DNA from: Marsupella aquatica
Taxonomy: Eukaryota; Plantae; Marchantiophyta
Direction of reading: 5' to 3'
Length of the DNA stretch: 64,000 nt
NCBI GenBank assembly: GCA_973895155.1
Contig: OZ316899.1
Coordinates: 15,093,974 to 15,157,973 of the forward strand
This document shows positions 1 to 64,000 of this stretch, piece after piece; within the stretch, counting starts at the first letter, position 1, and every line of letters starts with the position of its first letter. The translations under genes were made by a program, and so were the position numbers. The notes under the pieces are model-generated. The model did not search any database, had not been told where the DNA came from, and saw nothing but the letters and a program-made list of their open reading frames with translations.

Positions 1-1439
1 CTACCATGGGTTACATTTTTAGCGACAATCTCATGAAGACCATTGATCCAGAGTCATTGCAAGAAGCTCCTCCGACCTGCCCTCTTGCCATTGTTGATTT
101 TAGCCCCCAACAATCCAAAGCCAAAATTCTTGTATACATCAAAGGATGTTGATTACAAAGTATGCAAGATTGACAAGGGAAAGGGAGAGGCTAAGGAAAC
201 AGATGAGGGGACACAAAACAATGACCTAAAAGTGGTTTTGGACCCAAAAGAGGTAGTCAAGATTATGAATATGGCCCCTTGATTTGAGACAGTTGGCAGT
301 CGCAGTGGGTGGGTTAATCCTCATGCCAAACCCACGCGGATGATCCGAAGGATTATTGAATCCTTGTCAAAACCGGGAGATTTGGTTCTAGATTTTTTCT
401 CCGATGGCCAAGTCATGAAGACATCATTTTTTTGCGATAGGGAATGCTTTGTTTATTGTGACTCTCAGTTCGAGAGGCATTTTGAGGAAGCTTTTGCTTC
501 CTACCTTTGCGAGAGAGTTCCCTCACTTAAAGCCCATTGTGAATCACTTGCTGAAAATTCTCGACAATGGGCTACCACTGGTGCGGCTGTAGCTGTCGCT
601 GTTGAATCCAACGGTTTTGAGTTTGAAGATGTTGCTGACAAAGTGGCTGAAGGCGTAGAGGCATCAAAGGGGGCATATGTCAAGAATTTGGATGACCGTG
701 TTGGTCAAGGTGAGCCTTACAATGTAGATGATGATATTGGACTTTCACCAAACCGTTCATCTGGTTTAGATGACATCCCTCCGGGGCCCAATGAAGTTCA
801 GGTTGATGATAACTTGGACAAGGATGATCCCAATCCAACACCGCCAGGAGGACAGATGGAGCAAATGGAAGGAGCAAGGGTTGATACATTTGATCGTCTT
901 TCTTCAACAAATCTGATCAATGAAGGCGCAACGAGGCTTGGAGATTCAAATGAAGCTGAAACTCAAGAATTGACTCCGGGGGAGATTGATGGATTGCCTG
1001 ACATTCCCATCAATCCAGGAGAAAATTCATCAACGGTTGTTGACAACCAGGCAGGTGCTTCAACTTGTCTTGACACACTCTTTTCAGCTTCTGATGACAA
1101 ATTGGTGTTAGTTCGCTCACACTCGGGGAGTCCTATTGTCCTTCCGCTATCAAAAAAGAAAGGGAATAGAGTTGAATCAACTGGATGGAGGTCATTCCAG
1201 ACGCATGATGTTACGTGTGGAAAATTGGGCCAAATAGAGGCCAAGAAATACCATTGGATGCTGCTCCTTCAATTCTAAATAAGGAGGAGTATAAGAGGGG
1301 AGAATTGGGGTTGATAACTCATGTTTGGACTTCACCTTATTGGGTAGAACAAAGTACTTCAGATGTCAATTTTGAAATCCAACAGGAGCTTGGTGCTGAC
1401 ATGATTATTGATGAATACGGATCTCTTATTTTGGGATGA
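1..1439 (+). pseudogene. C-terminal part of ParB-like/amino (N4C/N6A) DNA methyltransferase-like gene, followed by an acidic tail
   Basis: 313-460 reads VNPHAKPTRMIRRIIESLSKPGDLVLDFFSDGQ...R...D, matching the beta-class amino-MTase motif X/I pattern (HPxxKPxxLxxxII...S.PGDxVLDPFxGxG). In-frame stop at 280-282 and a frameshift near 1200. Confidence 0.7.
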
Positions 1440-1869
1440 AATTCAGCCTTTGACTTTCTATTTATTCATACCAGTCTAAAATACTTGGTCAAGTGCAAGC
1501 TAGAGGGGTACTGAAAGGATCTCCATTTTCTCCACCAAAAGGACATAGGTCCTTGGTAAAAGCAATCACTAGAGGACAAAAAGACCAAAATGTTACATGG
1601 AATGGCCAGGATTGTTTTGGTGAGATTGAAAGGTAAGATCTTGCATGCCAAATCTTTGGAAGTGTGTCCACATATTTCGGAATTTAAGAAGAGTGCCCAA
1701 TCTTTTTGGAAGTGTGCACAATCTTTTTGGAAGTGTGCCCAACCTTTTTGGGAGTGTGCTCAGCTAAATCTTAATGACATTTATACTCCTTTCACTCTCC
1801 TTTTTGAGCTAGTCCTTGGGGACTCCTTTGGTACCCCTCTAGCTTGCTTTTGACCACTTCTTGGTCCAC

Positions 1870-3067
1870 AGAATGCGCTCACCAATTAAAGTCTCCATAT
1901 CCGTCTACCCATTGTGGGGCTTCTAAAAATGGTATGTAGGTTACTTTTTTTCTTTTTTGTCAGCTGTTGTCCTGTATTTTTGGACTGAGACAATCCAAAC
2001 CAAAGTTCACTTTTGGTTTTTTCTCTAAGAATGGTGTTTGGTGCACTTGCAGAATCGAGACCTGGTCCCGTCAAGCGGAAGTTGCTGATTTTGGGATTCT
2101 GTTGAATTCCAAAGCAAGGGCACATCCAGGAATATTGTCACCTCAAGTGGAGTGCATTGGGATAGAAAAAATGGTATTAGTTGCATGTATACAGAACGAC
2201 CAGGGCTCCATGAGTTTCTAAAGTTGGTTTTTGACAGATTTGACGTTGCAATTTGGACATGTGCTGGGATACCGCGAACAATGAAAATGTTGAGCATGAT
2301 GTTCACTGCTGAGGAGAGGTCAAAACTTCAGTTTGTATTCACACAGGTAGAAGCTTTTGACACAGGCATTCAAAGGCGTGACATTACAAACGGAAAGGCA
2401 AATGTGCTACTCAAGGATTTTTGGGTGGTATGGAATGCATTTGGAAATCTATATGATGAAACCAACACCCTCCTTGTGGATGACTCCCCCCTTAAGGCAT
2501 TTGCCAACCAGACATGACCGGATTATTTCCAGTGCCCTACACGCATGCCAATCGTGGAGATAATCTTCTTCTAGCAATTCTTTGGCCATGTCTTGAGAAA
2601 CTATCACATGCAAGTGACATTTGATGTTATCTTCTTCTCAACTCTCCAAAGTGGTCTCTTTGCACATGAAGAGAGACAAGGCAACAAATGAGATTACTTA
2701 TGATCAACTTAGCAAGAGATTTGCAGCAAAAATTTAGAAGTCACAGTTTACGCATAGTGTGTTGGACCTCAACACCAATGAGATTCCTTGGAATGTAAAA
2801 CACCGTATATGTAGTTTACGTCCTGAGGCGGAACTTGACAATGTACTTGTCAACTCACTTGCTAAATTGTTTTTAGGAAGAGACTATTCAGGTACATATA
2901 GAGAAAATCCCAGACACTTTTTGCGGGAGATTATAGCCATTAGGAACAACACCATCAAATTTCAACTCCCTGAAAGTGAAGGGTGTTGCAACCGTGACAA
3001 TAGGGTAGATAGGAAAGGAGATAGGGGCACATGCTCAAATACACATTGTACGGAGCACTTGATTTAG
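1870..3067 (+). pseudogene. NIF/FCP1-like HAD-superfamily phosphatase with Cys/His-rich C-terminus (copy 1)
   Basis: ERPGLHEFLKLVFDRFDVAIWT...LLKD...VW...YDETNTLLVDDSPLKAFAN, then LFP.PY...D.LL...WPCLEKL. A GT-AG intron at ~1932-2052 is conserved in both copies. Contains stops. Confidence 0.8.
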
Positions 3068-3317
3068 AGATTTAATTGACTCGTGTTAAGCCCCTTAGAT
3101 AGTAGAAATGGGTTCGTATTCATTGTAAATTTTCAGATAAATTTTATATAAATATTTAATAATCTATTTGGAATGATGTGATTTTGTTCACACTATCAAT
3201 GGTCCTTAAATGGGGATGACATATTTTTATTAGTTCCTATCCTACAGTTCTTTGTGAATTATTAAATAATATAATATGTATTATTTATTAATATAATATT
3301 AATGTGATTTGGCCTAT

Positions 3318-3396
3318 AAAGTGTACATTTAGGGACACAAAAGTGTACATTTGGTGTCTTGAAGTGTACATTTGGGGCCATGAAAGTGTACATTTC
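3318..3396 (+). repeat. Subterminal tandem repeats, AAGTGTACATTT core x4 (~21-23 bp period)
   Basis: Seen directly; three inverted copies at ~18627-18683 in cassette copy 2. Confidence 0.85.
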
Positions 3397-3444
3397 AAGA
3401 CTCATTTGTGAAAAAAAGAAAATACACTTTTAATGAATAGGTTG

Positions 3445-6146
3445 ATGAGTGGAAAGCCATGGTGGAGCTACAAACTGGGAAGGAGTTGAAGTGTGTTCGG
3501 TCAGATAACGGTGGCGAGTATAACTCCAATGAGTTTGACCAATTTGGTCGGGACCTTGGCCTCAAGCGTCATTACACTGCACCGGAGACCCCGCAACAAA
3601 ATGGAGTGGCATAATGGTTGAATCGGACATTGCTGGAGAAAGCACGCAGCATGCTATGTAGGTCCAAGTTGCCCAATAATTTTTGGGCTGAAGCTGTCAA
3701 CCAAGCTGCATACGTTTACAACCTATCACCACACAATAGTAAGTTGATGCAGACTCCATTTGAGTTGTGGTATAAGAGACCTGCTGATTCCTCTAGACTC
3801 CAAGTTTTTGGGTGTGCTGCCTGTGTTCACATTGAGCAGACACACAGGTCTAAGTTGGATCCCAAGTCTAAGAAATGTATTTTTCTAGGCTTTGGTCCGG
3901 GGCAAAAGAGCTACAAATTGTGGGATCTTGTCGATTGCAAGGCAGTTGTGAGCATAAATGTTGTTTTTGATGAAGAATGGTTGTCAAGAACCCGGGATGA
4001 TTAGGAGGAGTAGGTGGAGGAACCCACTATGGTGGAGCTTGATGGTGTTGAGGAAGCTATTGGTTCCTCTGGTAGAGGTGTAGTTCCTCAATTGAGGCGA
4101 TCCACAAGGGCCAATCTTGGCCAACCCCCTGATAGATTTGGTTTTGCAGATCCTCGTGTTCATGTTGTTGAGCATGACAATGATCCTGGTGTTATATTGC
4201 TCACTGAAGATGGACACCCCTCTAGCTATGAAGAAGCTATGGCCTCTCTATAGAAGGATAAGTGGATGGAGGCGATGTTGAAGGAGATGAATTCTTTGAA
4301 GAAGAATTCAACTTGGCGCTTAGTGGACATGCCTTGCAGGACGACACTGGTTCCGTGTAGATGGTTGTATAAGAATAAGCAGGATGGCACTTACAAGGTA
4401 CGCCTTGTGGCCAAAGGGTACACCCAGAAGGAGGGCTTGGACTACACAAAGATTTTCTCACCAGTTGTCAAACTCGCTACTATCCATGTTTTACTTGCAA
4501 TTGTGGCATTCTATGATCTTGAGTTTGATCAAATGGATGTAATTACTGCTTTCCTGCATGGATTGCTTGATGTGGAGATTTATATGGCTCAGCTTCCAGG
4601 TTTTATTGACGAGAAGACCAGACACTTGGTGTGTCAGCTCTTGCGCTTGTTATATGGATTGAAGCAGAGTCCCAGACAATGGAATAAGCATTTTGATTCC
4701 TTCATGTTATCACAGGGGTTCACGCGGAGTGAACATGATTGTTGTATTTACATGAAGGAGGTGGAGAATTACTCACGCTTTGGTTACATTGTGCTGGCAC
4801 TGTACGTGGATGACATGCTGATCCTGGCTGAGAATAAGTCTGATGTTGCCCATCTGAAAGCAATGTTGAGTAAGGAGTTTTCAATGAAGGACTTGGGTCA
4901 GGCCAAGAAGATTTTAGGGATTCATCGTGATAGGGAGCAGAGGCAACTATGGTTGTCTCAGAGGCAGTATTTAGAGAAAGTACTTGCCAAGTATGGGATG
5001 GAGAATGCAAAACCAGTTGGTACTCCATTGGCTTCCCACTTTAAAGTCTCAAATAATGTTTGCCCTTCTAGTGAGAGTGATAGACTGGCGATGAAACAGG
5101 TTCCCTATGATAGTGTTGTGGGTAGTTTGATGTATGCAATGACATGCACTAGACCTGGCATTGCCCACACCGTTAGCATTTTGAGTAGATTTATGGCAAA
5201 CCCTGGTAAACTTCATTGGGAAGCAGTGAAGTGGGTTTTGCGATATCTGAAAGGTACCTTAGATTGTGGGATTCTATTTGACGGTAAAGCAGACTCTACA
5301 TTAGAGTTGGGAGGTTTTTGTAGATTTAGATTATGCTGGTAATTTGGATAACAGGAAGTCTACTACAGGCTATGTGTATATGCTGGGTGGAGGTTGTATC
5401 AGCTGGAAGTCGGCAACTCAATCCCGTGTTGCATTGTCTACTACTGAGGCTGAGTACATGGCTGCCTGCGAGGCAACCAAGGAGCTGATCTGGCTACGGA
5501 GATTGGTGAGTGATTTGGGTCTTTCACATGAAAGACCGGTGCTGTTGTGTGATACTCAAAGTGCTTTGCATCTGGCTAAACCCTGTGTTCCATGCAAGGA
5601 CAAAGCACATTGATATTTGTTATCACTTCATCCGTGAGGTGATTGAGATAAAGCAGATGTTTATGGAGAAGGTGGCTTCAGAGGAGAATGCAGCAGACAT
5701 GCTTACTAAAATTTTACCTACCAGTAGTTTTAGTCATTGTGTGGATATAATTAATGTTAGTGCCAAACCGGAGACTATGTAGATATGTTACTTAGTTACA
5801 TATTGTATATCACCTGACTCATTGTGTGAACTAGAATCAAGGTGGAGATTGTTAGGAATTGACTCGAGTTCTCGACTATAGTTAGTTTGGCCTTACTAGG
5901 GTTAATTGACCCTTGGTTAGTTTAGGATAAGATCCACTTATTTAGGCCCACACATCTTAGTCCCCCTTGGGGGGTATAGATTGGAGGGAGAGCATTCTCT
6001 CCCTCATTCTTCACATGTTCAATCTCATGAGCTATGGATCCTTCAAGAGTTTCTCCATGATCGTGATGTCTTGTTGGTGTAGTGTGAGATTGAGTGCTCT
6101 CATGTTCCACATTGCTGTCTAGTCTGGAGTTGACGGTTTTCCTACA
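3445..6146 (+). mobile_element. 5'-truncated Ty1/copia retrotransposon (INT core-RT-RNaseH-PPT-3'LTR)
   Basis: RSDNGGEY and TPQQNGVA (integrase), RSKLDPKSKKC, RLVAKGYTQKEG, LYGLKQSPRQW, LYVDDML (RT), STTEAEY and ARTKHID (RNaseH) in copia order. Stops and frameshifts present. Confidence 0.95.
5850..6146 (+). repeat. Copia 3' LTR (~297 bp)
   Basis: PPT AAGGTGGAGA immediately before TGTTAGG; ends CCTACA. Confidence 0.75.
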
Positions 6147-6254
6147 TGTAGGTACTCACTTATTGATTCACATGAAGTCTTGTGGAAACAGCTTATTACA
6201 TTTGGAACTTTTTGTGGCACTATAATGATACAAGTTCAATCCCCGTGTATTGCA

Positions 6255-6745
6255 CGAAAGATGTTGTTAAGTAAAAGATGTCATTACACAAAAGATATTT
6301 TTAAGTAAATAAATCATTGCGCAAAAGATGTTGTCAAGTAAAAGATGTAGGTAAGCAAAAGATGTTGTTAAGAAAATATGTGGTTGCTCAAAAGATGTTG
6401 TTAAGTAAATATGTAGTTGCTCACAAAATGTTGTTAAGTAAAATATGTCGTTGTGCAAAAGATGTCGTTAAGTAAAAGATGTCAATGTTGCGCAAAACAT
6501 GTTGTTAAGTAAAATATGTGGTTGCTCAAAAGATGTCATTAAGTAAAATAGTAGTTGCTCAAAAGATGGCGTTACATGTAATTTACTAAAATGTATTGTT
6601 CATGAAAAGATGTCAATGCATAATAGATGACCTTGTGCTAAAGATGTAGTTGAGAAAAATTAGGGTGCAAAAGATAGCTTGACTAACAGATTTTATTTGT
6701 TAAAAGATCTCATTGCATAAAAATGTCATCAAGTACAAGATGTCA
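6255..6745. repeat. Degenerate tandem repeat (AAAAGATGTTGTTAAGTAAA-type units)
   Basis: Repeated AAAAGATGT/AAAATATGT cores in units of ~35 bp. Confidence 0.85.
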
Positions 6746-6989
6746 TGACAAAGAGAGATGACATTGACCACCAAAGTATAACAAAGTGAGAATCATTTTT
6801 TACTTTATTTAAAAAAATCCTTTCAAAGCTTAACCCCCCCCCCCCCCTCCCGCTTTCTTCTGGTTCCCTTCTTTTGCTCTTTTTTAAGCTCCTTGTTCTC
6901 TCATTGATTAGATTGTGCACTAATTTATTGACTATCTAACATTTGCAACTAAACTCCTATCATTATACAGCAGCACCTGTACGCATGAA

Positions 6990-7140
6990 AGATATAGCAT
7001 GGATGGTAGAAAGAGAAACATGGTATTGCATGGATGGTAGAAGGAAGAGCGCTGCAGGGTGTAGCATGCATGATATAACATGGATGGTAGAGGGAAAACA
7101 TGGTATAGCATGGATGGTTGAGGGAGGAGCATGGTATAGC
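6990..7140. repeat. ~30-bp minisatellite (ATAGCATGGATGGTAGA...), ~5 units
   Basis: Seen directly. Confidence 0.8.
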
Positions 7141-10100
7141 ACTTTGTATAGAAGAGTTTGTCTTTTTTCTTCTAGCTTGGAAAAGCTAGCATCTACTTTT
7201 TCATTCACACCAAATATTAATCACTCTTTCTTTAGTCCTTCCACTTTTTGCAGTTTTTGTTTTTTTCCAAAAAGCCACTCCAAATTTGAATGACAACCAC
7301 CGCATAAAAAGGCGTAACATGTTATTATAGTTTCTGATTGAAACTTAGAGTAAGTTTTAGCTCTGCTTGCAGTAAACTAGAGGATCATCTTTTGCTTCTG
7401 AATGAGAATTGGTATCTTTTGGAGTCACCTCGGTCACTTTTTGCCTCGCTTTTTGCAATGAAGCATTTTTCAGTCTGCTTCCCAATTTATGAAAAATTGA
7501 AGTCATTTTTGACAAAAAAAGTGTTTGCGAGGCCGCTTCACATTTGAAGAGGGGGCTATGTGGAAGGAAGATAATAAGGAAAGTGATAATTATTCTCAAC
7601 TTTTTTTCTTTTTGCTATCCCTTGGAGATCACTTGAGACATAACAAAATTCTTTCCATAATTTTTGGCTTTTGAAAAGGAGATATGAAGAAGATAAGAAA
7701 GATACAACTTTGATGAAGAATTGCCTTGGATGGAGTTAAACAATCGCTTTGAAGAAAAGGATCAAAAAATTGCTTTGAGCAAGGAATAGCTTTGGAATTT
7801 GATGGCAAGTTTGAAAGAAGATTGTGAATCCGCCTGATGCCGGTTGAAGGAGTTTGTAGGTTTGCTGGAAAGCTATTTCCAAGAGTTTCAAGGAGAAATT
7901 TTGAGCCACTCAAAAACAACAACTTGAAAATGTCTCAAACCAATTTCATGTAGGAGTTTTGGTTATTTTCCCCTTAAAACATTTTATACCTCTTTTTCCT
8001 CATTTGAGCCTCTCTCTTAGTTAAGTAGGAGTAAGATACAAAGTGACTTAACTGGTCACCCTTAGCAATTTAGATATAGAGAGGTTTAGATTCATCGGTC
8101 CCTACTTTTAGATAGGATTAGGTTTTTAGTCTTTTGGAGCTTTTGGCATCTCCAAGCTATTGAGGGAGACTTACATTTGGACTCCCATGAAAAATATTGG
8201 TGTCACTTCTTCTAAATTCATCCTTGACCAATTTGGGTCTTTCTCTCACCCAAACTTTGGGCTTAGGAGAGAAGATTGAGTAAAGGGGATTTGTACCACC
8301 ATTTTGTGTTGAATTCATCAATGTCATTTACTCAGTTGTTAACTCAAGCTTGGAATGAATGTATGAATTGTAGGAAATCAATTTGCTATGGATCATTAAA
8401 GAAAAGCTTTGAAATCTAGTACTTAGAAAATAGTATTGAGTTTTATGACTTAAAACCAATCTCCTTAAAGAGTATATGGCAGTCATAGATGAAAGAAAAC
8501 AAATTATTTATTGAGAAGGAGAATAGTTTAATATCAACCACCTAAGCAAAACCTAAGTAAGAATTGTTCTAGGATTCTGTGTGTAGAAAAAAGTAAAGAA
8601 GTCACTTTATGATTTCGAGTTACATAAATCAAGCATAAATAGTTTCACTTATTCCCTATGGAAACAAATTCAGGTCCTTTAGACACACATCACATACTTT
8701 TGTGTTCTTGCACTTACCACGTGCAGCATAAGGACAAACAACGAGCTTCCACTTGCTGGAGGTTTGACCTTTTGGAGAGGGCTTGTTATCGCTGCAGAGA
8801 GACTAAGTGATCATAGCGGGAAGGAAATTACAAGTTGTCGCTCAGATGTTGGTAAAGAAATATGAGGATAGTGAGCCGGCTGTGTTGAGGTGAGAGCAGG
8901 AATAGTCGGCCATTGGGCTGAGACGCAGGGAGAAGGGAGCAGACTGATAAAAGGAAAGAGTAAGAATGGGAACCAACTGAACTTGGGACCTTTGTAGGTG
9001 AGGTTTTTGGGGACTTGATATGGCTCTGCAAGACAGGCAAGGCATTCATACCGCATGCCGGATGATGGACCGGTTGAAGGTGGCACTTAAACAGTGAGGA
9101 AACAAATCATTCAAAGTCACGCTCCTTTCTCATGGGTAGGAGATGCCCCTGAGGTAGATTTTGATAGGATCTTTGGCATCAAATCTGAGGTGAAGTCCAG
9201 AATTTGACTAGCACCTGCATTGGATTTCTTTAACAGTACTGTGGTTTGCATTGGACTAAGTAATTTGTGGGGAAGTAAACTGTCAATTTAAACCCTGCTA
9301 TTTTGGACAGTTGCTTGGGGGAATGTAGATGTGACCATGGAGGTTGGAGAGTACAGAAGTGAGGATGGAGTTGTCTTGTCATGTTTGGAATCCTCAGGGA
9401 AATGACAGCAGATTGGGGGCTAGTTTGTTTGCTCGGAATGTCTTGTCTACTGTTCCTAGCAGATTTTTGTTGTGACAAGAATATGCATTAGAAGAAGGAT
9501 TATTTTCCTGATATTTCTTGATAACAATTTCCTTGTTACAAAAGAAACTTGTATGGTTCACCTTTTCCTGTTTGCTCACTTGTTACAATTACCCATCAGA
9601 ATGGACCTAAAGTTAAAGGATGAATGGGTGAGTGATTTGGAGGAGTGGAGTTGATTGTGTTTACCCAAGGAAGAAAAGCCAGTTAATTATTTTCATCTAA
9701 TTCTTTCAACCTGGAGAGACGATCAATTAAATTTTGTGGTTTACTGAGGTTTTTTCCAATTCTTTCAATCTAGTGAGGTTCGCCCCATGCATAATCTGTG
9801 ATCCAAATATGGTTGTAGTCAGATTCATTAATTGGAGAAACATTTATCGTTGTTTTTAATAATTTCATTATTTGTTTTGGGATTATCGTAGCACTAGGAG
9901 AATAAACACCTCAGTAAAGTCTTTCAAAAGCATAAATATTTTCCTCCTGTTACACGTGCTCTGTAGGATACTTAGACAAGTTCTTTACCTCTCCCGGAAG
10001 TTCAGTTAATTCCACAAGTAAGTCTAATTATTCATGGGGTGGAATAAATTTCTCCGTGAGTTTCACTAGGCCTTAAACCCTAAACCCTAAAGCACAGATT

Positions 10101-10792
10101 TTACAAACCAATTTGTAGGCGGATAGGAAAACATTCTCACATCCAATGTTTGCTGCAGAGGGCACAAAACAAATTCAATGTTCAGGGATTCTTCACAAAA
10201 AATGACTCCAAGCTACTTGAGGCCCTTGCAGAAACTCTTCTCTCTACAGAAAACCGGACTTGAAAAAAAACTTCTTCCAACTTGCATAACAAACTGAGAG
10301 AACTCAGACCGAGTAGACTTCCAAGGAGATATCCTTTTCCATTATGTAAGTTTTGTCGACAAAGCCTTGCATTACAAATAAGGAGCTGTCTAACCTGCAA
10401 CGAACCAGACTTGTTGACGTGTCTGAAAGAATGCGGAAATAAATGGCATTACGAACATGCATGGATTAACTATGTACCGATGGATAAAATAGCATCATAA
10501 TCCTCATTGTGAACGCATGGCGACTCTTCACTAAAACAATGAGCAGAACCACTTCAGTGCTAATACCGAACATGCGTGTCTTGGCGGCAGATTTATAGCC
10601 TGCCCCACTAGAAGATACGATTTTTCAGAACATCATCAACTAACTCAGCAGTTATTATTCTAATTAGAAATAGCAGCGAACAATCAACGTCAAAATCCTC
10701 AATGCAATCCACTGGAAACTTGAGGCAACACCTTTATCAGCCTCGGTCCTTTTGTGTGCACGATGAAGTCATCTACTTTGGTGTACATCGTA

Positions 10793-13351
10793 TCAAATTC
10801 CAACAGCCTTCTCTTTAAATTTCTGAAGAGAAGGAGAGACCTCTGCAGCAAGGGGTCCACTAGCTGAATTTGATTCAGAGCCTTCGTCAGCTGCCAAAAG
10901 CTCCTCGCCATACTTTACAGTATCCAGCTTCAGCTTCTTCGAGTTTGGTTCACCATTTTCTTGCTTAATGCGGGTCGGAACCACCCTGTTATCCTCCCCT
11001 TTCAACAACTCCACAACCTCAAGCATAGTAGGTCTGTTTTCTGGAGTATTTTGAGCACACATGGTTGCCACCTGTACCACTCTTCTGAGCTCTGCCTCGG
11101 CAAACCTTCCATTCAGCTTGGGATCAACCAATTCATCCAACTTTCCATGGAATACTAGTGGTGCTGCCCACTCCACAATAGTCCTCTTAGTTGGCCCAAG
11201 CTTCTCAATTGGCTTCTTTCCACTTATCAATTCAAGCAGCAAAATTCCAAAACTGTACACATCACAACTCTCCGACACTTTCCCCCACATGGCGTACTCA
11301 GGAGCAAGGTACCCTAGAGTCCCTTTGACGCGGGTCGTCACGTGTGTGGCCCCGTCAGGTATCAGCTTAGCAAAACCGAAATCTGCAACTTGAGCGTTAA
11401 AACTTGAATCCAAAAGAACATTGCTCGCCTTTACATCCCTATGTATGATGTGAGGCGTTGCAAAGTGATGCAAATACCTGCGAAATAAAATCAACCAACA
11501 ATAGTCACCACAATTATATGATAACAAACTCAGTTTTTACCCCCAATGTTCTTTAAATTCGCCTCCCGAGAGGGGAAGAGGCGGGGCGCGGCCCAGGAGA
11601 ATGAACTATTCTGCATTGACTCGGTACAGACACGCAAGTAACTAGCTAACAGAAGTAGCTGCATGCAGCCCATGACGAAGCTTTCGAAAACTCTAGCAAG
11701 TCTGTTACGTGAAGGTTCTACACCAGCCTTCAAGATAATGAGGAAGTACAAGATTCAGTGTTTTAGACCTCGGAATCTGAATTTAGGGCACAAAACACTT
11801 ACGCCAGGCCCTCTGCTGACCCTATTGCAATGCTCATTCTTCTTCCCCAGTCAAGAAGAGAGTCCGAAGCATATTGCCCGTGAAGATGCGATAGCAGGCT
11901 CAGATTGGGCATGTAGTCATAGACAATAAGACGTTCCTGCCCTTCAGCACAATAGCCACGTAAGCTCAGCAGATTTTTGTGACGAACTCGTCCGAGGATT
12001 TCAACCTCCACGGCAAACTCCATTTCAGCTTTTGTACTCCATACTTTCAACCTCTTTACGGCGATCTGCAATAACAGCAACGGTACATCAAAGGCAAGAT
12101 GTCACCGCTAACAGGATAATGGCTCGATATCAAATGACGACCACAACTCTCATCTTTACAAATGACGTGTTTGGGAAGCAAGAAATAGAGACGAAAGGTC
12201 AAGTCACCTACTTGCGAACCATCCCACAGTTGACCCCAATAAACACTTCCAAATCCTCCTTCACCAAGCTTGTTGTCGTAGTTGAAATTGTTAGTGGCAG
12301 CATGGAGTTCCTTCAGAGAGAAAATACGCCAGGTACTACCTTTTCTATCAGCTACATCTCTGCATACGTGAACGTATAATTTAAGATACATAACTTCAAA
12401 GTAAGACCAAAGCCAGATACAATTAGGGATTTCATTAAAGCTATTACAATGGCTTGGCGTTAGTCAATAGTGTCACCCCTTGCACATTAAAAATTCGTGT
12501 TTACCAAATGGAAGTAGTAGTGATCCAAGGATGTTTTTCGTTAAGTAGATAAGAACGCACATCCACGATCAATCTGGAGCTTATCTACAACTCGCGACTC
12601 AGCAGATTACCAAAACACTTCCGGATCAACCTTTATAAATCAGCAGTACAAGTACTTTTATGCCATCTTTAAAAGAGCTTTGCTCCATCCTGACGATACA
12701 ATGGACAGCGAACAAACACCCCATACTTGAATTGACATAGTTTCCTCGCACGATCACTGGAGAACTCCTTAGACAACAAGCTAAACCTCGAATGCTTCAC
12801 AGTAGCGCTGAAGGATGGGTCAGGAATCTATGGATGTCAAGAGATGATAGTAGCTTCAGCAGATTTGTGACCCAAGATTACAAAACATCAATGTCCATTC
12901 ACGTTCTCTTCTGCAACTCCTCTCTACAGAATAACCGTTCACGTTATGCCATTAAGGAAAACAGATGTATATTATCCTCCGGATGAAGTGAATAATCCAC
13001 CAGGTATTCTTTCGGAAAGCTTCTTTCCATTTCATAATGACTTCGAACGAAAACGCACGATAGTGACAGGGTAGAAGTAGCAGCATCTGCTAACACGGCA
13101 CTTCCCCTCGAATACGAGAATCCACCTTGAACGCGAGTTTCCACTGCAGATTCCATCGTAACGTCGCCGGCACTGAGAATTGCAAGTAAGGTTGCAAGAA
13201 ACAAGGGAAACACAGACAAAATGGTGAAGGCAAATTGGTGACAAGTGCGTGCCACAATTACGCGTTAGCAAGAGGAAAATCTTAAATGAAAAGTTGAGAC
13301 TTACCCTCCGCCGCCTCCTGAACAACAAAAAAGTTTTGCGAACAATGCCAT
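10793..13351 (-). CDS. PTI1-like receptor-like cytoplasmic protein kinase (At3g15890/RLCK-XV-like), 380 aa; exons 13351-13305, 12359-12212, 12065-11803, 11477-10793
   Basis: Three canonical GT-AG introns splice in frame (47+148+263+685=1143 nt). Motifs MALFAKLFCC, WRIFSLKELHAATNNF, GEGGFGSVYWG, IAVKRLK, HRDVKASN, DFG, GTLGYLAPEY are all intact. Confidence 0.95.
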
Positions 13352-14297
13352 GCTCCTCACGCTCGCTTCACTGGATCGTCTCTCCGCACACTATAATTAG
13401 CGATCAGCCTACCAGTAGCCGCAGTTTAATTAACTACTAGGATAGTCTCAGAGTGGGTCAAACCCTCTAGTAGGTCTATCTTTATCAAGCCTTCCAAGAT
13501 GTGTTCCAAGTCGCGTATTTGCGACCGGAACAACAATCCCATTCTGACATTGTAAATTCTATTACCTCTTCTGTGGTGGTAGTGGCTCCAGTCCGACTCT
13601 CGGCCTATCCAAAGTTCAAATGAAAAATCCTGCAAAGTACCACAGACGGGAGTTGAAGGCAATCCTGCTTTCTCTTGAACAGTTAGTGCGACAGGTCTTG
13701 CGCGCTACACGTTGTCCCTGCGCAGCGAAGGTTTCAGAGCGCAACTTACATAGCCAAACCAGGAGATTGCAGAAACCAGTGGAAGAATCTACAATATGAC
13801 TTCTCATACTATGAAAACCAAGAACCTCGTTGCTCTACGCTCTTAAATTGTGTAAGGTTGGCTGATTCGCTCGACTCTGTGTCTTTTTGTTGTCGTGAAA
13901 CGAATGCTAACAGCAGTAAACTCAATTACAGCAAGGAAAAAGGCTACAGCCACAAGACAACACTGGACTCCATGTTAGAACGCACGAGCTTGTGATAAAG
14001 CCGAAGTTTTGCGTGGGACTCACCCACCAATTGAAATGCAGCCCTCCACTCTCTGGTTGAGCCACGTGGGCATAGGTGCTCCGACCTTAGGACTGAAAAA
14101 GTTGAGTAGTCTGCCCTCGGATCTTGCACGTAATTCTCCTAATGGTTTCAGGTTACCTACCTGTAACCTAGTTCAGGTCAAGTTAGAGGTTCTTGCAAAT
14201 TTATAAAATCAGAGATAATTATACATAATCAATTAAATCATATTTGTTGGATTTTATTTAGTAATAGTGAAGATTGTGCAAGGTGCATTATCACTCA

Positions 14298-14330
14298 CTA
14301 GCCCCATGACCCGTTCTTTGAACTTAAATA
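14298..14330 (-). mobile_element. Candidate Helitron-type 3' terminus of cassette copy 2
   Basis: Minus strand reads GTTC-AAA-GAAC-GGGTCATGGGG-CTAG|T: a short hairpin, then CTRR followed by T. Contiguous with cassette copy 2 once the 14331-18542 insertion is removed. Confidence 0.45.
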
Positions 14331-14944
14331 GGATATATACTTAGTGGACCTCCAAATGCAACTTTTTCTCTTAATGGACCAAAAGTTGCACTTTCTCCCA
14401 GTGGACCCCAACGTTCAGATTCCCTCCCAATGGACCTCCGGGCCCACTCCATACAAGCATGTTCTTTTGAAACACCTTATCACACAGTTCAGGTCCACTA
14501 CGTACCCTGTGGACACCGTGGTTGGTCATGTGTAGTAGGCCGTCGATAACGTTGCAGTCCACAAGCGTCGTAGCCTGGCTGCAATCAAGGGCCACAGCAC
14601 AATGGCTTCCTAGTTTTTGTGGCTATTGTATTCAAAACTACAATTGAACAAGTTTGCGGCGGCATTAGAGCACGCAAGGCCTTCGTGCCCCGGCCTCAAA
14701 GTATTTCAGATTGCATTGGAGCTTGCAAGCGCCGTACCTCCGCTAACCTCCTTGCTTTTATGAAGACATTGTTCATAATGTATACAACTTTTAAAGGAAT
14801 TTTCAAAATTCAAATGTGCCCGCCCTTTATGGAACCCTTTCAAAACCTGTTTTGTTGTCATTCGGTTTGTTTCTCGATGTTTTCTCATGTTGCTTGTTCC
14901 TGCTCATGTTGTTGGTTCCTGTTGTTCATGCTCGTGTTCTTGCT

Positions 14945-15367
14945 ATGTCGACCCTTGAGGATGTGCAAATTGCAATGAAGGAGCGGCCAGACAACATCAT
15001 TGGGCCAATCCTGGTATATGTTTGTGATTTTGCCTCTGATTTCTTGTGGCCCGGAAAGTTCACTTACAGAGGTTGTAGGCATGGGATTGGCGGTATTTTG
15101 GTTTGTTGGAAGTCCATTGAAACAGCGGAGCAATGCAACCACGACCCAATGCTAGACGGGAACAATTGTCATTTGTATAGGTTCCAAATTTTCATGGTTG
15201 ATGTGTATGAGAACATTGGGCCATTCAAGGCCACAATCTTTCAAGTTGCACGAGAGCTTGCGGAGATGAATGCTGACAAATTTGCAGAGTATGGTACCAT
15301 TCGCCAACTTGAGACAATGCACAAGCAAATTGCTCAGATCGATCACATATTGTCTAGTGTGGATTAA
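14945..15367 (+). CDS. RPA70 C-terminal OB-fold/zinc-ribbon-like protein (TIR-element cargo)
   Basis: FTYRGC...CWKS...C.H...LYRFQIFMVD...GPFKATIF...ARELAEMNADKF resembles the Rep-factor-A C-domain pattern YxAC..CxKK..C..RY...D.TG...T.F..AE.L.G..A.EL. Confidence 0.55.
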   Translation: MSTLEDVQIAMKERPDNIIGPILVYVCDFASDFLWPGKFTYRGCRHGIGGILVCWKSIETAEQCNHDPMLDGNNCHLYRFQIFMVDVYENIGPFKATIFQVARELAEMNADKFAEYGTIRQLETMHKQIAQIDHILSSVD

Positions 15368-16224
15368 AGTAGGACAACACTCTGCTATTGTAAATAAGCT
15401 TGTTGTTGAACATAGACATTGCCCTCCTAGTCGTGCCCCTGTGTAAATAAGAGTTGAGAAAGTGATCAGCAAAAGCAATCTTGTGGATGTTGATGTCCTG
15501 ATGTAGTAGGTGGGGGTGACTGCAACAATGATTTCAAAGTTTTGTTTGTCCACCATCGACTCCGCCGAAGAGAAATAATAAGGATTTTGTGCCATGAAGA
15601 ATACATTTTGGTTGTTGTATTCTTGTTATTTCTTCAAGAGATTGGTGGGTTGGGATGATGATTTTGTGTCATTTAGCATTTTCTTGAGCTTCAATGATGA
15701 ATAGTTTACATTTGAGGTGAATATTGGAGGAGCCCTTGCATAATTTTGAAAATGTGTAATTGGTACTTTCTATTGTGTTATGATCCTACAAAGTTGTTTA
15801 TGTATTCACTGAACTCTCTATTATGTACGTAACACATTGCACCATTCTTTTGTATGTTGAGAATATCTAGAATATAGAATTTTACATGGTTATATATTCT
15901 TTAAACTCTATTTCATGTAACACGTCTTAACATTTGTTTCTTTCATGAGAATACATGTTGAAAGACAACATGGTTCACAACTTGGGGAAAGTTATAGCCC
16001 TATTTTGTCACCAATGTGTTCTTGATAATAAATTTGAACTGATCAATATGCCTATGTCAGTGTGTATTGTTGTTGGATTTAGTAAATAATATCCAATGTT
16101 GCTTGATTTCTTGCTCTCTTTGAAGACTGTACACTTGCATGATCTGTTTCAAAAATGAATAGAGTAGACAAGAATGCACAAACCATGATTGGAGGGTATA
16201 CATATTGCACAATGTATTCATTAC

Positions 16225-17700
16225 AGTCATGAAACTCGACTACCTTAACACTTAGCTTTGGCGTCGCTGACTCCGACGTCGAGCTCCCTCATGGTCCAGG
16301 CCCGGATAGGCCATCCAGGGAGGACTTAGCATGGGGAGACTTGTGAGCGATGAGACATGGCGCTAGCAAAGGCAAGGAGCCAAGCTGGTGACACACACTA
16401 AGGGCTTGGACTAGCTGAGAGCTGGTCAGGTCAAGGAGAAATGGGTCAGGCTCAAGGTCAACCGCCCGGACCTCCAGATGGACTTTGAGTTCTGAGGGCT
16501 TGAGTGTGAGCTCCTCTTGGGCCCATGGAGTTGATGCCATGGGCAACAGACGCTGGGGCGCAAGTTATGGCCCGATCCAGGTTGGGCCAATCGGGGGCCC
16601 AGAGCGGCGACAAGACTTGAGGGCCTAGGCATGAGCACTGGGTCAGCCCAATCACAACGGGCTAAGGCACTCTACTTGTGGATGCCTAACCAGAAAGTTA
16701 TGGGCGTTACCAGTTGGTGGCGCGCCCATTATACGCGATAGGATCCGGATTGGGGGCCAAATGTTTAGGGACCAAAGCTGGTCCGGGGTGGCAGGTCTCC
16801 AGAAGCATATATGAGGGGAGTGGCTTCTCCCAAGGGGCTAAGGCCGAGCCGAAGTCGTGAGCCGCGGCGGTCGCAACACTAAGGAAAACTGCCAAACGGA
16901 AACGGCGATATCTTCCCAACGGGAAGTCCGTTGGAGGACTTCTTGGGTGCGTTAGAAAGTTCTCGAGGAGGGCTATGCCCTCCTGAGATCAGCTGGATCT
17001 GGGGACACCATGGGTTCTTGAGGTTTGCGGGTGTTAACTCGCCCGCTTGCCAAATCCTGCCGAACAACAGCCAAGCCGTGTTTAGTCTCCTAAGGGAGCT
17101 TGCGTTGGGGAGGCAAGGCCAAGTAGGTGTGGAGGTTGAGTTCCAAGAGTGCTCGGTCCCTAGACTATCAGTGAGGCAAATTGGGAGTTGGTTGCTAGAG
17201 GCGGGGCCATTCTGGTCCCGGCGTGTTGGGACAAGCTTTAGGACAAGCTACGCTAATTGGGCCATGAGTATGTCCTAAGGTCAGGGCGGTCAGTTGGTGA
17301 TGGATAGGTACCACAGGAAACCCGGGCTGCACCAAAGGAAGGAGCTGTTCTGGACGGACAGTGGGCGTGGGTTCTGGTTCCGGCTTATGGCATCGGGAGG
17401 AGCTATCGCTGACCTATTTACCAACGTTTGTTGAGCTTGAGTTAGGATGCTAGACTTGGCGAGTTCTAGATCCTGAAGGGTTACTTACCGAGGTGCTTGG
17501 TTGGTTGTGCAGACGGTGAGGACCGTTGAGTAGCGGTCATGTAGGAGAGCAAGTGCGGCTTCATATGGGAGGGGCCGCCGGTGGTGCAAGAGGCACTAGG
17601 GTGCTTGCTCAAGGTATTCCGTGGAGGCATTCGGGCACCAGGGGCACTTAGGCGTGAGTGTTGGGATTGGTGAGGGCGTTGGGTGGCTCGGTCCACCACT
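16225..17700 (+). mobile_element. Solo LTR of chromovirus family A (1476 bp), AGT...ACT termini, TSD ATTAC
   Basis: ATTAC at 16220-16224 and 17701-17705; homologous to the LTRs at 28950-30274 and 35983-36934. Confidence 0.92.
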
Positions 17701-17734
17701 ATTACTCACAGTGCAAAAATTGTATTCATGACTC

Positions 17735-18240
17735 CACAGCCTGCAAATGGACAAAACCATTTTTACCTTATACACATGATGGACATTGTATTCCAAGGTT
17801 GCACTTAAACAAAGTTATGACTCCCTTGCCTCACATACAGGCACCAAGGCCTGCTCTAATGGAGAAAACCAAATAATGTTGAACATAGATCAACGTGTAG
17901 CTTGTATACAATATGCAAGTTATATTGTAATTTTGCAATTAGAAAATTTTCATTTCCTCCAACTTTACAAAGACGCCCCCCGCCAAAGCCTGCCCAAATG
18001 GACAAAACCTATTGTATTCAACATAGAAGTATAGTTTGTGATATATACACTTTGTACATTGTACTCAAATTTCACACTTAAAAAAATTCTCATTCCCTTC
18101 AACTTCACAAAGATCCCCCCCCCCCCCCTCGCCAAAGCATACCCAAATGGACAAAACCTACAAATGAATATTGAACTTACATAGAAGTATGATTTGTCAT
18201 ATATACACATTGCACGTTGTATTCAATTTCACAAATATAA
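17735..18240. repeat. 2-3 direct repeats (~145 bp; GCCAAAGC..CCCAAATGGACAAAACC...) inside the TIR element
   Basis: Copies at ~17740, ~17975 and ~18125. Confidence 0.7.
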
Positions 18241-18956
18241 TTTTGTTTGTTTGCTTGACATTACGGTTGATGTTTGTATGCATTGTGGTCAATGTATACA
18301 TTGCTTCACTTGGAACTACAATCATAGTTGACCGCATTTGGCAACGCTGTTGAACACTAAGAATAGTAGAACATATTGTTTTTTATAGTGACAATCTTGT
18401 GTTATAAGAATTGCACAGTGCGTTAGAAGAACATCTCACATGAAATGGTACCTCTGGTGGGCCCGAAGGTCCACTAGGAGAGCGTGTGCAATTTTTGGTC
18501 CATTAAGAGAAGTTGCATTTGGAGGTCCAGTAAGTATATCTCTTGAGCACGTAAATAGATATGGAAAAAAATCTTATCAGCCTATTCATTAAAAGTGTAT
18601 TTTCTTTTGTTCACAAATCAATCTTGAAATGTACACTTTCATGTCCCCAAATGTACACTTTTTGATACCTAAATGTACACTTTATAGGCCAAATCTTATT
18701 AGTATTATATTATATAAATTATAATAATATTATATTACTTATTAGTTCACAAAGAACCAGGGGATAGAGATCATACTTGTAGAAACATTTCAACACAAAG
18801 AAGCCTAGGCAAGGACCATTGATTGATAATGTGTGAAGAAAATGACATACTTCAAATAGATTATAAAATAATATACAATTGTCTCTAAACTTACAATGAA
18901 TATCCAGGGTTGGCACACATTTCTACTATCTAATGGGCTTAACATGAGTCAGATCT

Positions 18957-20170
18957 CTAAACAAAGTGTTTGTTACAATATTTATTTGAGCACATGCCCT
19001 TGTCTCCTTTACTATCTACCCTATTGTCATGGTTACAACTCCCTTTATCTTCATGGAGATGAAACTTGGTGGGGTTGTTCCTAATGGCTATAATCTCCCG
19101 CAAAAAGTGTCTGGGATTTTCTCTATACGGACCTGAATAGTCCCGTCCTACAAATGATTTAGCAAGTAAGGTGACAAGTGCATCGTCAAGTTCCACCTCA
19201 GGACATAAGCTACATATACGATGCTTCACAACCCAAGGAATCTCATTGCTATTGAGGTCCAACACACTAAGCCTAAACTGTGACTTCCAAATTTTTGTTG
19301 CACATCTCTTACTAAGTTGATCATAAATAATTTCATTTTTTGCCTTGTCTCTCTTTATGTGCAATAGAGACCACTTTGGAGAGTTTAGAAAAGGATAACA
19401 TCAAATGTCACTTGCATGTGACAATTTCTCAAGACATGGCCAAAGAATTGTTAGAAGAAAATTGTCTCCACAATTGGCATGCGTGTAGGGCACTGGAAAT
19501 AGTCTGATCATGTGTTGGCAAATGCCTTCAGGGGGGAGTCATCCACAAGGAGTGTTGGTTTCATCATATAGATTTCCAAATGCACTCCATACCACCCAAA
19601 AATCCTTTAGTAGCACATTTGCCTTTCCATTTGTAACGTCACACCTTTGAATGCCTGTGTCGAAGGCTTCCACCTATGAATACAAACTTCAGTTTCAACC
19701 ACTTTTCAACAGTGAACATCATGTTCAATATTTTCATTGTTCGCGACATCCCAACACATGTCCAAATTGCAACGTCAAACCAATCAAAACAAACCTTAGA
19801 AAGTGATAATGCCCTGGCCTTTCTATATACATGCGACTAATTCCATTTGATCTATCCCAATGCACTCCATTTGGGGTCACAATGTTTCTAGATTTGCCCT
19901 TGCTTTGGAATTCAATTTAATCCCAAAGTATTTTGTTAAGATCCAAAATCAGCAACTTCTGCTTGATGCGACAAGGTCTCAATTCTGCAACTGCAACAAA
20001 TACAACTCTTAGAAACAAAACCAAATTTGAACATTGGATTGAGATTGTCTCAGTCCAAAAATACAAGACAATGACTAACAACAAAGAAAACCTACATACC
20101 ATTTTAGAAGCCCCAAAGAGCGTAGGTGGATATCGAGTCTCTAATTGCTGATTGCATTCTGTGAGACCCA
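18957..20170 (-). pseudogene. NIF/FCP1-like HAD phosphatase (copy 2)
   Basis: KLLILDLNKIL (DLN-type HAD motif I), ERPG, LVDDSP; C-terminal ORF 18957-19364 is homologous to 2759-3067. Confidence 0.8.
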
Positions 20171-20219
20171 AAAGTATTTTACATTGATATGAAAAAATGG
20201 AAAGTCAGACAATTTGATC

Positions 20220-23200
20220 TTAGTCTGAAATAAGAGATCTGTATTCATCAATAATGTCAACACCAAGCTCTTGTTGGATTTCAAAATTGACATCCAAAGT
20301 ACTTTGTTCTACCCAATAAGGTGACGTCCAAACAGGAGTTATCAATCCCAATTCTCCTCTCTTATACTCCTCCCTATTTAGAATCAATGGAGCAGCATCC
20401 AACGATATTTCTTGGCCTCTATTTGGCCCACTTTTCCACACGTAACATCATGCATCATGTTCAAGTGACCTCCATCCTGTTGATCCAACTCTATTCCCTT
20501 TTTTCTTGAGAGCGGAAGGACAACAGGACTTCCCGAGTGTGAACAAACAAAAACCAATTTGTCATCAAAAGCTGAAAAGAGTGTGTTAGGACAAAATTGA
20601 AGCACCTGCCTGGTTGGCAACAGTCGTTGATGCACGGGCTTTTGGGGTGATGGGAATCTCACATACTTTGGCAGCCTTCATAGGAATCAATTCTTGGGTG
20701 TCAACTTCATTCAAATTGAGATGCCTCTCTACACCGTCAGTGACCAAATTGGTTGAAGAACGGTTTTCAAATGTATCAATGTCAATTGGTTCTCCAATTT
20801 TGTCTGTTTGTTATTGTAGCGCATTTGGATTGAGACCATCCTTGTCCAAGTTGTCATCAACCTGGACTTCATAAGGGTCCATAGGGATGTCATCTGGACT
20901 TGATGAAGGGCGTGGTGCAAGTCCAACATTATCGTCAACATTGTAGGGTTCTAACAATGATTAAAATAATCCTCTATATCATCCGCGTGGGTTAGCATGT
21001 GGATTCACCCAACCACCGCGAGCACCAACTATCTCAAATTGAGGGACCATATGCAAAACCTTGGTCCGCCTCTTCTGGGGTTAGCATCATTTTTAGATAT
21101 TTGGGTTTTGACACATTGTCTATGTCAACCTTCGCCTTTCCTGTGTCAATCTTGTTGACCTAAACCCTAAACCCTAAACCTCAAAATCCGTATCCTTTGA
21201 ACCAATGAAGAATTTTGGCATCAGGTGATTGGGTTTGAAAATGTCAATTCCTGCAAACATAACTTCTTCAATTTTGCCCCCGCCCCCCCAACATGAATCA
21301 AGTGGGTGCGGTTGATCCTCTCAAGAATAACTCCCATACTCAATGTGGATGGCAAGAGATTTTCATGTCTTAATTTTTGAAGTGAACTTAGGACATTCAT
21401 CGCAAGAGGCCTCAGATGAAAATTATGGCTAAACTTAATGATTGTACAATTTTGTGGTAGCTCCACGATGTATTGCAAAAGGACCAAAACTTTTGCTTCT
21501 GTCCACTGCTTTTGATGAAGTCAACAATGGCAAGTGGGCATGTTGAAGATGATCCACTGTTTTCATTAGATTGTCACTAAAGAACGTGACCCATGGTTGG
21601 CTCCGAGAATGTGTCCCTTCGCCAAATTTCTGGCAATAAATGTCATAAAGGCGCATCACCAAAGCTATTGGCAAGATTGCACTCTCCCTAGTATGATTTG
21701 GCTTCAACAGATTTGACAAATAGAATTCACTAGTTGCTCTTCTACATCTGCTGAACTCTGCATCAACACTCAGCAATGGAAGAACCTCTTCTACTTTCTT
21801 CCAGTCGGTATCCAACGGGAAATTCCTTGCATCCTTGTTGAAGTCGTATTCTTCAATAAGAGACTTGAGCTTCCTGACTTTTCACATCCTTTGCAAGCTC
21901 CTCTATCGAGGGGATGTTAGATTTATTAGTGGCATCTTTCTTCAGCAATGCCTTTCTTGACTTCACTTGTGTCAGGATTTACATGATGTATCTTTGTGAG
22001 ATCAACTCACCATCAAAAGGACAAAACATGGCCACGTAATTGCTATTTTGGACTTGTCATTTCCTTCCACCCCAGCTCCATCAGGAAGTTTCCCATGCAG
22101 CCACATCTCACATACTAAACACCACAACTCAAAAAGATTGTTGTTCGCAAAAAGTAGCCAGTATACATTTTGCAAGTCCTTCCTCCCATAGACATTCTTG
22201 CCAGAGCCAACCAATCCTACAATCCAAAAGGAAAGCTAGTTAGCTATCCCCAACTCAAGCGTTGGAAACAAATAGAAACAAAAGGCTGAAAATTCATTAT
22301 AATGTGTGATAATAGCTTTGGATTGAGATGGTCTCAATCAAAAACAAAACTCAAACCAAACATTCCAATACTCAGCAAAAAAATTGTGTCAGATTGAGAC
22401 CATCCAAATCCAAGATTGAATTACTCTCTATGGTAGAGAAATGCATATAAATCAATCACATTTATGACCTGAATTTTTGGTTGTCTTGAGCAATTGTTTT
22501 ATTGTCGCCATGTTTTGGTTTGTTTGGTCTTCCATATTCAACAAACTACCGCCTCACATGGACAACTATATCTTTAAAGCAAGACTAAAACACCGTCGTG
22601 CTATTGATGGCATTCAATCTCATGGAGTGCTCAACAAGTATTGTAGACGGTGCGCAATCAGAGAATATTTTGGACTTCCTGAATTCTAACTTCTTGGCCA
22701 ATTGGGTGAGCTTGACATCCTTCTTTGCCCAATCACAAATCCATCTCGCAACTCTTGCAAAGTGCTGACCACTAATGGCCAGAAATTGGACCTCGCCCTT
22801 TTTCACTCCAGCCAAAAAACCCTTCCGGTCCAACTCCATATTCTCATAGTATAGTACCTTTTTTTGCTTGGCGTTAAAAGGAATCAAATCCGTAACATGA
22901 GGCTTGTGCCCAAGTGTTTTGACCATGGAATCAACAATGTCTTGCACATAATCAGAATTTAGCATCCGATAGCACAATCTCGCCGGTGCTGGTAAATTAC
23001 TTTTGACCGGGATCAAAAATATCTCATTTATCCCAAAAGTGTAGTATTTCTCCATTTGTTGCAAAAACTCATTCACTTCTAAGACTTTTTCTCCTCTGGA
23101 GCGTGAAGCATATCACCCTCATCTTCAACATGTAACAAAAAATCTACAAGAGTTGAATCCACAACTATAGTATCTATTTTTTGCTTCTTCTTCCCCCTCA

Positions 23201-23356
23201 ACTTCTTTTCATTTGGAAGCTTCTTCTTCTCAATTGAAGCAGGTTTCTCGACATGAAGCTTCTTTTTCCTTTGATTTCTCTTCCCTATCACTCTTTCCAT
23301 GGTTGTTGCTGCAGTAGTTTGTGTCTTTGTTGTAGTTGCTAGAGTTTCTTTGGCTG
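20220..23356 (-). pseudogene. Lys-rich leader + ParB/Srx-like domain + helical region + amino-MTase-like domain + acidic tail; intron-containing, decayed
   Basis: 22585-23076 has YRMLNSDYVQDIVDSM...FLAISGQHFAR...LNAIN (ParB/DGQHR-like). Intron ~22468-22217 with AG|GT donor, CTAAC branch site and TAG acceptor. CPLAIVDF at ~21530 and GWVNPHA at ~21000; the motif I region is deleted in this copy. Confidence 0.65.
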
Positions 23357-23668
23357 AGTGGTGGACTTTCTCACCCAGCGCCCTCACCAATCTTGGCACC
23401 CATGCCTAAGTGTGATGCCTAGCCAGGAATCACTAGGCCAGTTTAAATGATAAAATAAGGAGTAAACCCTGGAAACACATTAGTATAGTAGCAAAAAGAT
23501 GGAAAATATAAACAATTAAGGGTGGCTATGGAACCCAAGCCGAGGCCGGAAGTAAGAATGCCGGGGGAGGGAACACAATTAGGGTTAGGGCGCGCTAGGT
23601 GCCAGCGGCTATGGGTAACTAACGGGAAGGAAGACCAGTCAGGGAGGGGTAAGGATCGATCGCAAGGA

Positions 23669-26600
23669 ATGGTGGCTCATTTGCAAGCACGAACTAAGCA
23701 GACGACTACGGGAGGCCAACTACTGTCCGTTGCTCAGGCAAGCACTTGATGTGGAAGCAGATACCGACAATCAACTCAAGAAGGGTATGAGCAACGTCAA
23801 TCAAGCTGCTCATTTTTGGGGATGCCTGTTAGAACGGGCAACTGAGTACATTGGGACCTACAAGGACGAAGAATCGGAGAGAGCCGCTCGAGAATGGGAG
23901 GAGCTCGCTCGACTGTGGGAGCTGCAGAAGTCTGCCTTCTTAGCAGGAGAACTCATCACGGCTGAATTCCTGTGGACGCCTACTGCCGACAAAGTTGACG
24001 ATCTTCTATTTTGTGAGAACAGAATAGTCGGCATCCGGGAAGCCATCAACCGCTGCAACGACATACACTGGGAGTTGAAGGGTAACACGGAGGGGTGGAC
24101 GAAGGCAACCGTGCTAGGAGAAACATCCACGGCAGCCGCTATGAAGAGGAAAGGGAACATCAATGAAGAGACCACCCTTGCGAAGAGAATGAGGTCGGCG
24201 GCACCAAGGAAGCCAGTCGAGCAAGGGGCATAGCGACGGAGACAGGAAATAGGTAAACAAGAATTTTTTTTTCTGTTTTTAATATGCTGTTACCAGGAAA
24301 AATGACAATTTAAAAATGTCTCCTAAAACATGTTATTTCCAAAAAAAATGAACAATGCAACATTTTTGGCTAGCTTTGGGCGCTACTATTAGCAGCGCCG
24401 GGCGCTAGCAAAAACAATCTGGTCGACCGAAAAATAATAATATTTTTTCTCTCAAAAAAATAAATTCAAAAATAAATTTCAAAAAATATTCAAAAAAATA
24501 TTCCACCAATTTTCCTGTTACCAGTTTTTTTTCCAGTTACCAGTTTCTGTTATTAAATCCTGTTTGTTTGCTGTCTTTTGTAAACACCTCGAGCAAGGGA
24601 GCAGGAGGCAAGAAGAAGCCAAAGAAGAGGAGGTCGACCCCATCAATGCCGTTCCGACAAGAGATGACACCTGGAAAGGCTGGGCGACGACCCTCCCCGA
24701 GGAAGTGCAGTTACACTTTGCACGTGAAGAGGAAGCATGCTTTACGGCTATGCAGACTCGGAAGTACCAAGGCTTCATGGCCGGATCCGGCTTGGAAGCC
24801 TTTGTGAAGTTACCATGGCTGAAGCCGGAGGTGCCGGATTCAGACTTATTAGAATTTGTGGGATCCTAGAGCCCGAGTCCAATTCCACAAGGGTGTATGG
24901 GAAGGATTTCTATCTCACTCCCCGAGTGATTGCCGAAGCATTTGGCTTGTCGATGGGCAGTAAGACCAAAGTTGATACCAGGAAGACCTTGCCTGACAAG
25001 GAGTTCCGGTCATTCCTAGGGCCATCAACGAAGAATGGCTTCTTCTGGAACACCTGCACCAACCTGCACATTGGGGAGATGATTGATTTCTTGCGGGTAA
25101 CCATGCATTGCAACTTGCCGAGGCCAGAGATCGGCAAGGCACAGGTTTACTTGGCGGAGAGGCCAGACCCCAACCGGGACTACAACAAATTCTTCCTCAC
25201 CCAATTGAAGAAAATCTTGAAGGAGGAACAGCAGGTGATTGGCAAGGGAAGCGTGTCCCGACTTGGCTATCATATGCCGCTGTTGTGCCGGTATGCCCGA
25301 AGTCAGATATTCGCCCTGGTACTTCCCCTGCAGGCAAGAGCACCAGAGGAGGTTCCGGAACAAAGGCCGGCAACAGAGAAACCAACCCAGCCCGACAGTC
25401 CTACAATCGAGCAGGTGTTTAGGCCAAGGAAGGAAGACTTGCCGATGCAGCAACCAGGCATGCAGAATCTGCTGAAATTGCTGGAGAAGGAAAGGAGAAT
25501 GGCAACGGCAATGGGACCGGTACAGAATACTGCTCCCGAACTCGGCCTAAGCCGACTTACTAGGGAAAACCCCTTTACCGGGGCCAAGGAGAGAAGGGCC
25601 AAGGAGAGAAGGAGGCATAAAACAGATGGCACAAGAGTTTCAGGAGCAACTCAGGGAGGAAGAGAAGGCAGCCTTGGCTAGGGAGAAAGATTTACCAGGG
25701 GGAGAATGGCCAGAGCACATCAAGCGGCTTGCAAAAAAACAAAGCAGCCCTCCAGCCACGATAGAAAAAATCCGCAAGGCGGCTTGGGAACAAAGGCCGC
25801 GATGGTTGATGCTGATGACTTCTACCCACTCTGCCTATGCTAAAGAAAGAGCCATGGAGTACGGGGAGATGTGTGGGGAACTTGCGCTCAGCATCTTTGG
25901 GGAGGAGTTGGAGCAAGGACCCTTTTTCCAGAGGGAGATGTTGGAGAAGTGCCAATTAGAAAAGCGATGGGTTTGGAGAGAAGCAAGAGAAGTCATCCGT
26001 CGGCTTAGGGCAAGGGAAGCCGAGGTAGAAGACCTGAAGGCGGACAAGAAAGCCCAAGATGAGCTGCGGATTAAGCGGCATGAGCTAAACATCATGCAGG
26101 GGCAATTGGATACCGCGCAGTCTGAAAATCAGATTATCAAGGATAAACTGACTCGGACCCAAGGAGAGTTGGCCAATGCGATCAAGGAGAGGGAGAAGTG
26201 GAAGCGAGAGCTGAGGGACGCAGAGGAGGCCCACATAGCAGCCAACAACCGGGCCATGGCGGAGACCCAGAGAAGGGAGAGGGCGTTGAAGGGGGAGCTC
26301 GAGGATATCCGCGGAGCCCTTGAGCAAAAGGAGGCCAAGTTAGGGAAATCTTATCAGGCGATTATTGTGCTACAACAGGAGCTTGCATCCCTGACAACCA
26401 GCTTCAAGGCCGACCTCCGTGAGAAGATGACCAGCTCGACCAGACTTATGCCAAGATGAATAAAATGGAGTCTGAGGTTGTAATGGAGCTCGACAAGGAG
26501 CTAAGAGCAACCCAGGAGGAGAGGGCTACCTTAAAAAAGGAGCTAGAGGAAGCCTAGGGAGAGTTGGAGGAAGCCCAGAAGGAGCTGGAGGAGGCGTGCA

Positions 26601-27237
26601 AGGACCTGGACAAATTGCAGGAGGAGTTGGAGGAAAGCACGCGGAAGATGGAGAACTTACAGCGGCGAGCCGACAACCAAACGGAGCGGCTGAAGAAATA
26701 GGCCGTAGTATTTAAGTGCTTGGCTTCCTCAGGTCCAACTCCAATTGGGGCAACCAAGTTGCTAGGAGTAGTACTGGCCAAAGGACAAGCTGAGACACTC
26801 GCACCGGTGCCGGAGGTAAGTGGCAAGGGGAAGGGACCAGCTGCCAAAACAGGGAAGAAGAAGCAAAAACCTTATGGGTCAGGGAATAACACGGCTTCTC
26901 AAGCCGTCATGACCAAGGAGGTAAACCCGACACCAACCTCAGGCAGGGTCACGGCAGAGGATCCAACTCTCCTACAAGACGGGATGGCAAGGGCGAAGCC
27001 GGAATGCTCAGTGATGAGGCCGGTGTACCAAATCCCCCACTAGAGCAGGTCGGGGAAGCCGTAGCCATATTGGAGGCCGTGGCCGATGCTGAGGCCAAAG
27101 CCGAGGGTGGACCCAGTCAGGCCAATGGAGAGTTGACTCGGTCCGGAGCAGGTAATCTGTCAGAGGACGGACCTACGATAGTGGCTATGGAGGAAGTGTT
27201 GGGGGCGTCCATTGAGGATCAGCCACCACTACCATGA
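23669..27237 (+). pseudogene. LTR-encoded protein of family D: PMD/Athila-ORF-like domain followed by long coiled coil
   Basis: ORF pieces 23730-24233 and 24564-24869 join in frame (KPVEQGSRRQEE) after MITE removal. GLEAFVKLPW...EF...TPRVIAEAFGL...; E/K/R-rich heptads at 25626-26700. A few frameshifts and stops. Confidence 0.7.
24226..24590. mobile_element. Mutator-like MITE
   Basis: Flanked by direct repeat TCGAGCAAGGG (24217-24227, 24589-24599; exact 9-bp TSD phase ambiguous). Homologous to 38232-38530 and 50705-51021. Confidence 0.85.
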
Positions 27238-30200
27238 CGGTGGTGGAGGGCCGCTCCTTTTAAGGAGGGCGGACGTGGAGGGAGGAGGCGCGAGTGGGCA
27301 GGGCGGGCTCAGATCTCCAAGTTTAGAATTAGGATCAGGACCAAGGGGCGGCCCTGACACTTAGCTTAGTGGGATTGTGGATCCGCTGGTAAGAGCAACA
27401 CTTGTGCTCTTGCCTCACTGTACATAGGTAGATTACAGTTAGGTAGATTACAGTAGGGTAGATTAGGTTTACGTTGCAAGGAATTAGGCGGATCCACTAC
27501 CAGGATAAGTACCTGTGCAGTGGGGAGTTGAGGGCCTTCTTCCTTAGCAAGTTTTTAGTGCACCAACAGGGCTGGGATCAAGTAGTTAAAGAAGCTCTCG
27601 GTTAGTTATGTTGTGACCCTTGTGTATATTCATGTTTCCTCATACCTAAGAGATGAATAGAGTTGGCCTCACGGCTTAGTTCGCAGATCTTGTGTATGAG
27701 AAGTACTGTTTGTATGGCAAGTGCATGGTATAACTCAGTCAGAAGGAGTCATTTTGCTATTTGTGTGTCGCATTAACTTGTTTGAAGATTGCCCACATCA
27801 ACCAAGAAGAGAGTAAGCAAGGTAGTAAGCGTTGGATGTGTCGAGCTGAGAGAGGTCTTAGCGGCTTACCCAAGCCAGTTGGGGATCATTCCGGCGGCGG
27901 AATCCAAACATACCTAAAGGAAGACCAGGAGAGGAGGACAAGGGAAAACATAGAAGAGGCTGGCTACGTATCTCATGACCCGATGAAGGATTTGTGCAGT
28001 ATATGTGTGTAAAATGTTAGTAGAAGGAAGTTGGCAGCGTCCCATGCCGCTAAGCCACAAAACCGGCCTCACCAAGAGCGAAACCTGCGGGAATCGGCTT
28101 GTGCAGGGGGGTTTCTTGGGTTCAGGGAGCCATGGGACGCACCACACTAAGTGCCCTTGGTGCGCAAACACCTCCACGGAATACCTCAAGCAAGCAACTT
28201 GATGCCCTTGCACCGCCTGCGTCCCCTCCCATACAAAGTCGCACTTGCTCTCTAACACAACCGCTACTCAACGGTCCTCGCTGTTTGCACAAGCAATCAA
28301 GCATCTTGATAAGTAACCCCTCAGGATCTAGATCTCCTCAGTCTAGCATCCTAACTCAAGCTCAATAGACATTGGTAAGTAGGTCAGCGATAGGTCCTCC
28401 TGATGCCATAAGCCGGAACCAGAACCAATATTCATTGTTTGTCCAGAATAGCACCCGCAAACCTTGAGAACCTATGGCTCCCCAAGACCTAGCTGAGCTC
28501 AGGAGGATGTAGCCCTTCTCAAGAAATTTCCAACGCACCTAACAAGTCCCCCAACGGACTTCTCGTTGGGAAGTTATCGTCATTTTTGTTTGACAGTTTC
28601 CCTTAGTGTCGCGACCATCGCGGCTCACGACTTCTGCTTGCCCTTAGACCCCAGGGAGACACCACTCCCATCATATATGCTTCTGGAGACCTGTCACCAC
28701 CAAACCAACTTTGGTCCCCAAAATTTTGGCCCCCAACCAGGACCCTATCCCGCATGTCTGGGCGCGCCACCAATTGGTAACGCCCATAACTTCTTAGTTA
28801 GGCGTCTACAAGCGGAGTGCCTTAGTCCATTATGATTGGGCCAACCCGGTGCTCATGCCTAGGCCCTCAGATCACATTGGTGCTCGGGGCCCTGATCGGC
28901 CAAACCCGGATTGAGCCATAACTCGTGCCCCAAACGTCCGTTGCCCATGGCTACTCAACGGTCCACACTATCTGCACAAGCAACCAAGCACCTCGGTAAG
29001 TAACCCCTTTGGATCTAGAACTCACCAAGTCTAGCATCCTAACTCAAGCTCAATAGACGTTGGTAAATAGGTCAGCGATAGGTCCTCCCGATGCCATAAG
29101 CCGGAACCAGAACCCACATCCACTGTCCGTCCAAGACAGCTCCTTCCTTGGGCGCGGCCTGGGTTCCCCCTTGTACCTATCCATCACCAACTGACCGCCC
29201 TGACCTCAGAACATGCTCATGACCCAAATAACATAGCTTGTCCTAAAGCTTGTCCCAAACTTGTCTCAACACGCCGAAACCAGAACGTCCCCAACTCTAA
29301 CAACCGCTCCCGGTTTGCCCCACTGATGGTCTAGGGACCAAGCGCCCTTGGGACTCAGCCTCCATGCCTACTTGGCCTTACTTCCCCAACACAAGCTCCC
29401 TTGGGAGGCTGAACGCGGCTTGGCTGCTGTTCGGCAGGATTTGGCAAGCGAGCGAGCTAACACCCGCAAACCACGAGAACCCATGGAACCCACAGACCCA
29501 TCTGAGCTCAGGACGGCGTAGCTCTCCTCAAGAGCTTTCCAACGCACCCAAGAGTCCTCCAACAGACTTCCCGTTGGGGAGATATCACCATTTCCGTTTG
29601 GCGGTTTCCCTTAGTGTCGCGACCGCCGCAGCTCACGACTTCAGCTCAACCTTAGCCCCTAGGGAGACACCACTCCCCTCATATGCTTCTGGAGACCTGC
29701 CACCCCCGAACCAGCTTTGGTCCCTAAACATTTGGCCCCTAACCCGGATCCCATCGCGCATAATGGGCGCGCCACCAACTGGCAACGCCCATAACTTTCT
29801 TGATAGGCATCCGCAAGCGGAGTGCCTTAGCCCGCTGTGACCGGGCCGACCCAGTGCTCATGCCTAGGCCCTCAGATCTGATCGCCGCTCGGGGCCCCAG
29901 ACCGGCCCAACCTGGATCGAGCCACAACTTGCGCCCCAAGCGTCCGTTGCCAATGGCGTCAACTCCATTGGCCTTGGGCCCAAGAGGAGCTCACTCCCAA
30001 GTCCTCAGAACTCAAAGTCCATCCAACGATCCGGACGGCCATCCTTGAGCCTGGCCCATTTCCCCTTGACCCGACCAGCCATAGGCTAGTCCAAGTCCTT
30101 AGTGTGTGTCCCCAGCTTGGCCCCTTGCCTCGCCAGTGCCACGTCTCATTGCCCATAAGTCTCCCCATGCTAAGTCCTCCCCGGATGGCCTATCCGGGCC

Positions 30201-30711
30201 TGGACCATAAGGGAGCTCGACGTTGGAGTCAGCAACGCCGGAGCTAAGTGTTAAGGTAGTCGAGTTCCGTGACTTGCACCTTTCCTTAAAATGGTCACAT
30301 CCGTGTGACCTCAGTAAACGTTCCAACACGCCTAGACCACTTTGGGCCTTGAAAATTTTATGAGGTAACAAATGGTTTGCCCATAAGACTGATGCAAACC
30401 AGGTTGGTATGCGCATTCCAAACTTAGGAAATTCCAACCTATCCCACTCATCCAAGTAGGATGTCAGTCCAAACGGGTAAGCTAACTCCAAACTCGTCAA
30501 ACCCATTGTCCTCCCCTTGGGGCGCTCCCCTTTGGTTTGAACTAGCCCGCCCATAGATGTAGGGCGGGCACCATCAACTTCCACTCGCAAAAAGCAAATC
30601 CGCCGCCCAACAACCTCTAGCACCAACGCAATCCGACTTTATCCTTAAGAGGCCGAGAGGAGTGAAACTAGGATACAACTCACAAAGGTAATTACAGTTG
30701 CCTGTACCCGT

Positions 30712-33700
30712 TCACAATGGCGGTAGGCCGCTTCGCTTACGATAGCTTCCAAGGATCTCTGAGGCATTACCCAAATTTTCCTCCGGTTCCCAAGTACTCT
30801 CGGCCTGGTTGTAGCCAGCCCACTTCACCAAATACTCTAAGATTTGCCTTCCCAACTTGCGTTTGTAACGGTGGTCCAGAATTGCCTCCACCTCAAACTC
30901 CTCTGCGTCCTCCACCAACATGGCGTTCGGACGCAAGCCAGGCCTGATCCCGGTTGGGATCATCGTCTTTGACAAACTTCTTGAGTCGGCTAACATGGTA
31001 GCTTTTGCCCACGCCCATTTCCTTGGGTGTCTCCAACACCACCAAAACCGGATTATCCTTGTGGACACATCGTATGATGCGATAGGGCCCCGCATATCTG
31101 GGAGCCAGCTTCCTACTTATGTTCCCGTGGTATTGCTCAGGTCTCAACTACAACCAAACGCTCTCCCCAATTTCAAAGCTTACATGGCGTCGATGTTTAT
31201 CCCCTTGCTCCTTGTACCGACTTTGGGCAAGGGTCATACCCTTGGTAGCTGCTTCCACAACTAGGCGCCGCTCTCAAATAAACTCGTCCGCAGAAGGAAC
31301 CTTGCTTTCCGTCCGCCAAGCTTCCGGATTTATAAACCAGGAGGGCGCCCTTGGCGTCCTCCCTGTGGCCAACACAAACAGCGCAAACCCCATTGCCGAA
31401 TGTTTGGTCGAGTTATACCTAAACTTGGCCATCGTTAAGTGCTTTGCCCAATCCTTTTGATTGGCCGTCACAAAGTGACGCAAGTAGTCCTCCACAATAC
31501 CATTAACCCGTTTCGTTTGGCCATCTATCTCATGATGATATGCTGATCCCCTGGTCAGGTCCGTTCCGGATAATCGGAACAACGCCTTCCAGAAATGGCC
31601 CGTGAACTTGGTATCGCGATCGGACAGGATATGCAACGGCAATCCCCACTGTCGGAAGACATTGTCAAATACTAGACCGGCAACCTCTCGGGCCGAAACC
31701 ATCTTTGTAGTAGGCAAGAAATACGCCATCTTGGAAAAACGATCCACGATTGTTAAGATGGAGTTACTGCCGTGGGACTCAGATAACCCAACAATGAAGT
31801 CCATGGAGATAGACTCCCATGGAGCCGCAGCTACTGGTAAGGGTTGTAGTAGTCCTCCTTTTGCCCTATAGACCGTTTGGTTCTTTTGGCACGAGTAACA
31901 ACTTTGCACGTGTTGAAGGACCGATTGCTTCATGTCCGGCCAATACACATCTCGCGACATGCTGCGATACGTAGCGGCTTGTCCTCCATGCCCTCTCTAG
32001 GGCGAGTTGTGGTACTTTTGCAGAACCTCTAACCTTAGAGACTCTGGTATGTACACACGCCTCTGCTCGTATCGCCATAACTGGACATTATGCGTCTTAT
32101 CCAACCCCAACGATACGTGCCTTACCTTGCCTTGGCTACCCCCATTGCTTTGCCATTCCTTAGCTAACCTGTCATCCCCATACGCCGCGGCCAGAACCTT
32201 TGGCCACTCGGATTCGAGCATCGTGATCCCATTGACACGATGTTGGTCCTTATGCGATAATGCGTCTACTGCCATATTTGTCTTCCCTGGAACGTGGCGG
32301 ACTTCAAAATCAAAATCCGCCAATAACATCTGCCATCGCATTTCCTTGGGGTTCAGCCTTGGCTTAGAACTGAAGTACCCGGCCGACAAGCTATCTGTGT
32401 GGATTACCACTTTGGGACCGTTCTTAAGGTAAATCTCCCACTTCTTCAATGCATAGATCACATCATACATTTCCCTTTCCGGCGTGATCTAGTGATTTTC
32501 CAACTTACATGACTCAAAGGCCACAGGGATGCCCATCTTGGTGAAGACAGGCACCAATGGCATAATCACTTGCGTCTGTCCAAATCTCAAACGGCTTCCC
32601 CATCTCAGGTAACTTTAAAACCGGAGACGTTATCATTAACCTCTTACATTCTAGGAATGCTAACTCGCAATCTTGTGTCCACACAAACACTTTGTTTTTC
32701 AACGTTAGCACGTTTAGGGGCCTTGCAATCCTTGCATAGTCTTTCATGTATCTCCAATAGAACCCCGTAAATCCTAAGAAGGCTCTAACTTGCCTTACAT
32801 TGGACGGGCGCTCCCATTCTTTGATCTCCTTAAGCTTGTCTTGACTAGGCGTAATCCCTTCCGGGGTAAAGGTATGGCCAAGGAACTGAATCTCGTTCAT
32901 CGCAAACTCGCACTTGCTAGGTTTAGCAAAGAGACGAGCCTTACAAAGGCGAGAGAACACTTCTTTGAGCAACTGCTCATGTTCCTCCAATGTTTTTGAG
33001 TAGATTAGGATGTCGTCAATAAAGACGACCACTCCTTGGTCCAACAAGTCATGAAAGATGGTATTCATCATCTTCATGAACGTTGTGGTTGCATTACACA
33101 ACCCGAATGGCATAACCAAAAACTCATAGGATCCAAACCTTGTGCGCATCGCGGTCTTATACTCGTCTCCCTTAGCCATGCGGATCTGGTAATACCTAGA
33201 CCGCAAGTCCACCTTTGAAAACTTCTTAGCCCCAAGGCAATCAAAGAGGTCATCCATATGAGGTAACGGGTACTTGTTCTTTACCGTCTGCTTATTGAGG
33301 GCCCGGTAATCTGTGCACAATCTCAAAGTACCATCCTTTTTGGACACAAACAGCCTGGGTGCCCCGTAAGGACTCTTACTAGGGCGAATGAACCCTTGGT
33401 CAATCAATTCTTCCAAGGCGTTCTTCAACATCATTCGCTCGTTCAGGTTTAGACGATAAGGAGCTTTAGTCTGAGGAGCCGATCCCGGCTCCAACTCAAC
33501 TTGGTGATCCACTTCTCTCCGCAGGGGTAAACCTTTAGGTAGCTTCTGTGAGAGCACGTCGTTGAATACCTCTAAAATTTCAGGAATTCAACCGCAGTCG
33601 GGCCCGACCTTAGCTGACTTGACCTTTGGCTGCGACGCAGCCTCCTTAGTTGGGTGGAGATGAAAGAAGAAACATTCATGTCCACCCTTGAAGTCTTTCC

Positions 33701-35840
33701 ACCATTGCTTTGCTTATACACATGGAGACATCCATGACACTTTACTTACTTTAAGAAATCTTTCTTTATTTTTGGTAATTTTGTGTACAACGATGGGCTC
33801 ATCGCCCTTATTGGGAAAATGGAGCACCTCACCCCCAAGTTTCAAGGTAACATTGTGCTTTCTAAGATAACCTACCGACAAAATGAAGTCTACGGCTAGA
33901 CCGTCTATAACGTAGAACATCTCCTGACTAACAAAATTTTGTTGTTCGCCTATGACCTCTACCCAAAGTCTATGCACTACTCTTGACACTATCCCCTTCG
34001 TGTCATTGGCAAACTTGCACACTAACGGTTGTAGCAACTCTTGCACGTCCATTCCAAGACGAGCTGCCGCCTGCCCACTTATGAAGCAGGCGGTCACGCC
34101 TGTATCCACCAAAGCAACACCCAGATTACCGTTAGAAGTGACATTCACAAAAATCAGTTTTTTAGGATCCATTGTCTTAACTTTAGGTATCTTCTCTCGC
34201 AACAACACCCTCTCTCCGTCAGGGACATCCCCTACAGGGACCTTGTCAGCTACTAAGGGTTTGGTTAGAGCGATACTTACCTTAATGCTCTTCTGCCCTC
34301 CACCATCTCCATTTGGCTTGCCACCTTTTGTGGAGCAATCCTTACTTTGATGGCCCATGGTGCCACATGTGAAGCACAAACCTTCAGCCCGCCTCTGCTC
34401 CATGGTTGCCTGCTTCTTTGCTTTCTGTGCCGATGAGGCTCCTTTCTTAAAGTTGTCGGCCTTCCGGTTTCGCTTAGCTTCTCCATTCTGGGGCTGGGGA
34501 TCCGAACCACTGCCCCCCGCCCCCTCAGGTTGCTTACGCTTATTCCCGAGACCTTTCGCTTTCCCAACTTCCCCCTCGGATCCCTTGCCACCCACCTTTG
34601 CCAAGTCTTGTCAGTTATTCACCAATGTAGTGGCCTTGTCGAAGGCGTCAAAAAGCGTTTTGAACTCATGACGCTTTTCCTGCAACTTTTCCCTGAGCAA
34701 TGGCGGGAGCTTCACGATAAAGTTGTGAAGCTGTGTATGTAGGGTCTCTTGTCCCGCCGGGATACACGCCAACTGATTTTGGTAATAAGTGATGAACTTT
34801 TGGATATCACCCCTGAACCTCATCTCTGTTACACATTTCTGAGCGTGCCACTCCGAGTACTTAGTGGTGACATGAGCATGGAGACCCTCAACCAGGTTTT
34901 CCCAAGTTAACGGCAAGGAGGAGTCTTCTCGCAACTTCTTCCATGACTTGTACCAAGTCAAGGCATAGTCCTTCAGGTAAGGAGCGGCTGCGATAGCCCA
35001 AGTGGAACGCTCAACGCATGCTTGGAGATGAATCTATATCGTGGAGAGCCAACTCAAGAACTTTTGTCCACTTTGTTCGTAGGCCCCGTCGTAAGTTGGA
35101 GGAGTCGGTAGCTGGTTCACTTGGAACATACTCCGTCCAACTACCATTCCCCCCTCGGGACGCAACGCACTTTGACTACCCAATCTAAGTAAGTACTTAA
35201 TCTGGGCCCCCTTGTTGTGTTCCAACTGCTCATAGATGAGTCGTTGGTCTTGAGTCAACGGACCCAGACCGTCGTCAACGGTCGGGCCCTTGCAAGTTGT
35301 ATGAGGACGGTCCTCCAACCGTCTTTCCTTTGCGGGCCGCCTATCCTTAGGTTCTCTTGTGGATTTTGGTGATACCCCCCGCGTCTTGCGAGCACCATGC
35401 TCTCCCGGGACTGAGGTATCACCCGCGTCATCCTGGTTCTGCTTGGTCAAATTATCCACAATGACATCCGTCTCGACATCATCCTTTGGTTCCGCATTCA
35501 ACCCTCTCAAGGTTGGGATCAGTTCCTCCTCTGGGTCCTAACCCTCTTCCTCTATTTTGGCTGCAGCCTCGTCGTCGCTTCCTTCTGCGTCGGAGTCGTC
35601 GTCATCCAACCCATCCTCTGAAGGATCAGCCACCTCCTTCCCTTTAAGTTGACGGCGCTCTGCACTTGACATGTTTGCCGCAGCGGTCGATGGTTTGGCC
35701 ATTGCGTCTTCTTTGTCCTGCTTATAACATTCGTCTAGGGAAGTCGACCCGTCCTCCTTCTGTTCATCTTGGACTTGGGCTCTCCCCTTGGTGGGGGGAG
35801 CCTGTTTGCCACTCTTTGATTGAGTGTTTTTAGCCATGTT
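30712..35840 (-). pseudogene. gag-pol with C-terminal chromodomain (family A)
   Basis: ORF pieces 35538-35903 through 30712-31095; chromodomain EEFEVEAILDHR...YLVKWAGYNQAESTWEPEENL keeps the aromatic cage residues. Confidence 0.92.
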
Positions 35841-35968
35841 CCCAATGACCAAATTTGCCCGCAGTCGACCCGCCGGGCAAGTTGAAGCACTAAGTCCCCG
35901 CACAAATCTGCTAAGATTTTTGGATTTTGACTTAGCACAACCCTGGCCCAGTGTCTATGCCAGCAATC

Positions 35969-35980
35969 GCTCTGATACCA
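35969..35980 (-). promoter_or_regulatory. Primer binding site, tRNA-iMet
   Basis: TGGTATCAGAGC lies 2 nt after the LTR end CCACT. Confidence 0.9.
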
Positions 35981-38231
35981 CAAGTGGTGGACCTCGCCAC
36001 CCAGCGCCCTCGCCAATCCCAGCAATTGCGTCTAAGTACCCTTGGTGTCCGAATGCCTCCACGGAATACCTCGAGCAAGCACCCAAGTGCATCTTGCACC
36101 ACCAGCGGCCCCTCCCATATGAAGCCGCACTTGCTCACCTACACTACCGCTACTCAACGATCCTCACTCTCTGCACAAGTAACCAAGCACCTCGGTAAGT
36201 AACCCCTTAGGATCTAGAACTCACCAAGTATAGATCCTAACTCAAGCTCAACAGATGTTGGTAAATAGGTCAGTGATAGGTCCTCCCGACGCCATAAGCC
36301 GGAACCAGAACCCACGCCCACTGTTTGTCCAAAACAACTCCTTCCTTGGGCGCGGCCCGGGTTCCCCCTTGTACCTATCCATCACCTACTGACCGCCCTG
36401 ACCCCAGGACATGCTCATGGCCCAAATAGCGTAGCTTGTCCCAAAGCTTGTCCTAAGCTTGTCCCAACACGCCGGGACCAGAACGGCCCCGACTCTAGCA
36501 CCCGCTCCTGGTTTGCCCCACTGGTGGTCTAGGGTCCAAGCACCCTTGGGACTCAGCCTCCACACCTACTTGACCTTGCCTCCCCAACGCAAGCTCCCTT
36601 GGGAGATTGAACGCAGCTTGGCTGCTGTTCGGCAGGATTTGGCATGCGGGCGAGCTAACACCCACAAACCACAAGAACCCACGGCACCCCCAGACCCAGT
36701 TGAGCTCAGGAGGACATATCCCTCCTCAAGAGCTTTCCAACGCACCCAAGAAGTCCTCCAACGGACTTTGTGTTGGGAAGATATCGCCATTTCCGTTTGG
36801 CGGTTTCCCTTAGTGTCGCGACTGGGAGCCTTTCGCAACTGGGAGCGCGGTTTCCGGGCTTGGACCATAAGGGAGCTCGGCGTCGGAGTCAGCGACGCCG
36901 GAGCTAAGTGTTAAGGTAGTCGAGTTTCGCAACTGTGGAGTTCCTAAGGCCGAGTCTGAAGGCTTTGGTTTTGAGTTTCTTGAAGAGGAAGTGGTCCAGG
37001 GGCATGGCTCGAGTTCAGACTCAGACTTAGAGGAAATCTGATGGATTGGAGCAGACCGGAGGCTACTCAGGTTTGGGGGAGGATGTCGTGCCAAAACATT
37101 TCTGCTCAAGAATGGCTTTTATAGGGGCTGATGGGCGAGGCATCCCTATTCAGTTGCGTGCATGCTGACTCTGAAAGGTTGCTTGGTTGGATGGGTTGAG
37201 GTTTGATGTTTGGGTGACTCGTCGTCACTAGGTTTGGTGTTTGGGTGACTCACTAGGCTTGGAGTTTGGATGAGCCTTGCTGATGGCAGCTGGCTCAGGC
37301 TGGAAGGTTGGTTTTGGATGCTATTTAAGCCTTGAGCTTCGGCTCATTGGGGTTCTCTGTTGGCTATTGAGTTCTGTTATGTTCCAATCTGTGAGTTCCG
37401 CTGCATTCTTCGGAATTTGGCTGTTGTGCGACAATTTTGGTGTTCTGTGCGAGTGTTGGATCCGGTGTTGGTTCTCAAGCTTGGAGTCTCGTTGGTCCAG
37501 GCCCGAGTTTCTTGTGAGCTAGGTTAAAACTAGTCGAGTAGCTAGTCAAGTTTTGGAGTTTTGTGAGCTAAGGAGGAGAGTTTTTCCATCAAATTTTGAG
37601 TAGATAGCCACTAGAGGAGTTGAGCTTGACAAGTTACAGGTAGCGGCCCACCGTAGGACCAGCTACCAAACTCTTGCGAGCAAGCTTACTCAAGGGCACC
37701 CATTGTAACCATTGAGAGAATAGTAAAAAAAATAAAGGAGTGGGAATTCACTCCAAAAAGTGCTTGTCGTCTGTCCCAGTCGCACCCAGAAACGCGCAAT
37801 TTACCCAAGGAGCCCCTAACTTCTAGTCCTTGCGACAATGTGATCAACCAGGTCAACGCGATTGAAGTCGGGTTGGCAGAGGCCAGACCCGAGCCAGAGC
37901 CTATAGTGGTAGAGGATATCCCGCCACCCCCCATGGCTGTGCAGGATAACCGCCCAGCCCCAGTGAACCCAGCCCCCTCGACCAACTTACCTCAAGGCCT
38001 GGATGTCTCCACTCCAACCCGCGCGCGAGCTAAGGTCTGTCCTTGCCCGAATCCGGAGGGGCATAGTCTAGACCACCCGGAACTCTTTTCACCGGGCACG
38101 TGTTTGAATGGATTGTTGGGAGACTTCTCTCAACAAATCGCACGGGGTACCGAGGAGTACATGGCACGGAAGGTGGCCTACTTCTTCAACCAGGAGTTGG
38201 TTGCGGCCGTGAAGGCAGGGCATGCGCAAGC

Positions 38232-38530
38232 GAGGTATTTACAAACGACAACAAACAGCAAACAGTAACAACAAACAAAAATTGGTAACAGGAAACAGAA
38301 ACTGTTAACAGGAAAATGAGCAATAATTTTGTTTGAAATTTTAAAAAAAATGGAAAAACATATTTTTGGCCAAAAATATTTTTTTGCTAGCGCCCAAAGC
38401 TAGCCAAAAAATGTATTTATTTATTTATTTCTGGAAAGTGTGACTTTTTACAAAATATTTTTTTATTGTCATTTTCCTCGTAACAGTAACTTTTTGTTGT
38501 TTCCTGTTTTTTGTCAGGGGTGCCATACCC
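38232..38530. mobile_element. Mutator-like MITE
   Basis: Degenerate 9-bp TSD TGCGCAAGC/TGCACAGGC; the empty site TGCGCAGGC is visible in the homologous segment at ~51732-51740 (minus strand). Confidence 0.9.
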
Positions 38531-39238
38531 TGCACAGGCTAAGCTTGCGTAGAGAATAGAGCGGTATCGGGTTGAGTCTGCCCACCTGAAGGACAAAGTG
38601 GCAGCCCTGGAGACTGAGCTCCAACTGCTGTGGCCTCAGGTAACGGCCACTGAGGATCAGGTTGCCGAAGCTAGAGCCCAGGCATCCTTTGCAGAGCAAG
38701 CCAGAGCCGGGAAGGACGTTGAGATCGCACGGCTCCAGACCCAGATTGACGGTTTGAAGGGACAAGTTGTCATCTAGCAAAAGAATCTGGAGGAGGCCAA
38801 CGCTCGGGCCCAGCGAGACGCAGCCGAGATAGACACCCTGAAGGTGGAAGTGGCACAACTTCAAGGAGAAGCCACAAAGCAGGCCCAGTTGGCGGATAAG
38901 CTGACGAGCGACACCCAGCAACTAGAGGAGGCATGCCAAGAAGCCGCGGCGGAGACGGATGTGGCGAAGCGAGAGAACAAATCTCTGCTGGACCAGGTCC
39001 AGCTACTCAAGCAGGACGCCGACAGAATAAGGAGGCAGCGGGATAGTCGCTCCCACTCGGGCGGCTCTGGCAAGCGTGCCAAGCATTAGCGGCAGAGTAG
39101 GATTAAAATAGAGTTAGGGGTAGCTAAATCTGGCTATAGGGACAAGCGCCTGCCCTAGTTAAGGCGGCGCTGTCACACTGTCCAGCCTGCGTAGATTAGA
39201 ATCTTCTAATAAGACAAGTTGTTTTATGGCCTGACAGC

Positions 39239-42200
39239 GGGCCTGATCTCCGTGACAGGAAACAGTCAACAGGAAAAATCATAACAGGAGTTTTTGTGCT
39301 CACAACAAAAAAATTATCATTTTCAAGAGCCAAAAATATATTTTCTATGATATTCATGATCCAGGCTATCGCTTTTTGTCTTAAAAAAACCCTACTTTAT
39401 CATAATGTGATAAGTTTACTAGTGTCGAGCGCTAGCCAAAATACAATGATACGTTTTCATATTAGTTGCAAGGGTTATAATTAGCAAATTACATCACATG
39501 TTGGGCAAACAAAATGTGCATGGTTTATTGGAAAATATGTAATTTGTATTTTTTCAGTGGATACTTAGCATTTTGGCAAGGGTTATCATTAACACCCCCT
39601 CCCGACGCTAGCCAAAATACCATCATAGTCTTTACATAGTGACAAAATTTACAATTAATATACAACAAATTCCTATGTTTATTGAACGCTTACAAAAATG
39701 CAATATACTTCTCCTATAAACCAAGTGCGTATTTCTTGCATTTGGCCAAATCTGATCCTCTTTAAATTCTAAAGAGGAGACTTAAGTGTACATCATCATC
39801 AAGATTATTGAAAGAGTGCTTATGTGAGGGGCACAGTCTTGGCAAAAAAATCCTCATTTGGAAGATTTTTTTAATCTAAATTTTCATAATTAAATCAAAC
39901 CTTCAATATAGGAAATCTCATGGATTTTTTTGTAATTTCTTGAACATAAAACAATGTATGGATATAATTTCACATGGGTAACAAAAATTTATGAACCCAT
40001 GTGACGCATATACACACAAATGGGATCAAATTATAAAACCAAGTGTAATTTGAATCTTTGTTTTGTAGGAAAATCTGGGACAATATTAATTTGACTAGTG
40101 CTTACATTGTCTTTTCCTAACCATAAACATCATTATATTTTTCAAGTTGTTGATTTTTATATATGTGGGTTGTTGTTATTTTCATAAAATTTATTAGAAT
40201 TACTTCTAAATTATTCTCATAAGAAGGTGAGGTGCTTAAGAAAATGGGAAAAGTTTTGGGCTACAATAGGATTAGAGTTTGACGCTCTCTAGTGACCCCA
40301 AAATATCCAGTATAGAACAAGGAAAATATGATAGTAATACCATACTCTACTATACAAATTGGCATAATTTGATGTGTTTAAAGGTCATGAAGATTAAACT
40401 CTTGGATTAAATCTAGGAATAAATCCCATAATAGCTCCAGATGCAAAAGAAATTGAGACAATTTGAATATATTTATATGATATAATCCCTAATTTAGTAC
40501 CTAATTGCTATCCCAATAGTCCTAAAATCTTGTGCAGAATGTATAATAGGGCCATGCGCTATCATAAATCAAATTTATTTGACGTATTGATTGATAAAAG
40601 TATTAGGTGCTATCATCAAATGACACATTTATGTGTAGAAACATCCATCATTTTTTAAAGAAAATTTGGCAGAAGAGTTAATTACAAGAAATAATAAACA
40701 TAAACCCATAAAACAAATTTAATAAAAAAGATTAAAAAATATACAAATGTTACTAGCATCGGGCGCTGGCAATATCCTACTTGGCTTGATCCCCTCTTAG
40801 AATGATATTATTTTAAGAATTTTTATACAAAAATTAAGCTAAAATTAGTATAAAACATTTAAAAATGTTACTAGCGCCGAGAGCTAGTAATATTCAAGTC
40901 ACCAAGACACTCCAAAATGACACTATATGAATGCATGTTTACAAAAAATAAGTAAGCAAAGAATAATAAAAATGATAAAATATTACTAGCACCAAGAGCT
41001 AGTAATGTCACACCCACCTAGACCCTCCAAAATGAGAGTATTTTGAGCATGTTACATAAAACAACAGGCAAAAAGGTAATAAAAATGAAGGAATATTGCC
41101 AGCGCCGGGAGCTAGTAATTAACATCACACAAGTTTGGATCCTCCAAAATGACACTATTTTGAGTGTCTTTATGAGAAAACTTAAGCAAAAAAGGTTGTA
41201 AAAATGAATTAACATTACTAGCGCCGGGAGCTAGTAATGTCACACTCACTTGGACCCTTTAAAATAACAGCATATTGAGTGTATTTATGAGAAAAAATTT
41301 AGAAAATTGGGCTATAAAAATAAATTAACATTACTAGCACCGGGAGCTAGTAATGTCACACTCGCTTGGACCCTTTAAAATAACATCATATTTAGTGTAT
41401 TTATGAGAAAAAATTTAGAAAATTGGGCTATAAAAATAAATTAACATTACTAGCGCCAGGAGCTAGTAATGTCACAATTGCTTGGACCCTCCATAATAGC
41501 ACCATTTTGAGAAATTTACAAGAGAAATTTTACTCAAAAAATATAGAAAAACAAATTAACATTACTAGCGCCAAAAGCTAGTAATGTGACTTTGGCCCAA
41601 ACCCTCTAGAAAAACATTTTTTTGAGTCTGTGAGCTTTAATTATTTACTGATATATCACCTATTTCACTAGTAATATTACCGTTTTATCTCTTGTATTTG
41701 CTACTGTTGTTAAATACACCAAAGGATATTTTAGAAGGTCATGCAATTTTGCAAGTAATAAAGAAATATCTATGTAAATGAGACCTCACCAAAGAGGACT
41801 CTTTGTTGGCATTGAGTGCTACTATGGTAATATGAACAAAAATGACTATAGCCTAAGGATATATTTTGATAAGCGCCAGGCGCTGCTATAAATTTTGGTC
41901 AAAAGCAATGGCTCTAATTATCAAATTTATTAGATTAGTTTGTGGTGCTACTATATTATATCATCATTTGTAATGTTTTAATGGTTATATTATCACTAAT
42001 ATTATCCAATTGTCACGGCTGCTGACCTTGTTACTAGTAGAAAAGAACATAGCATCCTCTAATGGTCTAAGGCGGTTCAATCAAAATTTACAATATGTCA
42101 AACTCCTCATCATTGGTTAGAGCATTCAAATGACCAGAGTGTATTGCATTTGATAGCAAGAGTATATCTTTTTGCTCACATCACTCTACGTGAGGATGTT

Positions 42201-43041
42201 AACCTTTGATCAATCCACACATTTACAATCTTCTAGGTAGTACTTTGGAAGATGCATGGAACCCTTGATATGATGTGTTCCTTTATCGATAGTTTGTTAC
42301 TACTAGGTCTACGTCCAAATCAAAGTACGATTCAATATAATTCAAGTTAGTTTGAGCATGACAATTAGGGTGTCTAAAGGGGAATAAACTTTTTTGTTAT
42401 AATTTTTATATAGTTTTGATGTTGTGCACAATAGTTTTGAGCGTGAATATTGGTATATACATAGATGAACTAACAGTTTCTTTCGTCATAATGTTCTATA
42501 CAACAATCTGTTGCCTCTTGGCGGACCACCATATATGGAGTGTCTATGCTTAGCAAAGGGATGAAGACTCAATCAGCAAGACAATCTCATCTCCCGTCTA
42601 ATCTATAGGGGAAGAGCAAGTTCACTGATTATTCTTAGATGTCAATGGAGATGCACTAGAGTCGGCTTGCGCTAAATGAGGGATCAGCTTGAGAGAGCTA
42701 ACATTCCAGATCCAAACACTCAAGAATTGCAAATACTTACTTGGTTACGATTTATATGTACTTCTATTGCTCTTGTGATGATTTTTGTTGGAAGCATTCT
42801 TGAGCTATTATCAAATGATGCCTTCATGTGTAGAAAATCTTTGGCACTAGTAAAGATTTATGTCTATAATAATTGTATATGTTACATATATTACAATTGC
42901 GCAGTTCAAATTGCAGTGTAATTTTGGTCCCTAAAGTGGGAATTTTCTTTTGGCATTGCGCACAAAACTCCTGTTATCTTTGACCATTTTTGCTGTTATG
43001 ATAATTCCTGTTTACTATTTCCTGTCACGGGGAAAAACCTC
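39239..43041. mobile_element. Non-autonomous Mutator-like element (3.8 kb, AT-rich)
   Basis: Perfect 9-bp TSD CCTGACAGC (39230-39238, 43042-43050); TIRs containing CCGTGACAGGAAA. Confidence 0.92.
40745..41600. repeat. ~116-bp tandem array, ~8 units, each with hairpin ATTACTAGC-N7-GCTAGTAAT
   Basis: Cores at ~40750, 40868, 40983, 41096, 41215, 41331, 41447 and 41562. Confidence 0.9.
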
Positions 43042-43969
43042 CCTGACAGCCAGCTTAGTTAGGATCTTAGTTAGTGAATATTCGGGCACGAGGGCACTCT
43101 GGTCCACAACCCTTGGTATTTAGTGCACCCCTTGGTAGAGGCAGGGGGTTTTGAGTCTCAGAGTTGGACATCCGCGGTATGTGCGGTGAGTCCCGACCTC
43201 TGTGAGTGGAAGAGTACCAAGGGGAGGGGGTATGACTAAGCTCGCTGGGCGAGTGCGGAGCCGAGCTCCGTTGTAGTGTACGCCCCTCGGCCTTGGACCT
43301 GTTCATTCAAGAGCTGTCGAGTCAACCAAGTGTAAGTGTATGTTGACTTGTGTAGTAAAATCCTTTCCCATTATTTCCTTCGTGTAAACCGAGATCGTGT
43401 GCTTGTGTGTGTGTGCATGTATGAATCTTGTGTATGGGTGCCAATGCTTGGCCAAACGCACTGCCCAAGCCGTGCACGGGGTGCAGGTTGCAGATGAGTG
43501 GTTGCGAGCCCGGGTTGAGTGCCCGTGTCATCGGAACCAGATCAAAGGCGCACAAAGGCTTAGAAGCCCGTAAGCTAGGGTCGATCCCGCTATCAACTAA
43601 GGTATGTTCCGGCGGTGAAACACAAATCATACCTAGGAAGTGTACGTAAGTAACAGTAGACGCACTTAGTGCTAGATTACGGGAGTTAGGTGCTTTCCGT
43701 GTGTCCCTCCCTGCCCAAACCCTCATACTAACAAAGGATGTGCCTGTCTAAGCCAAAGCTTGGGTTAAGGCCCAGGCTGACGATGTGACATAGCCTTTGT
43801 TTTTGGTGCTAGATGGAGGGGGCACTCTACGTGTAGTAGAGGGGAGACATGTGCGGGTGCACCTGGGCAGAGTACACCAGGCCCCAGTTAGTTACTAACC
43901 ATCACATTTATATGAGTAGATGCTCGTCACTCATTCTCAAGCAGCTTACTTGAGGAGATTGACTAGCAA

Positions 43970-46900
43970 ATGAGAGAGTGCAACCACAACAAGCTCCAAA
44001 TCTTCAGGCTCGGAGGACTCACAATCGCCTCGACGGATGAACATACCATCGGGACCTTCAGGGTCTGGTCCAGCCGGTCCTGCTCTGGCCCCTACTGCAC
44101 CACCGCCAATGCCACCACCGCCACCAATACCTATGGCGGTAGCCCCTCCGGCTGTAGCCCGCGCTCAGTATCACAGCGATCACGGTTTCATTATCAACCT
44201 TTCAAAGGACATCATGGGGACGATCTGGATGAATGGTTGGATGAGTTTGAAGCCACTGCTAAGGCCAACGGAGAAGATGCCATTAAGCTGACCGTTCTCC
44301 CTAGAGTAATGCGGGGAGAAGCTCGTCCATGGTACAACTCGCTGCCGCCCAGGATCACATGGCCACAATTCCCAACCTGCGTTGCTACAAGAGTTTCGTG
44401 CCATTGGAGCGGAGCAACATTCCTTATTACAGATCAGTCAGCTTTGCATGGGAAAGAAGGAGTCCTTGCAAAAATTTATTCAAAAGTTTCAGAAACTTGC
44501 TGCCAAGATCCGGCCCAGGCCAAGTGATGCGCTCCAGCTTACGTGGTTTCTCCACGGTTTGCCCACAAATATGCAATTTTGGGTGTGCCAAAATAACCCA
44601 ATTTCAATGCAAGCAGCCATAGCGTGCGCCGAAACATACAGGGAGTTCACCTATAACTCCTAGCGAAGCCAATGGGCACGCCATAAGAAGAGCAAGTACG
44701 AGACCTTCAGTGACAGTGACTCCAAATCTGACAACGAGAAGAAGAAGAAGCATAAGAAGAAGAAGAAACATCATTCAACCTCGTCCAGTTTGGAGACAGG
44801 GTCTAGTTTGGACTCGACTTTGACCAGTGGATCCTCCACCTCCAGCTCATCGGGAAGCAATTCGGAGAGCAAGAACCGAAGCAAGAAGAAGAAGCGGCAT
44901 GTTAAGGAGGGGAAAATCAAACCCCGTGTTTGAAGAACGATACCCAATCCAAAAGCTGCCGAAGCAGACAAGCTCAATGAAATCACGGATTGTCTCAAAG
45001 CACTGTTAGTACATCTTGCAGAAAAGCCTGTGGAGAAGAAGAAGCCATCCGAGACCCGAGCACATGCGTGGTCTTCCAAGTGCTTCCAATCAGGGCATGT
45101 GGTGCAAGAATGCCCAAGATGGAAGAATCGAGTCCATCAGGTAGAATTGGATGATGTTGACAGCCCGGGACCAGAACCGGAGTCCACGGAGTATTTCTTC
45201 GAAGACCCTTCTGATTCTGTGTATCAGATTTCCACGGTGGGTCTGCGTAATTTAGCGGGTAGAATTGCATATCCCTATCCAAACAATGGCAGGAGTTTCC
45301 AGGTTATCAGTAACCCAAGCATTCCTCCTAAGCCAGGGATTTGGCGATCCCCGGTTTGTTACAACTATGAGAAGCCAGACCACTTTGCAAGGGAATGCAC
45401 CAAACCAAGATGGCAGGGAGATGGCTGAGGCACGCCACTATGTCAAGTTTGCAAAACGGAAGGTTATTTCACGGCTAACTGTCCATTGGCAATAGCCCCT
45501 TTAGCAAACACAGCTAGACCGGCCTAGGGTGGACCAGCCACGAGCGATGCAATCGTCCAAATGATTGTTGTAGAATGGCAAGATGACAACACCAAGTGGG
45601 TAAATCTGGTGGATGTGGTGGAGCACCCTAATCCATTAGATGAGGCCGAGTGCTACCGTGTGTCAACAAGAGCCAAACGGAGGGAGGAGAAACAGGAGGA
45701 GAAACGCCGGAAAAAGCGAGATACTATGCCGGTGCAGCCAGCGATAGACATACCCCGGAGGAGGATGACGACTACCGTCGGGATGACCCAAAGCTATTTT
45801 ATCCCCGCATTGAAGAATTGGTAAAGAAACAGTTGGAGGCCTACAAAGCACGGGAATACCAGAAGGCGATCGATAAGGACATCAAAGTAGCCGAGGCCGC
45901 CCAACGATGGGAGCAAGAGAAGAGGGAGGAGGAAGCCAAGCAGCAGCCAAAGGAAGAGAAGAAGGAGGACTACAATATTAGGAAAGACATGAAGAGTTGC
46001 CCGGTTACAGCAATGGTAGGGCAATTGCTGCAGAATAATCCTCAGTACCAACAACAACTGAGGGAGTTGCTCACGGGTCGGCAATGGAGACGACTACCAT
46101 GGGTTGGGATCGTGGACTGTAATATGATCTGTGAGGACCTAGGAGCGTCGGACATCTCGATTGAGATTAACAATTGTACTATCAAGATGGTTCTCATGGA
46201 CGGGGGAGCAGGAGTCAATATCATGACTGAGGAAACATCGGTCAAGTTTGGGTACCTCACGTATCAACCCACTGTCTGAGCTATCAGATTAGCAAATGGG
46301 GCGAGGGTCCTTCCCTTGGACACGCTTACCAAGGTGCTCACTCTCGTAGGAGGGGTGGAGTTCTATCTCAACTTCCTAGTCATGAGGCCGGTTTGACCAT
46401 CCTCTTATCCGGTCCTTCTGGGCAGGCCGTGGCTATATGGAGGTTGCGTAGTCACGGATTGGGGAAAGAAGGAGCTGCAGTTTGGGACACCCACAGTTCG
46501 GACACCCACGATACGGGTATCGTGGGCAATGGACAATTATCAGGGTGAAACCCCACAGGGACCCGAGGAATATGATTCGGAGACCTCGGAAGAAGAAAAG
46601 CTCAACATGATAGAGCTCATCTCGTCCCTTTCCGAGGAAGATGTTTTCAGAGTGGAAGCAATACGAGAAACCCATCTCATGAACTACCCAAAAGAGGATA
46701 CATGCAACATCACCCCGAGTTCCTTTGGTGCCTCAGTGAAGGTACAACCCATCCAAGTCAACAGCACGGAAAACACGGAGAGCATAGCTACAACAAAGCA
46801 GGGAGCGGACGTCACCCTTACGAGGGCCGACTCCCCTAGTCGCGGGCCTACCAGAGTATTCACCAAAGCCGAGATTCCAACACCCAAGCACAAGAAATGA

Positions 46901-49160
46901 GTATCTTGGGATCCCTCTATTCCGCTAGAAGAAGAAGTAGTCTCGACCCCAGAACCGATCCCGACCTCACCGATGTATGGAGGAGTTTGCTTAGCGGAGC
47001 TAGATGCTAGCCTCGACCCTAGCCTGTGGAACCAGGTGGAGGTCATAAGGAAAGAACACTACAAGAAGTACACCATTGGGATGGATAAGACTTTCAACTT
47101 AGGTCACGCCTTAATTGGCAAGGCAGAGAAATCCATCCAATCACTACTTAAGGAGTATGAAGACGTGTTTGCATGGAGCCATCATGACCTGACCGGAGTC
47201 TCCCCCGAGTTAGGAGAACATACGATTGATTTGAACTTAGGGGCACACGCTGTACGACAGCGCCAAAGTCGCATGAACCCGCGATATTCCATCTTGGTAA
47301 AAGAAGAGATTGATTGTCTCCTGGCCGCGGATATCATCTACCCGATGATGGCTAGTGATTGGGTGTTCCCTATTGTCATTGTGCCAAAGAAGGGAGGTAC
47401 GGATGGGAAACCTAAGATCCGCATCTGTCGGGACTATTGTAAGCTGAACGATGCTACCCAAAAAGACCACTACCCGTTACCATTCACGGATACGGTTCTG
47501 GATATGGTAGCCCAAAACAAAATTTATACATCCCTTGACGGATAGTCGGGCTATAATCAAATTTGGATCCGCCTCTCAGATCAGCTCAAAACCACGTTCA
47601 CCACGGAGTGGGGGACATTCGCATTTTGGAAAATGTCGTTTGGGTTGTGTAACGCCCCGGCCATGTTCCAACAACTCATGATGAATATCTTCCACGATTT
47701 CCTACGGGAATTTCTGGAAATATTTATCAATGACTTTGCCATATTTGGGACTTTCGCCATGCACCCCGAACATCTACGGCATACGCTACAACAATGCCGA
47801 GAGGTTAATCTCAAGCTACATCCTCCGAAATGTTTTTTTGGGGTAGAGGAGGGGGTTTTACTCGGGCATGGTGTGTCCAAACGGGGTATCAAGGTGGACT
47901 AGAAGAAGGTTGCAGCCTGGATGGCGGTCGTGTTCCCCGTAGATCGTGTTCAAAAGGCTGTACGATCCTTTTTGGGCTGCATAGGGTATTATCGCCGGTT
48001 CATTAAAGATTTTGCTAAAATTGCGCTCCCCCTCACAGAGATGATGAAGAAAGATGTTGTAATTGAGGAGACGCCCCGAAGACGGATTGCTTTTGAGGAA
48101 ATTTGTAGGCGACTCATCACAGCACCCATCATGGTTACCCTGGATTGGAATAAAGAATTCCACGTATACATTGATGTTTCCGGTTTTTGCATCGGGTCCG
48201 TATTGAGCCAGCTCAATGAGGACGGTTGTGACCACCCCATCTATTTTTCCAGTTGTCAGTTATTCGTGGGGGAGAAGAATTACTCCCCCACTGACCAAGA
48301 AGCTCTCAGTATTATCTACTCATGCAAGAAGTTCCGACACTATCTGCTCGGATACAAAGTCATCTTCCACACGGATCATGATAGTTTGAAGTATATGGTA
48401 AACAAAGCAGATGTTATGGGACGGATAGCCCGGTGGGTGTTACTTCTCCAGGAATTCAATTACGAAGTCCGGGTTTGGCCAGGAAGGGCACACCTCAATG
48501 CCAATTTCTTTTCAAGACTGGACGGTGTACCTGTCGATCATCCTATTAATGATACTTTTCTGGATGAGGAGTTATTCCACGTAGGGGCAGGAATGCCTAT
48601 GTGGTACGGCTTGATCATTACCTTCCTCTTAACATTGAGATGTACAACGCTTTATCAAGGGATGCAATCTATGCCAACGGGCTGGTGCCCCAAGGAGAGC
48701 CCACAACCACCCCTCACTTCTGTACATCCACTAGCACCATTTGAGAAGTGGGGCATTGATTACATCGGGCCTTTCACTCCAGTTACCCAAAGACGCAGAT
48801 TTAGGTACATCTTGCTAGCCATAGATTACTCCACCAAATGGGTAGAAGCTCGGACTACGGTGAAAGACGACGTCGCCGGAAAGCAGCAAGCAGCTTCCAA
48901 GAAGGAGCACGACAAGGGACTATGGAAGGTAGATGTCGTGACGGGCGACCTGGTCCTTCTGTACGACAATAGGTACATGCAATTTCCGGGGAAGCTTCAT
49001 ACTCGCTGGCTGGGCCCGTTCCTGGTCAATTAAATCTACCCAAACAGATCTCTTGACCTCGCGACGTACGCCGACGATTTACTTCCCACGCGAGTTAGTT
49101 ACGATCGTGTAAAGAAGTACCATCACCAGGACGATGACGCCGACAGTGATGTTTGTGAGG
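43970..49160 (+). pseudogene. gag-pol of family B (gag, zinc knuckles, PR, RT, RNaseH, internally deleted INT)
   Basis: DEWLDEFEATAKAN, MDGGAGVNIM, KDHYPLPF, SFGLCNAP, FINDF (mutated xxDD), DVSGFCIGSVL, PFEKWGIDYIGP, GKLHTRWLGPF. Confidence 0.92.
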
Positions 49161-49599
49161 ACGCTTCACAATTAAGCAGGGAGCTATGTGATGTTGCCAG
49201 TGTGGCGGTTAATGATTGATTCGGCCTAGCTTGTGCTTAGCATGCGCATTAGGGGCATCATAGGCCGTAGTTATTAGCATAACGACACTAAGTAGGTAGT
49301 ACTTATGACTAGAGAATCATTAGTTAATAAGGGGCATTTACATTTGGGATGGCGGCAGAGCGCCATTCGTACTCCCGGATTACGAGCATGTAAGGGGGCC
49401 CCCTCGGGTCCGTATAACAAATTTTCAGAGGCGGCCACTGACACGCTCTGAACCGGACCCACGGAGTGGCTGGTACACTGCAAGCGTGAAAGGCTCGGCC
49501 TATAGGAAGGGAGGAGGGGCCAGTCGACCGATGAGCCCTCAGAGTATAAAAGGAGGGCCATTCTCTCGCATTGCACCCACACTCCATTCCGCACGCCAG

Positions 49600-52258
49600 C
49601 TTTGATCTCAGCCGCTTCATCCCTCCTTAGTCGCCCACCGTCACTCCTGGATGTCTGTCACGATATTGTCCAGTTTGGCCCTTCAATTTTGGCTGCAATT
49701 CCTATCCGTGGGAATTCACTTAGCCAAGTCCTTAGCCAAAGTCAACCCACGTCGATACGGGACCGAACGGGCTTACGAGAGAGCCATCTGCTTAGCCGGC
49801 CATAATCACTATAATGGCAACTTTGACCTCCCATTCCAGAGTGAGCTTTTCCAAGCCGACAAAATCAGCGAGTACTTCTTTGTTGATGAGAAGTACGTCG
49901 GCTTTCGGGAAGCGCTCCTTTGGCTTCCAGACAAGGTTTACCATCTCCCAGGCACGATAGACTTGCAGCCGCACCACTATGACCATATCCCTGCCCGGGT
50001 TCAAGCCTCCATAGACTGTCAGTTTGGCCCGGCCCAAACAAGCAAGACTCCTATCTTAACTTCACTCGGCTTCCCCAAAGACTTCCTGAATCTAATGGCG
50101 CCTCCTCCAGCTACAACCGGCGCCAACTCATCGGTATCCGCGCCAACACCGCCCTGGCCTCAGCCAAGCCATCTCCACCACCGGTCGTACCACCTCTCCG
50201 AGTGCAATCTGTGGTGAATTCGGTGAACATTAGCTCCGAAGATGAGGAGGCTCACCCTACCCTGAACCGGCGGCCGCGGGGTGCAAATCAGCCTGCGCCA
50301 AGCAACCTAGCGCCACTTCAACAAGCATGAGGGGATAACACGATGACTATAGGGGCCCTCGCACCAATCCTTACGGCGGTAGCGCTACCGCCGCCTAATA
50401 GAGAGGATGGGGAAATGTCCCCCTCTTCAAGTCATTTCGAGAATCAGTCCCGGGGTAGGAAGAGAAAAGAACCCGCAACTGTATCTGGGCTGCCTTTAGC
50501 CACGGTTGCGGTGGCCAAGCTGACCATGCATCACATGGGGGAGAATGTCCACAAGAACATCCTCCACCCCAAGCGTATGAGCACCTCTCCTCTCTCCCTT
50601 GGAATGGAAGTAGGTACTACGGGCAGGATATGACGGAGTTCATTCAGAACTTTGACGAGGCCCACCAACAAACCCAGGCGCACGGGAGAGTGATGTGTCT
50701 CAATGGGTTTGACATGCGTGACAGTAAATAGGTTTACTGGTACCAGCAAACCTATTTACTGTTACCAGAAAAATGACAATGTAAAAATATTTCCTAAAAA
50801 ATCATATTTTGCAAAAAACAATTTGTCGACAACATTTTTTGGCTAGCTTTCGGCGCTAGCAAAAAAATATTTTTGGCAACAAAATAATAATAAACATTTT
50901 CACAAAAAAAAATTCCAAAAAAAAATTCCAAAAAAATTCCAAAAAAATTACCACTCATTTTCCTGTTACCAGTTTCTGTTTCCTGTTACTGTTTGCTGTT
51001 TGCTGTTGTTTGTAAATACCCCGTCTCAATGAGGCACGTCTGAAAATGATTTTCGACCTACCCGAAGGAAATAATTGGGTATAATCGTGGGCTCTCGGGG
51101 GCAAGGGAGCCAAATATCAGTCCTCTAGCTTCCCGGCCGAGGGGGAAGTGGACAACGGATTCTGGATGAGGACATGCCTCATCCCGGAGGTAGCGGAACG
51201 ACTGGAGTTCCAGTAGTATGCCCTCCACATGATGGAACCACGAAGCCAAATATCTGCCACCCAAGTCATACAAGTTGAGAACTATCGGCCTAGGAAGTGG
51301 GCGTCCTTCTTCGTCAAGAAGTTCCACGAGGAGATGGAGCGGAGAAGGAAGACTTTATACCTTGGAGGAAAGGCATACTTCGCTAGCCACATTGAGATCA
51401 TCATCGAGTGGTACACCCATTTTGACCGCCGAAGCCTCCCTCGTATCAACAAGCCCAAATTGACCCATCAAAGTGGATATTTCCGGCTCAGGAGAGGTGA
51501 TCGGCTTGTCCCTTCAAACCGTCAATCTGGGTCCGGAGCCGTGCAATCTTGGCGTCCTTCCCGGCTTCGGCTTGCTCTACAAAGGATGCCCGGGCTCTAG
51601 CTTTGGCAACCTGATCCTTAGTGGCCGTTGTCTGAGGCCGTAGTAGTTGGAGCTCAATCTCCAGGGCTGCCACTTCGTCCTTCAGGTGGGCAGACTCAAC
51701 TCGATACCGCTCTATTCTCTATGCAGCCTCAGCCTGCGCATGCCCTGCCTTCACGGCCACAACTAACTCCTGGTTGAAGAAGTAGGCCACCTTTTGTGCC
51801 ATGTACTCCCCGGTATTCCATGCAATTTGTTGACAGAAGTCTCCCAGCAATCCATTCAAAACGTGCCTGGTGAAAAGAGTATTGGGTGGTCCAGACTATG
51901 CCCCTCTGGATTTGGGCAAGGATAGACCTTAGCCCGTGCGGGAGTTGGAGTGGAGACATCCAGGCCTTGAGGTAAGTCAGTCAAGGGGGCTGGGTTCATT
52001 GGGGCTGGGCGATTCTCTTGCACAGTCATGGGGGTGGCGGGATCTCCTCTGCCACTATAGGCTCAGGCTTGGTTCTGGCCTCTCCCAACCCGGCTTCAAT
52101 CGTGTTGACCCGGTTGATCGCGTCTAGGGTTGCGATAACCGCGTCTAGGGTTGCGATAACCGCGTCTAGGGTCGCGATAACCGCGTCTACGGGTACGTTT
52201 GGTGGGGCGGCAGTGGCTGGTTGCGGGGTTGGGGTAGCAGGGCTTGCGGCTGCTAGAC
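49600..52258 (+). pseudogene. LTR-located accessory ORF remnants of family B (PMD-like + coiled coil), partly inverted
   Basis: 51229 ORF PRSQISATQVIQVENYRPRKWASFF...GGKAYFASH aligns with D PRPEIGKAQVYLAERPDPNRDYNKFF...GSVSRLGYH. TATA-like TATAAAAG at ~49545. Confidence 0.6.
50705..51021. mobile_element. Mutator-like MITE
   Basis: 9-bp TSD TGTCTCAAT/CGTCTCAAT (50696-50704, 51022-51030); GGG...CCC ends. Confidence 0.9.
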
Positions 52259-52606
52259 TTTGGCCAAACGCACTGCCCGAGCCGTGCAGGGGTGCAGGTT
52301 GCGGATGAGTGGTTGCAATCCCGGGTTGAGTGCCCGTATCATCGGAACTAGATCAAAGGCGGACAGCACAAAGGCTTAGAAGCCCGTAAGCCGGGGTCGA
52401 TCTTGCTATCAACTAAGGTATGTTCCGGCGATGGAACACAAATCATACCTAGGAAGTGTACGTAAGTAACAATAGACGCGCTTAGCGCTAGATTACGGGA
52501 GTTAGGTGCATTCCGTGCATCCCTCCCTGCCCAAACCCTCATACTAACAAAGGATGTGCCTGTCTAAGCCAAAGCTCGGGTTAAGGCCCGGGCTGACAAT
52601 GTGACA

Positions 52607-54323
52607 ATCAACTTCCATTTGCAAAAAGCAAATTGGCCGCCCAACAACCTCTAGCGCCCACGCAATCCAACTTTATCCTCAAGAGGCCAAGAGGAGTGAA
52701 ACTAGGATACAACTTGCAAAGGTAGCCACAGCTGTCTGTATCAGTTCACAACAGCGGTAGGCCGCTTTGCTTACGATAGCTTCCAAGGATCTTTGGGGCA
52801 TTGCCCAAATTTTCTTCCGGTTCCCAAGTACTCTTGGCCTGATCATAGCCAGCCCACTTCACCAAATACTCTAAGATTTGCGTTCCTAACTTGCATTTGT
52901 AATGGTAGTCCAGAATTGCCTCCACCTCAAACTCCTCAACGTCCTCCACCAGCATGGCGTCTGGACGCAAGACCTGATCCCGGTTGGGATCATTGTCTAT
53001 GACAAATTTCTTGAGCCGGCTAACATGGTAGCTTTTGCCTACGCCCATTTCCTTAGGTGTCTCCAACCCACCAAAACCGGATTATCCTTGTGGGCCCATC
53101 ATATGATGCGATAGGGCCCCGCATATTTGGGAGCCAGCTTCCTACTACTATGTTCCCCTGGTATTTCTCAGGCCTCAACTGCAACCAAACGCTCTCCCCA
53201 ATTTCAAAGCTTACCTCGCATCAATGTTCATCCCCTTGCTCCTTGTACCAACTTTGGGCAAGGGTCATACCCTTGGTAGCTGCTTCCACAACTAGGTGTC
53301 GCTCTCGAATAAAATCATCTACAGAAGGAAAATTGCTTCCGTTTGCCAAGCTTCCGGATTTATGAACCAGGAGGGCGCCCTTGGCGTCCTCCCTGTGGCC
53401 AACACAAACGGCGCAAACCCCGTTGCCAAATGCTTGGTCGAGTTATACCTATCTAGACTCGACCATTGTCAAGTGCTTTGCCCAATCCTTTTGATTGGCC
53501 ATCACAAAGTGACGCAAGTCGTCCTCCACGATACCATTCACCCGTTCTGTTTGGCCATCCGTCTCATGATGATACGCTGATCCTCTGGTAAGGTCTGTTC
53601 TGGATAACCGGAACAACACCTTCTAGAAATGGCCCATGAACTTGGTATTGCCATTGGAGACGATATGCAATGGCAATCCCCATTGTCGGAAGACATTGTC
53701 AAACACTAGACCGACAACCTCTTGGGCCAAAACCATTTTTGTAGTCGGCAAGAAATACGCCATCTTGGAAAAACAATCCACAATCATTAAGATGAATTTA
53801 TTGTTGTGGGACTCCGGTAACCCCACAATGAAGTCCATGGAGATGGACTCCCATGGAGCCGCAACTATTGGTAAGGGCTGCAGAAGTCCTCTTTTGCCCT
53901 ATAGACCGTTCGGTTCTTTTGGCACAAGTAACGTTACAACTTTGCACGTGGCAAAGAACCAATTGCTTCATGTCCGGCCAATACACATCTTGCGACATGT
54001 TTTGATATGAAGGAGCTTTTCCGCCATGCCCTCCATAGGGCGAGTCATGGTGCTTTTGCAGAACCTCTAATCTTAGAGACTCTAGGATGTACACACGCCT
54101 CTGCTTGTATTGCCATAACTGGACATTATGCACAGTATCCAACCCCAATGAAACGTGCCTCACCTTGCCTTGGCTACCTTCATTGCTTTGCCATTCCTTG
54201 GCTCACCTGCCATTCCCATACGCCTCGGCCAGAACCTTTGGCTACTTGGATTCAAGCATCGTGATCCCATTGACACGATGATGGTCCCTACGCGATAACG
54301 CGTCAGCTGTTGTGTTTGTCGTC
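52607..54323 (-). mobile_element. Second chromovirus family A fragment (INT, chromodomain, part of 3'UTR)
   Basis: Colinear with ~30573-32285; chromodomain ORF 52746-53066. Confidence 0.92.
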
Positions 54324-55288
54324 AATTGCGGAACTCAACTACCTTAACACTTAGCTCCGGCGTCGCTGACTCCGACGCCGAGCTCCCTTATGGTCCAGAC
54401 CCGGATAGGCCATCCGGGGAGGACTTAGCATGAAGATACTAGTGGGCAATGATACATGGCACTAGCGAAGGCAAGGAGCCAAGCTGGTGACACACACTAA
54501 GGACTTAGGCAAGCTGAGAGCTGGTCGGGTCAAGGGGAAAGGGGCCGGACTCAAGGTAATCCGTCTGGGACCCTAGATGGACTTTGAGTTCTGAGGGCTT
54601 GAGTGTGAGCTCCTCTTGGGCCCAAGGCCAATGAGGTTGACGCCATGGGCAACGGACACTTGGGGCATGAGTTAGGGCCCAATCCGGGTTTGGCCGATTG
54701 GGTACCCGAGCGACGATAAGACCTGAGGGCCTAGGCATGAGCACTGGGTTGGCCCAATCACAACGGGCTAAGGCACTCCGCTTGCGGACGCCTAACGAGA
54801 AAGTTATGGGCGTTGCCAGTTGATGGCGCGCCCACTATGCGCGATAGGATCCGGGTTGGAGGCCAAATGTTTAGGGACCAACGCTGGTCCGGGGGTGGCA
54901 GGTCTCCAGAAGCATATATGAGGGGAGTGGTGTCTCCCTGGGGGCCAAGGGCGAGCCAAAGTCGTGAGCCGCGACGATGGCGACACTAAGGGAAAGCGCC
55001 AAACAGAAACAACGATATCTTCCCAACGGGACGTCCGTTGGAGGACTTCTTGGGTGCGTTGGAAATCTCTCAAGGAGGGCTACGTCTTCCTAAGCTTAGC
55101 TGGGTCTGGGGGTGCCATGGGTTCTCAAGGTTTGCAGGTGTGAGCTCGCCCGCTTTCCAAATCCTGCCGAACAGCAGCCAAGCCGCATTCAGTCTCCCAA
55201 GGGAGCTTGCATTGGGAGGTGAGGCCAAGTAGGCATGGAGGTTGAGTTCCGAGGGTGCTCGTCCCCTAGACCATTAGTGGGGCGAGTT
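54324..55288 (+). repeat. A-family LTR (5' part) inserted antisense into the A fragment and cut by element C
   Basis: Starts AATTGCGGAACTC (AGT variant); colinear with 16225-17183. Confidence 0.88.
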
Positions 55289-55859
55289 TGATACCATGGT
55301 TATAAATAAGGAAATTAAAAAGTACAAAAATTTAAAAAAATTCAACTTTTAGTGGTTAACGGCGTATACTTTGACCGGAAAAGACCATAACAAACTACTT
55401 TGCAGTATCAAATCCGGAAATATCCGGATAGCACCTTTTTTGTGGAACTCTTAAGTAACAACACCGTTGAGCCATGCGAGTAGGCGTGGGAGAATGAATA
55501 TTAAAACCATAAGTCTGACATCCGACCGGAGACCGGAAGTTGGCAACCGAGTTCTTAAGACCGCGCTAGACCAAGCATTCCTCACACCACCGAATTGCTG
55601 CAGAAATCTTTTGCGAGGAATCATAGGAGAGTTTAGAGCCAGACAAGGCTGCCGTTTCGAGGCAATAGTTGAAAGGAAGTTGGTTACGGGGGAAGTGGAT
55701 GATCATTCGATTGAGAGGCGATGTTTGCAACTTGATTGAGATTTCCAAATTTGGGAATTTCGGATTTTGGAAGGATTTTAATTTGGTTCTTTCTCTCCAT
55801 CTTCTCATTATGGTGAAGAGAAAGGATCCGGATTTTGCCCCGAACAAATCCGGAATTCG

Positions 55860-57456
55860 GACGCTACCAAGCGAACGACGAAGGAGCGGACAGTGATTGT
55901 GAATGAAAAGCCACTCCGACCGAAGATTCCCACAGATTTGGCGAGGAAGGACCGCTTGCAAAAGAACCTTGAGACCATGGGTTGTGCAAAGTTGATGGAG
56001 TTGCCATGGGGCTACTAGAGTGCAGTATTCGTGAAGGAGGTCTGGAATTGTACGACCCTTGCTTCGGAATTTCCGGATTCTATTCGAGCCAAACCGGAAA
56101 AGTGGACTGCGGCAGTAATCTCTTCACTCTTGGATGTGCCTTTGAAAGGAGAAGGCTTCCTGACCTCCAAGAATTCCTTTGCAGATAACTATTTTGATGG
56201 TGAAGTGGATCCGAAAGACAATTGGAAGGTGTCCCAGTGCTGTAATGAGGAGTTTTACGATGTTCTGTCCTTTCGGCTTCCACTTCTTTCCCCTGCCAAG
56301 CCTCGACGAGTTACAATTCGGATTGGAAATACTATTGCTGCTTCTTACATAGGGGAGAAGAAGATTTCCTGGGCCAAAGTTTTGGAGGAAGTTATAGCCA
56401 ACCAGGTCCGGAATCTTCATTTGAAGACTCCCACATCCCTTTCTTGCTATCTAGCCAATATTTACGCGATGGACCGGATTCTTACAGATGAAGAAGCGGA
56501 GGAGTATGAGAATCAAGCCATGTTAGCCCAACTCTGAGATCTGGATCGACAACCATCTGAAGGGACTGAGTTGGAAGAAGAACCGGTTGTGGAAGTGCGA
56601 CCTCCCAGGACGCAGAAGAAATTTGTGCAGAGTCTGGAACCGGAACCTGTCCGGAGACCGGAAAGTAGAGGAAGTCTTCCGGGTGTGACCCCCAGTTTGA
56701 AGTGGACGGCATCAGCAGAGTTGGAGCATGTCCAGATTTTCTTGGAGAGTGCGGCCGGAAAGACAAAACAACTTGAGGACCTTGTTGGGACGGTTGCTGA
56801 GATGCTCAACTGCAGCCCAGTTGTCATCGTTTCCACTCTGGACATGGTGATCAAGAGTCAGGCTAAGAAGCGGATCTGGGACTTGGAGGATCAGGCCTTC
56901 AAGGACAGACAAAAGATTGACTCTTTGGTGGACCAGTTGGATGCTGCACAGAAGAAGTTGGAGGAACACCTGAAGATCCAGAAACTACTGAATGTTGCAG
57001 TTGCCAGTGTTCAGGAAGCACTTCATGTACCAGTCCTGAGCTTGTTGGAAGCTAACCTGATAGATAAGTATTTAGCGATAGCCAACCCAGGCACCCTTGT
57101 TAAGGTTATTGAGTGCAATAACCGCTTTGCCAAGAAGATTTCCGGAACGTTTGAGCAGATGGAGAAAGTGATTTTGGATGCGAAGTCCATGTTGACTCCT
57201 CCCAGAATCCGGAACGTCTCCGATGTTGCAAGAGGAAAATGAAGCAGGAGGCACTCCACCCGGATTTGAGAAGGTTGAGTTCCGTTTTCCGTCAATGTCA
57301 CCTCCGACTATCAATCCAACACGTGGAACACCTTTTGATTTGAAGAACTTGGAGGCTACTGCAAGTTTAGTTACATCTCCTCCTCTGAAACCTGCTAGTC
57401 TAGTTGATCTCACACATGAGTCAGTTAGAGTAGATGTAGTTGATGATGCTCAGTAG
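55860..57456 (+). pseudogene. LTR-located ORF of family C (PMD-like + coiled coil)
   Basis: MGCAKLMELPW...IRAKPEKWTAAVIS...ISWAKVLEEVIANQV...SLSCYLANIY, then the coiled-coil ORF 56571-57242. Lies upstream of the PBS. Confidence 0.7.
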
Positions 57457-58452
57457 ATTAGTTGTTTTAGTTAGTTAGTTAGCATTTTCGGATCCGACTA
57501 GGATCTAAATCCGGATTTAGTAGTAGAATCGGAAATCAAAATCCGGATTTTGCCTTACATCCATTTCCGGATTTTCCTTTGTTCTCATTTCCGGATTTTT
57601 ATTGACAGTTAATTTTTCTTCCACGAAAACTGGAAATGACACTTTGTGACTTTTGGGATCCTTCCTTTGTGTATCTTTGGAGGAACACAGATTCATTTTT
57701 TTTTAGTTCTCAGTTTCTATTGGAAGCATAGAAGCTCCTCCTCAGGTGCTCCTGTTGAGCCTTGACCTGTTGTGAGTAGAACTACAGACTCCTTCTCCTG
57801 TTGAGAAGTTAATACTTAGAAATTTTACCATCATACTTTGAAGTTGGATTTTGATTTGAATTACTCATATGGATTCTAGTTAGCATTGAACTCCTGCTGT
57901 TTCAGTAGTCGAAATGGAATGTTTCCTTTCCCATGAGTAATTATCTAAATTTGATTGAGAAGATATCAATTTCACAATCTAGAAATCTGTGTGTGAGAAG
58001 ATATCAATTCAAGCATTCTAGTACCGTCACATTTGTTGACCAGAAAGAATTCTTGGTTTGATAGCTAGATCTCCATGTCAATTTCTAGTTAATGTTTGAT
58101 GTCTATTTTAATTCGACCATGTTATGAGCTCTGTTGTGTTCTGAATCTTAAAAATCCAGAATCCTGTTGATTTGCTGGGGATCGTCATTTTCCATCATCT
58201 CTTCTCATGAATCAATTGATAAGACATTCTTACTAGTCCTTTTCCATGCCTTTCTTTAATTATTAGTTTTTGTGCATTGATTACTATCAATCCTCAGGAG
58301 AGAGAACTCCTTGGTGAGGTTATGCCAAATCAACATCTTATTTGTTCTTTTTAGTACCAAATTGCTTTTCATTCACTCTTACAGGGAAAGAATTCAGGTC
58401 TTTAGAGGTTAAAGTGTTCTTTAACGGTCTGACCACTCTACCACACGCTTTT

Positions 58453-58470
58453 TGGCGCCGCTGTCGGGGA
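58453..58470 (+). promoter_or_regulatory. Primer binding site of family C
   Basis: TGGCGCCGCTGTCGGGGA, the typical Athila/Tat-lineage PBS pattern. Confidence 0.85.
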
Positions 58471-59080
58471 GTGACCTGAGAAGTGAAGGTACTTTGATAG
58501 ATTTGAGTTGTGCAGAGGTTGAAGTAATCAAAGGAGACCATTTCAAGAGAGACCCCTCCTGAGTGGAAGGCCTTCAGAGCAAGCAGCCTCGAATCAATTC
58601 AAGTCGGTATTGGACGGAAGCGGTGCAATCAGCATAATGGAAGGAGCATATTTGAATGGATACGTTGATTCCGTAGAAGAATCTGAGCATGAGAAACATT
58701 CATTAAACTCCAGAAGCAAACCATATACAATCTTCAATGCTTCTAGAGCCTTCCAAGTGGAGTATGTGCATGCATTGGAGACCATGGATTTTGAAGAAGA
58801 TCACTTTCCTTTGAAAGAACGGAAATGATTAATTGCAAAAATGAAGAGAATTCTAGCAAAGGGAAGCCGAGATTCAAAGAGGCACTCCAACAAGGAAGTA
58901 TAGAGGAGTGGGAGTGAAATCCGGATTGTAGTGATATCCGGATTTTGAAGGAAGGATTGTGGTGATATCCGGATCTGGGAGGAAATCCGGACAGAAGGAA
59001 TATTTCCGGAAGAGTCATCTCAAATTGGTAATAGTAAGTTGTTGATGATTGTCGAGACTTATAGGCCAAGATGAGTAGGT

Positions 59081-62000
59081 ATGAGCGGAGTACCTTCAGG
59101 TGAAGCGGAGGAAACCGAGGAAGTTCCAAGTCAAGATCTTCACTCTTCCTCTCTACCACAAAGTGATTACGGGAGTCCACAGAACCCCCGTGTTGGTGCA
59201 GTATCTAAAGTTCTAGGATCGTGGACGAGCGGAGGAACACCAGACCGACCAACCAGGACTAGACCTGCATACGTGAATCTGAGGTCTGGGCCTAAACTCG
59301 TCGTGCCTTCTCTTAGGGGAAGAAGAAGGACTTCAGCGCAACCGAGTACAACTTCAGCACAAACTCTGGCAACGTCACCACCACCACCACCACCACCAGG
59401 ACTTGCAATGGCGAGCCGGTCAAGAATTTGATATGATTACTTCAGAGGGAAGAAGTCTAACTTTGAAGCCTGGATGGAGAATTTTGAGGGTGTGGCAATG
59501 TCCAACGGAGATGATGCACTGGATATAAAAGCTAAAAAAATTGGAGGTCTCATGAGAGGAGAAGCCAGAACATGGTACTCTAACCTGGCAAATACAGCTG
59601 ATTGGGCTATGGTTAAACCAGAATTTCTGAAGGCCTTCCGAGAAGATGGAGCCACTGCTCGGGCGTTTACCCGATTGAATTCCATAATGATGAAGAAGGC
59701 AGACTCCTTGAGTGGTTACCTCCAAAGGATTAACAGGCTAATCAAGAAAGTTACACCAGCTCCACCGGCTTACTTGATGAAGGAATGGTTTATCCAAGGC
59801 CTCTACCCTGGACTAAATAAGTTTGTGAGAAGGTCCAATCCTACCACGTTGATTGAGGCTTATGATGTAGCTCAATCTTATATAGATGCCAATCTCTCCC
59901 AACGGTCCCAGCTGGCAAAGGAGATAGAAGAAGAAGAAAGGAAAAAGAAAAAGAAGTCTAAGAAAAAGAAAAAGAAACAAGCCGATTCTTCCTCTTCTAA
60001 AGATGATACATCTAGTGAGAGTGAGGACAGTGGAGATGATACAGACAGCACTGATGAGGAGGAGGTGAAATCCAAGAAAGTGTCCATTGTAAAACATGCA
60101 AAAATGGCAAAAAGTGAAGGCAAAATGGTAGACATCATGGAGGGTCTTGCCAAACAGATGAAGGGATTGGCGGTAAACCTTGCGATGAATAACCCACCAC
60201 GGAGGCCCTTACAACAACAGAGGTACAATGTGTGGTGCGCGGTTTGTAAGAAAATGGGCCATTACCCTAATGAATGCCCTAGCTCAAAGCAAGTGAATTA
60301 CATTGCAGGTGAAGATTATGAGGGTGAGATGGACTGTGATCCGAAGTTCCAGAGGTATGAAGATTCAGTGTACCAAGTTCAACCTCAAGGCCCTGTACAA
60401 TACTTCCCTAGACCACCAGTAAGACCTCAAGGAGGACCTAATAGACCTGTCTATAAGCCACCTATGGCGCCACCAGGAGGATACCCACCACGAGGAACTT
60501 TGCCAAGAGGCATATGTTGGAATTGTGGAGATTAGTCCCATTTTTCACCACAATGTCCATGGCCAAAGAGACTGGAAGGGATGACCCCTTTGTGTGGAAA
60601 CTGCGGTAAGGAAGGTCACTTACCTATGGAATGTCCTACGCCACCAAAACCAAAGATGCTGGTCAGGTATGTACAAGAGCCAGTCAAAGAAACACAAAAA
60701 CCGGAATCTAATGTTCGGCTTGTGTGCTATGAGGAAGAAAGGTGGCTTTCGGAAGGGCAGGTGGACCATGTCCAGATTGTGGAGGTCACCTCTTCAACTC
60801 ATCGAGACCCAAGGAAGGAGTCTACCCCCCAAGTTGACATCATGAAGAAAAAGGAACAAATAAGGGAAAAACCTCTCCCAAATTCAGGTCTAAAGCTGCA
60901 TCCGGAAATTGGAATTGCTGACCTCAAATTTCCGGATATGAATGAAGGTGGACCGGAAGGCCTGGTATTTGACATTGAGGTGCCTCATTTGATCAAGGAC
61001 GAGGAACTTGGCCAACCCAACAAAAGAGTTAGGGAGAGAGACAGAGTATTGAATGTGTTTGCAGTGACTCGATCTAAGGAGAAAAAGTTGGCTAAACCCC
61101 TGGAGAAGGAACTGAAGAAGGTCAGACAGCCTACCACTGTGGAAAGAGAAGAGGTGGACCATAAGAATGATGGAGCATATGACCGTAATGATCCCAAATA
61201 TTTCTTGCCAGACATCTCTGCAGAAGTTAAGGAGATTTTGGCTCGGGAACTACAAGTGAAACCGGAAATCAAGAAGTCACTTACTCTTGCGATAACTTCA
61301 GTTGAGGAAGTTAAGGGAAATTGAAATTGGGGAAATCCCAACCATATGACATTGTAGCGGATATTGACAATGTCAAAGCCAACATCACTATAGGAGAATT
61401 GATAAGAATTAACCCTCAATTTCGAAGGGAGATCAGATTAGTGGGTGGTAGAAGAAGGAGAAAAGCCAAATTGCCAACTGTAGATGTGCATAATTGCTTC
61501 CACCTTGAGGCTTCGGATAGAGGACAACCTATATTGACAATTCAAATTGCTAGGTGTTCTATTTCGGGAGTCCCTGTTGATGGAGGATCGGGTGTCAATC
61601 TCATGACAGAATCTATTGCATACAGTTTGGGATTTGAAAAATTTGAGCCAACTGATCATTTCCTGAGAATGGCGGACCAAACCTGAGTTGCTCCCGTTGG
61701 CATTTTACAGAATTTGGATACAATAATTGGAGGAATTACATTTCCTTTGGTGTATGTAATTATTTGACCCTCTTCTCCTTCCAATTTTCCAATCTTGTTA
61801 GGGTGGCCTTGGTTGTATGGTGCCGGGGTGAAAGTTAATTGGACTATGAAGGAATTGACTTTTGGTACTCCCCGAGTGACAGTAAGCTGGGACGTAGATC
61901 CTCACCAAGGCGAGATAGAGATGGACAAGGGCTATACTTCAAATTCCACAGTCACATCAATAGAGTCTGATTTAGGCGGAAACAAGATGAAGAGACGGAA

Positions 62001-64000
62001 AGAAGATGACATTCGATTCCTTGACATTTTTGAATTTGATGCCCCGGAAATTCTGGAAATAACCACCGAAATTGCAAATCCGGAAATATCATCAAATCCG
62101 GATCAGGCACACTTCATCCGAAAAGATCCGGGTTTACACTCCGATCCGGAAAAAGATTCTAGATCCGGCTTACAACCTGCATGACGCGAGGACCCTTCCT
62201 ACCTAAGCACTGGAGTCAAATCTAGGATCTTGGATGGGGAGGGAGTCAAAATTGACCAAGAAGGTGTCAGCGCGGATTTCTTACCAGAAGAAGCAAAAGG
62301 ATTGACCATTGAGCCGATGGGTTTTACTGAAGGGATAGTAGATCCACGAGCTTGTCAAAAGGTGGAGATTGAACCTGGAAATTTTTTGAATATTAGCAAT
62401 CATATTCAGGGGGACCTGCAAACTAAGTATGTGGAATTGTTGAAACAATATAGGGATGTTTTTGCCTGGAGCCATACCGATATCAAAGGCATACCCTCTT
62501 ACCTCGGACAACATTGGATAGACTTGGTTGACTGAGCAATTCCAATAAGGAAAGGCAATATCGTCTTAATCCAAAATACTCCATAATGGTGAAGGATGAG
62601 ATTGATAAGCTAACTCAAGCCGGATTCATTTTTCCAGTCCTAAGCAGTGAGTGGGTTTCTCCCATAGTTATTGTGCCCAAGAAACCAGGTCCGGATGGAA
62701 AAGTTAAAATATGGGTTTGTCAAGATTTCCGGAAGTTGAATGCAGCCACCAGGAAGGACCATTACCCCTTACCTTTCATTGACATTGTTTTAGATACGGT
62801 TGCAGGACATGATCTTTTCAGTTTCCTCGATGGTTACTCTGGGTATAACCAAATTTCAGTCAGGGAGGAGGACCGCGACAAGACCACGTTCACCATGGAC
62901 TGGGGCATATATGCTTTTTCAGTAATGCCATTTGGACTCTACAACGCCCCATGAACTTTTTAGAGGATCATGAGGATTATTTTTCAAGAATATCTTCATC
63001 GATTTTTGGAAATTTTTATTGACGACTTCTGTGTTTTTAGTACAGAAGAGGAGCATCTGGAAAAGCTAACGTACGTTAACTTTCCAGAAATGCCGAGAAG
63101 CTCGCCTTTGTTTACATCCAGAAAAATGTTTCATGGGGATGCAAAAAGGAGTGTTGTTGGGACATGTGATCTCTCAAAAGGGGATCGAAGTGGATGCTGA
63201 AAAAGTGAAGATTATTCAAAATCTTCAACCCCCTGCTAATCTAAGGGAGTTGAGAGCATTTTTAGGTCATGTGGGATACTATCAAAGATTTATTCGTAAA
63301 TATGCTGAGATTGCAATGCCTCTGACTCAGTTGTTGAAGAAGGATGTTGAATATACCTGGACTAACACTCGGCAAATAGCTTTCCGGAATTTGAAAGATA
63401 AGTTGGTGTCTGCCCCTGTGATGATACCTGATTGAGATAAACCTTTCCATGTGTACATTGACGCATCCGCATTTTGTGTTGGGGCAGTCCTTAGTCAGAA
63501 GGATGAAGCTGGTAAGGACCATCCTATCTTCTATGCTAGTAGACAAATGAACCTTGCTGAGAAGAACTATACTGTCACGGAAAGGGAAGCCTTGGTGGTG
63601 GTGTTTGCGTGTAAGAAGTTCAGACATTACTTGTTGGGCTATCCTACGGTATTTCATACTGATCATTCTTTGCTAAAATATTTAGTCAATCAAACTGATC
63701 TTTCCGGAAGAATTGCTAGATGGGTTCTTTTACTACAAGAATTTGACTTTACTGTGGAAGTTCGACCCGGAAAACATCATGAGAATGCTGATTTCCTCTC
63801 AAGGATAGACGGTGAGGCGAACGAATCTCCATTGAATGATAGATTTCCGGATGAAGACATTTTTTGTGTTCATGAGGAGGATTCCTAGTATGTCGATATC
63901 ATCAAACTTCTGACTTTGGGTGTTTTACCAGAAAATCTGAACAAGGAGCAACAAGCAATTTTCATCCATAAGGTTGGACCTTATACTTTACGCGGAGGTG
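59081..64000 (+). pseudogene. gag-pol of family C (gag, three CCHC knuckles, PR, RT, RNaseH)
   Basis: CAVCKKMGHYPNEC, CWNCGD*SHFSPQC, CGNCGKEGHLPMEC, VDGGSGVNLM, FLDGYSGYNQI, FIDDF, DASAFCVGAVL; several stops. Confidence 0.93.

Follow-up and report, generated by a model that had tools for sequence, protein, structure and literature searches.

Decayed transposon cargo copies in the liverwort Marsupella aquatica carry a ParB-like/methyltransferase-like gene and a NIF phosphatase-like gene

Results

Two inverted pseudogene copies of a two-gene cassette

The window, a stretch of 64,000 nucleotides of M. aquatica (contig OZ316899.1, positions 15,093,974 to 15,157,973), contains two copies of a two-gene cassette (Table 1), copy A at 1–3446 on the plus strand and copy B at 18576 to about 23400 on the minus strand, with a mutual identity of 74–93%. 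A repeat search of the window returned 14 inverted pairs (62–412 nt, 74–93% identity), and blastn aligned A243–374 with B21079–20947, A718–1486 with B20945–20172, A1856–3373 with B20175–18627 and A3362–3449 with B18660–18573. Each copy retains segments deleted from the other: copy B lacks about 344 nt (the counterpart of A374–718) coding for motifs X and I of gene 1, copy A is missing about 330 nt from the interval that runs from the strand-4 motif to motif X, and A1486–1856 (370 nt) has no counterpart in B in the A/B alignment. The window copies are decayed by in-frame stops and frameshifts, and at sites differing from the family contigs the window more often has A/T for G/C. Copies A and B are pseudogenes and do nothing themselves. 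The 5' part of copy A extends beyond the window edge.

A first-pass annotation had described two inverted, decayed copies with complementary deletions, which the repeat search and blastn bear out, and all the motifs that it quoted are present in the window. Its copy limits, 3449 and 18543, have to be moved to the last TIR bases, 3446 (A) and 18576 (B), which are the true element ends. The predicted introns that it placed at 22468 to 22217 (minus strand) and 1932–2052 have GT..AG at exactly these positions; no intron follows PLAIVDF, as in relatives the frame continues unbroken.

Table 1. Features of the two cassette copies in the window.
Feature	Position	Strand	Evidence
Copy A
Gene 1, end of helical region and strand-4 PLAIVD, then FSPQQ (no PPY)	1..152	+	ORF 6-152; tblastx to Calypogeia L003 11468-11551
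Gene 1, methyltransferase-like motifs X and I (NPHAKP...VLDFFSDG), long acidic low-complexity tail	283..1275	+	Stop-free stretch; homology to L006 ORF
Gene 1, conserved C-terminal module, ~75 aa	1209..1436	+	tblastn with L006 ORF residues 611-684
A-only stretch with five 21-nt tandem units (1655-1774) resembling the subterminal repeat	1486..1856		A/B alignment gap; direct repeats
Gene 2, predicted first intron, GT..AG, with decayed family palindrome at ~1983-2002	1932..2052	+	Sequence; counterpart of B 20036-20056
Gene 2, NIF/FCP1-like HAD domain and Cys/His-rich tail	2053..3067	+	Pfam NIF; tblastn with L006 NIF gene; frames
~22-nt subterminal repeats (AAGTGTACATTT) and TIR; final base of element 3446	3319..3446	+	Repeat and TIR comparison
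Copy B
TIR (element end 18576) and 22-nt subterminal repeats	18576..18692	-	Repeat and TIR comparison
Gene 2, NIF-like domain, motif I LILDLNKILWD then stop, Cys/His tail	18957..19976	-	ORFs; tblastn with L006 NIF gene residues 12-361
Family palindrome GGATTGAGAnnnTCTCAGTCC inside gene 2 first intron	20036..20056		3 window matches vs 0.01 expected
Gene 1, conserved C-terminal module	20223..20447	-	Homology to L006 ORF
Deletion point, ~344 nt (motifs X and I) gone relative to A	20945..20947		blastn A vs B
Gene 1, helical region, strand-4 PLAIVD, next helix and strand; frameshift and stops	21224..21881	-	Frames; L006 homology
Gene 1, second exon (VYWLLFANNNLFELW... region), stops inside	22023..22216	-	tblastn with L006 middle ORF; frames
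Gene 1, predicted intron 1 (GT 22468, AG 22217), palindromes 22320-22340 and 22391-22411	22217..22468	-	Sequence
Gene 1, ParB/Srx-like exon (ISGQHFARVA), two in-frame stops near 3' end	22469..23088	-	phmmer, AF2, Foldseek, VIA
Gene 1, Lys-rich linker, N-terminal domain missing; end of copy	23079..23399	-	ORF; relatives P0001 and others

A TIR transposon as carrier of the cassette

Copies A and B correspond to the cargo-bearing end of a large TIR (cut-and-paste) DNA transposon of a lineage common to liverworts. A complete element of 13.7 kb was found in Calypogeia fissa (L003); it has a TIR at each end and is flanked by a 4-bp target duplication (AGAG), which was observed on this one element only. 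These two traits match Sola-type (DUF7869) TIR transposons, Sola1 being a putative assignment for DUF7869. The TIR ATCnnnnTATTCATTAAAA is kept in the window (3446 and 18576), in three Calypogeia loci (L003–L005) and in two Riccia loci (L001–L002). Upstream in L003, a minus-strand gene, on the strand opposite to gene 1, matches DUF7869 (E = 1.4e-32) and is 33–39% identical to the upstream gene of Riccia locus L002; it is present in L004 as well. Neither a transposase nor the N-terminal domain of gene 1 was found anywhere in the window, so that the link to the transposase rests on the homologous loci.

The ParB-methylase-like gene is followed by the NIF gene in the same order in all nine loci, namely the window and L001–L006, L008 and L009, which comprise Calypogeia fissa, Riccia sorocarpa and further contigs. 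At least 53 gene models of Riccia belong to the family, several of them annotated as ParB-methylase-NIF fusions. In the C. fissa element gene 1 codes in order for an N-terminal domain, a Lys-rich linker, a ParB/Srx-like domain, a helical region, a beta-class methyltransferase-like domain, an acidic tail and, last, a small C-terminal module, and gene 2 for a NIF/FCP1-like HAD domain followed by a Cys/His tail. What had been taken for a Lys-rich leader is this linker, as intact relatives have the N-terminal domain, roughly 200–250 aa, further upstream.

That the copies are inverted and just 15 kb apart would also suit a segmental inverted duplication of a host gene pair, but the two end on the identical conserved TIR base within unrelated flanks and are only about 80% identical, the family occurs in multiple copies in several genomes and is transposase-linked, and TIRs and target duplication enclose the full Calypogeia homologue; we therefore regard such a duplication as extremely improbable. 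The conserved TIR, the target duplication and the linked DUF7869 transposase in homologous loci uphold the earlier proposal that the cassette is mobile-element cargo, and the two genes, whose separation in other copies would have spoken against it, were found together in nine of nine loci.

A ParB/Srx-like domain and lineage-specific palindromes

The AF2 model of the ParB exon had a pLDDT of 93.1. With this model Foldseek returned Noc, ParB, Srx, PadC and KorB as best matches (probability 0.99), and a wide VIA search of 48,161 PDB chains placed only ParB/Srx-type structures at ranks 1–8 (Z 7.7–4.8; next row 3.6). The ParB/Srx fold previously proposed for this part of gene 1 is thereby confirmed at the level of the predicted structure. 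By sequence, the domain had no match in Pfam (ParBc), NCBIfam or the PDB. The canonical CTP-binding motif GERRxRA is absent from the family, where its place is taken by (I/V)SGQHSARAA with invariant G, Q and H, which we consider more akin to the DGQHR type known from DndB-like proteins. A phmmer search with the ParB exon gave just 58 matches among 1.84 billion representative proteins, and those with a traced named source are liverwort proteins; a recent bacterial origin was not borne out.

Arrays of lineage-specific palindromes of about 20 bp occupy the spacer separating the divergent genes, introns in each of the two cargo genes and a place near the element end. Calypogeia has 10–23 palindromes per locus (about 0.6 expected), the window-specific variant occurs three times within introns (0.01 expected), and Riccia has a different palindrome in the same relative places; the equivalent gene 1 intron of Calypogeia and Riccia contains palindromes too. 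From this co-occurrence and from a published algal analogy we infer that the palindromes are candidate parS-like sites for the ParB domain.

ParB-type proteins bridge DNA, and ParB–parS forms partition complexes. By analogy, the cassette could serve the mechanics of transposition instead of acting on chromatin or transcription, with the ParB-like protein bridging or condensing the palindrome arrays so as to pair the ends of a very long element or to hold the excised DNA. Palindromes along the whole element, its end included, and the end pairing that giant elements require would fit such a role, but the arginines of the canonical CTP-binding motif are replaced (GQHSARAA in place of GERRxRA) and a partner related to CTD phosphatases points rather to transcription or chromatin, which makes this role rather unlikely in our estimate.

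The methyltransferase-like part of gene 1 lacks the catalytic motif

The motif order strand-4 PLAIVD, about 180 aa, NPxAKP (X) and VLDFFSGG (I) was found in the window, in L003–L006 and in P0123 and P0124. This is the circularly permuted order IV...X–I of beta-class amino-methyltransferases, as had been claimed. By sequence, only motifs X and I are detectable as methyltransferase: a family profile matched M.RsrI in the PDB (E = 2.5e-8 over 46 aa), hhalign matched the phage SfV methylase (E = 8e-6 over 49 columns), and the intact L006 ORF scored 29.1 bits against PF01555 (cut-off 26.7), at profile positions 103–207 only. The window ORF itself (copy A, 283..1275) stays below that cut-off, its Pfam N6_N4_Mtase match covering 21 aa with E = 2e-3. 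For the methylase-like ORF, AF2 gave a model of poor overall quality (pLDDT 49, pTM 0.32). Its best Foldseek matches, to be read as coming from this model, were all beta-class methylases aligned over 257–292 columns (TM 0.13/0.28), with M.RsrI first (7.8e-7) and M.PvuII, TTHA0409, HpyAVI, CcrM and rotifer N4CMT (E = 2e-3) also among them. A VIA rigid-body second look at the confident half (residues 107–228) gave generic alpha/beta folds only, and the assignment of the N-terminal half thus rests on the motif order and the Foldseek local alignment. M.RsrI and M.PvuII are the best PDB relatives of this part of gene 1.

A scan of 16 complete family proteins gave no (D/N/S)PP(Y/F/W/L) motif, against DPPY (residue 35) in the SfV enzyme used as control, and the catalytic motif is missing in every copy with a readable strand-4 region. 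The sequence after strand 4 reads DFSPQ, DFSRK, DFTRE, DLLRQ or DVTHP, with the Asp itself conserved. Since the motif is absent from every relative, its loss is, judged from these sequences, a trait of the family and not the decay of single copies. An active N4-cytosine or N6-adenine DNA methyltransferase marking its own element would agree with the beta-class motif order, the well-conserved motifs X and I, the strand-4 terminal Asp and the structural matches to active enzymes (M.RsrI, M.PvuII, rotifer N4CMT). We consider it very unlikely, because the relatives, drawn from at least five sources, all lack PP(Y/F/W) and differ between lineages in the residues that replace it, motif I reads FSGGQ instead of FxGxG, the acidic residue to be expected behind strand 2 is absent in Riccia (read by eye), and MpDN4MT1 has TSPPY (bioRxiv 10.1101/2021.02.12.428880).

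Gene 2 encodes a NIF/FCP1-like protein with an altered motif I

Gene 2 of L006 matched Pfam NIF (PF03031) with E = 5e-18 over profile positions 1–159 of 160, and the Riccia genes with E = 6e-13 to 2e-14. In copy A, 2152–2517 matched above the cut-off (E = 3.5e-6), and motif I is wrecked by a frameshift (KLLILGFC, then a stop). The canonical motif I, DxDx(T/V), was not found in these copies: seven (window copy B, three from Calypogeia, L006, L008 and L009) have DLN(K/G)(I/V), and Riccia has DVEGL. The nucleophile Asp is thus retained and the canonical general-acid Asp replaced, while the other motifs appear canonical by eye (T in IWTCA, K in KDF/KDL, and DDSP). The earlier description as a DLN-type NIF/FCP1 HAD protein with a Cys/His tail holds, given the Pfam match and the DLN motif in copy B. 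The Riccia phosphatase, with Glu at the general-acid position, might still work, and more generally a non-canonical methylase or phosphatase active site might exist. An active DNA-modification module is nevertheless unlikely on these motifs: of the proposal that a mobile element carries such a module, the mobile element stands and the methylation probably does not, as PP(Y/F/W) is missing and the phosphatase has DLN or DVE.

Discussion

As both "enzymes" lack their canonical catalytic motifs, the cassette has the look of a kit for recognising DNA and not of a DNA methylase. In the mechanism that we propose, the palindromes would let the gene 1 protein recognise the element that encodes it, much as parS or operator sites are recognised by ParB or KorB; the methyltransferase-shaped domain, its catalytic loop lost, would act as a DNA- or cofactor-binding module instead of a methylase; and the phosphatase-like partner, without the canonical general-acid Asp, may bind a phosphoprotein, for instance the RNA polymerase II CTD, or have weak activity on it. 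The overall outcome would be that transcription or mobility of the element is favoured, by anti-silencing or self-recognition. Old, independently inserted dead cargo copies of a family in which pseudo-enzymes may use palindromes for self-recognition are, taken as a whole, the explanation that we consider probable. A bolder version, in which a ParB-like reader co-evolving with the intronic element palindromes and two pseudo-enzyme binding modules form a conserved three-part self-recognition system of land-plant giant transposons that already existed before the two main liverwort classes diverged, is put forward tentatively, its chances being well short of even. If it were true, the pseudo-enzymes would either bring the transcription machinery to the element or shield it there, and the system would be a eukaryotic counterpart of the KorB/ParB–parS regulatory systems.

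ParB-methylase cargo of algal transposons was already published in 2025 (PMC12477816; bioRxiv 10.1101/2025.02.11.637652); new here is the land-plant version with a phosphatase-like partner. Compared by description, the accessory gene of Ectocarpus Sola1-1_Ec32 (1104 aa; PMC12477816) also joins a ParB-like domain to an N4C/N6A methyltransferase, and the fusion (ParB-like/PF01555) likewise lies in a giant TIR transposon on the strand opposite to the transposase, as in L003. Sola1-1_Ec32 differs in being brown-algal, and neither a phosphatase-like partner nor palindrome arrays are reported for it; the state of its catalytic motif is unstated (PMC12477816). The red-algal Plavaka cargo includes PAG2 (PF01555 and SET), PAG3 (ParB-like and 2OG oxygenase) and inverted-repeat arrays, and its authors propose that cargo proteins bind their own element (bioRxiv 10.1101/2025.02.11.637652). 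It similarly unites ParB-like and DNA-methylase domains with inverted-repeat arrays beside the ParB gene, but in Plavaka, of the EnSpm/Plavaka superfamily, ParB and methylase are on separate proteins with SET and 2OG, whereas the liverwort cassette has one fusion protein, a NIF-like gene and palindromes inside introns.

Phage and plasmid ParB-methyltransferases, M.RsrI, M.PvuII and the SfV methylase share the IV–X–I order, with X and I clearly homologous. These prokaryotic beta-class enzymes have DPPY or SPPY, which the liverwort family lacks, and the family differs further in its introns, acidic tail, extra domains and want of a ParBc sequence match. MpDN4MT1a/b of Marchantia and rotifer N4CMT, compared by description, are likewise prokaryotic-type beta-class folds in eukaryotes; unlike the liverwort cassette these are active host genes whose catalytic motif reads TSPPY or SPPY, and neither a fusion to ParB nor a place in transposon cargo is reported for them. 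A possible and purely functional analogy is offered by VANC, the anti-silencing protein of Arabidopsis VANDAL transposons, which recognises short repeats in its own element and alters the epigenetic state of that element; the proteins are unrelated, and VANC is cited as a precedent in the Bostrychia preprint (bioRxiv 10.1101/2025.02.11.637652).

The cassette is the cargo of a transposon

The cassette, consisting of gene 1 (N-terminal domain, Lys-rich linker, ParB/Srx-like domain, helical region, methylase-like domain, acidic tail and C-terminal module) followed by gene 2 (NIF/FCP1-like domain with a Cys/His tail), is transposon cargo. Copies A and B both terminate in ...AATGAATAGGYTGAT, the reverse complement of the terminal repeat ATCnnnnTATTCATTAAAA, and their flanks diverge immediately beyond; the first-pass annotation had recognized the two copies and misplaced their exact ends, which are those marked by the repeat (table). 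The same terminal repeat was found at homologous element ends in Calypogeia fissa (both ends of locus L003, as well as L004 and L005) and Riccia sorocarpa (L001 and L002). In L003, a whole element of 13.7 kb is flanked by a 4-bp AGAG duplication, a length that fits the original description of the Sola superfamily. On its minus strand, three ORFs make up a transposase of about 1,200 aa (Pfam DUF7869, E = 1.4e-32), and a palindrome-filled spacer separates this gene from the two cargo genes, which are encoded by the plus strand. An upstream transposase gene in opposite orientation to the cargo is likewise present in L004 and in Riccia L002, the L003-type enzyme and its L002 homologue sharing 33-39% identity (E down to 4e-76). 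The order of the two cargo genes was kept in all eight related loci, namely the five named above, two loci of a single ENA assembly (L006 and L008), and L009 from a Logan run. The genes thus do co-occur in other copies, and the refuting condition set for the first-pass annotation does not overturn it. Duplication of a host gene, as a rival explanation, is exceedingly improbable.

A phmmer search with the ParB exon among 1.84 billion representative proteins matched only 58, and those with a named source came from the liverworts Riccia sorocarpa and Calypogeia fissa. A protein search with the family profile gave only three proteins and was uninformative on distribution, the low-complexity tail being suspected of swamping candidates. 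The proteins closest to the window were those of Calypogeia (56-65% identity), which together with the common TIR makes it likely that the window comes from a liverwort. Riccia contained at least 53 family gene models spread over all chromosomes. Several of the Riccia models are annotated as a single protein with a methylase-like and an FCP1-homology domain, a warning that such genes can be mistaken for host genes and labelled "DNA methylase N-4/N-6" or "FCP1 homology" in genome annotations. Near-intact cassettes with few or short introns were observed in L006 (ENA ERZ22147080 ctg39529l; open frames of 526, 688 and 373 aa) and L009 (Logan SRR18067536; 815 and 325 aa), so that some organisms probably have live copies.

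Some of these loci showed additional features. The L003 element is nested in another repeat, whose GCGCTTA...TAAGC units lie just outside both TIRs, and L004 carries two oppositely oriented transposase copies, 90-96% identical to that of L003, with a called gene in which Pfam DUF8039 stands ahead of the DUF7869 part. In the Riccia locus L001, the main copy has upstream of it, at a distance of about 8 kb and in the same orientation, a second partial cassette (methylase-like motif X-I and NIF-like).

Transposon cargo that recognizes its own element is rare, VANDAL/VANC being the worked example. ParB-methylase and ParB-oxygenase cargo has been published for algal Sola1, Plavaka and other transposons (PMC12477816; bioRxiv 10.1101/2025.02.11.637652; background in PMC4738411) and was proposed to be self-recognizing only in 2025. 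The layout of L003 matches that of Ectocarpus Sola1-1_Ec32, in which the ParB-like/methylase gene is transcribed opposite to the transposase (PMC12477816). In the literature, we found nothing on DUF7869 or on ParB-methylase-NIF cargo in liverworts, and no report of such cargo in land plants, of a NIF-like partner or of catalytic-motif loss. The liverwort family extends the self-recognition theme to land plants and adds to it a conserved phosphatase-like partner, a methylase that is probably not one, and palindromes that differ between lineages at kept positions.

Both window copies are decayed

Fourteen inverted pairs of 62-412 nt with 74-93% identity were detected in the window by repeat search, and blastn aligned copy A with copy B in four blocks (table). 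Copy B lacks about 344 nt that encode the motif X-I segment NPHAKP...VLDFFSDG in copy A, copy A has a deletion of about 330 nt that falls between its strand-4 motif and its motif X, and a 370-nt stretch with 21-nt tandem units is present in copy A and missing from copy B. All the motifs quoted in the first-pass annotation were recovered from the window sequence. Exons and stop-free stretches served individually as queries. In copy B, in-frame stops interrupt gene 1 in the tail of the ParB exon and again in exon 2, and its frame shifts after PLAIVDF; motif I of gene 2 is frameshifted in copy A and directly followed by a stop in copy B. Both window copies are dead and have no functional consequence. 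Copy A continues past the window start, and the limit of copy B, at about 23,400, adjoins a sequence proposed in the first pass to be a solo LTR; no N-terminal domain and no transposase were found by homology search across the whole window. What had been called a Lys-rich leader proved to be a linker, preceded by an N-terminal domain of about 200-250 aa in the family proteins P0001, P0003 and P0004 and in the L006 ORF.

Both predicted introns have GT..AG at exactly their ends. Contigs of four runs, DNA-like in behaviour, showed no splice-like joints; their sole recurrent joint, with AG..TT at its ends, reflects an intronic indel that distinguishes copies. A further intron, after PLAIVDF, was ruled out because the relatives (L004, L005, L006, P0123 and P0124) read straight through in a continuous frame. 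Compared with the family contigs of the four sequencing runs, A/T in the window against G/C in the contigs was the commoner direction of difference (A>G 58-79 and T>C 43-66, versus G>A 22-28 and C>T 25-45), a bias that would be expected as the signature of a methylated, decaying repeat. Depth in the runs points to numerous copies in a pair of related organisms, although it cannot be read as a copy number.

The terminus of copy A abuts the middle of a Ty1/copia integrase frame, either by insertion into an older copia element or by truncation of the copia element at that point. The 21-nt units in the stretch restricted to copy A are similar to the subterminal 22-nt unit AAGTGTACATTTGGG of both element ends and may be the remnant of an inter-genic repeat region or a nested derivative.

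Features of the two cassette copies and of related loci
Sequence	Feature	Position	Strand	Detail
Window	Copy A terminus	3446	+	
Window	Copy B terminus	18576	-	
Window	Copy A = copy B	243-374 = 21079-20947		blastn
Window	Copy A = copy B	718-1486 = 20945-20172		blastn
Window	Copy A = copy B	1856-3373 = 20175-18627		blastn
Window	Copy A = copy B	3362-3449 = 18660-18573		blastn
Window	Stretch in copy A only	1486-1856		
Window	Five 21-nt tandem units	1655-1774		TTTGGAAGTGTGCMCAAYCTTT
Window	Predicted intron	22468 to 22217	-	
Window	Predicted intron	1932-2052		
Window	Recurrent joint	22373 to 22476		
Window	Ty1/copia integrase frame	3447-3620		ORF 3459-3614, ...KELKCVRSDNGGEY...
Window	Palindrome variant, copy B	22320, 22391		gene-1 intron 1, predicted
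Window	Palindrome variant, copy B	20036		gene-2 intron 1, predicted
Window	Decayed counterpart, copy A	~1983-2002		
Window	Four hairpin copies	40869-41563		TACTAGCGCC-N4-GAGCTAGTA
L003	TIRs	2514, 16254		
L003	GCGCTTA...TAAGC units	2426-2468, 16299-16502		
L004	Transposase copies	1-2654, 5267-8097		opposite orientations
L001	Second partial cassette	2388-4418		

The methylase-like domain lacks the catalytic motif

Significant methylase homology was restricted to motifs X and I. The intact L006 ORF matched Pfam PF01555 with 29.1 bits (cut-off 26.7) over profile positions 103-207 only, the family profile matched M.RsrI among PDB sequences over 46 residues (E = 2.5e-8), and hhalign to the methylase of phage SfV gave E = 8e-6 over 49 columns, this methylase being the only match in a phage search (E = 6e-3). 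The model of the methylase-like ORF was poor (pLDDT 49, core 75-93); with it, Foldseek placed only beta-class enzymes at the top (M.RsrI at 7.8e-7, M.PvuII, TTHA0409, HpyAVI, CcrM, MboIIA and the rotifer N4CMT), with alignments of 257-292 columns. A methylase fold of the N-terminal half is a reasonable reading of the model, not a proven one, because a rigid-body search with its confident half gave generic alpha/beta folds only, and none of its leading matches was a methylase.

The conserved strand-4 Asp is followed by FSPQQ in copy A, FIKSS in copy B, FSRKG or FSKKG in Calypogeia, FTRE in P0123 and P0124, LLRQP in L006 and VTHPN or LTHPD in Riccia, and soon after these residues by a W-x3-E-L helix. 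The first-pass annotation had assigned gene 1 to the beta-class methyltransferases, an assignment that holds for the homology of motifs X-I and fails at the catalytic motif. That gene 1 encodes an active methylase is very unlikely, the decisive point against it being that (D/N/S)PP(Y/F/W/L) occurs in none of 16 family proteins scanned end to end, the same scan detecting DPPY at residue 35 of the SfV enzyme used as control; MpDN4MT1, which had been cited for comparison, has TSPPY (bioRxiv 10.1101/2021.02.12.428880). The absence of the motif persists over deep divergence, as a trait of the family and not as decay, and the "methylase" of gene 1 is probably not a methylase.

Gene 2 retains the nucleophile of the HAD phosphatases

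The DLN-type NIF/FCP1 domain reported earlier for gene 2 was confirmed, with Pfam NIF matches for L006 (full length, E = 5e-18), the Riccia proteins (6e-13 to 2e-14) and the window fragment (3.5e-6). Motif I reads D-L-N in copy B, three Calypogeia copies, L006, L008 and L009, and D-V-E in Riccia; the nucleophile Asp is retained and the general-acid Asp is lost. The other HAD motifs (IWTCA, KDF/KDL and DDSP) seem canonical by eye.

A ParB-like domain and candidate palindromic sites

The ParB-like domain is recognizable by fold search and not by sequence libraries, which leaves the earlier assignment standing for the fold and without a ParBc match: Pfam and NCBIfam gave none, and the ParB profile matched only Lys-rich low-complexity proteins among PDB sequences. 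The AlphaFold model of the window's own ParB exon (pLDDT 93.1, pTM 0.86) returned Noc, ParB, sulfiredoxin, PadC and KorB at the top of Foldseek (probability 0.99, E = 5e-3 to 2e-2). When 48,161 chains were scanned without bias, the first eight places all went to proteins of ParB/Srx type (Z-scores: PadC 7.7, KorB 7.5, serine kinase 7.1, pNOB8 ParB 6.7, Srx 5.8, SbnI 5.8, Atu1540 5.4 and human Srx 4.8), after which Z fell to 3.6. The arginines of the canonical GERRxRA motif are lost, and the family has instead (I/V)SGQHSARAA with invariant G, Q and H, which is similar to the DGQHR type.

Calypogeia elements contain 10-23 copies of the palindrome GCCTCGAGAnnnTCTCGAGGC (about 0.6 expected), which occupy the spacer separating the divergent genes, two introns of gene 1 (the first and a later one), the interval from gene 1 to gene 2 and the region near the end. 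This exact palindrome is absent from the window, where a variant with the same core GAGA-N3-TCTC and co-varying arms, GGATTGAGAnnnTCTCAATCC, occurs three times in copy B (0.01 expected) and has a decayed counterpart in copy A. Riccia elements carry a different palindrome, (C/G)GGGACGCGTCCC(C/G), in the same relative places, some of them within introns 1 and 4 as annotated for P0057. Conserved position, arms that change together and tracking of the lineage form the pattern to be expected of a protein-binding site that co-evolves with its reader, and the ParB-like domain and the palindromes form a directly testable candidate reader/site pair. The same argument has been made for the red-algal ParB-oxygenase cargo of Bostrychia (bioRxiv 10.1101/2025.02.11.637652).

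We observed the architecture, its conservation and the loss of the motifs; the mechanism that we infer is one in which the gene 1 protein would bind its own element at the palindromes, with the methylase-shaped domain as a putative binding module for DNA or a cofactor. The NIF-like protein would bind a phospho-target, for instance the Pol II CTD, or act on it weakly, and the two proteins together would favour expression or mobility of the element. That the cassette instead serves the mechanics of transposition, for example end pairing, is unlikely, and self-recognition by gene 1 is the reading we prefer. The hairpin found in four copies in the AT-rich 40-42 kb stretch of the window (GC 0.30) is unrelated to the palindrome of the element.

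Follow-up and report, generated by a model that had tools for sequence, protein, structure and literature searches.

A probable solo long terminal repeat with a gene inside it in the liverwort Marsupella aquatica

The locus lies in a 64,000-nt window of Marsupella aquatica contig OZ316899.1, the whole stretch of DNA that was analysed, and consists of a 4,736-bp insert within a long terminal repeat (LTR) of a host family here called A (Table 1). The insert has TG...CA ends whose outermost heptamers match in inverted orientation at six of seven positions, and CTAAG is present on both sides. Each flank aligned separately to two uninterrupted sister copies of family A (16225-17700 and 35983-36822), both of which contain a single CTAAG at the insertion site. 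These results confirm the termini, the target duplication and the interrupted host LTR proposed in the initial annotation. One sister copy reads CTAAGTG at the site, so that the duplication can also be read as 7 bp; we preferred the 5-bp reading because it gives better inverted ends. Public run X2 supports the right end independently, with one of its contigs fusing position 28146 to the interior of another copy's ORF. Self-comparison of the insert found no terminal direct repeat (the best local score between its 5' and 3' parts, 25, is a 22-nt chance match), and its scanned frame pieces had no match to gag, RT, RNase H or integrase families, in agreement with the earlier description. No primer site was found within the insert, and an internal purine tract lies at 27258.

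Table 1. Features of the insert, its host LTR and its relatives in the window
Feature	Position	Strand	Remarks
Host LTR (family A), interrupted, left piece	23357..23410	-	
Left target-site duplication	23406..23410	+	CTAAG
Insert, likely solo long LTR	23411..28146	+	TGTGATG...CACCACA
ORF, N-terminal part	23528..24216	+	Weak homology to N-terminal part of C's ORF
MULE-like non-autonomous insertion	24217..24597	+	AT-rich; duplicated target
ORF, central conserved domain	24589..25339	+	Unnamed family; stop and frameshift near 24867
ORF, long coiled-coil part	25743..26700	+	
ORF, low-complexity C-terminal part and last stop	26701..27237	+	
Second purine tract and terminus-like motif	27258..27280	+	Right after the stop
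Non-coding LTR body	27274..28146	+	Homologous to C's 808-bp terminal LTR body
Right target-site duplication	28147..28151	+	CTAAG
Host LTR (family A), interrupted, right piece	28147..28455	-	
C, remnant of likely 5' long LTR	37842..43790	+	ORF C-terminal part into LTR body
C, internal region	43791..49186	+	gag-pol; primer-site-like motif at 43804
C, likely 3' long LTR	49187..52606	+	TGTGATG start, TGTGACA end
E, likely 5' long LTR	55290..58445	+	TG...CA; 3,156 bp
E, 477-codon frame	55812..57242	+	2 internal stops

The insert holds one decayed ORF of about 1,030-1,110 codons; candidates for its uncertain start are 23787 and, in another frame, an ATG at 23528. The ORF is interrupted by an insertion that had been overlooked, with 372 bp between its two target copies; a duplication of 9 bp or longer suggests the MULE class, and relatives are found at 38231-38531 and 50697-51031. 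The single-strand coding stretch reported earlier is present, but it measures ~3.1-3.3 kb once these 372 bp are removed, rather than ~3.5 kb, and is broken by four premature stops (24867, 25679, 26555 and 26699) and at least four frameshifts. This copy of the ORF is dead, and its differences from the family are neutral by construction and hence uninformative on selection.

The N-terminal part of the encoded protein resembles that of the ORF of a relative in the window, element C, with a score of 56 that 0 of 200 shuffles reached (shuffle maximum 50). A full HMMER protein search with the central domain returned seven matches, and homologue P0002 spans both pieces of this domain (E 2e-19 and 3.4e-23). 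Two of the matches, P0005 and P0008, were dropped as homologues, being helicase-associated-repeat proteins. Word-index protein searches returned no match for the central domain (150-478 and 479-2000 residues). The long coiled coil named in the initial annotation was borne out by heptad scores of 0.72-1.0, and a weak match of this part to ATG16 (E 0.0065) fell below the cut-off. The accompanying PMD/Athila-ORF label was not supported: at E 0.1-1, PMD (PF10536), Athila ORF-1 (PF03078) and Transposase_28 (PF04195) were matched neither by the pieces from the window nor by any of the five genuine homologues. No transmembrane helix was predicted in a hydropathy scan of 12 pieces, two misframed ones excluded (maximum 19-residue value 1.09 in the insert's pieces and 1.44 in element E). 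Two AlphaFold models had mean pLDDT values of 39.8 and 40.3, PDB sequence searches gave weak unrelated matches only, and scans found no Rfam family in 24620-28300 and no tRNA in the whole window. The protein combines a long coiled coil with no predicted transmembrane helix; as a tentative reading by analogy, it may be an accessory factor that is soluble, forms oligomers and serves the element's own cycle, acting for example on chromatin or silencing.

Element C provides the closest comparison for the insert. Its ORF is homologous to that of the insert (tblastn E 6.5e-6), and a profile built from seven database homologues alone finds it at E 6.5e-5. That this protein similarity persists without DNA similarity detectable by blastn points to past constraint on the ORF. 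The non-coding LTR body of the insert is likewise homologous to that of C, with a score of 294 that 0 of 500 shuffles reached (shuffle maximum 252). In C, the final part of the integrase frame contains a purine tract (49172-49186), and directly behind this tract, at 49187, stands TGTGATG, the 5' heptamer of the insert; the chance of such a tract followed by TGTGATG is 0.0065 per 100 nt, and of the 11 remaining TGTGATG sites in the window, 1 is preceded by a tract of this kind. The homologous ORF follows, partly inverted and deleted, within the likely 3' LTR. A second copy of its C-terminal part, 89-90% identical, precedes gag and continues into the LTR body, which is 92% identical between the two ends. 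The likely 5' LTR of C has lost its 5' end and contains a small insertion as well as a TIR element of 3.8 kb; because it is truncated, C's target duplication cannot be checked. Over its first 120-400 bp, the insert did not align significantly with C after 49187 (24-95 of 300 shuffles reached the score).

Element E has a similar layout. Unrelated target DNA extends to 55289 and is followed by TG, an ORF, CA at 58445, a primer site at 58453 and gag-pol; this primer site presumably resembles the tRNA-Asp type, and that of C differs. The gag and RT of E are of the same type as those of C, which we take, from their motifs, to be non-chromovirus. Neither inspection by eye nor Pfam revealed an extra RNase H in those pieces of C and E that were scanned, C having deletions and E being cut by the window end. 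The ends of E match those of the insert in TG and CA only, and its 3' LTR falls outside the window. No homology to the insert was found in E's ORF (hhalign probability 0.2%) or 3' non-coding part, and a word-index protein search with this ORF returned no match. Thus each of the three non-chromovirus units seen in the window has an ORF in LTR position, and paired ORF/LTR copies flanking gag-pol were seen there in the distant and truncated relative C alone.

Together, these observations make it likely that the insert is a solo LTR that bears a gene and belongs to an Athila-like Ty3/gypsy lineage. The initial annotation had proposed a solo LTR with the gene inside it, and the gene in LTR position in C and E makes this reading stronger than it then was, short of proof. 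Given a solo LTR, we favour by a modest degree an origin of the long LTR through a shift between purine tracts. Plus-strand DNA synthesis would be primed at the tract that ends integrase instead of the one following the accessory gene. Both ends would thereby receive everything 3' of the integrase tract (the gene, the older tract and an older 0.8-kb LTR); the two long LTRs would then recombine, removing gag-pol and leaving the insert. The tract and motif at 27258-27280 are likely a relic of the older, short LTR boundary; they are not an independent test, because the motif was defined after the sites had been seen. Expression of the ORF would likely come from the 3' copy or from a promoter of its own close to the 5' end of the LTR; the pattern used found no TATA-like motif upstream of the insert's ORF. 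Should the ORF belong to U3, the main promoter of the LTR would be situated downstream of the gene. It is conceivable, if unlikely, that a whole non-chromovirus gypsy lineage moved plus-strand priming upstream and swallowed the accessory gene into its LTR, and that thousands of gene-bearing solo LTRs now provide the protein in trans through their own promoters, in which case the host's main removal route would no longer disarm the element.

The family of the insert is high-copy in four public runs (X1-X4), and shares were small in two others, X5 and X6. Depth was mapped from 6,445-20,694 contigs per run onto the part of the insert downstream of 24619, and each of the four runs covered the ORF and the 3' end together, with all 30 bins represented, which favours the preferred reading. 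Summed depth of the terminal bins relative to the whole ORF was 0.89, 1.55 and 1.52 in three runs, and in X4 the terminal bins reached 3.07 times the ORF bins and 1.97 times the conserved domain, contig depth not being copy number in either case. The X4 ratio is compatible with the existence of short LTRs. A somewhat doubtful alternative is a mixed family, in which both purine tracts are used and long gene-bearing LTRs coexist with short LTRs whose ORF is internal; the insert would still be a long solo LTR, but two gene copies would not be present in every element. C's family indeed has both tracts, and depth rises from bins 27080-27202 to 27203-27325 in X2 and X4, which share one organism label, and not in X1 and X3, which share another. 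Against this, contig depth does not equal copy number, and no junction at 27274 or 27291 was present among the 24 loose ends listed of 2,221. The mixed family and the preferred explanation overlap on the nature of the insert and differ on the family only.

A quite improbable alternative is that the insert is a deletion derivative of an element with ~0.87 kb LTRs and a single internal extra ORF, which lost its 5' LTR and gag-pol through a deletion starting only a few bases in; C and E would look gene-bearing just because each follows a truncated neighbour with which it shares an LTR. Internal extra ORFs are the norm in the available text of PMC7264820. A purine tract and terminus-like motif behind the stop, present in the insert and at 39159-39177 in C, agree with this, as does the homology of the insert's 3' 0.87 kb to C's 808-bp LTR body. 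Moreover, TGTCACA at 39171, behind C's ORF, is a perfect 7-bp inverted partner of the LTR end and fits an ordinary 808-bp LTR for C, and the heavily rearranged window raises the prior for odd junctions. Depth speaks both ways, with a ratio of up to 3.07 in X4 and near 1 in X1. However, the breakpoint would have to fall no more than about 4 bp from where the LTR begins, and tandem elements sharing an LTR would be needed twice in 64 kb; such tandems are rare outside TRIMs, with 14 in rice, one in Arabidopsis and two in Triticeae in the portion of PMC4668562 available, which disfavours this reading. It would further require that the TG at E's junction arose by chance, and likewise the purine tract with TGTGATG at C's integrase end. 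Counting against the preferred solo-LTR reading, on the other hand, no full-length paired copy of the insert's exact family was found in viral-contig, metagenome or prokaryote-genome collections, and no exact-family copy with a primer site beside 28146 or a purine tract beside 23411 was seen, the 24 loose ends listed of 2,221 including none at 28146.

Ginger-like elements are an example of independent integrase-type elements, and TG...CA ends, a short target duplication and the lack of direct repeats would suit such a cut-and-paste element or a non-autonomous cargo element, but this is very improbable, as the inverted ends span 7 bp only, no transposase or integrase match was found, the ORF is homologous to a gypsy-borne ORF, and the homology of the 3' part to C's gypsy LTR appears largely to refute it.

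Known systems share parts of the arrangement that we favour, a solo LTR with the gene inside it. In MMTV and related betaretroviruses, sag genes lie in U3, and 490 of 527 sag contigs have no other viral genes (PMC4667437, part of the text). As far as that text describes it, the likeness is that the LTR houses a protein gene, which is present twice in each element and survives in solo LTRs; here, by contrast, the carrier is a Ty3/gypsy retrotransposon and not an animal retrovirus, the protein is unrelated, the LTR, with later insertions discounted, measures 3.2-4.4 kb, and the gene, of about 480-1,100 codons, is known from DNA alone. Athila, a non-chromovirus of the OTA group with a 5-bp duplication like the insert's (PMC6317226, main text in part), also resembles C and E in the features covered there: their gag/RT is of non-chromovirus type, no extra RNase H was seen in them, and a sense-oriented extra ORF comes after pol; the duplication of Phygy and Selgy is 4 bp (part of its Additional file 5). 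Its extra ORFs are internal in the available descriptions (PMC6317226, PMC7264820), whereas here pol enters the tract and the ORF comes after it. According to partial texts, Tat/Ogre/Retand extra ORFs are internal and combine PMD with a coiled coil (PMC4408406), much as a globular domain precedes a coiled coil here, and Ogre-type LTRs reach about 5 kb (PMC6317226); the extra RNase H described for that group was unseen in C and E. In this they may be like 'Tat Z1/Z2' of non-seed plants, which an excerpt of PMC13468544 presents as non-chromovirus gypsy elements without extra RNase H, the comparison being by description; neither an extra ORF nor LTR length comes up in that excerpt. Unlike Athila, the insert's ORF has neither an ORF-1 match nor a transmembrane helix, and unlike Tat/Ogre/Retand it has no PMD or Transposase_28 match, even in the intact P0002.

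In plant elements, extra ORFs are described as lying internally, and solo LTRs count as non-coding debris. If a gene of 500-1,100 codons does reside in the LTR, it would be doubled with each insertion and retained by solo-LTR formation, and annotation would mistake such units for host genes or tandem elements. The relic purine tract would offer a testable route for LTR growth and gene capture, a route that to our knowledge is usually discussed for retroviruses only. The abundance of the family in the runs examined makes copy-level tests of selection and expression feasible.

The insert at 23411-28146 (4,736 bp), which lies within a host LTR of family A, starts with TGTGATG, ends with CACCACA and has CTAAG on both sides. 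Each flank aligns to sister copies of this LTR that lack the interruption and hold the site once, and we found no terminal direct repeat in the insert and no match to gag/pol families in its scanned frame pieces, all of which bears out the initial description of this insertion. The 5-bp length of the duplication stands with a qualification: one sister copy continues with TG, so 7 bp can also be read, and the inverted ends are better under the 5-bp reading. In a contig of X2, one of the public sequencing runs compared, 28146 is joined to a point within the ORF of another copy, which confirms that the insertion ends on the right at this position. Among the 24 loose-end rows listed, of 2,221, none fell at 28146, and no primer site was seen there.

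The long gene of the insert (the ORF) reads on the + strand from 23528 or 23787 to 27237. An AT-rich insertion of 372 bp interrupts it; this insertion has a target duplication of its own, and related sequences occur at other places in the window. Without the insertion the ORF spans approximately 1,030-1,110 codons, with four premature stops and at least four frameshifts; the protein cannot be made from this copy. Contigs of other copies differ from the insert at the stop at 26699 and the frameshifts near 24868 and 26423, and these lesions are therefore not family-wide. The protein has a predicted long coiled coil and no predicted transmembrane helix; the quality of its structure models was too low for use. 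A full HMMER search with the central, conserved domain gave seven matches, two of which were unrelated repeat proteins and were excluded. The five genuine homologues are unnamed and known from Logan assemblies only, and one, P0002, extends over the two pieces into which the domain is broken. Since none of the five matched a Pfam family at E values up to 1, the PMD/Athila-ORF identity proposed initially fails by this test.

Element C, a neighbouring gypsy unit with gag-pol at 43.8-49.2 kb, carries a homologous ORF (tblastn E 6.5e-6; pairwise score 90 against a shuffle maximum of 51, 0/500), which is also matched by a profile built from the database homologues alone (E 6.5e-5). The 3' non-coding part of the insert is homologous to the C LTR body (0/500 shuffles). 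Within the integrase frame of C lies a purine tract, followed at 49187 by TGTGATG, the first seven bases of the insert; sequence after 49187 gave no significant alignment with the first 400 bp of the insert. A second copy of the C-terminal part of the C ORF stands upstream of gag and continues into the LTR body; identity is 89-90% between the ORF copies and 92% between the LTR ends. Ahead of the C ORF are a TATA-like motif (49545) and a pyrimidine-rich leader; no TATA-like motif was found in the insert by the pattern used. In element E, whose gag and RT are of the same type as those of C, target homology on the left ends at 55289 and TG follows. Next come a frame of 477 codons and, at 58445, CA; a primer site (58453) and gag lie beyond. 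Homology of this frame to the insert ORF was not shown when tested.

Taking the gene as part of the LTR is the simplest reading of the insert, C and E together, and the insert is likely a solo gene-bearing LTR, as first proposed. C and E also have an ORF in LTR position; no complete long-LTR pair is seen, because the 5' LTR of C is truncated and the 3' LTR of E lies beyond the window end. An ordinary short LTR with its boundary just behind the ORF would fit the purine tract found there in C together with a perfect inverted match to the LTR end (39159-39177), and a similar motif in the insert (27258-27280), by a pattern defined after the fact. Short LTRs throughout, however, would require a deletion breakpoint about 4 bp or less from the end, along with two further coincidences and two tandem arrangements of a kind described as rare outside TRIMs in the available text of PMC4668562. 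If the gene does belong to the LTR, plus-strand priming may have shifted to the purine tract at the integrase end, merging the gene and the old LTR into a single long LTR; the tract behind the gene would be either a remnant or a second site still in use, and recombination between two long LTRs would have left the solo copy. Were the ORF in U3, the main promoter would lie downstream and a second promoter would be needed in a solo copy.

Part of the insert is present in five of six listed runs (shares 0.09-0.45; three studies). Across 24620-28300, all 30 bins were covered in each of four runs (6,445-20,694 contigs per run), and the summed depth, approximately a thousand-fold that of single listed contigs, gives a rough indication that copy number is high. 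Terminal-bin depth relative to all ORF bins was 0.89, 1.55, 1.52 and 3.07, and relative to conserved-domain bins 0.63, 1.04, 1.11 and 1.97 (same order), contig depths not being copy numbers. With that limit, a ratio near 1 favours one unit and a ratio of 3 favours additional short LTRs.

A gene inside an LTR resembles MMTV sag, which is located in U3 and mostly kept in solo LTRs (PMC4667437, available part). In contrast, the accessible portions of reviews place plant extra ORFs in the internal region (PMC7264820, PMC6317226, PMC4408406, PMC11963269). PMC13468544, PMC12885004 and PMC5408684 provide background. A full-text literature search returned no plant gypsy gene within an LTR in titles and abstract starts, most subscription papers being beyond reach. 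For TatII and Tekay, forward extra ORFs are recorded on the 5' as well as the 3' side in REXdb Additional file 5, in columns that are possibly shifted; LTR-borne ORFs could be hidden among these.

Additional features of the window
Feature	Position	Strand	Detail
ORF with short N6_N4_Mtase (DNA methylase) Pfam match	283-1278		E 5.9e-6
Copia-type reverse transcriptase	4254-5342	+	
Protein kinase fragment	10793-11536	-	
Solo family-A LTR	16225-17700		ATTAC duplication
tRNA-Met-type primer site, family A	35966-35980	-	
AT-rich MULE-like insertion, related 1	24217-24597		
AT-rich MULE-like insertion, related 2	38231-38531		
AT-rich MULE-like insertion, related 3	50697-51031		

All three MULE-like insertions lie within LTR-borne extra ORFs, at differing positions, and a target preference is possible. 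Inserted in the C LTR is a 3.8-kb element (39230-43050) with a 9-bp target duplication and long terminal inverted repeats; the unit of its internal 116-bp tandem array resembles these small insertions. The C 3' LTR shows an inversion and deletion at 51505-52260 and a short tandem repeat at 52110-52190. The LTR end and the primer site are usually 0-4 nt apart; the spacing to a primer-site-like motif is larger in both C (13 nt, 43791-43803) and E (7 nt, 58446-58452). Family-A LTRs (the solo copy, 23357, 30274 and 35983-36934) have termini AGT...ACT, not TG...CA. Two partial copies stand in tandem at 28147-30274, and the flanks of the element at 23357-36934 form no target duplication. The repeat holding the methylase-like ORF has an inverted relative at 18573-21154.
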